A DNA stretch of 64,000 nucleotides from Eledone cirrhosa. Taxonomy: Eukaryota. The notes beneath the pieces were generated by a model, which saw only the letters and a list, made by a program, of their open reading frames with translations, was not told the origin of the DNA and made no database searches. Location of the stretch: the NCBI GenBank assembly GCA_964016885.1, contig OZ024742.1:208630001-208694000 (forward strand). Direction: 5' to 3'. The translations under genes were made by a program, and so were the position numbers. Below, one piece after another: positions 1 to 64,000 of this stretch (positions within the stretch are counted from its first letter, which is position 1; every line of letters starts with the position of its first letter).

Positions 1-2590
1 CTCAGATGTTTTGAATTGTCTGACACGTATCGACTAGATTATCCGAATGTGCCAATGTGGAAATGGGCAAACCGCATCGGGTCATGCAGACCGTATTTAA
101 ATAGGGTATTCTGTAAGGAAACAGATAAGGCTAGTGTAGGTTGTCCACATTTTGAAGTAGTCTATTACACGGACCACAAATTTGTGATCTGTGAAGTTGA
201 CTTAAATAGACTCCATAGGCAAGGGCCAGGTTACTGTAAGAGGACGCGTCATTCCCGGCGCACGAAGCTTACAGAGACCGGATTAGCGAATTAGTTAAGT
301 GTGCATTGACGGGTGGGATCGTCAACAACAGGTGGTGGTTTACCTTGAAAAAAGCTATTAAAGTATAATCGATAAGGTTTAGCACAGGAGTAGTGATAGA
401 GGAAAATAGAGTAAAGGGGGAGTTAGTTAGAAAGCTGGAATAGATGTTTAGGACATGCATCGCAACCGACGTGCTTGCGGCGAGATTGGCACTCGACCAA
501 TTCTTCAACGCAAAGCATGAAGGCTACTGTGTCAGAGCTAGAGCGCGTGCTCTAAGACACGAGGGGACGAAAGCCGTTCAATGTCCCCGAGTAGTGGTGT
601 GCGGGGGAGCATTCTGAGAAAGGACTCGAAAAGTGGGACGTTATAGACAACTTCAGGCCTATAACTCTGCTAAAAGCAGAGTTTAAGATTGTGGCCAATG
701 TGTTAGCAAAGAGATTGCCACTTGTCGTCGGTGAACTGGTGGGAGAGGCGCAGACATGCACCATTCCGGACAGATCCATCCACGACAACCTCCATCTCAT
801 GCGATACATCATAGAGAGGGTGGTTAAGGAACCTGGTACGGGTGGGGCCCTGATCAACTTGGATCAATCTAAAGCATTTGATAGGGTCGACCATCGGTAC
901 CTGGCTGCGGTCCTCGAGGCGGCCGTCTTCGGGCCCGTTTGTAGGGGCGACATCTGCTCGATTGTGAGGGTGAATAGTCACCTGTAGCAGTCTTTCAGCA
1001 TCATGCGCTCGGCCCGCCAGGGTTGCCCCTTCTTGTCCCTCTTGTACGTACTGGCTCTGGAACCGTTGCTGCACGAATTGGAAACGATGAGGGGTCTCAC
1101 GCAAACTGGGATGCAGGAGATCCGTGTCAGCTTATGCCGACGACGTCACCGTGGTGGTGCCGAGCAACAAACAGGTACAGATGCTCGGCACCGCTCTCAA
1201 GCAATACGAAGTGGTGACAGATGCAAAAATAAACCAGGAAAAGTCGGTGGGCTTTCAACTTGGCACCTGGAGAGGCAAGTAAGTCCATGTCGTCCGACAG
1301 CGTCATGAGGCGCTGAACCGGTTAAATTGATAGGGTTCTATTTTGGTCCAGACCTCTAGATGGAGAAAAACTGGAGCTAAGTGACGAGCAGGATGTCTCT
1401 CTCACCCAGATATGGGCTGTCTCTGAAAGGTCGGGCGGAGGTGGCGAATGCGTACATAGCGTCCGTCATCTGCTACCGCCTGACCGTCGTACCTTTCCAC
1501 CGCCCAACTCTGACCAAAATGGAGCGCCTCCTCTTCTGCTTTGTGTGGAAGGAACGCGCTCCCATGGACAGACGAATCGTTTGCTGTCAACCTCCGTTGC
1601 GTGGAGGACTAGGTATGCCGTGGCTGATGATGCGCAAACGGTGAACAGGTGTGGTCGCTCACCACCCTCTACCAACTGGGCATTTGTATCGGTAGTACAA
1701 CCCCCTCGGCGTTCTATAGAGGGCTAGTGGAGGGAAAGAGGGACGACGTTCTCGGGGAGACCCTAGACGTTGAAGACGATCAGCTGTTCGCTCTCTTCAA
1801 GAGAACCTTCAGACCGGCGCCTATCGACAACTTCCAGAAATCCCTGGCCTGTCAGCGCTATCGGGGAGCGTTGCCGGTTCGGGATAAGCTCTACGGAAAC
1901 GGAGGTGCTGTCAGCCGAGCCTGTCCAAGATGCGCGAAGGGCGACGAAAGCGTCCTGCACGCACTCGTTCAGTGCCCGAGGATTGCTGACTTGTGGAGCT
2001 ATGTCGAACAGTTGCTGTCGCGTGTAGGACGGATCCGGTTATCGACCGAGTCCATTGTGCAGATAGCCCCGCCATCCTCCTTTAAAGAGGAGGAAGGGTA
2101 GGCAGTTTTCATCTGCCTGGTGGCCATGGCGAAAGAGAATGTGTGGTGGCCAAGTTTGAAAGGGTTGAAGACGCACACTTTCCTGTCTGGCCAATCCCTG
2201 ATTAACTTTTTCAAGTTCCACTTGAAGAGGAAAAACGGGGTGGAGAGGCAAGTGCTGTCTTCTAGTAAGTTTGTTGAAAGGTTGGTGAAAGTGGTCCAAG
2301 TGAACGGAGTATGCGCCTGTAGACTGAAGAGTGGTAAAACTGAGAGAGGGCGTTTGCCCTGATGGTCATGTTGACCGCGGTCTTTTGTGTGGTTTTCACC
2401 ACGAGTGACCCTCGGAGGTTTCCCCCTTTTCGGGGAATTTTTATGGTTTGAATATTTTAATTTCTTTTTACACATTTCCGTCTTATTACATTTTTACACG
2501 GCCAAAATCCACACCGTACCGTCCTGTAGCATCCTGTGCTGTTTGTAATGTTTTTCTTCATGTTAGCCTCTGTGGCCAATAAATGAAATC
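1..2590 (+). mobile_element. L1/Tx1-like LINE, decayed 3' part (end of APE, RT, CCHC, 3' UTR); continues left of the window
   Basis: Frameshifted ORF pieces: APE C-terminus (PYLNRVF...YTDHK), RT (NLDQSKAFDRVDH; RQGCP), CCHC (CPRCAKGDESVLHALVQC). Ends GCCAATAAATGAAATC then (ATT)n. Confidence 0.9.
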
Positions 2591-2608
2591 ATTATTATTA
2601 TTAGTATT

Positions 2609-5600
2609 GTTCTTTGAGTGTCGGTCATTGGTGTTATTTAACTGGAAAGTTTGTTGAAATGAATATCAAGCCACTAACTACAGCCTCAGATATTCAGGAC
2701 GTATCGGAGGATTCTTGCTGTTCCCAGCAAGCATACCTTTTGAAGAGTTCCAAAAAGCGGGGCGGGACCAATTTTTTTTAACCATGCTTGGACACTCTTT
2801 GAGATAGTAGCTAGTGCGCCTATGACTATTGCGAGCTCTTTGACCTCATGGCAGTTCCACATCCTTTTTACCTCCCACTTTAAGTCCTCGTATCGGTTAA
2901 TTTTCTCCCTCTCCTTCTCTTGCACACTCGTATCGAATGGGCAGGCTACATCCACAATCAGGCGCGATCTTTTTCCCTTGTCCAAAACCACCAGGTCAGG
3001 TCTATTGTGTTCCAGTTTCTTGTCCGTCTGTATCCAAAAATTCCACAGCACCTTCACCTGATCGTTTTCCATCACCGACTCTGACTTATGCTCATACCAC
3101 TTCTGAGAATGGGGTAAATTGTTTACTTTGCATAGGTTCCAGTGGTTCATTCGGATACAATGTGAGCCACAGTCTCCTCTCTCTCTCCACAGATCCTACA
3201 CAGTGGGCTAGCCTCCTCCTAGTAAATATGGTGTTTGAGCCACTTCGTTTTGAGGGCCTGCTCTTGCGCAGCCATTCGCATTCCTTCTGTAGCTTTTTCA
3301 TGGTCTCTTCTTTTCAACCAGTTCCATGTCTGTGGATCTCTAAATTCAGTTTTCTCAAAGAAGGTACTATGAAGGGATTTTTCATGAAGGTTGCTCTTTC
3401 TCCTTGTTATTTCCTCCTTGGACATCCCCTGGTCTATTGCATTCTCTTTCAGTACAGTTCCGAGTATTGGCTCCCTACTATCAGTCACGTATTTGTGTAG
3501 ATTGTTTTTCTCCATCTGAACACAGTCCTCTATGCTGATAAAACCTCTTCCACCTTCAGATCTCCTTAAGTAGAGTCTATCGACATTACTCCTCTTGTGG
3601 AACATTTTTTGATATTCAATAGCTTCCTAGTCTTCCTATCCATTTCTATTTATTCAGCAACATTCCATCTCAGAATTCCCGAACTGTACCTAATAATAGA
3701 TACAGCTCGGGAATTTACTGCACTTATGGCATTCCTACTGTTCAGATGTGACTTTAATACGCTCCTGACTCTCCGAATGTATTCAGATCTTATCAATTCC
3801 TTCATTGTTTTGTTCTTGATGTCATCAGGCTCCAGAACACCTAAATACTTGTATCCTTCTTCAGTATCAATTTCCTTTATCATCTCACCTGTTGGTACCT
3901 GGATTCTGTTGCTCTGCTCAATTTAACCCTCCTCATCACTAGGACTCCACACTTATTAATACCAAATTCCATACATATATCATTGCTGAAAATACGGACA
4001 GTGTCAACAAGCACATCCAACTCCTTCCCACTCTTCCCGAAGAGCTTAAGATCGTCCATGAAGAGGAGGTCATTGATGGTAAGCTCTCCCTTTCCCAACT
4101 TGTATCCTGCTCTCACTTTTCGCAGTATAATGGTCAGGGGATCAGGGCAAGGACAAACAACAGAGGGGACAAACTATCTCCCTGGAAGATACCTCTCTTG
4201 ATCTTCACGCCTCCCAAGGATTCTCCGCCCGATGTTAACTCTGTTTTCCAGGACTTCATACTTTTGCTCAACAACTGTCTGGTGTTATCTTCCACCTTGA
4301 AGATCTCTAGACTTTTCGTTATCCAAGAATGAGGTACCATGTCGAATGCATTTTTGTAGTCTATCCATCCCATGGCAAGATCAGTGTGTCTCCTCCTGCA
4401 ATTCCTCATTACCATCTTATCAATAAGTAACTGGTCCTTTGTACCACGGGACTTCTTTCAGCATCCTTTCTGTTCGTCCGGTAACAAGTTGTTTATGTGG
4501 AGGTGATGGTAGATTTCCTCAAACACAATGCTAATTAACAGTTTCCACATTACGGACAGACATGTGAGAGGTCTATAGTTGGTAACATCATTACCCTTGG
4601 TTCGGTCTTTCATTACCAGAACTGTGGTACCTTTTGTCAACCACTCTGGTACCTCACCTGACATCAATCAGTCATTGAGCATGGTTGTCAGTTTCGGTTG
4701 GAGGGATGTTATATTTTTAATCCAATGCCCCTGCACACCAACTGGGCCTCGTGATTTCCAGTTGGTTAGTTTTCTGGCCTGCCATTTAAGAGTTTCAACT
4801 GTGATACTCAAATCAGTTTGTTGGTGTGCCTGTTTACTAATCTCCTTTTGTACTGTCTCAATCCACATTGCCTGATCATTATGTCTAACATCCTGCTCCC
4901 ATATTCCTCTCCAGAATGTCTTAGTTTGTTCCGCCTCAGGGATCAAGTCGTTGCCTCTTTCTTTCCCTTCAAGCTGTCCAAACAACATCTTCTGGTTGTT
5001 GTCAAGCATGCGGTTCTGTCTATACTGACTGACTCTGATCTCGTATCGCCTAATTTTTGCGCTCTTTGTTACAATGCGCCGCTTCATTTCATTTATGATA
5101 ATATTTAGTTTTTCCTCCTAGTTTTGTACTTTATTTCAAGTCTATTTTTAGTGTCTATGTTTTTTAGTGTCCCATTCAGTAGGGACTCAAGCTTTCCAAT
5201 GTCATTTCTCATTTCCCTGATTTGACCATTCAGTCGTTTCTTCGACCAAGGTTCTGATCTTTCTTGTTTGTTGTTTCCTCTCGCTTTTATGCTAATTAAT
5301 TTCCTCACCGCATTTTCTGTTGCTTTGAGAGGATATTGTTGCACTGGTAAAGGTTCCTCGCCTCAAGGTATGGGATGACTTTGTTTACCTTAGCTGTTGT
5401 TGCTTTTAACTTTTTCCTGTCTACAAATCTTAGGTTCATAGGTTTCCCACTATCATTGTTCATTTCATCTACCACTAAGTTTAGGATATCAACCAAATCT
5501 TGTTCTAGCCCGTCAGCATTCATTTCCTCAATGGCAGTATCTTTGTTCCGGGTATTATTTATTTCAGCATTCACATAATTGTCTGCTTCGAATTCTTCCT

Positions 5601-6377
5601 CCGTTCTCTCAACATCTTCACCTTCATTTCCCACTGGCTCTTTTGCCTAGCATACTCCACTCTCCATTTCCAACCTAATCTCTCTGCTCAGTTCCTCCAG
5701 TTCCAGCTGGCAGTTCTTATTACCCGAGCCTGCCCGGCCAATTTCTGTTCATCTAATTTAAATAGACCAATCTCGTTCGAGATGTTATGCATCCGTTTCC
5801 TATAGACTTTTTTCCTTGGGGTTACTCTTCAGGTAACATTGCATAACAGTTCTATTCCATTCTTTCGTCCAGTTGGTTCTGGTCCCTTTCCTTCTTCTTC
5901 TTCTTCTTCTTCTTCTTCTTCTTCTTCTTCTTCTTCTTCTTCTTCTTCTTCTTCTTCTTCTTCCAACACCAGCAGTATTTGGATGACAGCCAGGTCCCTG
6001 CTCCTGAGCCAGGGACCACTTGCCGGGTGAGAGTCTGGCACATGACATTCCAGTCACCACTTCACTGTTATTCGAACTGTTTAGGTTCGACATTTAAACA
6101 CTCATATCGAGGATTGGTGAATGTATGGTTACATAACCACCGGTGATTTCATCACCCCCCGGTGATTTTAGCGTGGCACTATCACGCTGTAGACGAACGT
6201 AAATAAATAAACAAATAAATATATAAAAACTAAAAAAAATAAGCGTAAGTTTCATTGTAATGTAATGTTTGAATGTCTGACTTAGTTTTTTTGTTTGTTT
6301 ATTTGTTTGTTTGATTTTCTTTTCCTTACGTTTTTCGTTACTGCTGTGCTGTTTTGATTTTTGATTTTTATGGTTTT
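2609..6377 (-). mobile_element. R4/Dong-like RLE LINE, family A, decayed copy lacking the distal 5' UTR
   Basis: Minus-strand fragments [42 protein letters not shown]...IVDVACP...EKINRY. No APE domain. Collinear with the copy at 13980-18405; 3' end abuts (ATT)n. Confidence 0.9.
5891..5963. repeat. (CTT)n/(AAG)n microsatellite inside the Dong-A ORF N-terminus
   Basis: About 24 perfect CTT units. Confidence 0.95.
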
Positions 6378-6460
6378 AGCTTCATGAGAAGTAGGGCTGT
6401 TGCGTTCAAAACTTTTGAAATTTGTTTCGACTGGTTGCTTATCATTATTATTATTATCTC

Positions 6461-7090
6461 TGACTTGTGGAGTATGTCGAACAGCTACTGTCGCGTGTGG
6501 AACGAATCCGGCTATCGGCCGAGTCCATAGTGAAGATCGATCCACCGCCTTCCTTAGGTCAGGAAGAGCAGGAAATTTTCCTCTGTCTGGTGGCAGTTGC
6601 GAAAGAGATTATATGGTGGACCAGGTTGAAAGGACTAAAGACAGACACTTTTCTCTTCGGCCAATCCCTCATCAACTTCTTCAAGTTTCACCTGGAAAGG
6701 AAGGTGAGGGTGGAGAGAGAAGTGCTGCTCCCCAGTACATTTGCAAAAAGGTGGGTGAATGTGGCGATAATGACTCGTGTGAATGGGCCTACTCTGACCA
6801 TGCGCCTATAGGCTAGCTAACTTGAGGAGAGGGGTGCTCTCCCTGTGTTCCCTAGAAGCGCAGGGTGGTTCAGGATTGGTGGGGTACCTGAAGCACCCCA
6901 GGGTCGTACACCCCCTATCGGGGAATTTATTTTTTTATATTTATGCATAGTTTATTTTATATTTTTACATTTTCATTGTTAAATTAGTCTTGCCATTGTG
7001 AACTTTTACTCCACCTTATTGTAAACCCCCACTGTCCCTGTCTTTCTATTGTCCCCTACATGTTGGCCCTGGTGGCTAATAAATGAAATC
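6461..7090 (+). mobile_element. 5'-truncated Tx1-like LINE (ORF2 C-terminus + 3' UTR, second UTR type) with target-site duplication
   Basis: ORF 6467-6811 matches the ORF2 C-termini of the other copies. Flanked by ATCATTATTATTATTATCTCT at 6441-6461 and 7088-7108. Confidence 0.9.
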
Positions 7091-7113
7091 ATTATTATTA
7101 TTATCTCTTATTA

Positions 7114-7721
7114 TCGCCGAGGTTGACTTTTTCTTTCATCCTTACGGGGTCGATAAAATAAAGTACCAGTAATGCACTGAGTAATTGCTGGCCTTGTGCC
7201 TAGAGTAGAAACAATTATTATTATTATCTGGTAATTTCTGGCCTTGTGTCTAAAGTAGAAACAATTATTATTATTATCTGGTAGGGCGGTGGATTGCCAG
7301 TATCGGTAGAGGGTCGGATGCCATGCTTTCCAGCATAGTTACGTCCCTTTACGATCTGAGTTCAAATCCTGCCGAGGTTGACTTTACCTTTCCTCCTTAC
7401 GGGGTCGATAAAATAAAGTACCAGTAATGAACTGGGTAATTGCTGGCCTTGTGCCTAAAGTAGAAACAATTATTATTATCAGGGCGGTGGATTGGCAGTA
7501 TCTGTAGAGGGTCGGACGCCATACTTTGACGCATAGAGTTACGGCGCTTGCTATTCTGAGTTCAAATCCCGCCGAGGTAAATTTTGCCTTTCATCCTTAT
7601 GGGGTCGATAATATAAAGTACCAGTAATGCACTGGTTAATTGCTGGCCTTGTGCCAAAAGTAGAAACAATTATTATTATTATTATCAGCCGAGGTTAACT
7701 TTGCCCTCCATCCCCACGGGG

Positions 7722-7722
<1 letters not shown>
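7114..7722 (+). mobile_element. Tandem cluster of tRNA-derived SINE copies and fragments with (ATT)n tails
   Basis: A-box-like TGGCAGTATC(G/T)G, B-box GAGTTCAAATCC, core GGGGTCGATAAAATAAAGTACCAG, end GGCCTTGTGCC..AGTAGAAACAATTATT. Near-full copies at ~7283-7478 and ~7481-7685. Confidence 0.85.
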
Positions 7723-7757
<35 letters not shown>

Positions 7758-7763
7758 GTTATT
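7722..7763. repeat. (ATT)n microsatellite
   Basis: Direct reading. Confidence 0.95.
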
Positions 7764-8256
7764 ACTCTTTGAGTCTCAATCATTGATGTTAGTTAACTGG
7801 AAAGTTTGTTGAAATGAATATCAAGCCACTACCTGCAGCCTCAGATATTCAGGACGTATCGGAGGGTTCTTGCTGTTCCCAGCAAGCATGCCTTTTGAAG
7901 CGTTCCAAAAAGTGTGAAGGGGCCAATTTTCTTTAACCATCCCTGGAAACTTTTTGAGATAGTCCCTAGTGCGCCTATGACAATCGGGATCACTTTGACT
8001 TCATGGCAGTTCCAAATCCTTTTTACCTCCCACTTTAAGTCCTGGTATCGGTTAATTTTCTCCCTCTCCTTCTCTTGCACTCTCGTGTCGAATGGGAAAG
8101 CCACATCCACAATCAGGCACGATATTTTTTCTTTGTCCAAAACCACCAGGTCAGGTCTATTGTGTTCCAGTTTCTTGTCCGTCTGTATCCTAAAATCCCA
8201 CAGCACCTTCACCTGATCGTTTTCTATCACCGCATCTGGCTTATGCTCATACAACT
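7764..8256 (-). mobile_element. 5'-truncated Dong-A copy (RLE domain + 3' UTR)
   Basis: ORF 8254-7841 nearly identical to the C-terminus of 15405-14056; (ATT)n on both sides. Confidence 0.9.
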
Positions 8257-8278
8257 TCGCATATTATTATTATTATTA

Positions 8279-11200
8279 CAGTTGCATTTATCTTGCTTTA
8301 TGTTCATACGAGTTATCACCAAGTCACAACCAGTGACCTCAAGAGACAACAAGGTCCGCCATGTTCAAGAAAGAACATACATATTCACACATGCATCTTT
8401 AGTGTTTAGACTTGTGATGTACTTATATTGACAGAATCTTCCTTAGTATATGGGCAGTTCCCATTAGTACTATCTTTTGTGTTTCTCCTATACGCGGGTT
8501 TCCTGGGATTTGCGATATGTAATCATTAGACCCCTTAGGTATCATTCCCAGAGCGCCTACAACCACTGGTATTGTTTTAGTTCTCAATTTCCACATTTTT
8601 CCAATTTCTATCTCCAGGTCCTTATACTTGCTCAATTTTTCAAATGTTTTTATAGATACATTCTTGTCTATTGGAACAGACATATCAATTAGCAGGCATA
8701 CCCTCTTTTGAAAGTCTTTCAATATTATATCAGGTCTGTTTGCATCTATTTTTCGGTCTGTTTGGATGCTAAAGTTCCACAAGATTGAGATGTGATCTTT
8801 TTCAAGTATGGGAGGTGGTTGATCCTCCCACCAATTCTTTTGATGGGGCAGGTCAAAATGCTTACACATTATCCAATGTATGTATTGTGCAGCTCTGTCA
8901 TGCCTGTCTAGGTATTCGGTTGGAGCTATAGGACTGCACATTGAAATTATATGGTCAATGGTCTCTGGTTGTTTTTTGCATACACGGCATAATGGGCTGC
9001 ACCCATTTTTTATTATGTTGGCTTGGTAATTTTTTGTTGGCAGACACTGATCTTGTGCCGATATAATCAGTCCTTCAGTCTCCGATTTCAGTCCAGAGGA
9101 TGCCAACCACTGATGGGTTAAAGTTTTGTCAACATCAGGATTGTTAGCTCGCTCTGGGTATTTTCCATACAGAGGCTTTTCTTGCCATTTCTTAGCCAGT
9201 TTCTGTAGCAGTTCTTTCTTTGCAGTTACTTTTACCTGCTTTGCTTTTTCTGTGTTTTCCATTTCAGCAGTAAATGGGACTTCTAAAATTTGTAGTCCAT
9301 TACTGTATCTTTGTGCAACTTTTGTAATGGAATATGATCTTTTGATGCTTTCGTGTTTCAAAACGAGTTTGATCATCCAATCATGTGATTCCCTTAGATA
9401 TGTAGATAATCCAATTGTTGCAGTTTTCAACGCAATGTCTAACTGGATTAACCCACGTCCTCCTTCTTTCCTAGGGAGATATATTCTATCTATATCTGCT
9501 TTAGGGTGATGCATTCTGTGCATGGTTAAGAATTTTCGAATTTTTGTATCGAGCCTACGGATCTTTGTGCTTGACCAGTTGATGACATTGTAACTGTAGG
9601 TTACTACTGGTATAGCAAGCGTGTTTATGGCATCGATCCTATTCCTTGCATTCAATTCCGTTTTTAAGATTGCTCTCACTCTGCGGTAACATTCCTTCCT
9701 TATCCTTTCCCTCATTGTCGAGTGCTTGATTCCGTCTCCTTCACAAACACCTAGATATTTGTAAGTTTTTTCTTGATCAAGTTCTCTTATCGCGTTCCCC
9801 CGATCAAGATGAATGTCTGAACTCTTCAGCAGCTTTCCTCTGGTGAACGTTGCTTTGGCGCATTTATCTAGTCCAAACTCCATTTTAATGTCATCACTGA
9901 ACTGCTTCACAGTGGATAATAGCCCTTGCAATTGTTCATCATTTTTTGCAAATAGTTTCAGGTCATCCATGTAGAACAGGTGATTAATGGTTTTGTCATA
10001 GACTTTATATCCATGTTTTGTTTCATTGAGCATTTTACTTAATGGTATAAGTGCGATGCAGAATAAAAGCGGTGATAAAGAGTCACCCTGAAACATTCCA
10101 CACTTAATATTAACTTCTCCAGTGATTTTGTTTCACTATTCAAAAGGAGTGTCGTTTTCCATGTCTTCATACTGAATGACAAAAACCTCCTGACAACGGG
10201 GGATACTTTGAAAATCTCTAAACATTTTTCAATCCAACTGTGTGGCAAACTATCAAATGCTTTTTTTATAATCTATCCAAGCAATCGATAGATTTTTGTG
10301 TCTATTATGACAATCTTCCAGTATCATTTTGTTAACCTGAAGCTGATCCTTACAGCCATATGAGCCTCGTTTACACTCTTTCTGCTCAATGGGAAATAGG
10401 TCATTTGTTATCAGGTGGTCATATGTGTATTCAGTTAGGACTGATGTTAAAATTGTATACATTGCGGTCAAGCAAGTTTTCGGTCTGTAATTTTGGGGAT
10501 TGTTTGTCTCATCATTCTTCGGAAGCAGGAATGTAATGCCGTTAACTAGCCATGAAGGTATCTTTTCTGGCTCCTTAACTATTTCATTGTAAAGTTGGGC
10601 TAACAGCTCATGAGACTCTGTGAAGGCATTTATCCAAAAGTTTTGTATTTTGTCTTTTCCTGGGGATTTCCATTTGCTGGTTTTTCTTAGAGCCAAGGGC
10701 AACTGTTCAACTGTTATATTTTCCCATGTTTGTTCCTCAAGGTGAGCTGTATCTTTCATTTGTCTGTCTATCCATGGGGCATGTATGTTATGAACTTTTT
10801 CTTCGGCCCAGATCTTTTCCCAGAATTCTTGCACTTCCTCTTTGGGTGGTAATGATTTAGCAGTTATTGTTGACTTACCAATTTTTCTGTAGAAGTTTCT
10901 TTGGTTGTTTTTGAACATATTATTGTCCTTATAGAATCTAGATCGTTTTTCAAAGCGCATTATACGAGCAGCTTTGGCCGACACTTTTTGCTTGATTATT
11001 TCTATCAGCATGTCTATGTCACATGTTGATTTTATACTGTACTTTTTTTCAATTTTCTAAGTTTAGTTTGTTTAACATGTTCACCTACTTTATAGTTTGT
11101 TAAAATTTCTATGTCAGATCGGAGAAGGTTTATTTGGCGATTGATGTTCTCTTGCCAAGTAGATTTCTTGTGGGAATTCCTTTGTTTTTTCATCTTCACT

Positions 11201-12250
11201 CCACATAAGTGAGTGGTGACTTTAGCCGATGCATAATAGAGATGATTTAAATCAGTAATGTTTAGTTTGTTTGTGATGATAATGTTTTTGAGAATTATGT
11301 TAGTCTTGTGTATTATCTTTTCGTTCTGTTTGGAGTTCTGGATCTTAGGGAGGGTGTCTCGTTGCCCCATGTCAGATTCTTTCATTTTCATCCATTCGAT
11401 CATAATTTCATCCTTCAAGTTGGCAAGTTCATTCTCATTCATTTCTTTATCATTTACGATCTCATTATTTTCATTTGGAGTTTCATCCTGAGCATGCACT
11501 CCCTCCACTTTTTCGATCCTTTCTTTAATTTTTTCTGTTGCCAGTGATTCCGCCCCAACCCTGGGATTCGAAGTGTTACAGTTTACCTCGTTTTCACTGA
11601 CACATGTTTCATTTTCCCTTCGCTGACTTTGTGCTAATAGCTTGATCTGATCAATTTCTATATCAGTTAGTAACTTTTTTCTTACAATATTTCTTCGTAT
11701 ATTGGCTAGTTTGTTGCTGTCAATATAGCCTCTGTTTTCGGGATGTTTCTTTTTCCAGTTGATATATGTCTGTTCTGTATTCGATGTATTTGATGGGTAG
11801 TACATGGCAGTGTAGAAAGCCTCAAGGACTTCTTTATTATCTTCCCTTGACCATTTTTCTCTCTTTTTCTTTGGATTTCTTGGTGGTGAGCATGGAGGGC
11901 CAACAGTAGGAGTATTCCGGTTATGGGGGGGTCTCCAGCTCCGAAGTGATGGGAAGGTTTGAACCATTAGCTGATTTTTCGACCCCAGTCTGGTTCCTCT
12001 CTGAGGGACGCGGCCCTTTTTTACCCGGGTGACGGCCGATCCGGTATGAGATTTTATCATTAGACATTTACTTTATTTCGTCGCGTTTTATCCTTATCCG
12101 CCAAGGGGTAATCATTTCGTGTTACCACTTCTAGAACGAGTGTCAACAAAGACTAGAGGGTTCGTTCTCCCCTAGAGACACGGCTATTCCCCGCCGGCTG
12201 CCATCCCGGTATTTCTTGGTCGCTGGGTTTTCTTTTTGTTGTTTTTTTTT
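8279..12250 (-). mobile_element. R4/Dong-like RLE LINE, family B, near full length
   Basis: Collinear ORF pieces 12060-11032, 11011-10253, 10248-10039 and 10096-8423. Same domain order as family A but highly diverged, with a different UTR. 3' end abuts (ATT)n at 8262-8278. Confidence 0.9.
8423..12067 (-). pseudogene. Frameshifted RT-CCHC-RLE polyprotein of Dong-B
   Basis: [40 protein letters not shown]8-H-X4-C, RHD, RPDII...IDMSVP...EKLSKY (PD-(D/E)xK type). Confidence 0.88.
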
Positions 12251-12579
12251 AAATTGTTATTATCATGAGTGGTTCCTTAATGTGAGCATTGCGTGGCTTA
12301 AGAATGAAATTATTAATAATTGTCTCCACCTCAGGCACAAGGCCAGCAATCACCCAGTGCATTACAATAATATAATATACTTTTTGTTGTGGTTGGCTGT
12401 TATTGTTGTTGGCTATGTCGGTGGTGCTGCCGGGGCTTTTTATAGTGTTGGTGAGGAAGGGGTGAGCCAGCAGTCCCATAATTGTTGATGTGGCCAGGTC
12501 ACTAAGTCAATCTATTTATATCTTTTGCTAGCCTCTCCCTTGTCTAGTGATACCGCCACCTTCCCCTTTCTCTCTCAAG

Positions 12580-12941
12580 TTAACAGGGGAATAGTGGTGG
12601 TAGCATTGAAGGAGTGGTGACGGCGGGGAGATGTGGGAGACAGTAGCGACGGTATCGATACTGAGACAGTGGTGGTCGTAATGTCGATACCGAGGCAGTG
12701 GTGCTCGTATTACTGTAGCGATGGTGTTGTATCAGTGGCAGCAATGAAGGAGTGGTGGTAATGATGGCAGTAGTGAGTGGTGGTGGTGAAATTGCCGTTA
12801 TCTGGCTGTTGTGTTTAGTGTACACAGAGAGGTGATGGGGTAGGTGTTGTATCTAGTTTCTGGTGTTGTTTGGCTGTTCTATATAGCGTAGACAGAGGAT
12901 GGGGGGGGGGTTTCTTCTTCCATTTATAGCCATTTTCTTTT
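12580..12941 (-). mobile_element. Orphan distal 5' UTR of Dong-A (GGT-rich on +)
   Basis: Aligns by eye with 17940-18290, e.g. GATACTGAGACAGTGGTGGT, GTATCTAGTTTCTGGTGTTG, CCATTTATAGCCATTTT. Confidence 0.75.
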
Positions 12942-13022
12942 ATACGGGGTCGATAAAATAAAGCACCAGTAATGCACTGGGCAATTGCTGGCCTTGTGCC
13001 AAAAGTAGAAACAATTATTATT
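12942..13022 (+). mobile_element. SINE 3' half
   Basis: GGGGTCGATAAAATAAAG...GGCCTTGTGCCAAAAGTAGAAACAATTATTATT. Confidence 0.85.
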
Positions 13023-13744
13023 CTTGCCAGTTCGGGATAAACTCTACAGGCATGGAGGTGCCGTCAGCCGGGCATGTCCGAGATGCGCGCAGGGCGACGA
13101 AACCGTCCTGCACGCACTCGTCCAGTGTCCGAAAATTGCTGACTTGTGGGTTTATGTCGAACACCTGCTGTCGCGTTTAGGACGGATCCGGCTATCAGCT
13201 GAGTCCATCGTGAGGATTGCCCCGCCCGCCTCCTTTAGCCGGGAAGGGCAGGCAGTTTTTATCTGTCTGGTGGCCATGGCTAAAGAGATAGTATGGTGGA
13301 CACGTTTGAAAGGGCTGAAGACGAGCACTTACCTCTTCGGTGATGCTCTGATTGACTTTTTCAAATTTCATTTGAAAAGGAAAATCAGAGTAGAGAGGGA
13401 AGTGCTCTCTTCCCAGCATTTTGTTGAAAGATGGGTGAGAGAAGCAAGAATGGCCCGAGTGAATGGGCCTACTCTGAGTATATATCTGTAAATTAAAGGT
13501 GGAAAACTGGGAGAGGGCACTTGCCTTGGTGGTCAGGGTCATTGTGGCTTTTTATTGGGCTTTCTCCACAAATGTCCCTCCGAAGTCTCCCCCTATTGGG
13601 GAATTTTTCATTGTTATTTTTTGTTACACCCTCTGTTTTTTTTTTGTTTTTTACACGCAGAAATGCCCATTTGAACCGTACTGTATTGTCCTGTACTGTC
13701 CTTAATATCTACTTTATGTAAACCCTTGTGGTTAATAAAGAAAA

Positions 13745-13745
<1 letters not shown>
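13023..13745 (+). mobile_element. 5'-truncated Tx1-like LINE inserted at a SINE (ATT) tail
   Basis: Open ORF 13024-13491 with CPRCAQGDETVLHALVQC; 3' UTR ends GTGGTTAATAAAGAAAAC(ATT)n. Confidence 0.9.
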
Positions 13746-13775
<30 letters not shown>

Positions 13776-13799
13776 TTATTATTATTATTATTATTATTA

Positions 13800-13936
13800 T
13801 TCCTTGTATCTCAGTCATTGATGTTGGTTAACTGGAAAGTCCGTTGGAATGAATATCAAGCCACTACCTGCAGCCTCAGATATTCAGGACGTATCGGAGG
13901 GTTCTTGCTGTTCCAAGCAAGCATGCCTTTTGAAGC

Positions 13937-13939
<3 letters not shown>
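13800..13939 (-). mobile_element. ~140-bp Dong-A 3' fragment between two (ATT)n tracts
   Basis: Near-identical to 13980-14119. Confidence 0.9.
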
Positions 13940-13975
<36 letters not shown>

Positions 13976-13979
13976 GTTA

Positions 13980-16900
13980 TTCCTTGAATCTCAGTCATTG
14001 ATGTTGGTTAACTGGAAAGTCCGTTGGATTGAATATCAAGCCACTACCTGCAGCCTCAGATATTCAGGACGTATCGGAGGGTTCTTGCCGTTCCAAGCAA
14101 GCATGCCTTTTGAAGCGTTCCAAAAAGCGTGAAGGGGCCGATTTTCTTTAACCATCCCTGGAAACCTTTGGAGATAGTCCCCAGTGCGCCTATGACAATC
14201 GGGATCACTTTGACTTCATGGCAGTTCCAAATCCTTTTCACCTCCCACTTTAGGTCCTGGTATCGGTTAATTTTCTCCCTCTCCTTCTCTTGCACTCTCG
14301 TGTCGAACGGGCAGGCCACATCCACAATCAGGCACGATCTTTTTTCTTTGTCCACAACCACCAGGTCAGGTCTATTGTGTTCCAGTTTTTTGTCCGTCTG
14401 TATCCTAAAATCCCACAGCACCTTCACCTGACTGTTCTCCATCACCGCCTCTGGCCTATGCTCATACCATTTCTCAGAATGTGGTAGATTGTTTACTTTG
14501 CACAGGTGCCAGTGGATCACCCTGCCCATCACATCGTGTCTCCAGCCCTTATAGTGGGTCTGGGCTAGGTGTTTACACTCGGACACAATGTGAGCCACAG
14601 TCTCCTCTCTCTCTCCACAGATCCTGCACAGTGGGCTAGCCTCCTCCTTGTAGATATGGTGCTTCAACCACTTCGTTTTGAGGGCCTGCTCCTGCGCAGC
14701 CATTAGCATTCCTTCTGTAGCCTTTTTGAGGTCTCCTCTTCTCAACCAGTTCCATGTCTGTGGATCTCTAAATTCAGTTTTCTCAAAGAAGGTACTATGA
14801 AGGGATTTTCCCTTAAGGCTGCTCTTCCTCCTTGATGTTATTTCCTCCTTGGGTATCCCCTGGCCTACTGTCCCCTCCTTCAGTACAGCTCTGAGCATTG
14901 GCTCCTTACTATAGGTCACGTATTTGTATAGGTTGTTTTTCTCCATCTGAACACAGTCCTCTATGCTGATAAGACCTCTTCCACCCTCAGATCTCCTTAG
15001 GTAGAGTCTATCGACATCACTCCTCTTGTGGAACATGTTGTAGATAGTCAATAGCTTCCTAGTCTTCCTATCCATTTCTTTTTGTTCAGCAACATTCCAT
15101 CTCAGAATTCCCGCACTGTACCTAATAATAGACACAGCTCGGGAATTTACTGCGCTTATGGCATTTCTGCTGTTCAGATGTGACTTCAATACGCTCCTTA
15201 CTCTCCGAATGTATTCAGTTCTTAACAATTCCTTCATTTTTTTGTTCTTTATGCCATCAGCCTCCAGAACGCCCAAATACTTGTATCCTTCCTCAGAGTC
15301 AATTTCCTTTATCATCTCACCTGTTGGTATCTGGATCCCGTTACTTCTGCTCAACCTACCCCTCCTCATCACAATGACTCCACATTTACCAATACCAAAC
15401 TGCATACATATATATCACTGCTGAAAATACGGACAGTGTCAACAAGCACATCCAACTCCTTCTCACTTTTCCCGAAGAGCTTAAGATCGTCCATGAAGAG
15501 GAGGTGATTGATGGTAAGCTCTCCCCTTCCCAACTTGTATCCTGCTCTCACTTTTCGCAGCATAATGGTCAAGGGCATCAGGGCAAGGACAAACAACAGA
15601 GGGGACAGGCTATCTCCCTGGAAGATACCTCTCTTGATCTTCACGCTTCCCAAGGATACTCCAGTTGATGTCAACTCTGTCTCCCAGGACCCCATACTCC
15701 TGCCCAGCAACTGTCTGATGTTATCTGCCACCCTGAAGATCTCCAGGCTTTTGGTGATCCAGGAATGAGGCACCATGTCAAATGCCTTTCTGTAGTCTAT
15801 CCATCCCATGGCAAGATCAGTGTGTCTCCTCCTGCAATTCCCCATTACCATCTTATCAATAAGCAACTGGTCCTTTGTACCACGTGACTTCTTTCGGCAT
15901 CCTTTCTGTTCGTCCGGCAACAAGTTGTTTGTGTGGAGGTGATGGTAGATTTCCTCAGACACAATGCTCGTCAACAGTTTCCACATTACGGGCAGACATG
16001 TGATAGGTCTATAGTTGGTAACATCATTACCCTTGATTCGGTCTTTCATTATCAGAACTGTGGTACCTTTTGTCAACCACTCTGGCACCTCACCCGACAC
16101 CAAGCAGTCATTGAACATGGCCGTCAGCTTCGGGTGGAGGGATGTTAAATGTTTAATCCAATACCCCTGCACACCATCTGGGCCTGGTGATTTCCAGTTG
16201 GTTAGTTTTTTGGCTTGCCCCTTAAGAGTTTCAACTGTGATACTCAAATCAGTCTGTTGCTGTGCCTGCTCACCGATCTCCCTCTGTACTGTCTCAATCC
16301 ACCCTGCCTGGGCATTGTGTCTAACATCCTGCTCCCATATTCCTCTCCAGAATGTTTTAGCTTGTTCCGCCCCAGGGATCAAGTCGGTGCCTCTTTCTTT
16401 CCCCTCAAGCTGTCCAAACAGCATCTTCTGGTTGTTGTCGAACATGCGGTTCTGTTTATACTGACTGACTCTGTTCTCGTATCGCCTGATTTTGGCACTC
16501 TTTGCTACAATGCGTTGCTTCAATTCCTCTATGATAATATTTAGCTTTTTACTCCTAGTTTTGTATTTTATTTCCAGTCTATTTTTAGTGCCTATGTTTT
16601 TTAGTGTCCCATTCAGTAGTGACTCAAGCTTTCCTATGTCATTTCTCATTTCCCCGATTTGCCCACTCAGTCGCTTCTTCCACCACGGCTCTGCTCTTTC
16701 TTGTCTGTTGTTTCCTCTCGCTTTTATACCAAGTAGTTTCCTCACCGTATTTGCTGTTGCTTTGAGGATATTGTTGCACTGGTGAAGACTCCTCGCCTCA
16801 AGGTATGGGATGACTTTGTTTACCTTAGCTGTTGTTTCTTTTAACTTTTTCCTGTCTACAAATCTTAGGTTCATAGGTCTCCCACTATCATTGTTCAACT

Positions 16901-18403
16901 CATCTACCACTAAATTTAGGATGTCAACCGAATCTTGTCCTAGCCCGTCAGCATTCATCTCCTCAGTGGCCGTATCTCTGTTCCAGGTATTATTTATCTC
17001 AGTATTCAGATCATTGTCTGCTTCGGGTGGTTCCTCCGCTCTCAGGACCTCCTCACCTTCATTTCCCGCCGGCTCGCTTGTCTGGCATACTACACCCGCC
17101 ATCTCCAAGCCATTCTCTCTGCTCAGTTCCTCCAGTTCCAGCTCGCTTATCCACCCATTAGTTCTTATTACCCGAGCCTGCCCGGCCAATTTTTGTTCAT
17201 CTAATTTAAATAAACCAATCTCGTTCCAGATGTTATGCATCCGTCTCCTGTAGCCCCTCTCCTTGGGGTTACTTTTCAGGTAGCATTGCATAACAGTTCT
17301 ATTCAATTCTTTCGTCCAGTTGGTTCTGGCCCCTTTCCTTCTTCTTCTTCCTCCAACATCAGCAGTATTTGGTTGACAGTCAGGTTCCTGCTGCTGAGCC
17401 AGGGGGCACCTGTTGGGTGAGAGTCTGTCACATGACGTTCTAGTCTCCATTTCACCGTTATTCGAACTGTTTATGTTCGATATTTAAACACTCTTATCGA
17501 GGATTGGCGAATGTATGTTTACATAGCCATCTGTGGATCCGCCATCCCACTTGGCCCTTGTGTGGCATTATCACCACGCTGTATACGGACACACATAAAC
17601 AAACAAACACACGGGCAGAAAGGGTCCCAAAAATGAATAAGCATAAGTTTCATTGTAATGTAGTATTCGAATGTCTGACTTAGTTTTTGTTTTTTAAGTT
17701 TTACTTTTTCCCCCCTCTTCTCTGTCCGTCCGCCTGCTTCTCTCTTCATTCTTATTTTCTTTACGTTTTTGGGGTTTCTTTTTTTGTTTTTGTTTTTCTC
17801 TGTTTTTCTCGTTTTTTACTGTTGTTGCTGTGCTGCTTTTGTTGTTTGTTTTTTCTTTTTTCTTTTGAGTCTATCTATATATTTTGATGCCTTCCTCTTT
17901 GTTAGTAGTAGGAATTCTATAATGTGGAAGTGGTAGCCAGCAGAGACTGGCGGCGTTGGCGATACTGAGACAGTGGTGGTGGTGATGTCGATACCGAGGC
18001 AGTGGTGGCGGTGATGCGACCGTATTACTGTAGTGATGGTGCTGTAGCGGTGGCAGCAGCAGTGAAGGAGTCAGGGGGTGGTGGCGGCGGTGATGGGATA
18101 GTGGAGGTAATGATGGCTGTAGTGAGCGGTGGCGGTGAAGGTGAAAATGCTGTTGTGTTTAGTGTACACAGATGATGGGGTGGGTGGTGTATCTAGTTTC
18201 TGGTGTTGGTGAGTTTCGCTGTCCTATATAGTGTAGCCAGAGGAGAGGAGGGGGGGGGGGTTCTTCTTCTTCCATTTATAGCCATTTTATTTTTTTTTTT
18301 TTTTTTTGGATATACAGTGTACAATACAAAGTTGAATATTTGAATATTTGAGCCGTATTACTGTAGTGATGGTGCTGTAGCGGTGGCAGCAGCAGTGAAG
18401 GAG

Positions 18404-18405
<2 letters not shown>
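13980..18405 (-). mobile_element. Full-length R4/Dong-like RLE LINE, family A, inserted in (TAA)n
   Basis: ~0.9-kb 5' UTR, single ~3.4-kb ORF with one frameshift, ~75-bp 3' UTR; (ATT)n on + at 13938-13980 and 18406-18454. Confidence 0.93.
14056..17450 (-). CDS. RT + CCHC knuckle + restriction-like endonuclease polyprotein (~1130 aa if the 2-bp slip near 15410 is corrected)
   Basis: 693-aa ORF ([35 protein letters not shown]) overlaps a 449-aa ORF (YKYLG, CRICGEREETVAHIVSEC, RHD, RPDLVV..IVDVACP..EKINRY). Confidence 0.85.
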
Positions 18406-18446
<41 letters not shown>

Positions 18447-18454
18447 TATTATTA
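18406..18454. repeat. (ATT)n microsatellite
   Basis: Direct reading. Confidence 0.95.
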
Positions 18455-19145
18455 TATATATTTAGGAAAAGAGTCAGGGCACCGATGTCTTAGCTCCGTC
18501 CGTTTCGACAGCTTGACTCATCAATATTCTACTTAATTATATTAGAAGTTATAACCCTATTAGAACTCAATGTAGAGTTGATCTGAATATCACATCATAA
18601 CGAGGCAAAATATGACTTTGTTGAAGAATAGCCAGCAATTGGATGACGTTGGGTATTCAACATTTGCAGTTAATAAATAAGACAAGGTTTAGTAGTTGAT
18701 TAATCCATTGATTTACAGTTGTTTCAAAGGGCAAAATAAACCCACGCATATCGATACATTGACTAATCGGTAGAATATATCCACTCCGACTTTCACCTTC
18801 AGAACGAAATAGTAGAGGCCCTTGGCAATCCTTTCAGCTCCGTCACAAGACCTTAAGTCCCATTCTCTCCCGTGTTTTATTTTTCTGAAATTACTGGCAA
18901 TGCGGACTTAAATCAAGTTTTCATTTGCGTAACCCATATATGTGTGTGTATGTATATGTATTTATATATATATATATATATGGGATAACAAGTTATCGTT
19001 ATAGGTGATCCAATAAGACGTAGTCCAGTTGACGCAGCATCAAGCGATTACCGAACTCTAGACGCACCAGATTAACGAAACAATTGTCAGCACTTTTAAT
19101 AAAGCCCTTATTGTAGAGCTAACCATGTTACTCTTCTTTCTTTAA

Positions 19146-19166
19146 ATATATATATATATACACACA

Positions 19167-19198
<32 letters not shown>

Positions 19199-19199
19199 T

Positions 19200-19255
<56 letters not shown>

Positions 19256-19389
19256 TATATATATATATATATATGATATATATATATATATATGAATGTA
19301 TGTATATTATATTTGGCAATGTACCGTATGTTTAATTAAAAACCTTTAGACCATACGCTATCAGCTTTAAAGTAGTGACTATGTCACTA

Positions 19390-19482
<93 letters not shown>

Positions 19483-19525
19483 ATATATGCGTGTGTGTAT
19501 GTGTGTGCGTGTGCGTGCGTGTGTG
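19146..19525. repeat. Compound (TA)n/(CA)n/(TG)n microsatellites around a short unique spacer
   Basis: Direct reading; the YIYIYI and HTHTH ORFs here are artefacts. Confidence 0.95.
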
Positions 19526-20574
19526 GATTTGTAAGTGCGTGTTGGGCGTTGTATCAATGTGTGCCGACATATATGCTTGTACGCATGTATGGGTTGTAAT
19601 TTCAAAGTAATTTCTTGGCCGAACACATTCTTATCTATTGCCTCGGTTTACCTAACTGACGGGAATAGGTACCGGATTTCCTGAGTAAAAGTCAATGGGG
19701 GTATGTAAAGTTCATTACCGAAAGGTCAACCAATTGACTGCTCTCTGGCACCAAGGCGAAAAATAGATAAATACATATTTATCATCATTTCCCCTGTACG
19801 CATACAAATATATCTGAAGGTGAATTGGTTGGACTTGGTGTGTACTTTTATGTTGGCGTGAATGTATGATGGTGGCAGTGAAGCTTATTTACTTTTAGTT
19901 TCTGATATGTCAGTACAGTTATTTGTGTTATGTACTGGAGAATAGATTTCGCTAGATGGTGTCTGTGTATTGTTTTATGTTATTCACATGAATGTTTGAG
20001 TACAGGCTATGCACATAATCTTTGAACATTTCTTACTAGACTGGTCATATCGATGTTTCATTAAATCTTCCCCAAACTTTTGTATATTTTGTGAGAAAAA
20101 TCTGGGTGGTTGCTTGGTCACTTTACCTCCGTGAAATAGAAGTCCAGATCACTCAGGTTTACCATACTTCTTTCAAATATATGGGCACATTATACAATAT
20201 ATTCCGTGATATACCAAAGAAATAGATGGTTGCTGCTGGAAAGTTTTTAACAATAGCTTTATACAATAAGGGCACACCTAACTATAAACAACAACGCAAA
20301 CATCAGTAGAATATCTGTCGAAACATTCTAGCGTAACGAGAACAATATAACTGACCCTAGTGACTACTGAAAAGTCAACATCCTTTCATTACTATACATC
20401 CTACACTGGATTGTCGAAATATAAACATTGTAAGACAAGTCTATCTTTCCCTTCATTGTTTTTCTATTTATCGATAACAGGCAATATTTTCTACTTTCCA
20501 GATTTGTAATGAAATAGGATTGGGAAACATTGTAGAATGAGAAGAACGTCAGATAAAATGTTTTGCATTATTTA

Positions 20575-20740
20575 ATTACTGCTGTAGAGCGTCAGACACC
20601 ATGGTTTGCAGCTTAGAGTTATGGCCCTTTACGTTCTCAGTTCAAATCCCACCTACGTTAGCTTTGCCTTTCATCCTTACGAGATCGATAAAATAAAGTA
20701 CCAGTAATTGTTGGCTTTGTGTCAAAGTAGAAACAATTAT
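20575..20740 (+). mobile_element. tRNA-derived SINE, diverged
   Basis: AGTTCAAATCCC B-box, TCGATAAAATAAAGTACCAG core, ends AGTAGAAACAATTATT. Confidence 0.8.
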
Positions 20741-20742
20741 TT

Positions 20743-21617
20743 AATTAAAAATTAGAATTGGAACTCTGAAATAACAATATATATATATGGATGTATATAT
20801 AGTGTATTTTGCAATACACTTTATGCTTAATTAAAAGCATTTTGAAGACCGTACGCTATTGTTTTAAAGTAGTGACAAATTCACTTACTTTGATCTCAGC
20901 AAACAGGGGAGATAAGCCGACAAGTCTTGTTTCGTTTTGGTTGAAGCTTATCAAGGCCAACTACCCCTCCTGTCTACCGAGATCACTGATGTTATATTCT
21001 TATAGAAATCTAGTAAATAATCAGGAGCTGATTATGCAGAGCGGTTGTTGGTCAGGCAGAAATTAAAAATTAGAATTGGAGCTCTGATTATTTACTAGAT
21101 TTCTATAAGAATATAACATCAGTGATCTCGGTAGACAGGAGGGGTAGTTGGCCTTGATAACCTTCAACCAAAGCGAAACAAGACTTGTCGGCTTATCTCC
21201 CCTGTTTGCTGAGATCAAAGTAAGTGAATTTGTCACTACTTTAAAACAATAGCTTACGGTCTTCAAAATGCTTTTAATTAAGCATAAAGTGTATTGCAAA
21301 ATACATTATATATACATCCATATATATATTGCTATTTCAGAGCTCCAATTCTAATTTTTAATTTCTGCCTGACCAACAACCGCTCTGCATAATCAGCTCC
21401 TGATTATTTACTAGATTTCTATAAGAATATAACATCAGTGATCTCGGTAGACAGGAGGGGTAGTTGGCCTTGATAAGCTTCAACCAAAGCGAAACAAGAC
21501 TTGTCGGCTTACCTCCCCTGTTTGCTAAGATCAAAGTAAGTGAATTTGTCACTACTTTAAAACAATAGCTTACGGTCTTCAAAATGCTTTTAATTAAGTA
21601 TAAAGTGTATTGCAAAT
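20743..21617. repeat. ~317-bp unit arranged as ~1.1 forward copies then ~1.7 inverted tandem copies
   Basis: AATTAAAAATTAGAATTGG at 20743 and 21061; reversed copies start TGATTATTTACTAG at 21085 and 21401. Near-identical short ORFs appear on both strands. Confidence 0.92.
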
Positions 21618-21919
21618 TATTTAATTGTATAGGAAATTTCGTATTTCTAAAGAAACACGGTATGTTTACAGGTAAACATTTAGAAATTGGTAGCTATGCA
21701 AAAAACACCCGGACTAACTATTGGTGTCTAGCAAAAGCAAGGGGAACAATCGGCGATGCAGTTCGGCCTTAACTGGTCCTCATCAGAACCCCCCCCCCAC
21801 ACACACACACACACAGCGACTGCTGGACTTGAAAACAGTCAATAATATATAGTTTTCTCGTCTGTGTAAATGGGGTGGTTAATCTCATTTACATATGAAG
21901 CTGCATAAGTTGGCTCAAC

Positions 21920-22430
21920 TTATAATTGGTCTACTTTAGGCACAAGGCCAGCAATTATCAGTGCATTACTGGTACTTTATTTTATCGACCCCGTAAGGAT
22001 GAAAGGCAAAGTCAACCTCGGCGGGATTTGAACTCAGATCGTAAAGGGACGTAACTATGCTGGAAAGCATGACGTCCGACCCTCAACTTATAATATAATA
22101 GAACTAGGATTTAGCTTCAGGCATAGCTGTATACAGATTGTCTGAGTTTAAATCTTTGGGTGGATGTTTTTTTTTTTATTATTTACATCTTTTCACATTT
22201 GATAAATAATGGTTTCTGATTTAGGCACAAGGTCAGTAATTTGAGGTTAGGGGAATGTCGATTAAATCGAACGCAGTGCATTACTTGTGCCTTATTTTTT
22301 AGATCCCGTAAGAATGATAAGCAAATCTAACCTCGGAGATATTTAAACTCAGAATGTAAAGGGCCGTAACTCTATGTCACGAAGCATGATCTTCGACGCC
22401 CTACCGATACTGCCAATCCGCCGCCCCACA
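21920..22430 (-). mobile_element. Two tRNA-derived SINE copies (~21920-22085 and ~22205-22430)
   Basis: Reverse complements of the SINE end (AGGCACAAGG), core (TTTTATCGACCCC), B-box (TTTGAACTC) and head (CTGCCAATCCGCCGCCCC). Confidence 0.85.
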
Positions 22431-23634
22431 TTTAAAGGTATTTAATCGACTATATTTTTTTACGAAATGATTGTGGCGGTGTGTCTATAGATATAAGCGT
22501 TATTATATAATTACCAGAGGATGGAATATTGGGGAAATCATTAGAGCATCTAGTAGTATTTGTTTCGTACTTTTACATTCTGAGTTTAAGTTACGTTCAG
22601 GTCAACGTTTTTTTCTGGAGTCGTTAATATAGAATAATTGTCAAGTACTGGCAACGATCTAATTTCAATGACACCACTACCAAATTTCTGGCCTTGTGGC
22701 TTTGTAACAAATTATTATATCATAATTATCGTCAATTCGATTAATTGCTAAATCAGAAAAGATCCGGATATCAAAATTTTCTGAGTTTGTTCCCTCTCCA
22801 TTAAATTTTGAATTCAAATTTCCGTAATGTTGTTTTAATGTTTATAGATGCGATAAAATATTCTTTACCAGTAAACTATTGGCGTCGATGAAATCCATTT
22901 TGTCCTCTTCTATAATTGGTTTTGAGCCAATTATAAATCATCACTATGTCCCCCGTAGTTTAGTGGCTCGAGAATAGGATTCGCATCTATGGGTTTGCGA
23001 ATCCAATTTTCGACCTTTATGATCTGAGAAAGACATTTTATTTCATTTTATTCTTTCTGCTAGGTGATGCGACCGGTAGCTAGTATCGGAAATGGAAAGA
23101 CCAATGGAAACATACTTCCTTGGTCCAATTTGACGAACTACATCCTACTCGGTCACCAAATGGCTCCTGGGATCTTGTCGATCTACACCTTCCCCCTTAG
23201 TATGTCCAGAGAGGAAGGAATAAAATATACTGATAATTATACAAATTTTAAAAAAAGAAATTAATGACTATTTATTTCTCTTAATTTACATCATTGAACG
23301 GTTTATCAGTCACTAATTTGCATTCTAATTTCTGATTAACTCCAACGAGCAATCATGCATATAAACTTTCAAATATGTCGCTGTCAATCATTGTATCAGT
23401 ATTCTTGCAAAGGATATTAGATGTTTATTGCATTAACATTTGAACTAGCTGCTGCTCACATGCAGCCTATCATGTGTGTTATTCCCAGTTAACGTGCATT
23501 AAAATTTGCAATTTTCAACTTTTTCTTTACGTTTTATTATTATACGTTTAGTTATTCATTAATAATTTATTTAATATAACTATAATTAATATTAAAGAAA
23601 TCAATATTAAACAAAAAACATCACCATTATTATT

Positions 23635-26600
23635 AGACTACAGCTTCCACTACTACTAGTATTACTATCAAAGACATATCTGTCGTCCACTCTCCTGAAT
23701 GTAGAAACAAAACACAAGACAACACTGTATCACCTCCAACCGATCAATACAGTTCAAAACCGAGGCCCTTGTTATTTACCACTCCGTGACCCCTTTCAGA
23801 ACAGAATGCATTATTATGCACCCGTCCTACATGGACAAAAGGACAGTAAAGATCCGCATTCCTGGATCCCAACAGGAATGAACATATTGTGATTCCGGGA
23901 ATGCGTAATCGAGGAGGGAACAGACTCTACCATCCTAGATATTAAAAAGATGGAGAGAGACGACTGGTCCGGAATGAATTTGGAGATTCTTCTCCAAATG
24001 AAACCAGAGGACATAAACCATATCCCGGATTTTTCCCGCCCACAGGACTGGACAACGATTCAATTAATCACTGAGGTAAGAAGGCTGCACTGCTTTGTCT
24101 GCGGAGAAGCAACGCATCTGCAAGCCTTCTGCTCTCAGCTCAAAAATGCAGGGGGTCGCAAACCTCCTTTGCTGCGAACGCCAGTGTCAAAACGGAAAGC
24201 TCCACCACCAACAACAACAACACCAACAATGACACGCGCAACGCCACCAGCATCAAAAACAGCCGGACCACCAGCAGCACCGAATCCAACCCAAGTGGAA
24301 AACGAGGAAAGCTCTCCTACTCCCCTACCCCTCAAAATATACACATGGACAAAACCATAAATGCACACACAGACACAGATACACTCACAGCCACAGACCT
24401 TTGCCTTACAGAAGTGAAGATGAAGGAAAACACAAAAATTTCAAAAGGCAAAATAGAAAACTAAAAAAAAATCCCCCTCAAGACACAAAACATACACAAC
24501 AAAAAATACAGACACCACCAACGCAAACACTTCCCCAATAACATCAAAACTACCCTTACAATCCCCTAAATGCAAACACAAGAACAAATAAACACATAGA
24601 CACCTGAAATTGCAGACGAGACACCTACAACAAACGCAGACATACCCGAAACAACACTATCAAAACCATCACCACCACAGTCACAGAAACGAAAACAAAT
24701 AAAAGCACACCGACAAGACATTAGAAACTTCGTGCTTGTCAGAAGGGCTTAAAAGAAATTGATGACTCTCTTAGCACGAAACGAGGACATTCAAACCGAG
24801 GGTGAGATCTTTAAATTGAACACATTTTGCGTGCCAGAAGATTTGTTTCTGGTGAGAATATCGCTCGATTCCTAAAAAGAAATTCGAGAGAGCTTTCCTC
24901 GGGACGTGGGAACCCAGAACGTGAAACCCACATCAAGACTTTTAAAAAGGTTCCCAAACGAAACCCCACCCACCATGGAGGTGACCCACCCAACCTTCAC
25001 AACACCCCAAGAGGTAAATAAACCTTCCCTCTCTCTTTTAGCTTGCCAACTTGACCATATTAAGAGTAGGAAGTTTAAATGTTCGAGGCCTGGGGTCACC
25101 GAGGAAGCAGGGTCACCTGCTCAACAACCTCAGGTCTCTGGAAATGGATGTGATTGCCATCAGCAAGACCAGAATTTCTGGCAGTCGCACACCAGCCCCC
25201 ATTTTTGACGACTATCAGATCTGCGCATCTGTTAGCAGGCCGGGAATGGGAGCTGAGGTAGCAGTACTGTATAGGAAAGGCCTGGATCTCGAGGTAATGT
25301 CGATCTTCCGGGACCCGGACGGTAAATTGGTGGTCCTGGATGTGAACAATAGCGAAGGTGGTGCCTTTAGACTGCTGGCCGTCTACGCCCTTACCGGGCC
25401 GGACGACCGGACATCTTTAGGCGCCTGGAAGCCTTTATGGGTACGTCTCGCCCTTTACTGTTAGCAGGGGGACTGAAACGGCATCTTAGACGCACGCTGA
25501 GATTGTGTGGGAGTAGCTGATATGAACGTCCGGTGCAAAAGTCTCAAGCACCTAATCAGCCAGTTCCAACTGTCTGAAAGGTACTGACTAGATTTCCCCA
25601 ATACGCCAGTGTGGACTTGGACCAACCGCATAGCGTCTTCTAGATCGTATATAGACAGGATCTTCATTAGGAAAATAGATAGAAATAGTGTGGGCTGCCC
25701 AATTTTTAAAACAGTCGCCTATTCAGATAACACATTTGTGAGCTGTATAGTCGAACTAGATAAAACGCGTAGCTTATCTAGGTCAACCTAGATAACATGC
25801 GTAGGTTATCTGGTTACTGGAAGCTTAACATGTCGTTTCCGGCACGTAAGGCTTACAGGGACCGGGCCAACAATTTAGAAAAAGTTGACAGCGGGGATCA
25901 TCAATCTAATCAAGTTACTCTAATCTCTCAAAAGAGATATTAGAGTAACTTCGATAGGATTTAGCAAAGAAGTAGCGTTAGAGAAAAATAGAAAGCAAGG
26001 GGAGCTGGTAGATAAGTTAGACGAAACTATTTGTAGTGGCATTACAACTGGCCTGCTAGCGACGATAATACATCATTTCTTCAATACAAAACACGAAAGT
26101 TGCATTGTCAGAGCTAAGGCGCGTGCTCTGAGAAACGAGTGAACCAAAGCTGTTCGATGGACCCGCGTGGCAGAGGCTCACCGTGGTAATAAAAACACAA
26201 TTCGGTCTTTTACGCCGAGACAAACACGAGCTGAGCGATGCCAAGCGGATGTGTGAGGCCTTTCGCCAGCACTTTGCTCGGTTGTTCGGGGAGAGTGGCG
26301 AGTCAGAGACAGAGGCGGACTTCAGTTTCTACCTTGACGGCTTGCTGCGCATCTCGATGGTCGACGCTGAGCGCTTCGAAAGGCCGATTACTTCAGCCGA
26401 ATTTCAGGACGCCCTTGTCTGCTGCACGACGCGCAATCACCCGCTTTGGATGCTCTGCCCTACGAACTTAGACAACTTCAGGCCCATAACTCTGCTCAAC
26501 ACAGAGTTTAAGATTTTGGCCAAGGTGTTAGTACAGAGGTTGGCTCTTGTCGTCGAGGACTTGGTTGGGGAGGTGCAAACTTGCGCAATCCCAACCAGGT

Positions 26601-28556
26601 CCATACAGGACAACCTCCACCCCATGCGATACATCATAGAATGGGTAGGGTATAAACCTGGCTTCGGTGGGGCACTGATCAACTTAGATCAATCGAAAGC
26701 ATTCGATACGGTCCACCATCGTTACCTGGATGTTGTCCTCAAAGCATGGCTTCGGTCCTGTTTTCAGAAGCTGGAACGCTGCAATGCCCAGCGGCCTCTG
26801 CTCGCTGGTCAAGGTTAATGGCCACCTCTCGGAACCGTTTCGGGTCTCCCGATCAGGGGTGCCCGCTCTCTTCCCTTCTGTACGTATTGACTCTCGAGCC
26901 TTTACTGCGGAAGCTGGAGCTGTTGCAGGGAATCCAGCTCGAACGGGGACGCGGAAGGCTTGTGTCGGCTTAATCGGACGACATCACCGTTATGGAAATC
27001 GAGGTGGTCGGCACCCTATTGAACAAATATGAAAGGTTGGCAGGAGCGAAACTTTACCCGGAAAAATGGGTGGACTTGCAGCTCGGCACTTGGAAAGCAA
27101 GTCCATGCCACCCAACAGCGTCGTGGGGCGCTGGACGAATAGGTAAAGTTGCTCGGGGTTTGGATCAGACCAGACCTCCAGGTGGAAAAGAATCGGTACG
27201 AGATAACGACAAGTTAGCCAGTCTCACCCAAAAATGGGCTGTGAGAGATGGGGAATGCGTACATCGCATCCGTCATCTACTACCGCCTGACCGTGGTGCC
27301 TTGTCCCCAGCCGTACCTCACCAAGTTGGAACGGCTCCTCTTCAAATTCTTGTGGAGAGGATAAGTTCCGTTGTTGAGGCGGTCCATCTGTTGCCAGAAC
27401 CCTCTACGCGGAGGGCTGGGCATGCCGTGGCTAATGATGCGCAGACATGCGCTGAGGCTACGACATCTCCAGATATTCTGCCTAAACGGTGAACAGGTGT
27501 GGTCGCCGTTTATCAGACAGACCTTTCCGCAGCTAGTTTCTTTGACTGAGCTGCAGTCTTGGGTCAAGAAGAGACCAAGACTGGGTGACCGGCACCTGGA
27601 CTCTTGCCAGGCACTTACTGCCCACTACCAAGCGGGCAATGTGATAAGTGGAATTTACACTCCCGAGTTCTATAGAGAATTAGTGGTTGGCAAGTGCGAT
27701 GACGCACTCGGAGAGGCTCTGACCAGTCTGTTCCGGAGGATGTTCGAGCCAAGGACAATGGATAACTTCCAGAAATACCTCGCTTGACAGTGCTACCTGA
27801 GGGCACTGCCGCTTCGAGATAAATTCTACAGGCACTGTAGTGCTGTCAGACGGACCTGCCCGAAATGCACACAGAGTGACGAAAGGGTTCTGCACGCACT
27901 TGTCCTATGTCCCTGCATTACTGACTTGTGGAGTCATGTCGAACAGCTGTTGTCACGTGTAAACGGATCCGGCTTTCGGCCGAGTCCATAGTGAAGATTG
28001 ACCCACCGCTTTCATTTGGCCAGGAAGGCCAGGCAACTTTCCTCTATCTGGTGGCAGTTGCGAAAGAGGTTGTATGGTGGAACAGATTGAATGGAGTGAA
28101 GACAGACACTTTTTTCTTCTGCAAATCCCCCATCAACTTCTTCATGTTTTACATGGAAAGGAAGGTGAGGGTGGAGAGAGAAGTTCTGCCCCGCCCTCCA
28201 GTACATTTGATAAAAGGTGGATGAATGTGCCGAGAATGGCCCGTGTGAATGGGCCTACTGTGACCATGCGCCTATAGGCTAGCTAACTTGAGGAGAGGGT
28301 TATCTCCCTGGGTGCCCTAGAAGCGCAGGGTAGTTCAGGATTGGTGGGGTACCTGAGTCATCCCTGGGTCGTCCACCCCTATAGGAGAATTTATTTTGTT
28401 ATACTTATGCATAGTTTATTTTATATTTTTATATCCTCATTGTTAAATTAGTTTTGCCATTGTGCACTTTTACTCGTCCTTATTGTAAACCCCCACTGTC
28501 CCTGTCTTTGTGTTGTCCCCTACATGTCGGCCCTTGTGGCTAATAAATGAAATCAT
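23635..28556 (+). mobile_element. Older, diverged Tx1-like LINE (ORF1 remnant, APE, RT, CCHC, second UTR type)
   Basis: ORF1 knuckle CFVCGEATHLQAFC; APE start LRVGSLNVRGL; SYIDR; NFRPITLLN; LDQSKAFD; 3' UTR matches 6810-7090. The 5' boundary is approximate. Confidence 0.88.
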
Positions 28557-28841
28557 TTCAGTAATGCACTGGGTAATTGCTGGTCTTGTGCCTAAAGTAG
28601 AAACAATTATTATTATTATTATTATTGAATGCCATGGTTGACGGAGGCTTGGCTCTGTAAAGTATTGTAAATTTTAACCGTTTTAACATTTGTAAATTGT
28701 TTAAAACTTGAACCAAATTGTAGATAAAGACACCCTCCTCCTCGTGAGAGGAGTCTTTTTGCCCGTTATTTGGCCCTTCGAGTATAAATAACCAGTTATT
28801 GGGGATTTGTGCCCAATATTCATTTTAAACCGTAAAAAAAC

Positions 28842-30920
28842 ATGGCTACAAAAAATAATTTTCACGAGTCACTCCCACTCCTTCCGTCTTCTTCTACCCC
28901 AATCGTCATTACCTCAGAGAAAAGATTGTCTCTCTCCCTCCCTTCTCTAAATGTGGTGTCGCCTCTGTCGCCTCTTTGGCAAGCGACGCCATTAAAGAAA
29001 AAGAAAAATGTAGTTTCTCGTAGCGTTCTTCATCAAGGGAACGCGCGTGCCGTGGAACATTTCTCCACGACGACGACGACGACGAAAGATTTGTGCGGTA
29101 AATACGGAAAGTCATTTCATTCGTCTGTCGTCAAGAAGAATAGCAGCAGCAGCCGTAATAACAGCAGCAGCAGCAACAGTGGCGTGAAAAATACTAGTAG
29201 CAGCCGCAACAACATCAGCAGCAGCATAGACAACAACAACAGCAACAACAGCAGCAGCAACAGCAACAGCAGCAGCAGCAGTAACAGCAACAGCAACAAC
29301 AACAACAGCGGCGGCGGCCGTCGTAGTACCAGCAGCAACAACAAAAGTAAAAGCAGCTCTGACGACAACAACAACAAGAAAGAAAAACAAATCTAGTTTG
29401 CAGGTATCGCAAATAACCTGGAAACCATCCTTATAACAAATGAAACATTACAGGAAGCAAGGATGGCGGTGAGGAAAACCGGACACCGAGCAATCTGCAA
29501 GGCAACCGAAGAATTTTTCGAAATACAACAGCACTGTACGGTCACGTACCGTACAGTAAGCACAAAATCACGTAGGGTTGAAAGAGGCACAGCAGCTCAA
29601 ATACAAAAAGTCTTAGGGTCTGTGTGGCAGCGGAAAACGCATCTCACCCGAGACAAGAAATATGCCACCGTTGACGTGCTCTTTGCCACACCCAGGAGGC
29701 AAAGGCTCAATCCTTAGTGACCCTAAGGAAATAGTGTTGGTGCCCTCCTACTGCGGGCAAAATGTGTGAGGGTCAAACTGACCCAAATCCCCCCGGGATA
29801 TCCCCTTCTTGGCTGGCCGCCTCTGTCCTCGTCGGAATCGAGGACAAAACAACCGTACTGCAAGTACAGAAAAAAGTACGAGAAGATTGGGTCGGCGCCT
29901 CCATTGAAATATTAATTCAACCCAACCAGGAGTGGATTGAAGCTATCCCCGATGTGACAGACTTCGATAACGGCACACAACTTCCCAAAGTGTTGAGGGC
30001 AAACGCCCGAAATGCTTTCGCTGTGGGTCGAAGGCTCACCTCAGGGCCTCCTGCAATGATAAGACCCTGAGATACCGGATCCACGGCTACTAGCAACAGG
30101 ACCGGTGGCAAGCAGGACAGGGAGTATAGGTCCGAGGCACCCATACCCACGCCACGGAAATCAAGAACAGCAGCAGCAGCATTGGAAGTATTAACAACAA
30201 CAACAGCAATACCAACTGCAGCTGCAACAGAGACTCCACTGCAAACAACACCAACAACAAGTGAAAGAGTGGAGCTGGTATCCCTCCCCGACCTCACAGA
30301 ATCGGATATGGAGTGTGAGGTAGGAGAGGGATGGCAAAAGGTCGCAAGAAGGCACAAACGCAGAAGCAGCGCATCGTCGCTTCGAAAAGGGAGGAAAGAA
30401 ATGAAAAACGGGTAAAGGCTACTGCAAAGAGACTCACAGTAGCAACACCACCAACACCATCACCACCCACACTAGCACCACCATCACCACCGGCGACAAC
30501 CCCACCGCCAACAACAACAACAACACCTTCAACAATACCACCACAAGCACAAACATCGGAAACACAACAACAAAACACACACACCCAGCAACAACGACAA
30601 GAAAATAGCAGAACCACACCCCACCCACAGAAAAAGAAATGCACAGCAATAAATACACATAACAAGAAACTAATGATTTACATAAATGAACACACAGACA
30701 TTTCACAGCACGGCTACATAATACTAGCACCAATCAAAACAACAACGAACGTAAGAATATCACAGAAAAAATACAGAAACATTAAAATGAAATTCCCCAA
30801 CGCAGTTGGTCATTTCAGACACTCAACCCGAGAGTATACTCGGATATACTCACAGAAGAGCCGACGACCAGCCGAAGGGACGATTCAACGGTCCCTTCAC
30901 CAGACGATCAGGGTAAGTGA
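28842..30920 (+). pseudogene. Tx1-like ORF1 (Ser/Asn-rich N-terminus, CX2CX4HX4C knuckle, Thr/Pro-rich linker), disrupted
   Basis: KCFRCGSKAHLRASC at ~30010. Cross-copy comparison places the stop at ...STVPSPDDQGK*. Confidence 0.7.
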
Positions 30921-30952
30921 TCCGTTCTCACTTTCCCCGTTCCTCACCGAAC

Positions 30953-33900
30953 ATGGCCGTATTCAGGATCGGAAGTGTACACGTGCGTGGCTTGAACTCG
31001 GTTTGGAAGCAGGGTAACTTGCTTAACGACCTCAGTTCACTAAACATAGATGTGGTGGCCATCAGCGAGACGATAATCTCCGTAACGCAAGCCTTCACAC
31101 CTATCTTCGACGGTTACGAGATGTACGCATCTCCGAGCCGTCCGGGAGCGGGGGGGGGGGGGGCGGCGGAGTGGCTGAGTTGTTTCGGAAAGGCTTGGGT
31201 CTCGCTATACGGACCATCTTCCTAGACCTAGTGGGTAAGTCGGTGGTGCTGGACGTAAGCGGCACCGAAGGCAATGCTTTCAGGATAGTAGCCGTCTATG
31301 CCCCGACAGGGACAGGACGGCCAGATTAACTTAGACGTCTAGAGACCTATCTTGGAACGTCCCGCACTTTAGTGTTAGGGGGCGACTGGAACGGTATCTT
31401 GGATGCATGCTGAGATTGTGTGGGGCTAGTGGATAGGAGAGGAGGGAGCAAAAAGCTGACCAACCGGCTCAGACGCTTTGAACTGTCTGACAGGTATCGA
31501 CTGGATCACCCGAATGTGCCAATGTGGACATGGACAAACCGCATCGGGTCATCCAGATCGTATCTCGATAGGGTATTCTGCAGAGAAACTAGATAAGGCT
31601 AGTATAAGTTGTCCACAATTTAAAATAGACCACAAATTTGTGTAATGAGAGATCGACATAGACAGACTCCATAGACAAGGGCCCGGTTACTGGAAGGTGT
31701 ACGCGTCTTTCCCGGCGCGCAAAGACTACAGAGACCGGATTAGCGTATTAGTTAAGCGGGCGTTGACGGGAGCGATCGTCAACAACAGGTGGTGGTTCGC
31801 CCTGAAAAGGGCAATTAAAGTAGAGTCGGTTAGGTTTAGCAAGTGAGTAGTGATAGAGAAAAATAGAGTAGAGGGAGAGCTAGAAGAGGCGTTTAGGACA
31901 GGCATCGCAACCGACGTGCTTGCGGCGAGTTTGGCACTCGACCAATTCTTCAACGCAAAACACGAAGGCTGCGTTGTCAGAACTAGAGCGCGTGCTCTGA
32001 AAAACGAGGGGACAAAAGCCGTCCAATGGGTCCGGGTAGCAGAGGCACGACTTAGCAACAAAGCCATAATTCGGTCTTTGTCTGACCAAAATGGGCGCGT
32101 GTTTCTTGAACCCGAGCAGATGTGGGAAGCTTTTCAGCAGCACTTTGCTGAACTGTTCGGGAGCAGCGGCCGCCCGGATCAGGGGTATGGACTTCAGAGC
32201 ATGTATCGATGGACAGCCTCGGCTCTCGACGACCGCAGCAGTGTTGCGAAAAGCCAATAACAGCCGGTGAAATACGGGAAGCGATGGCTAACTACACTAG
32301 GGGTAAATCGCCAGGTTTGGATGGTCTGCCTTACGAGCTTTATGTATTTATGCCAGACTTGTTCGGTGACCTCTTGGCAGACGTCTACTCTAACTGGCAG
32401 CAGAACGGGAGCATTCCTAGTTTTGTGAGCCGGGGAGCGGTGCCGCTGCAGAGAAAAGACCCGAACAAGGAGGATGTTATCGATAATTTCAGGCCCATAA
32501 CCATGCTAAACGCAGAGTTCAAGATTTTGGCCAAGATGTTAACAACGAGGTTGGCGCTTGTCGTCAGGGGTCTGGTGGGAGCGGCGCAGACATGCGCCAT
32601 TCCGGACAGATCCATACACGACAACCTCCACCCCATGCGATACATCATAGAGAGGGTGGTTAAGGAACCTGGCAAGGGTGGGGCCATGATCAACTTGGAT
32701 CAATCGAAAGCATTCGATAGGGTCGACCATCGGTCCCTGGTGGCGGTCCTCGAGGCAGCCGGTTTCGGGCCTGTTTTCAGGCGTTGGATCGCAGCAATGT
32801 ACATCGACATCTGCTCAGTTGTGAGGGTGAACGGTCACCTGTCGCAGCCGTTCAGCATCATGCGCTCAGTCTGCCAGGGTTGTCCCCTCTCGTCCCTCTT
32901 GTACGTATTGGCTCTCGAGCCGTTACTGCACAAACTGGGGGCGATGAGGGGCGTCCCACGCGAACTAGGATGCGGGAAATCCGAGTCGGCTTACGCTGAC
33001 GATGTCACCGTGGTGGTGTCGAGCACCAGACACGTCCAGATGCTCGGCCACGCTCTCAAGGAATACGTAGCGGTGACAGGAGCAAAGATAAAGCAGGAAA
33101 AGTCGGTGGGCTTGCAGCTCGGCACCTGGAGAGGCAAGTCCATGCCGTCCGACAGCGTTGTGGGGCGTTGGACGGACCGACCCGTTAAATTGCTCGGGGT
33201 CTGGTTCGGACCGGACCTCCAGTTGGAGAAAAACTGGAACGAGGTGACGAGCAGGGTGCCCTCCCTCACCCAGAAATGGTCTGAGACAAAGCTGCTCCTG
33301 AAAGGCCGGGCGGAGGTGGCGAATGCGTACATCGCATCCGACATCTGCTACCGCCTCACCGTCGTCCCTTGCTCCAGCCCAACTCTCACCAAAATGGAGC
33401 GCCTCCTCTTCCGCTTTTTGTGGAAGGGACATCTCTGGTGCTTCCTTGATGGTGAACATGTGTGGTCGCCGTTCGCCAGGGACGTTTTCCCACAGCTCGT
33501 CTCCTTGACAGAGCTGCAGTGCTGGGTCAGAGAAAGACCGAAGGATAGCGCTTGGAGATTGGAATGTCTCCAGGCACTGCCCTCTCCCAGCTGGGCACCA
33601 GTATCGGTGGAACATCCACTTCGGCGTTCTATAGAGGACTAGTGGAGGGGATGAGAGACGACATTTTCGGAGATATCCTGGGCGTCGAAAAAGATCAGCT
33701 GTTTGCTCTCTTCCAGATAACTTTTAGCCCAGAGCCTATGGATAACTTCAAAAAATCCCTGGCCTGGCAGTGCTACCGGGGAGCGCTGCCGGTTCGAGAT
33801 AAGCTCTACAGGCACGGAAGTGCCGTCAGCCGAGCCTGTCCGAGATGCGCGCAAAGCGACGAAACCGTCGTGCACGCACACGTTCAGTGCCCGAGCATTG

Positions 33901-34251
33901 CTGACTTGTGGAGCTATGACGAACAGTTGCTGTCGCGTATGGGACTGATCCGGTTGTCGACTGAGTACATTGTGCAGATGATCTCGCCGTCTTCCTTCGA
34001 GGAGGAAGGGCAGGCGGTTTTCATCTGCCTGGTGGCCATGGCGAGGGATCGTGTGGTGGACAAAGTTAAAAGGGTTAAAGACAGACACTTTCCTCTTCGG
34101 CGAATCCCTAATTAACTTTTTCAAGTTTCACTTGAAGAGGAAAATCAGGGTGGAGAAGCAAGTGCTGCCTTCTAGCAAGTTTGTTGAAAGGTGGGTAAAT
34201 GTAGCGAGAATAGTCCGAGTGAACGGGACCACTCTGAATATACGTCTGTAG
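30953..34251 (+). pseudogene. Tx1-like ORF2 (APE endonuclease, RT, CCHC), disrupted
   Basis: MAVFRIGSVHVRGL, AISET, VYAP, GDWN, SYLDR, KSPGLDGLP, NFRPITMLN, QGCPLS, YADD, CPRC-X8-H-X4-C. Confidence 0.9.
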
Positions 34252-34555
34252 TTTGAAAGATGGAAAAATTGAGAGAGGGCGCTTGCCCTGGTGGGCAGGG
34301 TGGCTGTGGTCTTTTGTGTTGTTTTCGCCACGAGTAACCCTCGGAGGTTTCCCCCGTATTGGGGAATTTTCCATTGTTTCAATTTTCATTTTTATTGTTT
34401 ATATATATATGTTTCTATGTCCTTTTTTTCCTTTTCTTATATAAATAATAAAAATATTTACACGCACAAAACCCACATCGTACCGTCCTGTACCGTCCTG
34501 TGCCGTCTGTAATGTCTTTCTTGGTGTCAGCCCTTGTGGCCAATAAAGAAATCAC

Positions 34556-34601
<46 letters not shown>

Positions 34602-34746
34602 GTTCTTTGAGTCTCAGTCATTGAAGTTAGTTAACTGGAAAGTTTGTTGAAATGAATATCAAGCCACTACATGCTGCCTCAGATATTCATGACGTATCGG
34701 AGGGATCTTGCTGTTCCCAGCAAGCATGCCTTTTGAAGCGTTCCAA
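34602..34746 (-). mobile_element. ~145-bp Dong-A 3' fragment between (ATT)n tracts
   Basis: Matches the Dong-A 3' UTR and last codons; ATT runs at 34556-34601 and 34746-34805. Confidence 0.88.
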
Positions 34747-34764
34747 TTATTATTTTTATTATTA

Positions 34765-34805
<41 letters not shown>

Positions 34806-35501
34806 GGCGACTTACTTATGAAAGCGTGTTATCACGAGCTCCTAAAGGTTTGTTGTTTTAAGTTGTTTTGAATTGCAAGTTATGGAAAATTTTTGTTGTT
34901 AAGTTTTGATAATTTCTCATATATTGCTTTCTGAAAATGACAGTCAATCATATTGGGTGGGTTCCTTCAGCCCAAATTTAAACTTTATTTTGTCAAACAA
35001 TTCACGTCTAAATATATAGTCTATTTTTCTTTTAGAATTTAGTTTTGTTTGTTTACCCTTTCTTATTGACATCCTATTAGTTAAGCTTTATGATGAAAAA
35101 GAATTCTAAGACCTTTATCTTTAATGCCAGTAGATCTGAATAACATACTATAATGTTCTCTTCAAATCTGAGAAGAGATCTTTAACAAGGTCTCAGTAAC
35201 AGCGACTAGCATGTTGTTGATAACTGACTGGGCGCGCTGATCCTAACATTGATATCGTAATTTGTCTTGCAAAAACCAAACATTAGAATTCTCTCTTTTA
35301 TATAAAATAAATGATCCATGCAATACGAAACCAGAATATTTGATAAGCTGGCAGCAGATGACAATCTAAACGTGAAAAGCTTGTCTCATATGAATGTGTA
35401 ACATAAAAGTAGATTTGAAATGAATGTCTTTTGGTCCCTACTGAAATTGTAAGACTGTTTATGAGGTAATGTCAATAGAAATGGCCATATAGATAAAAAT
35501 G

Positions 35502-35556
<55 letters not shown>

Positions 35557-35837
35557 TATGAAGAGAGAAGAAACATTTAGATATAATTAGTAATAATATG
35601 TATCATACCTAAACTGCTCCTAGATTCCTCGACTACGTAGTTTCGTGGCATAAACAAAAACAATACATCATAAAGATATAGAGTCCTTGCGAGGTCTGCC
35701 GACTTATCAAGAGGATACCTCATTTTACTAGCTTCAAGAACGCGTCTACACGACGTGAGAAAGAATCCCAAAAGGCGGAGGGGGAGATAATATATTAGTA
35801 ATTTAGGTGTAATTCTGTCATTCTACTTAATAATATT

Positions 35838-36038
35838 GATAATGGTTTCTAATTTATACACAAGGCCAGCAATTTTTGAGAGGGGAAAGTGAATCAAATC
35901 GACCTCAGTACGTGACTGGTTCTTTATTTTATCGACCCCGCAAAGATGGGGGGGGGGGGGCAAAGTTAATATTGTCGGGATTTGCACTCAGAACACTAAG
36001 GGCCGTAAATCTATGCCGCAGAGCATGGTGTCCGACCA
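35838..36038 (-). mobile_element. tRNA-derived SINE
   Basis: Reverse complement of the SINE end, core and degenerate B-box. Confidence 0.75.
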
Positions 36039-36039
36039 C

Positions 36040-39000
36040 TTCTTTTGCAGGTATAGCCCGAAATATCGAGAGAGTGTTAGTGACAGAGGAGGAGATGGCA
36101 ATCGCAAGGGCCATGGTGACAAGAAGCGCCAATAGAGTCTCCCTGAAACCTCCACCCGATTTTTTCAAGGACCAGCAGCTACGGACGGTGACTTACCGCA
36201 CCGTAAGCAAAATCTCACATCTGGTGGAGAGAGCCGCGGAAGCTCAAATCCAAAAGGCCTTGGGGTGCGTTTGGGCACGCAAAAACCACATCACCAAGAG
36301 GTAAAAGTACGCCACAGTAGACTTACTTTTCTCCACCCCTCAGGAAGCGAAGTCTCACTCTTTGGAAACCCTAAAGAGAGAGGAGATAGTCTTGGTGCCC
36401 TCCTACTGCAGGCAAAAAATAAAAGGTGAGGGTCAAAGTGACGCAGGTCCCACCCGACGTGCCCATACCTTGGCTGGCCGCGTCTGTCCTTGCTGGAATC
36501 AAGGACAGGACGACCATGCTGCAAGTAGAGAAAATAGGGGGAGAGAACTGTTCAGGTATAGGCATGCAAATGCTTACAAACTGACCAGGAACATATCGAC
36601 GCTAACCCCGATATCATAGACATCGAGGAAGGACTCCAACTCCCTATAAACGTAGAAGGAAGACGGCCAAAATGTTATCTTTGTGGGTCGAAGGGTCACC
36701 ACACGGCCTATTGCCCGCAGAAGACAGCGAAGAAGAAGGCCCCTCTCCTTCCAATACCTGTCCATTGCTACCAAGAGCAGGGCAGGCAACAAACGCAGTA
36801 GCCCCTTCCACGGTGAGTATGAGGCAACCTCCGTGGCACCCGTACCAAGGCCACGGACAACTAAAGCAGCAGCATCAGTGGCGGCAACACCAATAGCTAC
36901 ATTTGAAGTAGCTACACCAGCCACAAAATTGCCGAATAGGGCTCCACTACCACCACCAACAGCTGTGGAACACATACCCCTCCCAGACACCACGGAATCT
37001 GACATGGAGTTTGAGGCGGGAGTGAAGTGGCAAACGGTCTGCCATAAAAAAGAAAAAAGAAAAAACCCTTAGATTCAAAAGCGAAGGCACACAAAGAGGG
37101 GTAAAGGCAGCAAGGAAACTTGCAGGAACATCACCATCATCACCATCACCACCACAAGCACCACCGCCAACAACAACTACACCACCACCAGCATCACCAA
37201 AATCACCAACAACGCAAACAAAACAAAACCACACACCAACAGCAACAAGAAGAAAACGGCAACAAAATCACCCCTACCCCTAAAAGTACACAGCCATAAA
37301 CATGGCAAAAAAAGAACTCATACAATATATAAAGCAGCACACAGACATCACAGAAAAAATCTACTACACCCCACCAACACCAAGAACTCTCCCGACAAAC
37401 ATAAGCATCATCGAAATCTCAATAGAACAGTACAAACCTTGAAAACGAAAATTCCCCAACACATTTGGAGACTTCATAGGGTCGGTTACCAAGAGGATAT
37501 ACTCTGACATCCTCTTGGAAACACCCATGACCAGCCAAAGAACGGTTCTACTGTCCCTTCACCATACGATCAAGGTAACTGACCCTTTTTCACTTGCCCC
37601 GTTTCTCATCCAACATGGCCCTACTCAGAATAGGCAGTATAAATGCACGTGGCCTGGGGTCATCTTGGAAGCAGGGTCACCTGCTCAACGACCTCAGGTC
37701 ACTAAACATAGATATGGTGGCCATCAGCGAAACCAGAATCTACGAAGCACAAGCCTTCGCACCGATCTTCGGCGGCTACGATGTATACGCATCTCCCAGC
37801 CGTCTAGGATCGGGGGAGGGGTTGCCGTCCTTTTTCGGAGAAGTTTGGATCTCGCCATACGGGCCATGTTCCTAAGCCCAGAAGGTAAGTCGGAGGTGCT
37901 GGACGTGACTGGCAGCGAAGGCAATGCTTTCAGGCTAGTAGCCGTCTACGCCACAAAAGGGGCAGGACGGCCAGATTTCTTCAGATGTCTAGAGACCTTT
38001 CTTGGAGCGTCCCGCACATTAGTGTTAGTGGGCGACTGGAACGGTATCTTGGATGCACGCTGGGATTGTGTGGGGCCAATGGATAGGGGAGGAGGGTGCA
38101 AGAGCCTCACCAACCTGCACAGACGTTTTGAATTGTCTGACAGGTATCGACTGGATCACCTGTATGTGCCAATGTGGACATGGACAAACCGCATTGAGTC
38201 ATCCAGATCGTATCTCGATAGGGTATTCTGCAGAGAACTAGATAAGGCTAGTATAAGTTGTCCACAATTTAAAATAGTCGACTACACAGACCATCAATTT
38301 GTGATCTGTGAGATCGACATGGACAGACTTCATAGACAAGGGCCCGGTTAGTGGAATCTGAATGCGTCTTTCCCGGAGCTCAAAGACTACAGAGACCGGA
38401 TTAGCGTACTAGTTAAGCGGGCGTTGACGGGAGCGGTCGTCAACAACAGGTGGTGGTTCGCCCTGAAAAGGGCAATTACAGTAGAGTCGATTAGGTTTAG
38501 CAAAGGACTATTGATAGAGGAAAATAGAGTAGAGTGAGAGTTAGTCAGAAAGATAGAAGAGGCGTTTAGGACAGGCATCGCAACCGACGTACTTGCGGCG
38601 AGATTGGCACTCGACCAATTCTTCAAAACAAAACACGAACGCTGCGTTGTCAGAGCTAGCGCACGTGCTCTGAAACACAAGGGGACAAAAGCCGTCCAAT
38701 GCGCCCAGGTGGCAGAGGCGCCACGTGGCAACAAAGCCACAATTCGGTCTTTGTCTGACCAAACCGGGTGCGTGTTGCTCGAACCCAAGCAGATGTGTGA
38801 AGCTTTTCAGCAGCACTTTGCTGAACTGTTCGGGAGCAGCGGCGGCCCGGATCGGGGCATGGACTTCAGTGCTCTCGACGACCGCAGCACAGTGTTACGA
38901 AAAGCCAATAACAGCCGGTCAAATACGGGAAGCGATGGCTAACTGGACGAGGAGTAAATCGCCAGGTTTGGATGCTCTGACTTACGAGCTTTATGCATTT

Positions 39001-41290
39001 ATGCCAGACTTGTTCGGTGACCTCTTGGCAGACTTTTACTGCAACTGGCAGCAGAACGGGAGCATTCCCAGTTTTGTGAGCCGGGAATGGTGGCGCTGCT
39101 GAGAAAAGAGCCGAACAAGGGGGGTGTTGGCGACAATTTCAGGCCCATAACCCTGCTAAACGCAGAGTTCAAGATTTTGGCCAAGGTGTTAGCAACGAGG
39201 TTGGCGCTTGTCGTCAAGGGTCTGGTGGGAGAGGCGCAGACATGCGCCATTCCGGAGAGATCCATACCCGACAACCTTCACCTCATGCGATACATCATAG
39301 ATTGGTTGTATAAGGAACCAGGCACGGGTGGGGCCCTGATCAACTTGGATCAATCCAAAGCATTCGATAGAGTCGATAATCGGTACCTTGCGGCGGTCCT
39401 CGAGGCATCTGGTTTCGGGTCCGTTTTCAGGGGTTGGATCGCTGCGATATACAGCGACATCTGCTCAGTTGTGAGGGTGAACGGTCACCTGTCGCAGCCG
39501 TTCAGAATCATGCGCTCAGTCTGCCAGGGTTATCCCCTCTCGTCCCTCTTGTACATATTGGCTCTCGAGATGTTATTGCACAAACTGAGGGCGATGAGGG
39601 GCGTTCCACGCGAACTAGGATGCGGGAAATCCGAGTCGGCTTACGCCGACGATATCACATTGTTGGTGTCGAGCACCAGACACGTCCAGATTCTCGGCAC
39701 CGCTCTCAAGGAATACGAAGCGGTGACAGGAGCAAAGATAAACCAGGAAAAGTTGGTGGCCTTGCAGCTCGGCACCTGGAGGGGCAAGTCCATGCCGTCC
39801 GACAGCGTCGTGGGGCGTTGGACGGACGGACCAGTTAAATTGATCGGTGTCTGGTTCGGACCGGACCTCCAAATATAGAACAACTGGAACGAGGTGACGA
39901 GCAAGGTGGCCTCCCTCACCCAGAAATAAGCCGAGAGGAAGCTGTCCCTGAAAGGCCGGGCGGAAGTGACGAATGCGTACATCGCATCCGTTATCTGCTA
40001 CCGCCTCACCGTCGTCCTTGCCCCGGCCCAACTCTCACCACAATGGAGCGCCTCATCTTCCGCTTATTGTGGAAGGGATGAGCTCCCATGGTCAGACGAT
40101 CCATCTGCTGTCAATACCCGTTGCGTGTAGGGTTGAGCATGCCATGTCTGATGATGCACAAAAAGCGCTGAGGCTGCGACATCTCTGGTGCTTCCTTGAC
40201 GGTGAACAGGTGTAGTCGCCGTTCGCGAGGCACATTTTCCCACAGCTCGTCTCCTTGACGGAGGTGCAGTCCTGGGTCAGGAAAGGAACGAGAGATAGCA
40301 CTTGAAAACTGTAATGTCTCCAGGCGCTCACTGCCCTCTTCCAGCTGGGCACCAGTATCGGTGGAACATCCATCTCGACGTTCTATAGAGGAGTAGTGGA
40401 GGGGAAGAGCGACGACGTTCTCGGAGAGATCCTGGGCGTCGAAGAAGATTAGCTGTTTGCTCTCTTCCGGAGAACTTTCAGCACAGGGTCTATGGATAAC
40501 TTCCAAAAATCCCTGGACTACGGGGGAGCGCTGCGGGTTCGAGATAAGCTCTACAGGCACGAAAGTGACGTCAACCGAGCCTGTCCGAGATGCGCGCAGA
40601 GCCACGAAACCGTCGTGCACGCACACGTTTAGTGCCCGAGCATTGCTGACTTGTGGAGCTATGTCGAACAGTTGCTGTCGCGTATGGGACTGATCCGGTT
40701 GTCGACTGAGTACATTGTGCAGATGGTCTCGCCGTCTTCCTTTGAGGAGGAAGGGCAGGCGGTTTTCATCTGCCTGGTGGCCATGGCGAAAGGGATCGTG
40801 TGGTGGACAAAGTTAAAAGTGTTAAAGACAGACACTTTCCTCTTCGGCGAATCCCTAATTAACTTTTTCAAGTTTCCCTTGAAGAGGAAAATCAGGGTGG
40901 AGAGGCAAGTGCTGCCTTCTAGCAACTTTGTTGAAAGGTGGGTAAATGTAGGGAGAATGGTCCACTCTGAATATACGCCTGTAGTTTGAGAAATGGAAAA
41001 ATTGAGAGAGAGCGCTTGCCCTGGTGGTCAGGGTGGCCGTGATCTTTTGTGTGGTTTCCGCCACGAGTAACCCTCAGAGGTTTCTCCCCTATTGGGGAAT
41101 TTTTCATTGTTTCAATTTTCATTTTTATTGTTTATATATATATATATGTTTCTATGTCTTTTTTTTCTTTTCTTATATAAATAATTAAAATCTTTACACG
41201 CACAAAACCCACATCGTACCGTCCTGTACCGTCCTGTGCCGTCTATAATGTTTTTCTTGATGTCAGCCCTTGTGGCCAATAAATAAATAA
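36040..41290 (+). mobile_element. Tx1-like LINE, 5'-truncated in ORF1, decayed
   Basis: Knuckle KCYLCGSKGHHTAYC ~36670; ORF2 ATG at 37615 (MALLRIGSINARGL); GDWN, YTDH, YADD; 3' UTR near-identical to 34250-34555; (ATT)n 41290-41355. Confidence 0.92.
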
Positions 41291-41297
41291 TTATTAA

Positions 41298-41354
<57 letters not shown>

Positions 41355-41355
41355 C

Positions 41356-44300
41356 ATTGTAGAAGTATACAGGTCGCAGGAAAATTTTACTCTCCTAAGT
41401 TTGTGATTTTTGAAGTTTTATTGCGAACTTATTGTAAAAATTTGAATTGTTTTGTATTTAAACAAACCCCGTTTCTTTTGAGGTGGTCGGAATTAATCAG
41501 TATTTAGCCCTTCGAGGCTAAATTCCATTTTGAACTTTGCATTTAGCAAATACGCCCCAAAAAGAAAAATGGCATCATTCAAAAAATCTGTTTCTCTACC
41601 CTGTCTCCACACAAAAATTACTCCTTCACCAAGCTATCGTTCTCTACCTTGACTTTCCTCACAACAATTTCTTTGTTCACCAAGCTGTCAGGGTGGTGTC
41701 TAGCTTTCCTTTTCGTCTTCTTCATCGTCACATAGTGAAAGTCAAGCAAAGGCTATTTCATTCTCTTCTTCATCAAACGGTGGTTGAGAAGCGGCTGCTG
41801 CTGATGCATTTGACAACAAAGGAGGTAGCAGCAGCAGTGTCAGTATCAACAATAACACCTGTGGTAGAGGTAGCAGCAGCAGGAGCAACACCAAAAACAC
41901 CGTTTGAAGCAGTAACAACAATAAGAGCACCAACAAAATCACCAGTAACAGCAGAAGCGGCGGCAACAATGATGCCACTGAAAAAGGGACCATCTCTTTT
42001 GCAACGGTGGTTCGCAACTTAGAAACAGTCCTGGTCACAGAGGAGGAGATGGCGATCGCAAGACACGTGGTAACCAGAACTGAAATTTCAGTGTCCTTGA
42101 AACCACAAACCGACTTCCTGGTGGAACAAGTGCGACGCACAGTGACATACTGCACGATTGCCACGAAATTACGTCGTGGAGAGAGCCTCGGAGGCCCAAA
42201 TCCAGAAGGCCTTGGGAACCGTGTGGGCACGGAAAACCCACATCACCTGTGGCAAGAAATATGCTACTGTGGGCGTCCATTTTGCTACCACCCAGGAAGC
42301 AGAATCGTACTCACTGAGGACCCTAAGAAGTGATGACATAACGTTATTCACGTTTTACAGCAGCAAAAAAATTGCAAAGGTCAGAGTATCCCAGGTCCCG
42401 ACCTACGTACCCGTGCCTTGGCTGGTCGTGTCTGTACTTGCGGGCATCGAGAATAGAACAACCATTCTGCAGGTACAGAAGTTTGGGAGAGAGGACTGGT
42501 CGGGTATTGGAATGGAGATACTCAGGCAAATCGACCGGGACTACACCAGCGCTATTCCTGACGTAATATACCTCGGGAAAGGCTCCCAACTTCCCATATC
42601 TGTCGAAGGAAGGCGCCCAAAGTGTTTCAACTGTGCGTTGAAGTATCACCTCAGGGCCTTCTGCCCAAAGAAAATAACAAAGGCGAAGGTCCCCCTCCTT
42701 CAAACGCCGGAACTGCTGCCATCAGAAACAGAGCAGTCAGCGAAAAATTCGGGAGATTCTACAGAGAGTAGGAAGACAACGTCCGTGGCACCCACACCAA
42801 AGCCACGAACAACAGAAACACCGGCGGCTGCTGCAGCAACAGACACAGTTGCAATAGCTGCACCTCTGCCAAGAACGGCAAAGTAGGCTCCACCATCACC
42901 AGCAAAAACAACACCAAAGACAAATGAGAGGGTAGAACTCATACCTCCCCCCGACCTCTCACAGTCGGACATATAGTATGAGGCGGCTGAGGAGTGGAAA
43001 ACGGTTGTCAACAAAAAAAAAACAAAAAAAAACGTAAACACGCCACAATTTGTCCCTCCAAAAACGAAGACAATGAAAGAGGAGTAAAGGCTGCAAGGAG
43101 ACTTGAAGCAACACCAGCACAAGCATCCCCACCAACAACAACCACACCACCACCAGCATCACCACAAACAGCAACATCCCAAACACAAAAAAGCACACAC
43201 ACCCAACAGCAACAACAGAAAGAACATCACCCCCCCCCCCCCCACACACACACACACTCCAACACAAAGAAAAGTTCACAGCCATAAACATTGCACACAA
43301 AGGATTAATGGAACATATAAAACATCACACCGATATTTCAGACTTAAATTACCACACCCCACCAACACCAAGAACATTACCCAAAAACATGACAATTGTC
43401 GAAATTAAACTGGAAGACAATAAACAGTTAAAGCAAAAATTCCCCGACTGCGTTGGAGATTTCAGAGAGTCACGCTCCAAGAGAATCTATACAGATATGA
43501 TCTTGGAGACACCCATGACCAACCGAAGGGGTGGTTCTACTGTCCCTTCCCGACACGATCAGGGTAGGTGATCCTTTCTCACTTACCAGTTCCTCACCAA
43601 TGTAAATGTACGTGGCCTGGGATCATCTTGGTAGCAGGGTCATCTGCTCAACAACCTCAGGGCACTAAATATAGATGTGGTGGCCATCAGTGAGACCAGA
43701 ATCTCTGAAGCACGCGTCTTCGCACCGATCTTCGGCGGCTACGATGTAGACGCCTCTCCCAGCCGTCCGAGATCGGGGGGTGGAGTTGCTGTGCTTTTTC
43801 GGAGAGGCTTGGATCTCGCCTTACGGTCCATCTTCCTTGACACAGAAGGTAAGTTGGTGGTGCTGGACGTGACTGGCAGCGAAGGCAATGCTTTCAGTCT
43901 AGTAGCCGTTACGCCCCAACAGAGGCAGGACGGCCAGATTTCTTCAGACGTCTAGAGACCTTTCTTGAAATGTCTCGCTCTTTAGTGTTAGTGGGCGACT
44001 GGAACGGTATCTTAGATGCACGCTGGGAATATGTGGGGATAGTAGACGGGGGAAGAGGGTGTAAAAGCCTCAAAAACCTGCTCAAACGTTTTCAACTGTC
44101 TAACAGCTATAAACTGGATTATCTGAATGTGCCAATGTGGACATGGGCAAACCGCAACGGGTCATCCAGGCCGTATTTAGATAGGGTATTCTGTAGGGAA
44201 ACACATGAGGCTAGTGTAGGTTATCCCCAATTTAAAGTAGTTGACTACACGGATTACAAATGTGTGATCTCTGAAGTTGATTTAGGTAGACTCCATAGGC

Positions 44301-46847
44301 AAGGGCCCGGTTACTGGAAGCTGAAAGCGTCATTCCTGGCGCGCAAGGCTTATAGAGTAGAGGGAGAGCTAGTTAGAATAGAAGAGGCTTTTAGTACAGG
44401 CATCGCAATCGACGTGCTTGCGGCAAGATTGGCACTCGAACAATTCTTTAACGCAAAGCATGAAGGCTGCGTTGTCAGAGTTAGAGCATGCTCTATGCAC
44501 GATGGGACGAAAGCAACTTAATTGGCCCGGGTGGTGGAGACTCGACGTGGAAACAAGTCCACAATTCGGTCTTTGCCTGAACCCGAGCAGATGTGTGCGG
44601 TTTTTCAACAGCACTTTGCTCAATTGATCGGGAGCGGCTATCTCTTGGCAGATGTCTACTGCAACTGGCAGCATAACGGTAGAATTCCCAGGTTTGAATT
44701 CCCAGCTTAGAAAAGACCCAAATAAGGGGAACGTTATAGCCAAATTCAGGCCCATAACACTGCTGAATGCAGGGTTCAATATTTTGGCCTAGGTGTTAGC
44801 AAAGAGATTGTCGTCGGTGATCTGGTGGGAGAGGTGCAGACATGCGCCATTCCGGACAGATCCATCCACGATAACCTCCATCTCATGCGATACATCATAG
44901 AGAGGGTGGCTAAGGAACCTGACACGGGTGAGGCCCTGATCAACTGGGATCAATCCAAAGTATTCGATAGGATCGACCATTGTTACCTGGTGGCGGTCCT
45001 CAAGACAGTGGTTTCGGGGCCGTTTTCAGGGGTTGGATCGCTGCGATGTACAGCGACATCTGTTCAGTTATGAGGGTGAACGGTCATTTGTCGCAGCCGT
45101 TCAGCATCATGCGCTCGGTCCGCCAGGGTTGTCCTCTTTCGTCCCTCTTGTACGTATTGGCTCTCGAGCCGTTACTGCACAAACAGGGGGGCGATGAAGG
45201 GCGTCCCACGCGAACTAGGACGCGGAAAATCCCTTCGGCTGACGCCGACGACATAACCATGGTGGAGTGGTGCACCAGACACATTCAGATGCTCGGCACC
45301 ACTCCCAAGCAATACGAAGCGGTGACAGGACCAAAGATAAACCAGGAAAAGTCGGTGGGTTTGCAGCATGGCACCTAGAGAGGCAAGTCCATGCCTCCGA
45401 CAGCGTCGTGGGGCGTTGGACGGGCGGACCGGTTAAATTGCTCGGGGTCTGGTGCAGACCGGACCTCCAGATGGAGAACAACTGGGGTGAGGTGTCGATC
45501 AGTGTGGCCTCCCTCACCCAGAAATGGGCCGAGAGGAAGCTGTCCCTGAAAGGCCGTGCAGAGGTGGCATCCGTCATCTGCTACCGCCTCATCGTCCTTC
45601 CTTGCCCCGGCCCAACTCTCACCAAAATGGAGCGCCTCCTCTTCCGCTTTTTGTGGAAGGGACGCGCTCCCATGGTCAGACGATCCATCTGCTATCAACA
45701 CCCGTTGCGTGGAGGACTGGGCATGCCATGGCTGATGATGCGCAAACACGCGCTGAGGCTGCGACATCTCTGGTGCTTCCTTGATGGTGAACAGGTGTGG
45801 TCGCCGTTCGCGAGACACGTTTTCCCACAGCTCGTCTCCTTGACGGAGCTTCAGTCCTGGGTCAGGAAAAGACCGAGAGCTAGCGCTTGGAAACTGGAAT
45901 GTCTCCTGGCGCTCACCACCCTCTGCCAAGTAGGCTCCAGTATCGGTGGAACATCCATCTCGACGTTCTATAGAGAACTATTGGAGGGGAAGACCGTCGA
46001 CGTTCTCAGGGGGATCCTGGGCGTCGAAGAAAATCAGCTATTTGCTCTCTACCGGAGAACTTTCATCCCAGGATGGTATAACTTCCAAAAATCCCAGGCA
46101 TGGCAGTGCAACCGAGGAACATTGTCGGTTCGAGATAGGCTCTACAGGCACGGAAGTGCCGTCAGCCGAGCCTGTCCGAGATGCGCGCAGAGCGACGAAA
46201 CGATCGTGCACGCACTCGTTCAGTGCCTTAGCATTGCTGACTTGTGGAGCTATGTTGAACAGTTGCTGTCGCGTGTAGGACTGATCCGGTTATCGACTGA
46301 GTCCATTGTACAGATGGTCTTGCCGTCTTCCTTCGAGGTGGAAGGGCAGGCAGATTTCATCTGCCCTGTGGCCATGCGAAAAAGATTGTGTGGTGGACAA
46401 GGTGGAAAGGGTTGAAGAAGGACACTTTCCTCTTCGGCGAATCCCTAATTAACTTTTTCAAGTTTCAATTGAAGAGGAAAATCAGGGTGGAGAGGCAAGT
46501 GCTGTCTTCTAGTAAGTTTGTTGAAAGGTGGGTGAAAGTGACGAGTCTATTCCGAGTGAACGAGCTCGCTCTGAGTATGCGCCTGTAGCCTGAGGAGTGG
46601 GAAAACTGAGAGAGGGCGCTTGCCCTGGTGATCAGGGTGGCTGTGGTCTTTTGTGTGGTTCTTGCCACGAGTGACCCTCGGAGGCTTCCCCCTTTTCGGG
46701 GAATTTTTGTTTTTGAATTTTTTTGATATTTCTATCTTTTTATAACCTTTTTACACGACCAAAACCTACTTTGTATCTTCCTGTACCGATCTGTGCCGTC
46801 TGTAATGTTTTTCTTCATGTTAGCCCTTGTGGCCAATAAAGAAACCA
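41356..46847 (+). mobile_element. Tx1-like LINE, full span with internal deletions, head-to-tail with the previous copy
   Basis: ORF1 knuckle KCFNCALKYHLRAFC; APE GDWN; RT motifs; CPRCAQSDETIVHALVQC; ends GGCCAATAAAGAAACC(ATT)n. Confidence 0.92.
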
Positions 46848-46857
46848 TTATTATTAT

Positions 46858-47363
46858 GGCGGTGAATTGACAGTATCGGTAGAGGGTGGGACGTCATGCT
46901 TTGCACCCTACAGTTACTGCCCTTTATGATCTGGTTTCGAATTCCGCCGAGGTTGCCTTTGCCTCTCATTCTTGCGGGGTCGATGAAAGAAAGTACCCGT
47001 CACGCACCGGGGACGATATAATCTGCTTTCCCCTCCCCCTAAACTGCTGGCCTTGTGCCTATATAAGAAACCATTATTATTTGTATTACTTGGCCAGCAA
47101 TTCCCCCCTCCCCAACTTCAGTATTGCACTGGTGTAACTGATGGCCTTGTGCAAAAGTATAAACAATTATTACTATTATTGTGGATTGGCAGTATTGGTA
47201 GAGGGTCGCACGCCATGCTTTGACGCATAGAGTTACGGCCCTTGCCATTCTGAGTTCAAATCCCACCTAGGTTGACTTTGCCTTTCATCCTTACGGGTGT
47301 CGATAAAATAAAGTACCAGTAATGCACTGGGTAATTGCTGGCCTTGTGCCTAAAGTAGAAACA

Positions 47364-47407
<44 letters not shown>
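46858..47407 (+). mobile_element. SINE cluster (long variant ~46858-47080, fragment, short variant ~47180-47407)
   Basis: A/B-box-like motifs, core, shared 3' end, (ATT)n tails. Confidence 0.85.
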
Positions 47408-47408
<1 letters not shown>

Positions 47409-49260
47409 GTAACTACTGTCTTTCTTTGTTTTCATCGCTATTTCCCAAATCCCCTTTTTTCTTTTGAAAGTATTAGAAGGTAACTATCATGTTTTCAAAG
47501 TTATCTGAATTATCGTCTTCGGTTCCTATAAATCATACGATTCTACTGAAAATAGGAGAGTGAAAATAAGAAAAGAAAACGAATAAGTGCAGATCAAAAT
47601 ATTCGGAAGCAAACGGCAACAGAAAACAATTTGTTACTTACTATTCTAAAACCTGATGCTACTCGACTCATCGTATATAACTGTCATGTAATTATAAAGT
47701 AGATAGGACTTTCTGAGGAGTCAGAGTTGTCTACATAAACAACATTCAGTGTCACGCTAGAACACAACCATTTTTTTCAAGAATAAAGTAACGAATAAAT
47801 ATGAAGAAAGAAAATAACGTTTGGATCCAGTTGTTTTTGGGGTCAACTATATATTTTAAACATAGGTAATATATTAGAAAATGGTTTGCTTTACCATAAG
47901 AAAACAATGTTTTCGTGTTAGGAAACCTTTATGACAGAGGAAGATGTGCATTTGGTGATGGATACATGGTGCAACATGAATTTACTGTACCATTGAATGT
48001 ACCATTGAATGTAACCGCAACCTTTATACGCCACTCATGGCCTATATATGAGTAGTAAACAGATTGTAGCCACTGATGGATGTAGTATATTGATCTACTA
48101 CTTATTTCTCACATCTTGATAAACTGAGGCAATGTAGAATGCAAAACAGCGATTTTGCCATGGTTGTACATAGCTAAATATCCGAACCTGTCCACCATCT
48201 CATGTCTAATAATTGTCTAATAATTGTCTAATCATGTGGTATTTGTTTCAGGTCTTTAATGTCGATTCAAACTCTGCTGAAATACATGCCTACGTCTGAG
48301 CGAGAATGACAGCTGTAAGAGGACAGCTCAGTTTTCTTTCAATTGTGCCGTTCTTTGATTTGCACCATATGGTTATCTGTCATACAGCTATATACTGTGG
48401 CTATTTCTCTTTTATTGTTATAAGTAGCCACAGTCTCTCCTCGTCCCAAACGTGTTTCAGACCGTGTAGCTAATAAAGAAATTACTATTAATAAGAACAA
48501 AGGTTTAGCAGAATGTTTCGATTATCAAACAAATTACTTTAAGATAATTTACTAAGGCTGTATATGTCCTGAGATCAAATACTGATGAGGCTGATTCGAT
48601 GAAATATAATACTGGAGTCTATTTAATCGAATATCACCCCCTGCCTCCAAAGAAATTGTTGACCTTATGCTTGTTAAATTAGTGCTTGTGGCAGCGGTGA
48701 CAGTAAATATGTGTAAATAACTAATGTTGCCCAAATCGAACTAAAGAACAACAGCACCTTCTGCCACTACCAACGGAAAACTCCCACATTCTTAATTCTA
48801 CTACAATTACTACTCCTACTATACGGTAAACGTTGTTTCATAGCAACGTGGAAATGCTGGTAGAACTAGTAGTGTTATTAACATTTTAAGTTGACCTGGC
48901 TTTCTTGGAATAGAAATTACATCGATCCCTGCCACACCCCCTTCATCACGAAAGCAATTCCCTGCCAAGCTTTTAATATTTCAGTAAGTCATTGCCAAGT
49001 GCTTCGAAGTCTCTTGAGAAGAGAAATTTCTGCCAAAATTTCTCTAGGTCAAGAGCTATTGTGATTTAACAACTTCATACGTTCAAAAACAATATTGATG
49101 AGGGAGTATTTGAGTTGATTATAGGCATTCAATAAAGTTGGGTATGAGAATGATATGTTTTTTCTACAGTACTGCACAAACTCTTACAAATAATAGTTAG
49201 TTCGAATTGATATTTTACGGTGAAAAAAAAAATTGATATAACAATGAACAGCAGTCTACT

Positions 49261-49453
49261 ATTATTGGCAATATCGGTAGAGCGTCAGATACAATGCTTT
49301 GCAGCATAGAGTTATGGACATTTATTTTCTGAGTTCAAATCCCACCGAGATTAGCTTTGCCTTTCATCCTTACAGGGTCGATAAAATAAAGCACCAGTAA
49401 TGCAATGGGGTGTTTGATGCCCTTGTGCCAAAAGTAGAAACATTATTATTATT
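49261..49453 (+). mobile_element. tRNA-derived SINE
   Basis: TGGCAATATCGG, GAGTTCAAATCCC, core, GCCCTTGTGCCAAAAGTAGAAACATTATT. Confidence 0.85.
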
Positions 49454-50264
49454 AGTAGTAGTAGTAATAGTAGTAGTATTTGTTTCGTGTCTTTACACAA
49501 GGTGTTACAGATCTTTCAGAAATGTTGTTGTTATACAAACGTTTTTTAGTGGACATTTTATATTGTTTTATAGTTAAACTAACCAGAACCTTCTTCAGCT
49601 GGTTGGCTTTTCTCTCTTCTTTGTGTAGCTCTTTAAGAATTAATCTGTGTAAACTTTTTTAACACATCCCTCACATTTAATGCCAATAATATGGTGGACG
49701 AAAAGGAGAAAATCCGGCTACCCACCAACTCGAACAGCTAATATTCAAAATGTCCAAAATCGACGACAGCAACAGCAGAAACAAAGAAAAAACAACAAGA
49801 GTATTGCATTGAATTATATAAAAAGTGTAACACCACCGCCGTCACCACTACCAGAACGATGCAATAATCTAACACTACCAGAAACAAAAGCAACAACACT
49901 ACCACTATGACCACCACCACCACCACTACAAGAAATATAACAGAAACAAGCAACAACAAAATAGTAAAACGGACAACGACATCAAAAATGACAACAACAA
50001 GGAATACAAGAAAAGTAGACTCAACAATAACACATTTGTAGCAATGAATACAAAAGAGGATGAACTTTTCAAAATAGCCATAATAAAAGATGACAATTGT
50101 TTCGCCTGGGCCGCTAAACATATCAAATTAGATAAATCATGGACCAAAGTATCCCGAGGTGTTGACAACGACAGCCAAAAGACCCTTGCATACACACATA
50201 ACTCTACAAAGACAAGACAACTGTAAGCATCCCCTCTACCAGAAGTAGAAAGAGCTCTGAAAGC

Positions 50265-50441
50265 GATAATTGTTTCTACTTTTGGCACAAGTCCAGCAAA
50301 CACCCAGTACATTACTGGTACTTTATTTTATCGACCCCGTAAGGATGAAAGGCAAAGTTAACCTTGGCGGGATTTGAACTCAGACCATAAAGGGCCGTAA
50401 CTCTTTGCTGCAAAGCATGGCGTCCAACCCTCTACCGATCG
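50265..50441 (-). mobile_element. tRNA-derived SINE
   Basis: Reverse complement of the same consensus. Confidence 0.85.
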
Positions 50442-51413
50442 GACATTCAGCATATCGTTAGAGCCAGGCAATTTGGAAGTATTTCGGTGTTCAGGCTGGC
50501 ATCAACAGTTTTAAATACACTGTCAAATGATAACTCAAAAGTGCAATAGGTTGCACACGATAAAATATTTGTTGAAGTAAACTGGATAACTTGTAAGTTA
50601 TAGCTTGCAAATTGTTGAATAAAACGAATGAGATCTGTAAACACGGATATATATACACATAGCCACACAAACACAATGACTTACATATATAAAGAAATGT
50701 AATTATCCTTGATCCTATACACGCAAACATTGACACATACATATGTACATACTATACACACACTTAAATATGCATACAAACGAACATACATAATTGAGTG
50801 TTAGTGATATCCTGAGTTTTAAAATACACAAGCGAAAGTGTGGCTTAATGCAAGTGTTCATCTATTGACGATAACCTGAATGTAGTAGTCGCCCAACTAG
50901 TTAAACTGCCTAGTATTTATTTATGATATCAAGAGACATGATTGTATTCATTAACTCCAAACAGATACTAAATAAACCACAATATTTCTCATGTTGTCTG
51001 ATATTTCCTTTACATCGGTGTGCCATATGTTCCACCAGCTAGAACACCTGCTGTAATATCAGATTGAGTGTCATGTTTTATTTTCTTTATATTCGAAGGG
51101 CATTAGATTTTGGTGAGTTTGCATATATTTTGAAGTTTATTGTTTATTTAATTATGGTATTCATATATGACCCTCCTTTAACTAGGCTATAAATCACATA
51201 TAAAGTCGCATTTTACTGGAGATATTATCAGTTATAATAGCCGAATAGGGTATTAGGTGTATATATCCGCATGTGTAACTATATACTTCGTGCTGTAGAT
51301 AAACGTGTTACGTTTCTGTTTGAATGAATGTATTTAAATAATGTATGTATTATAAGTCTGAATGTTAGTACTTCTCATATATTAATATGGCGTGCGTTGT
51401 ATTTATATATGTA

Positions 51414-52006
51414 CTAGCATTAAAGCCCGGCGTTGCTCGGGGTCAGTAAGTTACCAAAGTTAGGTTGCACCACCCATTTTATGGCAGCACTTTTTTTGTC
51501 TGCCAGGCACTGGGTGAATGAATTGCAGACCTGGACTGCCGAAGCAGGAGCTGCGCCAGCAGTGACAATTGTAGTTTCGCCTATGGATATTATCTCTGTG
51601 CAAAGAAGTGTTGAAATTTATTGTTTAACAGTACTTGCGCAACACGTGCGTAGACGATGCCAGCCGAACGACAGAGCTGCGATAGAGTTGTTCTGAATGG
51701 TTGTCTAATGTGTGTTTTCTAAATTTAAGACAGTAGGGAGGGGTGTGATATGGGGGACAGTTAGCTGCTGTTTCTATCAGGTTTAGTGACCACATAGAGG
51801 ATATTATTGTGTATAGTAAATGAACTGATGCTTCTTTCTTCCACGTTCGTTGATAGATGTTTTAAAAAAGATTTATCGCTATTTTTTTTGTTGTTGAATA
51901 AATGTTACTGTTGCTTTTGAATAATTGTTGTTTCGTATGAAATGTAATAAGTTCTCTTTGTCATTGAAGTAAATAAATGTTTGACCGTTCCACACTCAAA
52001 AACAAA

Positions 52007-52101
<95 letters not shown>

Positions 52102-52420
52102 TAAAGGTTGTAAGTTTAATCATCATCATTATCTATTCGATAAAACTACATACATGCAACTTTCTCTGATGAAGGGGAGTAGAGAGAGGTATTCTGATTG
52201 TATTAGAGGGGTAAAGCGTCATGTATTTAGTTTTATAGATTATTTCCATAACTGTGGGTGAGTCTGAATGAAATAAATAGTCGGTGACCTAAATTAGACC
52301 ATTTACAACATTCTTACAGACATTGAGTCGAATCGGTTTCAAATTGTGCAAATGTATAAACATGGAACATGCACACACACACACACACAACAACAACAAC
52401 AACAATCTGCCTTTTATAGA
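51414..52420 (-). mobile_element. Non-autonomous Helitron, family B (internal (CT)n at ~52010-52100)
   Basis: On the minus strand: A|TCTATAAAAGG...GACCCCGAGCAACGCCGGGCTTTAATGCTAG|T, i.e. 5'-TC, 3' GC hairpin + CTAG, A^T target. Confidence 0.72.
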
Positions 52421-52423
52421 TAA

Positions 52424-55400
52424 CTAGCAGTAAAGCCCGGCGTTGCTCGGGGTCGCTCAGTAGCTGTGTTAAAGTTACAATGTTAAGTTTCTTTTTTGGC
52501 TTAAAAACTGTAGTGTCTACTGTGCAGACTTGCATGTGGTGTTTTTGATTAATATTCCCTCAACCAACAATATGCCTTATGAAGTTAAGAAAACATAACG
52601 ATAACCCGAATGTTATAACAAAAGAGGATGCTGGGGATAAAAACTGCACTGGTTATTTATTAACAAAGATCGAAAATGTAAACACTGCAACGCAGAGAAA
52701 AACATTAGCGTAACCAAATTATCAGTTATGTCTGTCTGCACGCCTATATCACCTCTCTGCACGACTGTCTGTCTGCACGCCTATATCACCTCTCTGGACG
52801 ACTATCTGTCTGCACGCCTATATCACCTCTCTGCACGACTGTCTCTCTGCACGCCTATATCACCTCTCTGCACGACTGTCTGTCTGCACGCGTATATCAC
52901 CTCTCTGCACGACTGTCTGTCTGCACGACTGTCTGTCTGCACGCCTAACGAAATTTACAGATACATATATTTTAAATAAACTTATATAATTTTTGCTTTT
53001 TTTTACGAAATATTTGCTTGTTTTACGTAGTCTTTAAATAGACTTGTTTTCAAGTCAAAATATTGTTTTAAAATGCTTTTAAATGGAAATGAAGCAAAAC
53101 GGAAGCTTAGTGTTCGAACTGATGAATTTTGCAGGTCAATATTTTGCTGGCTCGACAACTGTTCGTGTATTGTGTTAATGTCATTTTAAACGCTGAGAAA
53201 GCCAGCGTAATTTTTTACGTAAGACGCTCAATGTAAACAGAACAAAGGGAAATAATTGATAACCTACGCTCAAAAATCGATACATTATATTCGATTTCGT
53301 CACATAGGGTGGGTCAATTTGAAATATTTTTTTCCGATGTCTTCGCTAGGGCTCAATGTACAAGTATAGCAATTTCGGTGCAATTCCGTGAGAGATTCTA
53401 AGAGGAGATGTGTGCCAAAAATCGATAGACAGACAGACAACCACAGTTTTATATATATAGACTAGCAGTAAAGCCCGGCGTTGCTCGGGGTCGCTCAGTA
53501 GCTGTGTTAAAGTTACAATGTTAAGTTTCTTTCTTGGCTTAAAAACTCTAGTGTCTACTGTGCAGACTTGCATGTGGTGTTTTTGATTAATATTCCCTCA
53601 ACCAACAATATGCCTTATGAAGTTAAGAAAACATAACGATAACCCGAATGTTATAACAAAAGAGGGTGCTGGGGATAGAAACTGCACTGGTTATTTATTA
53701 ACAAAGATCGAAAATGTAAACACTGCAACGCAGAGAAAAACATTAGCGTAACCAAATTATCAGTTATGTCTCTCTGCACGCCTATATCACCTCTCTGCAC
53801 GACTGTCTGTCTGCACGCCTATATCACCTCTCTGCACGACTATCTGTCTGCACGCCTATATCACCTCTCTGCACGACTGTCTGTCTGCACGCCTATATCA
53901 CCTCTCTGCACGACTGTCTGTCTGAACACGTATATCACCTCTCTGCACGACTGTCTGTCTGCACGACTGTCTGTCTGCACGCCTAACGACGAAATATTTG
54001 CTTGTTCTACGTAGTCTTTAAATAGACTTGTTTTCAAGTAAAAATATTGTTTTAAAATGCTTTTAAATGGAAATGAAGCAAAACGGAAGCTTAGTGTTCG
54101 AACTGTTCGTGTATTGTGTTAATGTCATTTTAAACGCTGAGAAAGCCAGCGTAATTTTTTACGTAAGACGCTCAATGTAAACAGAACAAAGGGAAATAAT
54201 TGATAACTTACGCTCAAAAATCGATACATTATATTCGATTTCGTCACATAGGGTGGGTCAATTTGAAATATTTTTTTCCGATGTCTTCGCTAGGGCTCAA
54301 TGTACAAGTATAGCAATTTCGGTGCAATTCCGTGAGAGATTCTAAGAGGAGATGTGTGCCAAAAATCGATAGACAGACAGACAACCACAGTTTTATATAT
54401 ATAGACTAGCAGTAAAGCCCGGCGTTGCTCGGGGTCGCTCAGTAGCTGTGTTAAAGTTACAATGTTAAGTTTCTTTCTTGGCTTAAAAACTCTAGTGTCT
54501 ACTGTGCAGACTTGCATGTGGTGTTTTTGATTAATATTCCCTCAACCAACAATATGCCTTATGAAGTTAAGAAAACATAACGATAACCCGAATGTTATAA
54601 CAAAAGAGGGTGCTGGGGATAGAAACTGCACTGGTTATTTATTAACAAAGATCGAAAATGTAAACACTGCAACGCAGAGAAAAACATTAGCGTAACCAAA
54701 TTATCAGTTATGTCTCTCTGCACGCCTATATCACCTCTCTGCACGACTGACTGTCTGCACGCCTATATCACCTCTCTGCACGACTATCTGTCTGCACGCC
54801 TATATCACCTCTCTGCACGACTGTCTGTCTGCACGCCTATATCACCTCTCTGCACGACTGTCTGTCTGAACACGTATATCACCTCTCTGCACGACTGTCT
54901 GTCTGCACGACTGTCTGTCTGCACGCCTAACGACGAAATATTTGCTTGTTCTACGTAGTCTTTAAATAGACTTGTTTTCAAGTAAAAATATTGTTTTAAA
55001 ATGCTTTTAAATGGAAATGAAGCAAAACGGAAGCTTAGTGTTCGAACTGTTCGTGTATTGTGTTAATGTCATTTTAAACGCTGAGAAAGCCAGCGTAATT
55101 TTTTACGTAAGACGCTCAATGTAAACAGAACAAAGGGAAATAATTGATAATTTACGCTCAAAAATCGATACATTATATTCGATTTCGTCACATAGGGTGG
55201 GTCAATTTGAAATATTTTTTTCCGATGTCTTCGCTAGGGCTCAATGTACAAGTATAGCAATTTCGGTGCAATTCCGTGAGAGATTCTAAGAGGAGATGTG
55301 TGCCAAAAATCGATAGACAGACAGACAACCACAGTTTTATATATATAGACTAGCAGTAAAGCCCGGCGTTGCTCGGGGTCGCTCAGTAGCTGTGTTAAAG

Positions 55401-56257
55401 TTACAATGTTAAGTTTCTTTCTTGGCTTAAAAACTCTAGTGTCTACTGTGCAGACTTGCATGTGGTGTTTTTGATTAATATTCCCTCAACCAACAATATG
55501 CCTTATGAAGTTAAGAAAACATAACGATAACCCGAATGTTATAACAAAAGAGGATGCTGGGGATAGAAACTGCACTGGTTATTTATTAACAAAGATCGAA
55601 AATGTAAACACTGCAACTCAGAGAAAAACATTAGCGTAACCAAATTATCAGTTATGTCTGTCTGCACGCCTATATCACCTCTCTGCACGACTGTCTGTCT
55701 GCACGCCTATATCACCTCTCTGCACGACTGTCTCTCTGCACGCCTATATCACCTCTCTGCACGACTGTCTGTCTGAACGCGTATATCACCTCTCTGCACG
55801 ACTGTCTGTCTGCACGACTGTCTGTCTGCACGCCTAACGACGAAATATTTGCTTGTTCTACGTAGTCTTTAAATAGACTTGTTTTCAAGTAAAAATATTG
55901 TTTTAAAATGCTTTTAAATGGAAATGAAGCAAAACTGAAGCTTAGTGTTCGAACTGTTCGTGTATTGTGTTAATGTCATTTTAAACGCTGAGAAAGCCAG
56001 CGTAATTTTTTACGTAAGACGCTCAATGTAAACAGAACAAAGGGAAATAACTGATAACTTACGCTCAAAAATCAATACATTATATTCGATTTCGTCACAT
56101 AGGGTGGGTCAATTTGAAATTTGTTTTTCCCGATGTCTTCGCTAGGGCTCAATGTACAAGTATAGCAATTTCGGTGCAATTCCGTGAGAGATTCTAAGAG
56201 GAGATGTGTGCCAAAAATCGATAGACAGACAGACAACCACAGTTTTATATATATAGA
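52424..56257 (-). mobile_element. Head-to-tail array of four non-autonomous Helitrons, family A (1038, 944, 944, 908 bp)
   Basis: Units 52424-53461, 53462-54405, 54406-55349, 55350-56257. Each reads on minus TCTATATATATAAAAC...CCCGAGCAACGCCGGG-CTTTACTG-CTAG; outer flanks are A and T; no TSD. Confidence 0.85.
52729..52946. repeat. 37-bp minisatellite inside each Helitron-A unit (also ~53767, ~54711, ~55655)
   Basis: CTGCACGCCTATATCACCTCTCTGCACGACTGTCTGT, 4-5 copies per unit. Confidence 0.92.
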
Positions 56258-56259
56258 TG

Positions 56260-56305
<46 letters not shown>

Positions 56306-56439
56306 AGTGAAAGTATCAACAAGAAGAAAAAGCGCTCAACTAACAGAGCAAATATTTACAATATATATATACATATGTATAGATATACACACTCACACAA
56401 ACGTACACACAAACAGACACACACATATGCACGCGCACA

Positions 56440-57170
56440 CATATTTCTTTTCGCCTATTATTCTTGGGAGGCTCGTGCGGGCAGAGTTCGCAAACGCTCC
56501 TTCAATCAGTTTTTATCAAAAGCAACCGATTCCAGCTCGTGGTTTACTGATAGGTCTCCTATCGGTTGACTTTGCCCAGACAACCTGTCCACCGATTTTT
56601 TTCCTGTGTCATTCTAGCCACATACACAAAGTATCGGAGCTGTGATCACTCAATTCAGAGAATTAGCGGCTCTATCTGGAGTGACTCTCTAATCTCCGAG
56701 CTACACATTCTATCGAGTGACGTTATTCCAAAGACCCTTCGGAGGAACCACCCATCGGCCGTTTGTATTAACGATCGTATTCTTTCGGTCATTACTCAAG
56801 ATTCATGACCGTAGGTAATGGTTGGCACGAATACCGGATTGAAGTCAGCGAGGTTTACTTTTACACCTACCCCGCTTCTGATTATGGAATGTTGAAGCTG
56901 GCTCATTACTACACTCGGTCCTGATATTATTGCACTTAAGTCAGCCTCCTGCCTTTCATCCCTCGTGAATACACCCCGACGATACTTGAACTTCTCCACC
57001 TGTTCAGTGGAACTCCATTCACAAATAGAGTGCAATATGCAAGCTTCCTTGAGAGGACGAGTGTCTCAGTTTTCGCAGCACTGATTTTCATTTAAGACAT
57101 TCAGCACTCGACATCAATCCTATCAAGTTCAAGTTTGAGATCATATTTCTAAGACCATAACGATGGTCTG
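56440..57170 (-). mobile_element. Decayed RTE-clade LINE 3' fragment
   Basis: Minus-strand translation EQVEKFKY..GVFT...PVFVPTITYGHES resembles the RTE post-RT region (FKYLG; P.LTYG.E.W). Confidence 0.65.
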
Positions 57171-57184
57171 GAGGGGAAAAAAAC

Positions 57185-57356
57185 TATGCCAATTGGAACC
57201 AGGCATATCCCAACCATTACATGTAAGGAGCAGGACTAGTGGAGGCGGCTAAATGGTAACGGCTAGATATTGTCGGGGCTTCCTTAACAAAGTTCCGTGG
57301 TTCTAATACTGTAGAATTCGATGGAAAACGGAAACTCAACTATTCAGGTGTGGCGC
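57185..57356 (+). mobile_element. Decayed RTE-like APE endonuclease N-terminal fragment
   Basis: From 57260: RLDIVGASLTKFRGSNTVEFDGKRKLNYSGV, preceded by an IGT.N-like segment. Confidence 0.6.
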
Positions 57357-57602
57357 TAAAAATGGCTCCACAGTTAGTAGTTGGGAGAAAAGAAAGAGAA
57401 GAAAATGAAAAACAAGAAAAACAAGAAAACGAAAGGAAAATAAAAATAAATGAATATATCTATATACCATATATGTGTGTGTATGTGTGTGCGTGCGTCC
57501 CCCCCCCCCCCCTCTCAAGAGCGTGAACCTAATAAACCTTTATTTGTCTGCCTCTCTGTTTTGTTCCCGTCTAAATTTGCACTATATATATATATATATG
57601 TC

Positions 57603-57659
<57 letters not shown>

Positions 57660-59977
57660 ATGTGTGTGTGTGTGTGTGTGTGTGGAGAATTAAAATTTAG
57701 GTACGGCATAGTTGTATACATACTTGTAGATGGATGTCGTATATCTAAAGATATACGTTATGTTTGATAAATAAACATTTTGAAAGCCCAGCTATGGATA
57801 GAAGGCTGACGGTCATCGCCATCTAGCGGATTCCAGCGGAAACAGGGGAGGGTTATTGTCTATGCATTTCGAACTCTGGTTCTCACCAATGCAATGTTTC
57901 TCCTTCTTACTGTGGAATTTGAGGGACTGATTATATCAGCACCAGATCAGCGTCTACCAACAAAAAGTATCTATACAACCTCATAGAGTATGGATGCAAC
58001 CTATTATACCGTGTGTGTACAGAACAAACAATTTCAGTGTGGAATCCTTTAGCTCCAGTGGAATGCTTTAATAAGCACGGCACAGTTGCTGAATGCATAC
58101 ACTGTACAATGTGTAAGTATTTTGATCTTCCCCATCAAACGAGCTCCAAACCATCTCTCCTACATAAAAACGATCACATTTCAATTTTGTGCAAATAGGT
58201 CTGATATATTATTGAATGATTTTCAACAAAATGAATGCCTACTAAATGGCATGACTATTTCTATAGATATGAATGCGCCTGTAAAACCATTTGAATAATT
58301 GAGTAATAAACACTTGAAATAGAGATTATGGAAGTTGACAGTGGTTGTGGGTCTACTAGGAATGATACATAATGGGCCTAATGATTACTTATCCAACATT
58401 CCAGGAAACCCGCGTAGAAGAAGAAATACATAAGATTCTACAAATTGGAACTACCATTATAGAAAGGAAAATTCTGCCGATATAATTTCTTCTCACAATT
58501 TTAATCATCTAAAAACATTTTTTGTCTCCATTTTCGGACATAGGGGAACTTGTATTTTGAAGTCAGTGGTTGTGATTTGTTGGTAATTCGTATGAACAGA
58601 AGGCAAAATCTAAACATAATAGAGCATATAAATGTTACAAACAGAAAATAGAGCATATTCTGAAGAATGTTTGTCTCGGAATTCTCTTGGATTTCGTGGT
58701 CGAATGTGACCATGAAGTAAAACATACAGAGCTGGTGTTCTCAATGACTTCTTCATGATACTTTCTAATTTAGGCACCTCTAGCAATTTCATGGTGAGGG
58801 GAAAGTTACTTTATTTTATTGATCATGGAAAGAGGAACGACAGCGTTCAACTCGAGAGCATATAAACCAATAACTTAAAGAGCGGGAGAAATATTACGAG
58901 GCATTTTGTTCGAGGCTAATATTCGTAAAATCAGCAATTAATACGGGAAATTAATTCAATAAAACTACTTGTTACTTGACAAAAAAAACATTAATTATTA
59001 ATATACTAATATGCGTAATAGTATCCTAATGATGTAATCCATCGGCCATGTTTTATTTCAGATATTAATTCATAGGAACACCAACGCAATATTGTAATAT
59101 TCTGTGGTCGTCACTTTTAATAGATGTACAATCATTAAACTAATCATTCTCATTATTATGATTGCAGAGCATTATCAGCAGCTACATGAATATCAATCAT
59201 AATCATTTCCTATGATATATCTGTTGATTGTAAATGATATTACAAAACATTAGGGAACTTTCTCGGTTAACAGTAATGAAGTAAAATGGCGTAATATATT
59301 GAATAATGTTTTACTAATTTTCTTATTCTACATTTTTTCAACAGCGGTTTCTCTCTATCATCCCTCAGTCTCATTCATTTTCTGTCACACTAGCTATGTA
59401 TTCATATATCAGTCTCTTTTTCTCTTTATATTGTATTCCCATTTTTTTCTTATCGTTTTTCTTTTACTTATTTTCTCTCCAAATTTACTTTTGAATATTT
59501 TATGCGCTAAAGCAAAAAAAAAAATAATAATAAAAACAAATGTGATAAACATATTATTTCATAGAAGCTGAGATATACTAGATGACATAACCAACAGCAA
59601 CTACAGAATAATGAACTCATATGAAAGGGAAGATGTCTATTAAATATACATAGGCGAAGAATACAAAATGCACCAGAACATTTATTTATGTTAATATAAT
59701 TTACAAATTAGAGGCATGAGTGCATATACTCACTCATAAAACAACATCTTGGACATGGCGTCAGCAAGGCGATTCAAAGCGTACCACCTAAAGCTTTATA
59801 TTTGCAGCATAACACTTGCCTCCAATTCGTTGAAATATAACATCTAGGAACTTTCTGACACTCAGAAATGAAGACTGTAGTATATACAAACCATGGTAAG
59901 AGAACGTGAAAGACTTGCGCAAAAAAAAATACAAGCGCAGCCATGATAAATTCTCTTTGCACCTTCATTGGCTAGTA

Positions 59978-60118
59978 AAATAATTGTTTCTACTTTTGGC
60001 ACAAGGCCAGCAATTAGCCAGTGCATTACTGGTACTTTATTTTATCGACCCCGTAGGGATCAAAGGCAAAGTTAACCACGGCGGGATTTGAACTCAGAAT
60101 GTCAAGGGCTGTAACTGA
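59978..60118 (-). mobile_element. SINE, 5'-truncated (another diverged copy at ~60684-60865)
   Basis: TTGTTTCTACTTTTGGCACAAGGCC...TTTTATCGACCCC...GGATTTGAACTC. Confidence 0.85.
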
Positions 60119-60129
60119 GGATGTGAAAG

Positions 60130-60500
60130 CAACGATTTTCTGTGATTATCAGACTGATAGAGTAACTGATCATAGGTGACTGACTTAGTAGATGGTCCAC
60201 GGAATCTGAGGAAATCCCCGTGTATCACTGGCTTTAATGTGCACTGTGCCTCATTTTTATGAGCTATCTTGCGATCTCTTCGTACTACATCGGCTTGTAC
60301 TCGTATTGTTCATCTAGTCGGCTCTCATAAGGGACTGTCAGCTCAACCAGAATGAATCTGGAACCTAATTCTTAGCACAGGACAATGTCTGGTTTTTGTT
60401 CTTTCTTGCTGATTAATTCAGGATAATTATCACGCCTGTTTAGGTGACCGCTAAATACTGCTATTTCCACTGATAATCCAAGCATGTTATCCTCGAGCTC
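60130..60500 (-). mobile_element. Decayed RLE domain of a HERO/NeSL-like non-LTR element
   Basis: Hand translation on minus: PELISKKEQKPDIVLC*ELGSRFILVELTVPYESRLDEQYEYK, i.e. PD...ELTVP.E...K. Confidence 0.6.
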
Positions 60501-61304
60501 TAATTCATATCTTGGTATCATTTTTATATAGTGGTGTAACTACCAATGGTAGAACTTAATCTGTGGTTCCTGGTTACATCTAATCAAACAATGACTACGT
60601 CAACTCTTCTAGCACTCTGTTATGCCTTCACATCTATCTGCGATTGGCAAGGGCTGCTTTACATACATTATTTATTATATACAATAATAATTGTTTCTAA
60701 TTTAGGCATAAAGTCAGTAAACTTTAGGGAAGTTAATGGTTCTTTATTTTATCGAGCGCGTAAGGATAAAAGGCAAAGCTAAAGTCGGTGTGATTTGAAA
60801 TCAGAATGTAAAGAAGCGTACTGTATGCCGCTAAAAATATTGTCCAGTGCTCTACGGATACTTCTAATAGTAATAATATGGACCATATAAACCAATAAAC
60901 GGTCTGATATAATAATAAACCAAACATCGCTGTAATCTAAAAGAAAAACAAAACGTGTCAGTCGATATATCTAGCTTGTCTATTTGATACTCGCATAGAA
61001 GAGAAAGAAGAAGAGTACACAAATTACGACTCCTGAAGTATAAAATTTCAAGAATGTGGAAGAATAAAAATGTGAAAATGATATCAGTTGCCGTTGGTGA
61101 ATTAGAGATGGCCACAAACAATTTTGATGGATTGATAAAAATTTAAACCTGAATCTTATAGTTGAAATATTACAGAAAACATCTTTACTTGGAAAAGGGT
61201 ATTTGATATAAACTGAAAAAAGGAAACATCGTCATGTATGCGGTCCGTTATATAGAGTAAACCAGGCAATAAGATCAATCATAAGGAAAGGCGTGATGAT
61301 GATC

Positions 61305-61363
<59 letters not shown>

Positions 61364-61393
61364 ACTACTACTAATAATAATAATAATAATAAT
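61305..61393. repeat. (TAA)n microsatellite = tail of a minus-strand SINE tip (61391-61412)
   Basis: (TAA)n followed by TTGTTTCTACTTTAGGCACA. Confidence 0.9.
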
Positions 61394-61564
61394 TGTTTCT
61401 ACTTTAGGCACATGGTGGATATATCGTTATGGAATCGCTTCCGTAAGTTTTTTATTTTTACTTATTTAAAACAACTGTGATAGAATAATTCTTATTACAA
61501 ATGAAATATAAGATTACAGTTTTGACGCTCAGCAAGCCACAACGCATCACATTACGGCATAGGG

Positions 61565-64000
61565 CCCCAATATTTAATATTTAATTTTGGATCAGAAATG
61601 TTATAGTCGAAAAAGAGAAAAATGGCAAAATGGCTTCCCCACCAGACAGGCAAATGATTTCCCCACCAACACCACCACCGCCACCATCACCACCACCACA
61701 CCAAAAACTCTAGTCAAGTTACCTCAACTTCTATTTCTACTTCAACTTCAACACCATCACTACAGTAGTACGATCACATCACCACCACCACTGCCTCATT
61801 ATCGCTACCGCCGCTATTCTCTCCCACTACCTCCTGCTAAGTACTACTAGCACAGCACCACCACCACTGCCTCATTATCGCTACCGCCGCTATTCTCTCC
61901 CACTAACACCTGCTAAGACAGGCATCGTAGTATTCCCTACTAAAAGAGGAAGGCATCAAATGATATAAATAGATTAATTTGATGACCCGGTCAAAAAATC
62001 AAAAAACCAAAAATCAAAATCAAAACAGCACAGCAGCAACGAAAAAAGTAAAGAAAAGAAAAGAAAAAAGAAAAAAGAAAAGAAAAAAGAAAAGAAAAAA
62101 GAAAGAAAAAAAAGGAAAAACAAACAGACAGACAGAGAAGGGAAAAAAAAAACAAAGTCAGACATTCAAACATTACTTACAATGAAACTTATTCTTTTGG
62201 GGAGGGGGGGGTTTACCTATTCGTTTGTTTGTTTATTTATGTTCGTCTACAGCGTAATAGTACCACACTAAAATCACCGGTGGTTATGTAACCATACATT
62301 CACCAATCCTCGATATGAGTGTTTAAATGTCGAACCTAAACAGTTCGAATAACGCTGAAGTGGAGACTGGAATGTCATGTGATAGACTCTCACCCAGCAG
62401 GTGCTGCCTGGCTCAGCAGCAGGGACCTTGCTGTCAACCAAATACTGCTGGTGTCGGAGAAGAAGAAGGAAATGGACCACAACCAACTGGACGAAAGAAT
62501 TGAATAGAACTGTTATGCAATGTTACCTGAAGAGTAACTCCAAGGAGAAATGCTATAGGAAACTGATGCATAACATCTGGAAAGAGATTGGTCTATTTAA
62601 ATTAGATGAACAATAATGGGCCGGGCAGGCTCGGGTAATAAGAACTAATGGGTCGATAAGCGAGCTGGAACTGGAGGAACTGAGCAGAGAGATTAGGTTG
62701 GAAATGGAGAGTGGAGTATGCCAGGCAAACGAGCCATAGGGAAATGAAGGTGAAGATGATGAGAGAACGGAGGAACCATCCGAACCAGACAATGATCTGA
62801 ATGCCGAAATAAATAATACCTGGAACAAAGATACGGCCATTGAGGAGATGAATGCTGACGGGCTAGGACATGATTTGGTTGATATCCTAAACTTAGTGGT
62901 AGATGAATTGAACAATGATAGTGGGAAATCTATGAACCTAAGATTTGTAGACAGGAAAATGTTAAAAAAACAACTGCTAAGGTAAACAAAGTCATCCCAT
63001 ACCTTGAGGCGAGGAGCCTTCACCAGTGCAACAATATCCTCAAAGCAACAGCAAATGCGGTGAGGAAATTACTTGGCATAAAAGCGAGAGGAAACAACAA
63101 ACAAGAAAGATCAGAACCTTGGTGGCAGAAACGACTGAATGGTCAAATCAGGGAAATGAGAAATGAAATTGGAAAGCTTGAGTCCCTACTGAATGGGACA
63201 CTGAAAAACATAGACACTAAAAATAGACTGGAAATAAAGTACAAAACTAGGAGGAAAAAGCTAAATATTATCATAGAGGAACTGAAGCAACGCATTGTAG
63301 CAAAGAGTGCAAAGATTAGGCGATACGAGAGCAGAGTCAGTCAGTATAGACAGAACCGCATGTTTGACAACAACCAGAAGATGTTGTTTGGACAGCTTGA
63401 AGGGAAAGAAAGAGGCAAAGACTCGATCCCTGAGGCGGAACAAACTAAGACATTCTGGAGAGGAATATGGGAGCAGGATGTTAAATATAAGGACCAGGCA
63501 GTGTGGATTGAGACAGTACAAAAGGAGATTAGTAAACAGGCACACCAACAAACTGATTTGAGTATCACAGTTGAAACCTTTAAGGGGCTGGCCAAAATAC
63601 TAACCAACTGGAAATCCCCAGGCCCAGATGGTGTGCATGGGTATTGGATTAAAAATATAACATCCCTCCACCCGAAACTGACCACCATGTTCAATGACTG
63701 ATTGATGTCAGGTGAGGTACCAGAGTGGTTGACAAAAGGTACCACAGTTCTGGTAATGAAAGACCGAATCAAGGGTAATGATGTTACCAACTATAGACCT
63801 ATCACATGTCTGTCCGTAATGTGGAAACTGTTGACAAGCATTGTGTCTGAGGAAATCTACCATCACATCCACACAAACAACTTGTTACCGGACGAACAGA
63901 AAGGATGCCGAAAGAAGTCCCGTGGTACAAAGAACCAGTTACTTATTGATAAGATGGTAATGAGGAATTGCAAGAGGAGACACACTGGTCTTGCCATGGG
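61565..64000 (+). mobile_element. Dong-A LINE 5' half (5' UTR, ORF N-terminus to RT), decayed, runs off the window
   Basis: [41 protein letters not shown]-rich 5' UTR with a ~77-bp tandem duplication (61779-61917). Confidence 0.9.

Follow-up and report, generated by a model that had tools for sequence, protein, structure and literature searches.

Chains of retroelements embedded in ATT repeats are a real and genome-wide feature of Eledone cirrhosa, and the ATT repeat is the true target, at 5′ junctions genome-wide, of both LINE types found in these chains, one Tx1-like and the other Dong-like. The window, i.e., the whole stretch of 64,000 nucleotides that was analyzed (contig OZ024742.1, positions 208,630,001 to 208,694,000, assembly GCA_964016885.1), was broken down into its components (Table 1) using self-BLAST, Pfam, and a library of copies located outside the window, and Tx-like and Dong-like DNA was found to constitute roughly 80% of its first 47.4 kb. 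As the corresponding values in 80 evenly spaced 10-kb stretches (800 kb) were 1.2% and 1.3% of bases (2.3% for the SINE), the window represents a dense example and not a chance assemblage. The array runs on for approximately 5 kb leftward past the window edge (locus L100).

Table 1. Elements and junctions of the window, in positions counted from its first nucleotide
Feature	Position	Strand	Remarks
Tx1-like LINE copy 1, old	1-2590	+	~81% identity to nearest fetched copies; runs off left edge
(ATT)4, tail-to-tail Tx1-like/Dong-like junction	2591-2602	+	
Dong/R4-like LINE, family A	2603-6443	-	ATT runs at both ends
Tx1-like copy 2, 5′-truncated	6460-7090	+	Flanked by 18- to 21-bp duplication
SINE copies and fragments in chain	7115-7721	+	(ATT)3-5 between them
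Dong family A, 3′ fragment	7758-8261	-	Flanked by (ATT)12 and (ATT)5
Dong family B, near full length	8278-12941	-	RT, CCHC, RLE motif
Tx1-like copy 3, 5′-truncated	13023-13745	+	Preceded by (ATT)3
Dong A, 3′ stub	13802-13939	-	ATT runs on either side
Dong A, youngest copy	13976-18405	-	(ATT)12 on each side; RT and RLE in two frames
Tx1-like copy 4, 5′-truncated	23637-28557	+	(ATT)3 upstream; single ATT at 3′ end
SINE 3′ stub and (ATT)7	28559-28626	+	
Tx1-like copy 5, full-length head	28627-34556	+	Mosaic of two subfamilies, switch near 33200-33430
Dong A, 3′ stub	34602-34746	-	Between (ATT)15 and (ATT)13
Further Tx1-like subfamily, 5′ stub	34806-35000	+	After (ATT)13; eighth Tx1-type insert
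Tx1-like copy 6, head lost	36034-41292	+	3′ end approximate; directly against minus-strand SINE, without ATT
Tx1-like copy 7, full-length head	41359-46846	+	(ATT)18-20 upstream
SINE chain	46858-47405	+	Ends in (ATT)14
Second chain, mirror image	61307-64000	+	(AAT)n, minus-strand SINE tail stub (61394-61415), Dong from ~61408

A preliminary description of the window had all seven plus-strand APE/RT copies (3′ ends as in Table 1) reading in the sense direction into an ATT run, which is true of six, copy 4 having one ATT before a SINE stub. Its further statements that five of the six visible Tx 5′ ends follow ATT (copies 2 to 5 and 7, the exception being copy 6, then placed at 36040 and here at 36034), that the six minus-strand Dong-like 3′ ends lie against ATT, and that tail-to-tail Tx1-like/Dong-like junctions exist at approximately 2600, 13770, and 34580 are all borne out. 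ATT was said to occupy almost every junction and does occupy most, those at 12942 and 36034 being without it; at the former, the 5′ end of Dong family B is joined directly to the 3′ half of a SINE (12943 to 13013). Where a SINE tail was thought to meet a Dong tail near 7740, the Dong end and the (ATT)12 at 7722 are present, but the preceding piece is an internal SINE fragment. The plus-strand Dong copy of the second chain, placed at 61565 and some 170 bp after (TAA)n, in fact starts near 61408, fused to a SINE stub abutting (AAT)n, and it is not the single copy on that strand, given an older plus-strand Dong-like relic at 57920 to 58609 (66% identity).

The duplication around Tx copy 2 (6444 to 6461 and 7091 to 7108) begins within ATT, the (ATT)3 before copy 4 sits in AT-rich DNA without a library match, and the youngest Dong A copy shows 99.3 to 99.5% identity to copies elsewhere. 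The 5′ stub at 34806 was considered as the missing head of Tx copy 6, a notion that was ruled out since it belongs to a different subfamily. Lone SINEs occur at 20584 (plus strand) and at 21930, 22213, and 35846 (minus strand); since solitary copies of both strands are present, polarity is set by the local run and is not constant across the window.

The Tx frames carry the Pfam domains Exo_endo_phos, RVT_1, and zf-RVT, corresponding to APE, then RT, then a cysteine-rich end; their best solved-structure match is human L1 ORF2 (E value of 2e-30), with which the catalytic E/Y/D/D/H positions align, and the nearest named relative of the protein is found in Argonauta hians (69% identity). The Dong frames, which produced no APE match in Pfam, combine an RT with a CCHC motif and a nuclease motif of the form PD-x-D...K; their best solved matches are R2 proteins. 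In an RT tree of 35 rows (row L096 being absent), the Tx copies of the window grouped with Argonauta (100/100), both falling in a 96/92 group that also contains unnamed elements of Oryzias and Branchiostoma and is separate from a plant L1, from RTE, and from Dong; Dong families A and B formed a 100/100 group, the Tx/Dong split being deep. An ORF1 with a CCHC zinc knuckle is a criterion of the Tx1 clade; a CX2CX4HX4C pattern was read by eye near 30010 to 30055, and the ORF1 frame that was scanned gave no Pfam match. As named references for Tx1, Kibi, Koshi, and Dong are absent from the tree, the putative assignment of the two lineages to the Tx1 and Dong/R4 clades is based on architecture and target. 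Subfamily mosaics are represented by window copy 5 and by the copies at L072, L079, and L082.

For the genome-wide analysis, the genome was searched with the 5′ head of each of three Tx subfamilies, with the Dong 5′ head, and with two Tx 3′ ends. Each search yielded 1,075 to 1,833 candidates (115 for the third Tx head), of which the best 30 to 40 were examined in each case. The resulting sets are thus best BLAST matches to window copies and not a random draw, and they overlap slightly. A head was scored by a phased hexamer within 12 nt upstream, and an 18-nt rule was applied to copies picked by their 3′ ends. The window's own copy was left out of each set, as were L237 (a duplicate of L236) and one of the two L076 inverted-duplicate copies, and the 18-nt-rule sets also left out seven Dong 5′ ends with failed chaining and copies running off the locus. 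When a Dong 3′ query was searched against the genome, the matches were for the most part old copies, probably an effect of the search skipping common words.

Among these best matches, ATT preceded full-length Tx heads in 28/29, 24/28, and 24/29 cases in the three subfamilies (76/86 overall), the AAT phase being found at 0/86, and Dong heads had AAT upstream in 20/29 cases and ATT in 1/29, against a background of 1.4%; the enrichment that the preliminary description had expected at 5′ flanks is therefore evident genome-wide. The 3′-picked, mostly truncated copies had ATT or AAT at the 5′ end in 22/39 and 17/32 cases for Tx and 25/36 for Dong (background, 2.4%). At the 3′ side, best-matching Tx copies ended at ATT in 68/73 cases and Dong copies at an AAT run in 53/54. 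The accessible text of PMC4494074 gives more than 20% of flanks on target as the Tx1 criterion, next to which stand the 76/86 best-matching heads reported here. Tx duplications that start in ATT within a nonrepeat context were clear in only three cases, at window copy 2, at L071, and, by eye, at L256; among Tx3-type copies with both ends visible, no target site duplication (TSD) was found in 6/9, the other 21 of the 30 copies, with a 5′ end beyond view, having been left out.

A fourth family served as a control. Seemingly new ATT tails without a matching 5′ run proved to belong to a LINE whose 3′ end is (ATT)n and which, by its motifs, we take to be CR1-like; 2,128 candidates were found, and 20 copies were examined. 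ATT was present at 0/17 visible 5′ ends (the 3 copies with a 5′ end beyond view being left out), and no duplication started in ATT. Comparison of the Tx and Dong 5′ counts with this tail-only family identifies ATT as a target and not merely a tail.

Neighbors of the best-matching copies were classed by BLAST. Upstream of the 86 Tx heads lay 32 SINEs and 22 Tx elements in the same sense, 12 reversed Dong elements, 1 reversed SINE, and 19 other sequences; upstream of the 29 Dong heads, 22 neighbors were as predicted, 2 were reversed Dong pieces, and 5 were other sequences; and in the two sets of Tx tails, the downstream neighbor was as predicted for 27/39 and 15/29, 1 being opposite and 25 being other sequences. 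In all, 66/86 Tx heads thus adjoin another member in the expected sense. The predicted polarity (Tx and SINE in one direction and Dong in the other) was thus observed at 130/134 member-to-member junctions among the best matches, the four with an opposite label being L234, L276, L277, and L062, and the opposite label downstream of a Tx tail reflecting a 37-bp inversion within a reversed Dong end. The relative orientation is accordingly fixed, as had been claimed, and not random.

Insertions also pile on earlier ones, in agreement with the preliminary description: 47/57 Tx heads of the first two sets (best matches) adjoin a member, in comparison with 19/58 background ATT runs of at least four units (Fisher P = 7e-8), and the value for the third set is 19/29 (best matches). 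Young Tx and Dong elements, present in 4 and 5 of the 80 evenly spaced stretches, respectively, occur together in 3 of them (P = 5e-4). CR1 tails are reused as well, with a SINE immediately after the tail in 2/20 of the copies examined and a Tx head or Dong end following other tails at L186, L205, and L318. The neighbor excess could stem from the persistence of long inserts within inert regions or from a preference for long runs.

It might be argued that the families share a target without any self-seeding, such that independent insertions entered old, long ATT microsatellites and chains survived in inert regions. The background runs with a member upstream (19/58), the long runs before heads of the first Tx subfamily (4 to 25 units), and the wide scatter of solitary SINEs are all compatible with such a scenario. 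It is nonetheless considered unlikely, given that the doubling of the site by TSDs is a plain sequence fact and that the chains comprise many members of differing age, separated by runs of down to 3 to 4 units.

The SINE is noncoding and approximately 190 bp long, with 91 tails in the 800-kb sample. Box-like motifs were recognized by eye against the tRNA-type consensus, Rfam giving no tRNA match. TSDs of 11 to 24 bp (mode, 17) flank 29/50 full SINEs of an evenly spaced sample (mismatched pairs, 3/244) and begin at Y^ATTAT(T), as judged from a site logo of 26 sites. Because the TSD usually follows directly after the last SINE base and the median ATT run at this position is 2 units, what the SINE duplicates is a short site, and no long tail is added. 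The proposal that SINE tails seed new sites is consequently not supported as it was worded, almost no ATT being added and seeding occurring only by duplication.

The last ~25 nt of the SINE resemble the Tx 3′ end, each displaying a CTTGT loop, 12 to 13 nt with an AGAAA-like motif, and then ATT. Around this one loop, the stems are TGGC/GCCA in the SINE and GCC/GGC, AACC/GGTT, and GGCC/GGCT in the Tx subfamilies, so that the stems differ yet still pair, that of the SINE being flipped relative to Tx. In the 800-kb sample, the hairpin motif matched 71 times, at 64 SINE ends, 5 Tx ends, and 2 other sites, and no such hairpin was found at RTE, CR1, or Dong 3′ ends. Upstream of the shared ~25 nt, no likeness between SINE and Tx was detected. 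The hairpin folds weakly (-4 to -9 kcal/mol over 40 nt), and one SINE variant folds differently. On the basis of the common 3′ hairpin, its spacing to ATT, and the target strand, the SINE is likely to be the partner of the Tx1-like LINE, and the three elements, which had been presented as unrelated, are probably not so. RTE and CR1 were rejected as partners since their 3′ ends do not match, CR1 moreover having ATT at 0/17 5′ ends. Only 9/50 solitary SINEs have (ATT)3 on the 5′ side, in comparison with most Tx heads, a difference which a single enzyme serving both SINE and Tx does not explain and which counts against the pairing.

Mobilization of the SINE by another LINE (CR1, RTE, or an unsampled one), its likeness to the Tx tail being due to chance or an old relic, would be in keeping with the shortness of the shared stretch. 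CR1, an abundant family (2,128 candidates), likewise has (ATT)n at its 3′ end, and it partners bivalve SINEs according to the accessible text of PMC11481361 and PMC4824008. However, CR1 lacks both the 5′ ATT and the ATT-starting TSD (0/17) that the SINE possesses, and the ends of CR1 and RTE are without the hairpin, in view of which we regard this alternative as improbable and retain the Tx1-like LINE as the likely partner.

Same-sense stacks (a SINE or Tx followed by Tx) could conceivably arise by template jumps, in which the RT, having completed one RNA, would continue at the 3′ end of another RNA with the hairpin, the 5′ ATT then being the tail of this second RNA. The hairpin on both RNAs, the existence of subfamily mosaics, and the 54/86 best-matching Tx heads located directly after the 3′ end of a SINE or Tx would agree with this idea. 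Template jumps cannot, however, yield the 12 heads facing a reversed Dong or the ATT runs set against DNA without a library match, nor does the age of a SINE track that of the adjoining head (Spearman coefficient of 0.04, n = 8; identity pairs of, e.g., 88/97, 95/89, and 93/85, with head ages measured on 185 nt), and there appears to be very little chance that they account for the stacks. The nearest-copy identity of neighboring members ranges from ~81% to 99.5%, the low values of which may partly reflect thin sampling, and these differing ages, coupled with the absence of SINE age tracking, indicate that the chains grew stepwise. That ATT is merely a tail, or the array an assembly artifact, is scarcely credible: although no short-read contig spanned the window array, the former is refuted by the 5′ junction counts and the CR1 contrast, and the same pattern recurs in divergent copies and on many contigs, the number of loci being well above 100. 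In the short reads of four runs over positions 13400 to 19100, where repeats swamped the signal, no joint skipping the young Dong, and hence no empty allele, was seen.

We consider it probable that the chains arose as two independent LINE lineages repeatedly inserted, by target priming, into opposite strands of the ATT/AAT repeat, with the SINE riding on one of them. Target-primed reverse transcription is the established mode of insertion, and the nicking of L1 at T/A provides an analogue for a T/purine step by an APE. Tx1-like elements and the SINE read in the sense direction into ATT and Dong into AAT, with ATT at both ends. The Tx APE domain is predicted to nick the A-rich strand (5′-ATAAT/R-3′), whereupon the AUU end of the Tx RNA would pair with the freed 3′ end, and the Dong RLE domain would nick the T-rich strand; polarity would then be set by which strand is nicked, and opposite polarity would require no interaction between the families. 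The Tx RT is proposed to recognize the terminal hairpin (a CUUGU loop plus 12 to 13 nt ending in an AGAAA-like motif), which the SINE would have copied. Each TSD would convert one run into two, such that sites already holding an insertion would attract more, the first seeds presumably being CR1 tails and ordinary microsatellites. The junctions without ATT (~30 to 45% in sets composed mainly of truncated copies) may be attributable to 5′ target deletion or to later deletion. The stacking may be further increased by survival bias and by template jumps. Head-to-head Dong/Tx fusions without ATT were also considered as joint insertions from both nicks, which was not supported: by reading, a Dong 5′ end was the neighbor in 8/22 cases with ATT and 5/17 without, i.e., about equally often, so that the fusions fit plain deletion, ages being indecisive on this point.

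R1 (APE) and R2 (RLE) share the 28S rDNA and resemble the present system in that APE and RLE elements occupy one repeated locus, but they use distinct gene sites, and, unlike insertion into a microsatellite, theirs creates no additional targets. TRAS and SART are both APE-type elements of the R1 clade. In the accessible text of PMC7265360, these two LINE families of Bombyx mori are described as entering the TTAGG repeat in opposite directions; one simple repeat, opposite directions, the sufficiency of two to three units, and a proposed pairing of RNA with target are features in common, whereas their repeat is telomeric and that of E. cirrhosa is dispersed, used by APE and RLE elements, and joined by a SINE. 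Dong (R4 clade) is reported to target TAA (PMC3812793 and PMC3774820, accessible text), and the elements described there share with ours an RT, a CCHC motif, a PD-(D/E)xK-type C terminus, and AAT runs at both ends, those of E. cirrhosa differing in that two families (A and B) and an APE lineage have a target in common. For Dong of B. mori, the accessible text of PMC3774820 reports a 5′ HDV-like ribozyme.

Microsatellite-targeting Tx1 families listed in the accessible text of PMC4494074 comprise Kibi [(TC)n], Koshi [(TTC)n], and crocodilian families [(TTCC)n/(TTTC)n], which are likewise Tx1-type APE LINEs on T-rich microsatellites, (ATT)n not being among the targets given there. The same text describes SINEU as mobilized by Tx1-Mar; it resembles the present SINE in its Tx1 target preference and in tandem copies which sandwich a TSD, but it is a poly(A) SINE, no LINE with the SINEU-1 3′ end having been found, whereas SINE and LINE have a common terminal hairpin in E. 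cirrhosa. A conserved loop, a variable but compensating stem, and a conserved 3′ flank have been described for the monocot L1 ME1 lineage (PMC3747384, accessible text), which has a poly(A) L1 end, in contrast to the ATT end of the Tx1-like LINE. Octopus SINEs named OK, OR1, and OR2 appear in the accessible text of PMC4824008 and PMC4758252, and the repeat mix of published octopus annotations fits that of the window (PMC8967140, accessible text, and PMC13282606).

A word search of the main text of PMC3531059, PMC4824008, PMC5786205, and PMC11481361, as far as accessible, returned no mention of Tx1; PMC3747384 and PMC4758252 do mention it, with no tail-sharing pair named in their accessible text (that of PMC3747384 taken apart from its table of 58 pairs). 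In the open literature, i.e., outside Repbase, we found no ATT-targeting Tx1-like lineage, no tail-sharing Tx1-like SINE partner, and no APE and RLE elements on one dispersed microsatellite. Each part of the system thus has a precedent (Dong on TAA, Kibi and Koshi, TRAS and SART, and SINEU), the combination not having been found in print in the accessible text of these sources. Kojima and Fujiwara (2004), Ohshima and Okada (1994), Repbase Reports, and Dfam may already name families or targets.

With somewhat better than even confidence, we propose that one of the major SINE expansions in octopuses was driven by an ATT-targeting Tx1-like LINE via the hairpin and that the APE and RLE lineages multiply each other's targets, with CR1 providing seeds, in a feedback involving four families. 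Such a feedback would produce polarized arrays of tens of kilobases and could account for octopus LINE hotspots. In the genome of Octopus vulgaris, SINEs and LINEs represent 11.6% and 12.9%, respectively, Dong-R4 and L1-Tx1 belong to the families with recent activity, and transposable element hotspots were reported without a mechanism (PMC13282606), for which ATT chains offer a testable cause. A likely driver would, furthermore, be named for a SINE present in roughly 340,000 copies (a rough extrapolation from 91 tails per 0.8 Mb to a 3.0-Gb genome), and a single 3-bp repeat would appear to have its two strands read by a pair of unrelated nucleases. In such genomes, neither ATT microsatellite markers nor repeat annotation is independent of retroelements.

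Insertion of a SINE at a site whose empty state is readable was encountered at L073 (L-numbers denote loci read from elsewhere in the same genome), where a SINE (oriented positions 1870-2048) interrupts ORF1 of a Tx1-like (Tx) LINE at an ATT site of two units; the insertion was accompanied by a 3-bp loss and no duplication. The youngest Dong-like copy (window 13940-18441) shares 99.5% identity with copy L085, located on a different contig, which indicates that this family was very recently active.

One probable origin of new ATT targets is a fourth family, a CR1-like LINE, represented at L351-L370, L120, L151, L186, L205 and L318. This family is abundant and young (copies at 98% identity), and its members carry (ATT)n tails, mostly of 2-10 units, together with a 3′ hairpin of their own.

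Head-to-head fusions of Dong with Tx or SINE that lack ATT were observed at window positions 12942 and 61408 and at L065, L067, L073, L086, L090, L096, L113 and L149, some of which display short microhomology. Elsewhere, junctional ATT runs shade into (CTT)n (L069, L246, L285 and L291), and the Dong copy at 2603-6443 harbors a (CTT)24 expansion at 5891-5963; CTT corresponds to the repeat phase targeted by Koshi, a known microsatellite-targeting Tx1 family.

Some Tx copies are mosaics that combine the head (5′ end) of one subfamily with the 3′ part of a second, with breakpoints that differ among copies (window 28627-34556; L072, L079 and L082); these may have arisen through template switching or recombination. 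The DNA preceding Tx copy 6 (see table) suggests a deletion or rearrangement within the chain of stacked insertions.

Other structures in the window
Position	Structure
20805-21619	Inverted duplication of ~280 bp plus an additional 225-bp direct copy
35000-36033	~1 kb of other DNA between a Tx head stub and Tx copy 6
52412-56257	~4 tandem units, each roughly 1 kb with a 37-bp minisatellite

Tx and SINE copies also adjoin the AT-rich center of the inverted repeat that terminates a common element (L061, L070, L079, L123, L130, L135, L158 and L167).

Follow-up and report, generated by a model that had tools for sequence, protein, structure and literature searches.

A SINE of Eledone cirrhosa shares a 3' hairpin and an ATTAT target site with Tx1-type LINEs, its probable source of copying enzyme

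In the stringent L2/CR1 pairs, such as UnaSINE/UnaL2 and the families ZfL2-1 and ZfL2-2, the SINE and the LINE have a common 3' stem-loop with a constant loop and a covarying stem, followed by a short repeat (PMC4176376, PMC3747384, PMC4824008), and a model for L2 LINEs combines a fixed loop with a stem that varies (PMC4176376). The common stretch measures 35-61 bp in bivalve pairs (PMC11481361). In the L1 group, tail sharing is the exception: a survey of 58 pairs lists three SINEs that have L1 tails, and in its accessible part no pair is assigned to Tx1 (PMC3747384). The 3' ends of maize ZmSINE2/3 and LINE1-1_ZM, as well as those of Chlamydomonas SINEX-3 and L1-1_CR, are shared within the L1 clade, and the maize hairpin covaries; these partners are plant and algal L1 lineages, not animal Tx1, and the accessible sections describe no microsatellite target for them (PMC3472496, PMC3747384). 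The crocodilian SINEU elements were assigned to Tx1-Mar by a common target, with tandem copies that sandwich one duplication; their heads are of the snRNA type, their tails are poly(A), and the 3' half of SINEU-1 is reported without LINE similarity (PMC4494074). Several other LINEs of the Tx1 clade target microsatellites, namely Kibi (TC)n, Koshi (TTC)n and the crocodilian (TTCC)n/(TTTC)n families, and no partner SINE is described for them in the accessible text (PMC4494074).

The SINE and the Tx1-type LINEs analyzed here resemble the L2/CR1 pairs in their 3' ends, and their hairpin fits this L2 model. They differ in that the partner belongs to the L1 group, that the repeat is target DNA within a 12-19 bp duplication, that binding of the hairpin by the LINE protein is presumptive, and that the common stretch is only about 24 nt long. 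The assignment to Tx1 by a common target is as for SINEU, and so are tandem copies with one duplication between them, but the SINE lacks poly(A), has a head of presumed tRNA type and shares a hairpin with the LINE. As in Kibi, Koshi and the crocodilian families, the LINEs target microsatellites, in this case (ATT)n and (ATCT)n. Tail sharing between the SINE and Tx1 likely works as in a stringent L2-type pair, and the SINE is quite probably copied by the ORF2 protein of those Tx1 LINEs that target (ATT)n.

The octopus SINEs OK, OR1 and OR2 were reportedly described by Ohshima and Okada in 1994. OR1 and OR2 have since been cited, with no partner LINE named in the accessible parts of the papers (PMC4758252, PMC4824008, PMC3531059). 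SINEs account for about 12% of the Octopus vulgaris genome, again with no partner LINE named in the accessible text, and the LINEs listed for that species resemble the set found here, which comprises RTE-like, Dong-like, CR1-like and Tx1 elements (PMC13282606). We found neither a Tx1-SINE pair defined by a shared tail nor a partner of an octopus SINE in the openly searchable literature, and no such pair is named in the accessible portions of PMC5786205, PMC4758252, PMC11481361, PMC8967140, PMC3531059, PMC4824008, PMC9115989 and PMC5753468. The pair described here names a likely engine for one of the most abundant repeats of this genome.

The stretch of DNA from which the analysis started, hereafter the window, is 64 kb long and contains stacked, co-oriented APE-RT LINEs on the forward strand, a second LINE type on the reverse strand and 22 SINE-like matches, many of them joined by ATT repeats (Table 1). 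A sequence-only reading of the window had pointed to nine LINE and SINE ends, all of which are present within at most one base of the positions given. The seven LINE ends represent three Tx1 subfamilies, A (2566, 34530, 41266, 46823), B (7065, 28530) and C (13722). The two SINE copies (47049, 49419) are atypical of the SINE, and the first of these is an older long-form variant, which matches Tx1-A best, with a score of 14 as compared to 9-10 for typical tails.

Table 1. Positions of Tx1-type LINEs, SINEs and their 3' features in the 64-kb window, counted from its first nucleotide.
Feature	Position	Strand	Evidence
Tx1-type LINE, subfamily A, decayed (frameshifts, deletions)	41360..46846, 5' end approximate	+	self-BLAST, sister copies' RT in tree, sequence
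Pfam matches in Tx1-A LINE	endonuclease 43853-44518; zf-RVT 45243-46412	+	Pfam
Tx1-A 5' UTR hairpin, 8-bp stem, ~45 nt upstream of likely ORF1 ATG	41502..41523	+	
3' hairpin of Tx1-A LINE, stem AGCC/GGCC, loop CTTGT	46822..46834	+	
Last 12 nt of Tx1-A LINE: AATAAA signal, GAAACC spacer	46835..46846	+	
ATT run (target DNA or its duplicate) separating LINE and SINE	46847..46857	+	
Long-form (older) SINE; motifs: A-box-like, B-box	46858..47072	+	
3' hairpin of long-form SINE, loop CTTGT, stem TGGC/GCCT with the second pair inverted as compared to LINE	47048..47060	+	
SINE 3' piece, 5'-truncated, followed by ATT	47119..47165	+	self-BLAST
SINE, short (younger) form, without ~30 nt upstream of hairpin	47181..47363; hairpin 47339-47351	+	
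(ATT)n, 14.7 units	47364..47407	+	
SINE copy cited in the sequence-only reading (49419); G>C change breaks stem	49264..49441	+	
Tx1-A 3' end, loop variant TCTGT	2565..2590	+	
Tx1-B 3' end, stem GGCC/GGCT	7065..7090	+	
Tx1-C 3' end, stem AACC/GGTT, two compensatory changes	13721..13745	+	
Tx1-B 3' end, truncated SINE (28559-28605) directly after	28529..28555	+	
Tx1-A 3' end	34529..34553	+	
Tx1-A 3' end	41265..41290	+	
Second LINE type ("Dong" in the sequence-only reading), same ATT array, opposite strand; control without hairpin	13802..17988	-	

The ORF2 protein of one LINE copy (L164) contains an endonuclease domain (PF03372), a reverse transcriptase domain (PF00078) and a zinc motif (PF13966), and an ORF lies upstream of it. 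The solved structure closest to this protein is human L1 ORF2p (E 1e-52, as compared to 1e-21 for R2). In a tree in which Tx1 alone represents the L1 group, the reverse transcriptase clusters with proteins named TX1 149 kDa and apart from the CR1-, RTE- and Dong-like rows (100/99). An intact ORF2 of 1,152 amino acids was found in L164 and in two other copies (L169, L177). Genome-wide, 6,590 exact Tx1 ends were counted with a pattern that matches types B and C and not family A. Sister Tx1 families that are 50-66% identical to family C have kept the hairpin and are located in (ATCT)n; 4,163 ends of this hairpin-bearing lineage were found in ATCT repeats, and some of its copies are up to 98% identical to each other.

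A B-box motif was identified in 25 of the 27 full-length SINEs, which had themselves been selected by an A-box-like motif. The GGCGG start of the SINE and a CCGCC 3' of the B box resemble an acceptor stem, and we take the element to be similar to the abundant octopus tRNA-type SINE. No tRNA match to the SINE head was obtained with ARAGORN or Rfam; ARAGORN called no tRNA in the window and made only seven relaxed calls in 1.96 Mb, and Rfam gave no credible match to the SINE or to the Tx1 5' UTRs. With about 130 3' ends per Mb, the SINE is among the most abundant repeats in the 3.0-Gb genome, and its copies number approximately 0.4 million. The median divergence from the majority sequence is 2.1% (n=26), 6.3% (n=42) and 14.3% (n=27) for the SINE subfamilies. 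The corresponding ranges are 0.6-9.5% for Tx1-C, 2-16% for Tx1-A and about 3-20% for Tx1-B, with ten ends of no assigned family and four misassigned rows (divergence over 27%) set aside, and young copies are favored in these ranges since most rows were picked by similarity or by an exact pattern. The activity periods of the SINE and Tx1 thus overlap, as judged from the divergence ranges, and nesting was observed in both directions: a SINE is inserted in the 5' UTR of a Tx1-C copy with a 15-bp duplication (L166), and a SINE tail precedes five of 39 full-length Tx1 starts.

We compared the last 30 nt of the elements in end-anchored alignments and, as a null set, took the 30 nt upstream of all remaining ATTAT sites in 0.79 Mb of sequence, sampled as 79 spaced stretches of 10 kb. 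The SINE tails matched the Tx1-A and Tx1-B ends beyond chance (z = 3.2-6.6, with 2-16 of 3,361 null sites scoring equally high), and the Tx1-C ends more weakly against the same null (z = 2.1-3.8). The Dong ends gave z = -0.9 to 2.0, so that this negative control, already pointed out in the sequence-only reading, holds. When the null was rerun, a score of 8 was reached at eight of 3,352 sites: four SINE copies, three copies of a SINE-like stretch within one foldback repeat and one unclear SINE-like site. The match extends over about 24 nt, partly A-rich, and stops at the stem of the hairpin, upstream of which mostly 0-4 matches per 10 nt were observed between the SINE and Tx1. Without anchoring, the short SINE showed nothing above chance against the 250-nt Tx1-A 3' end (101 of 200 shuffles were equally high), and the long SINE was weakly significant against Tx1-A and B (5-7 of 200 shuffles). 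A repeat with a closer match to the last 19 nt of the SINE (L080 twice, L087) was considered as a better partner and rejected, because all three copies run on identically beyond ATTAT inside a foldback element and the match is therefore not an element end. Clustering of 3,056 ATTAT sites recovered the SINE and Tx1-C as the element ends among the clusters listed.

The motif common to the SINE and Tx1 consists of a stem of 3-4 bp, the loop CTTGT and an A-rich spacer that ends in GAAAnn, and the hairpin is located 10-13 nt upstream of the junction in both kinds of ends. For the roughly 25-nt recognition motif proposed in the sequence-only reading, a covarying hairpin with a spacer is a more fitting description than a linear motif, and the role of the hairpin in recognition is presumptive. 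The stem differs between families: AGCC/GGCC in Tx1-A, GGCC/GGCT in Tx1-B, AACC/GGTT in Tx1-C, TGGC/GCCW in the SINE, and mostly TGCC/GGCA or GGCT in the sister Tx1 families. Two-sided changes were seen in three of the four stem pairs, with a covariation score of 0.343, a value that neither the 500 shuffles nor the slid controls attained, in a set of 18 rows hand-picked to span the variants and with a shuffle control that ignores relatedness. The flipped pair is represented by four G-C rows (three SINE copies and the Tx1-C 5' UTR), which correspond to one or two events, and the fourth stem pair fails in ten of the 18 rows. Contigs from sequencing runs, aligned to the locus, yielded nothing further about the ends or the covariation. 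The 5' UTRs of the Tx1 families also contain a hairpin, some 45 nt upstream of ORF1. That of Tx1-C has the stem orientation and the loop of the SINE; it scored 7-8 against the SINE stem, versus 9-10 for the 3' hairpin. Because it matches nearly as well, the SINE tail may have originated from either the 3' end or the 5' UTR hairpin of Tx1. On balance, the predicted hairpin is somewhat more likely than not to be the signal that is bound by the Tx1 protein.

The SINE is followed by ATTAT, with 88-95% agreement per position among 103 sampled ends, after which the composition is near background. Of the 27 full-length copies, 17 had a duplication of at least 10 bp (range 10-22 bp), which began with ATTAT in 15 cases, as compared to a mean of 0.7 and a maximum of four in a shuffled control, and ATTAT was present in the 5' flank of 18 of the 27 copies against a background of 4.5%. 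The (ATT)n had originally been counted as part of the end shared by the two elements; we rejected it as a common tail, since ATTAT is also present in the 5' flank and the duplications start from it, which identifies the repeat as pre-existing target DNA. Full-length Tx1 copies, of about 5.9 kb, have (ATT)n on either side. Their duplications were therefore read outside pure repeats, from B-type ends followed by ATTAT and a non-T base, of which there are only 98 genome-wide (as compared to 20 of 74 SINE ends) and 30 were fetched. Among the truncated Tx1-B copies within reach, eight of 17 had a duplication, and four of these were clear, 16-19 bp long and started from ATTAT (L368, L372, L380, L387); L025 is a further case, and a duplication was seen in only four of 25 truncated Tx1 copies in an earlier, unselected set. 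Both the SINE and Tx1 thus duplicate about 12-19 bp starting at ATTAT and have a common duplication geometry, for which the Tx1 evidence is the thinner. No flanking duplication was found for three candidate SINE-to-LINE template-switch chimeras (L003, L008, L131).

The two elements differ in the stringency of the target, with the SINE found at any ATTAT and Tx1-C in long (ATT)n. The ATT repeat was at most 8 nt long at 86 of 101 SINE ends, similar to background ATTAT sites (3,844 of 4,423), whereas it was at least 15 nt long at 37 of 40 Tx1-C, 19 of 27 Tx1-A and 12 of 28 Tx1-B ends, where the Tx1-A count was taken after removal of 11 ATCT-type rows caught by the filter. In a genome-wide count with one SINE-end pattern, ATTATTAT came next 39,996 times and ATAATAAT 185 times. 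Only three SINE ends genome-wide were followed by ATCTATCT despite the presence of the sister lineage, and the hairpin thus marks the Tx1 lineage while the target picks out the ATT-type families. The hairpin alone is not enough, since the young, hairpin-bearing ATCT-type Tx1 elements left almost no SINEs in ATCT repeats.

As the SINE has the same 3' hairpin and the same ATTAT landing site as these LINEs, it likely borrows the Tx1 copying enzyme. In the mechanism that we propose, the ORF2 protein of Tx1 would grip the small 3' RNA hairpin (loop CUUGU) of both elements, and the endonuclease would nick the complement of the ATTAT strand. The 3' end released in this way would then pair with an AUUAU that the RNA has acquired by read-through into its own flank, reverse transcription would begin at this paired AUUAU rather than in a poly(A) tail, and a second nick about 12-19 bp downstream would create the duplication. 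Because each insertion recreates the ATTAT junction, head-to-tail arrays would result. Stringency would be set by the pairing of the read-through RNA with the nicked strand; the AATAAA of the LINE is just upstream of the junction, so that the LINE RNA would end in several AUU units. If this reading is true, LINE RNA with a long (AUU)n and SINE RNA with AUUAU only would be inserted by a single Tx1 enzyme, the former into long (ATT)n and the latter into any ATTAT, and the SINE would be skipped when the nick is made in (ATCT)n; the hairpin upstream of ORF1 may serve the protein as the same binding site, and the SINE tail possibly derives from it. Alternatively, the difference in stringency may stem from selection or from a driver outside the samples. 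It is a tentative suggestion, to which we would assign less than even chances, that stringent RNA recognition by means of a hairpin has persisted in an animal lineage of the L1 group and that template 3' read-through sets the strictness of the DNA target. An animal Tx1 case bears on whether strict RNA recognition is ancestral in the L1 group, a question that the intact ORF2 copies and the natural variants of the stem make testable, and a 24-nt signal with a five-letter target would provide a compact model of how template RNA and endonuclease share the choice of target.

Recognition could also be relaxed, with Tx1 mobilizing the SINE solely because AUUAU acquired by read-through pairs with the nicked target, in which case the hairpin would be a relic of the origin of the tail. 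The hairpin is thermodynamically weak, with a folding energy no better than that of shuffles (z = -1.1 to +1.0), the ATCT-type Tx1 elements that have it did not carry the SINE, and SINEU was assigned to Tx1-Mar without 3' similarity (PMC4494074). We nevertheless consider this unlikely, given that two-sided changes keep the stem paired across lineages that are 50-98% identical in ORF2 while the upstream sequence is unrelated, and that the SINE lost about 30 nt on the upstream side, yet kept the hairpin and its spacing.

Less probable still is that the SINE is truly driven by a LINE that escaped sampling, has few copies or is extinct, has a relaxed specificity for ATTAT and possibly belongs to another Tx1 branch. 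None of the Tx1 subfamilies measured has a target as loose as that of the SINE, and no LINE 3' end with the exact SINE stem was found, both as expected from such a driver. Against it, genome-wide searches with three patterns for a SINE-type stem outside SINE contexts returned 14, 834 and 729 matches, and of the 14, 30 and 30 inspected none was a LINE: all 74 stems with non-standard neighboring bases were SINEs or SINE fragments, in a search that would miss a rare LINE that also has the next six upstream bases of the SINE. Moreover, 57 truncated SINE tails had no common upstream sequence from outside the SINE and Tx1 except for one unassigned pair, and truncated Tx1-B copies have SINE-like junctions. 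That Tx1 drives the SINE, as the sequence-only reading had proposed, is thus supported from two sides: no better-matching LINE was found in the 0.79 Mb of spaced samples, the 74 pattern loci or the 20 regions selected by endonuclease, and the duplication geometry and the ages of the two elements overlap.

The endonuclease-family search, in which 20 of 150 matches were extended, identified a young LINE with an ORF of 957 amino acids, which we take to be CR1-like from its position in the tree. It has 9,309 exact ends in (ATT)n with the polarity of the SINE, and copies that are up to 99% identical. The identical ATT polarity of the SINE and Tx1, although real, had been offered as an argument for the partnership and was rejected as proof upon this finding, since it does not discriminate between the two LINEs. 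It is the hairpin and the ATTAT-initiated duplication that discriminate, and this signature is absent from the CR1, Dong and RTE-like LINEs examined. The CR1-type LINE lacks the hairpin, its tail scored only -5 to -1 against that of the SINE, no duplication at the first ATT was found in any of 21 truncated copies, and its ATT is a true tail that is missing from the 5' flank. Although CR1/L2 elements are the commonest SINE partners (PMC3747384), it is thus very improbable that this LINE drives the SINE and that the likeness to Tx1 reflects coincidence or an older partnership. No hairpin was observed at the LINE ends in (GAT)n, (TA)n and (GT)n, for which we assume RTE-like clade names. The Dong-type LINE is young, abundant and located in the same ATT/TAA arrays as the SINE, but its opposite polarity (27 ends followed by AAT/AAC repeats, an orientation seen at 185 SINE ends versus 39,996) and the lack of similarity between the tails make it the least credible driver of all. 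The tails of the CR1-type LINE were also observed as landing sites of SINEs and of Tx1-C.

Sister Tx1 families with the same 3' hairpin as the ATT-targeting Tx1 LINEs (families A, B and C) were identified in (ATCT)n, with a total of 4,163 ends. The RT tree places these families as the sister lineage of the B families (99/99), nested within the ATT-targeting group, and this nesting suggests that their target switched from ATT to ATCT.

Tx1 families whose 5' ends are unrelated each contain a hairpin approximately 40-50 nt upstream of the ORF1 start. The loop of this hairpin is CTTGT in family C, with the stem oriented as in the SINE, while an additional hairpin with a GTGA loop is located further upstream in the B families.

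The CR1-type LINE is very young, with a 957-aa ORF, up to 99% identity between copies and 9,309 ends. Its (ATT)n is a true tail, without a long duplication, and the ATT arrays that receive SINE and Tx1 insertions are seeded by such tails. Elements in three sampled stretches (L335, L347 and L358) have the CR1-type tail, depart from the young CR1 about 235 nt upstream and have another upstream sequence in common beyond that point; they may represent an older subfamily, or a partner that is non-autonomous.

In L070, L086, L100 and L044, SINE copies lie in tandem with an identical stretch of duplicated target between them, which implies that insertion occurred repeatedly at one junction. In L003, L008 and L131, the SINE tail is fused directly to a truncated Tx1 piece and the ATT run is missing, which may be due to template switching or to deletion of the target. 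Three old copies of the long SINE form (L035, L074, L081) are followed by AATAT rather than ATTAT, which may reflect decay or an older target variant. Older SINE-like elements (L045, L055, L065, L068) share the central B-box region and differ in their heads and 3' parts.

A foldback repeat with long inverted arms contains an internal stretch similar to the SINE tail. The window also includes a tandem array with units of about 950-1,000 nt, each of which carries a 37-nt minisatellite.

Locations of the repeat features in the window and in stretches sampled elsewhere in the genome (L-numbers)
Feature	Window	Sampled stretches
Tx1 pre-ORF1 hairpin	41502-41523; about 28800-28820; about 34955-34980	L164:970-1004; L155, L182, L188
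Sister Tx1 copies in (ATCT)n		L045, L048, L056, L097, L106, L267-L286
Young CR1-type LINE copies		L324, L325, L326, L330, L332-L361
Foldback repeat copies		L080:8200-9963; L087:5042-5641; L112
Tandem array	52412-56257
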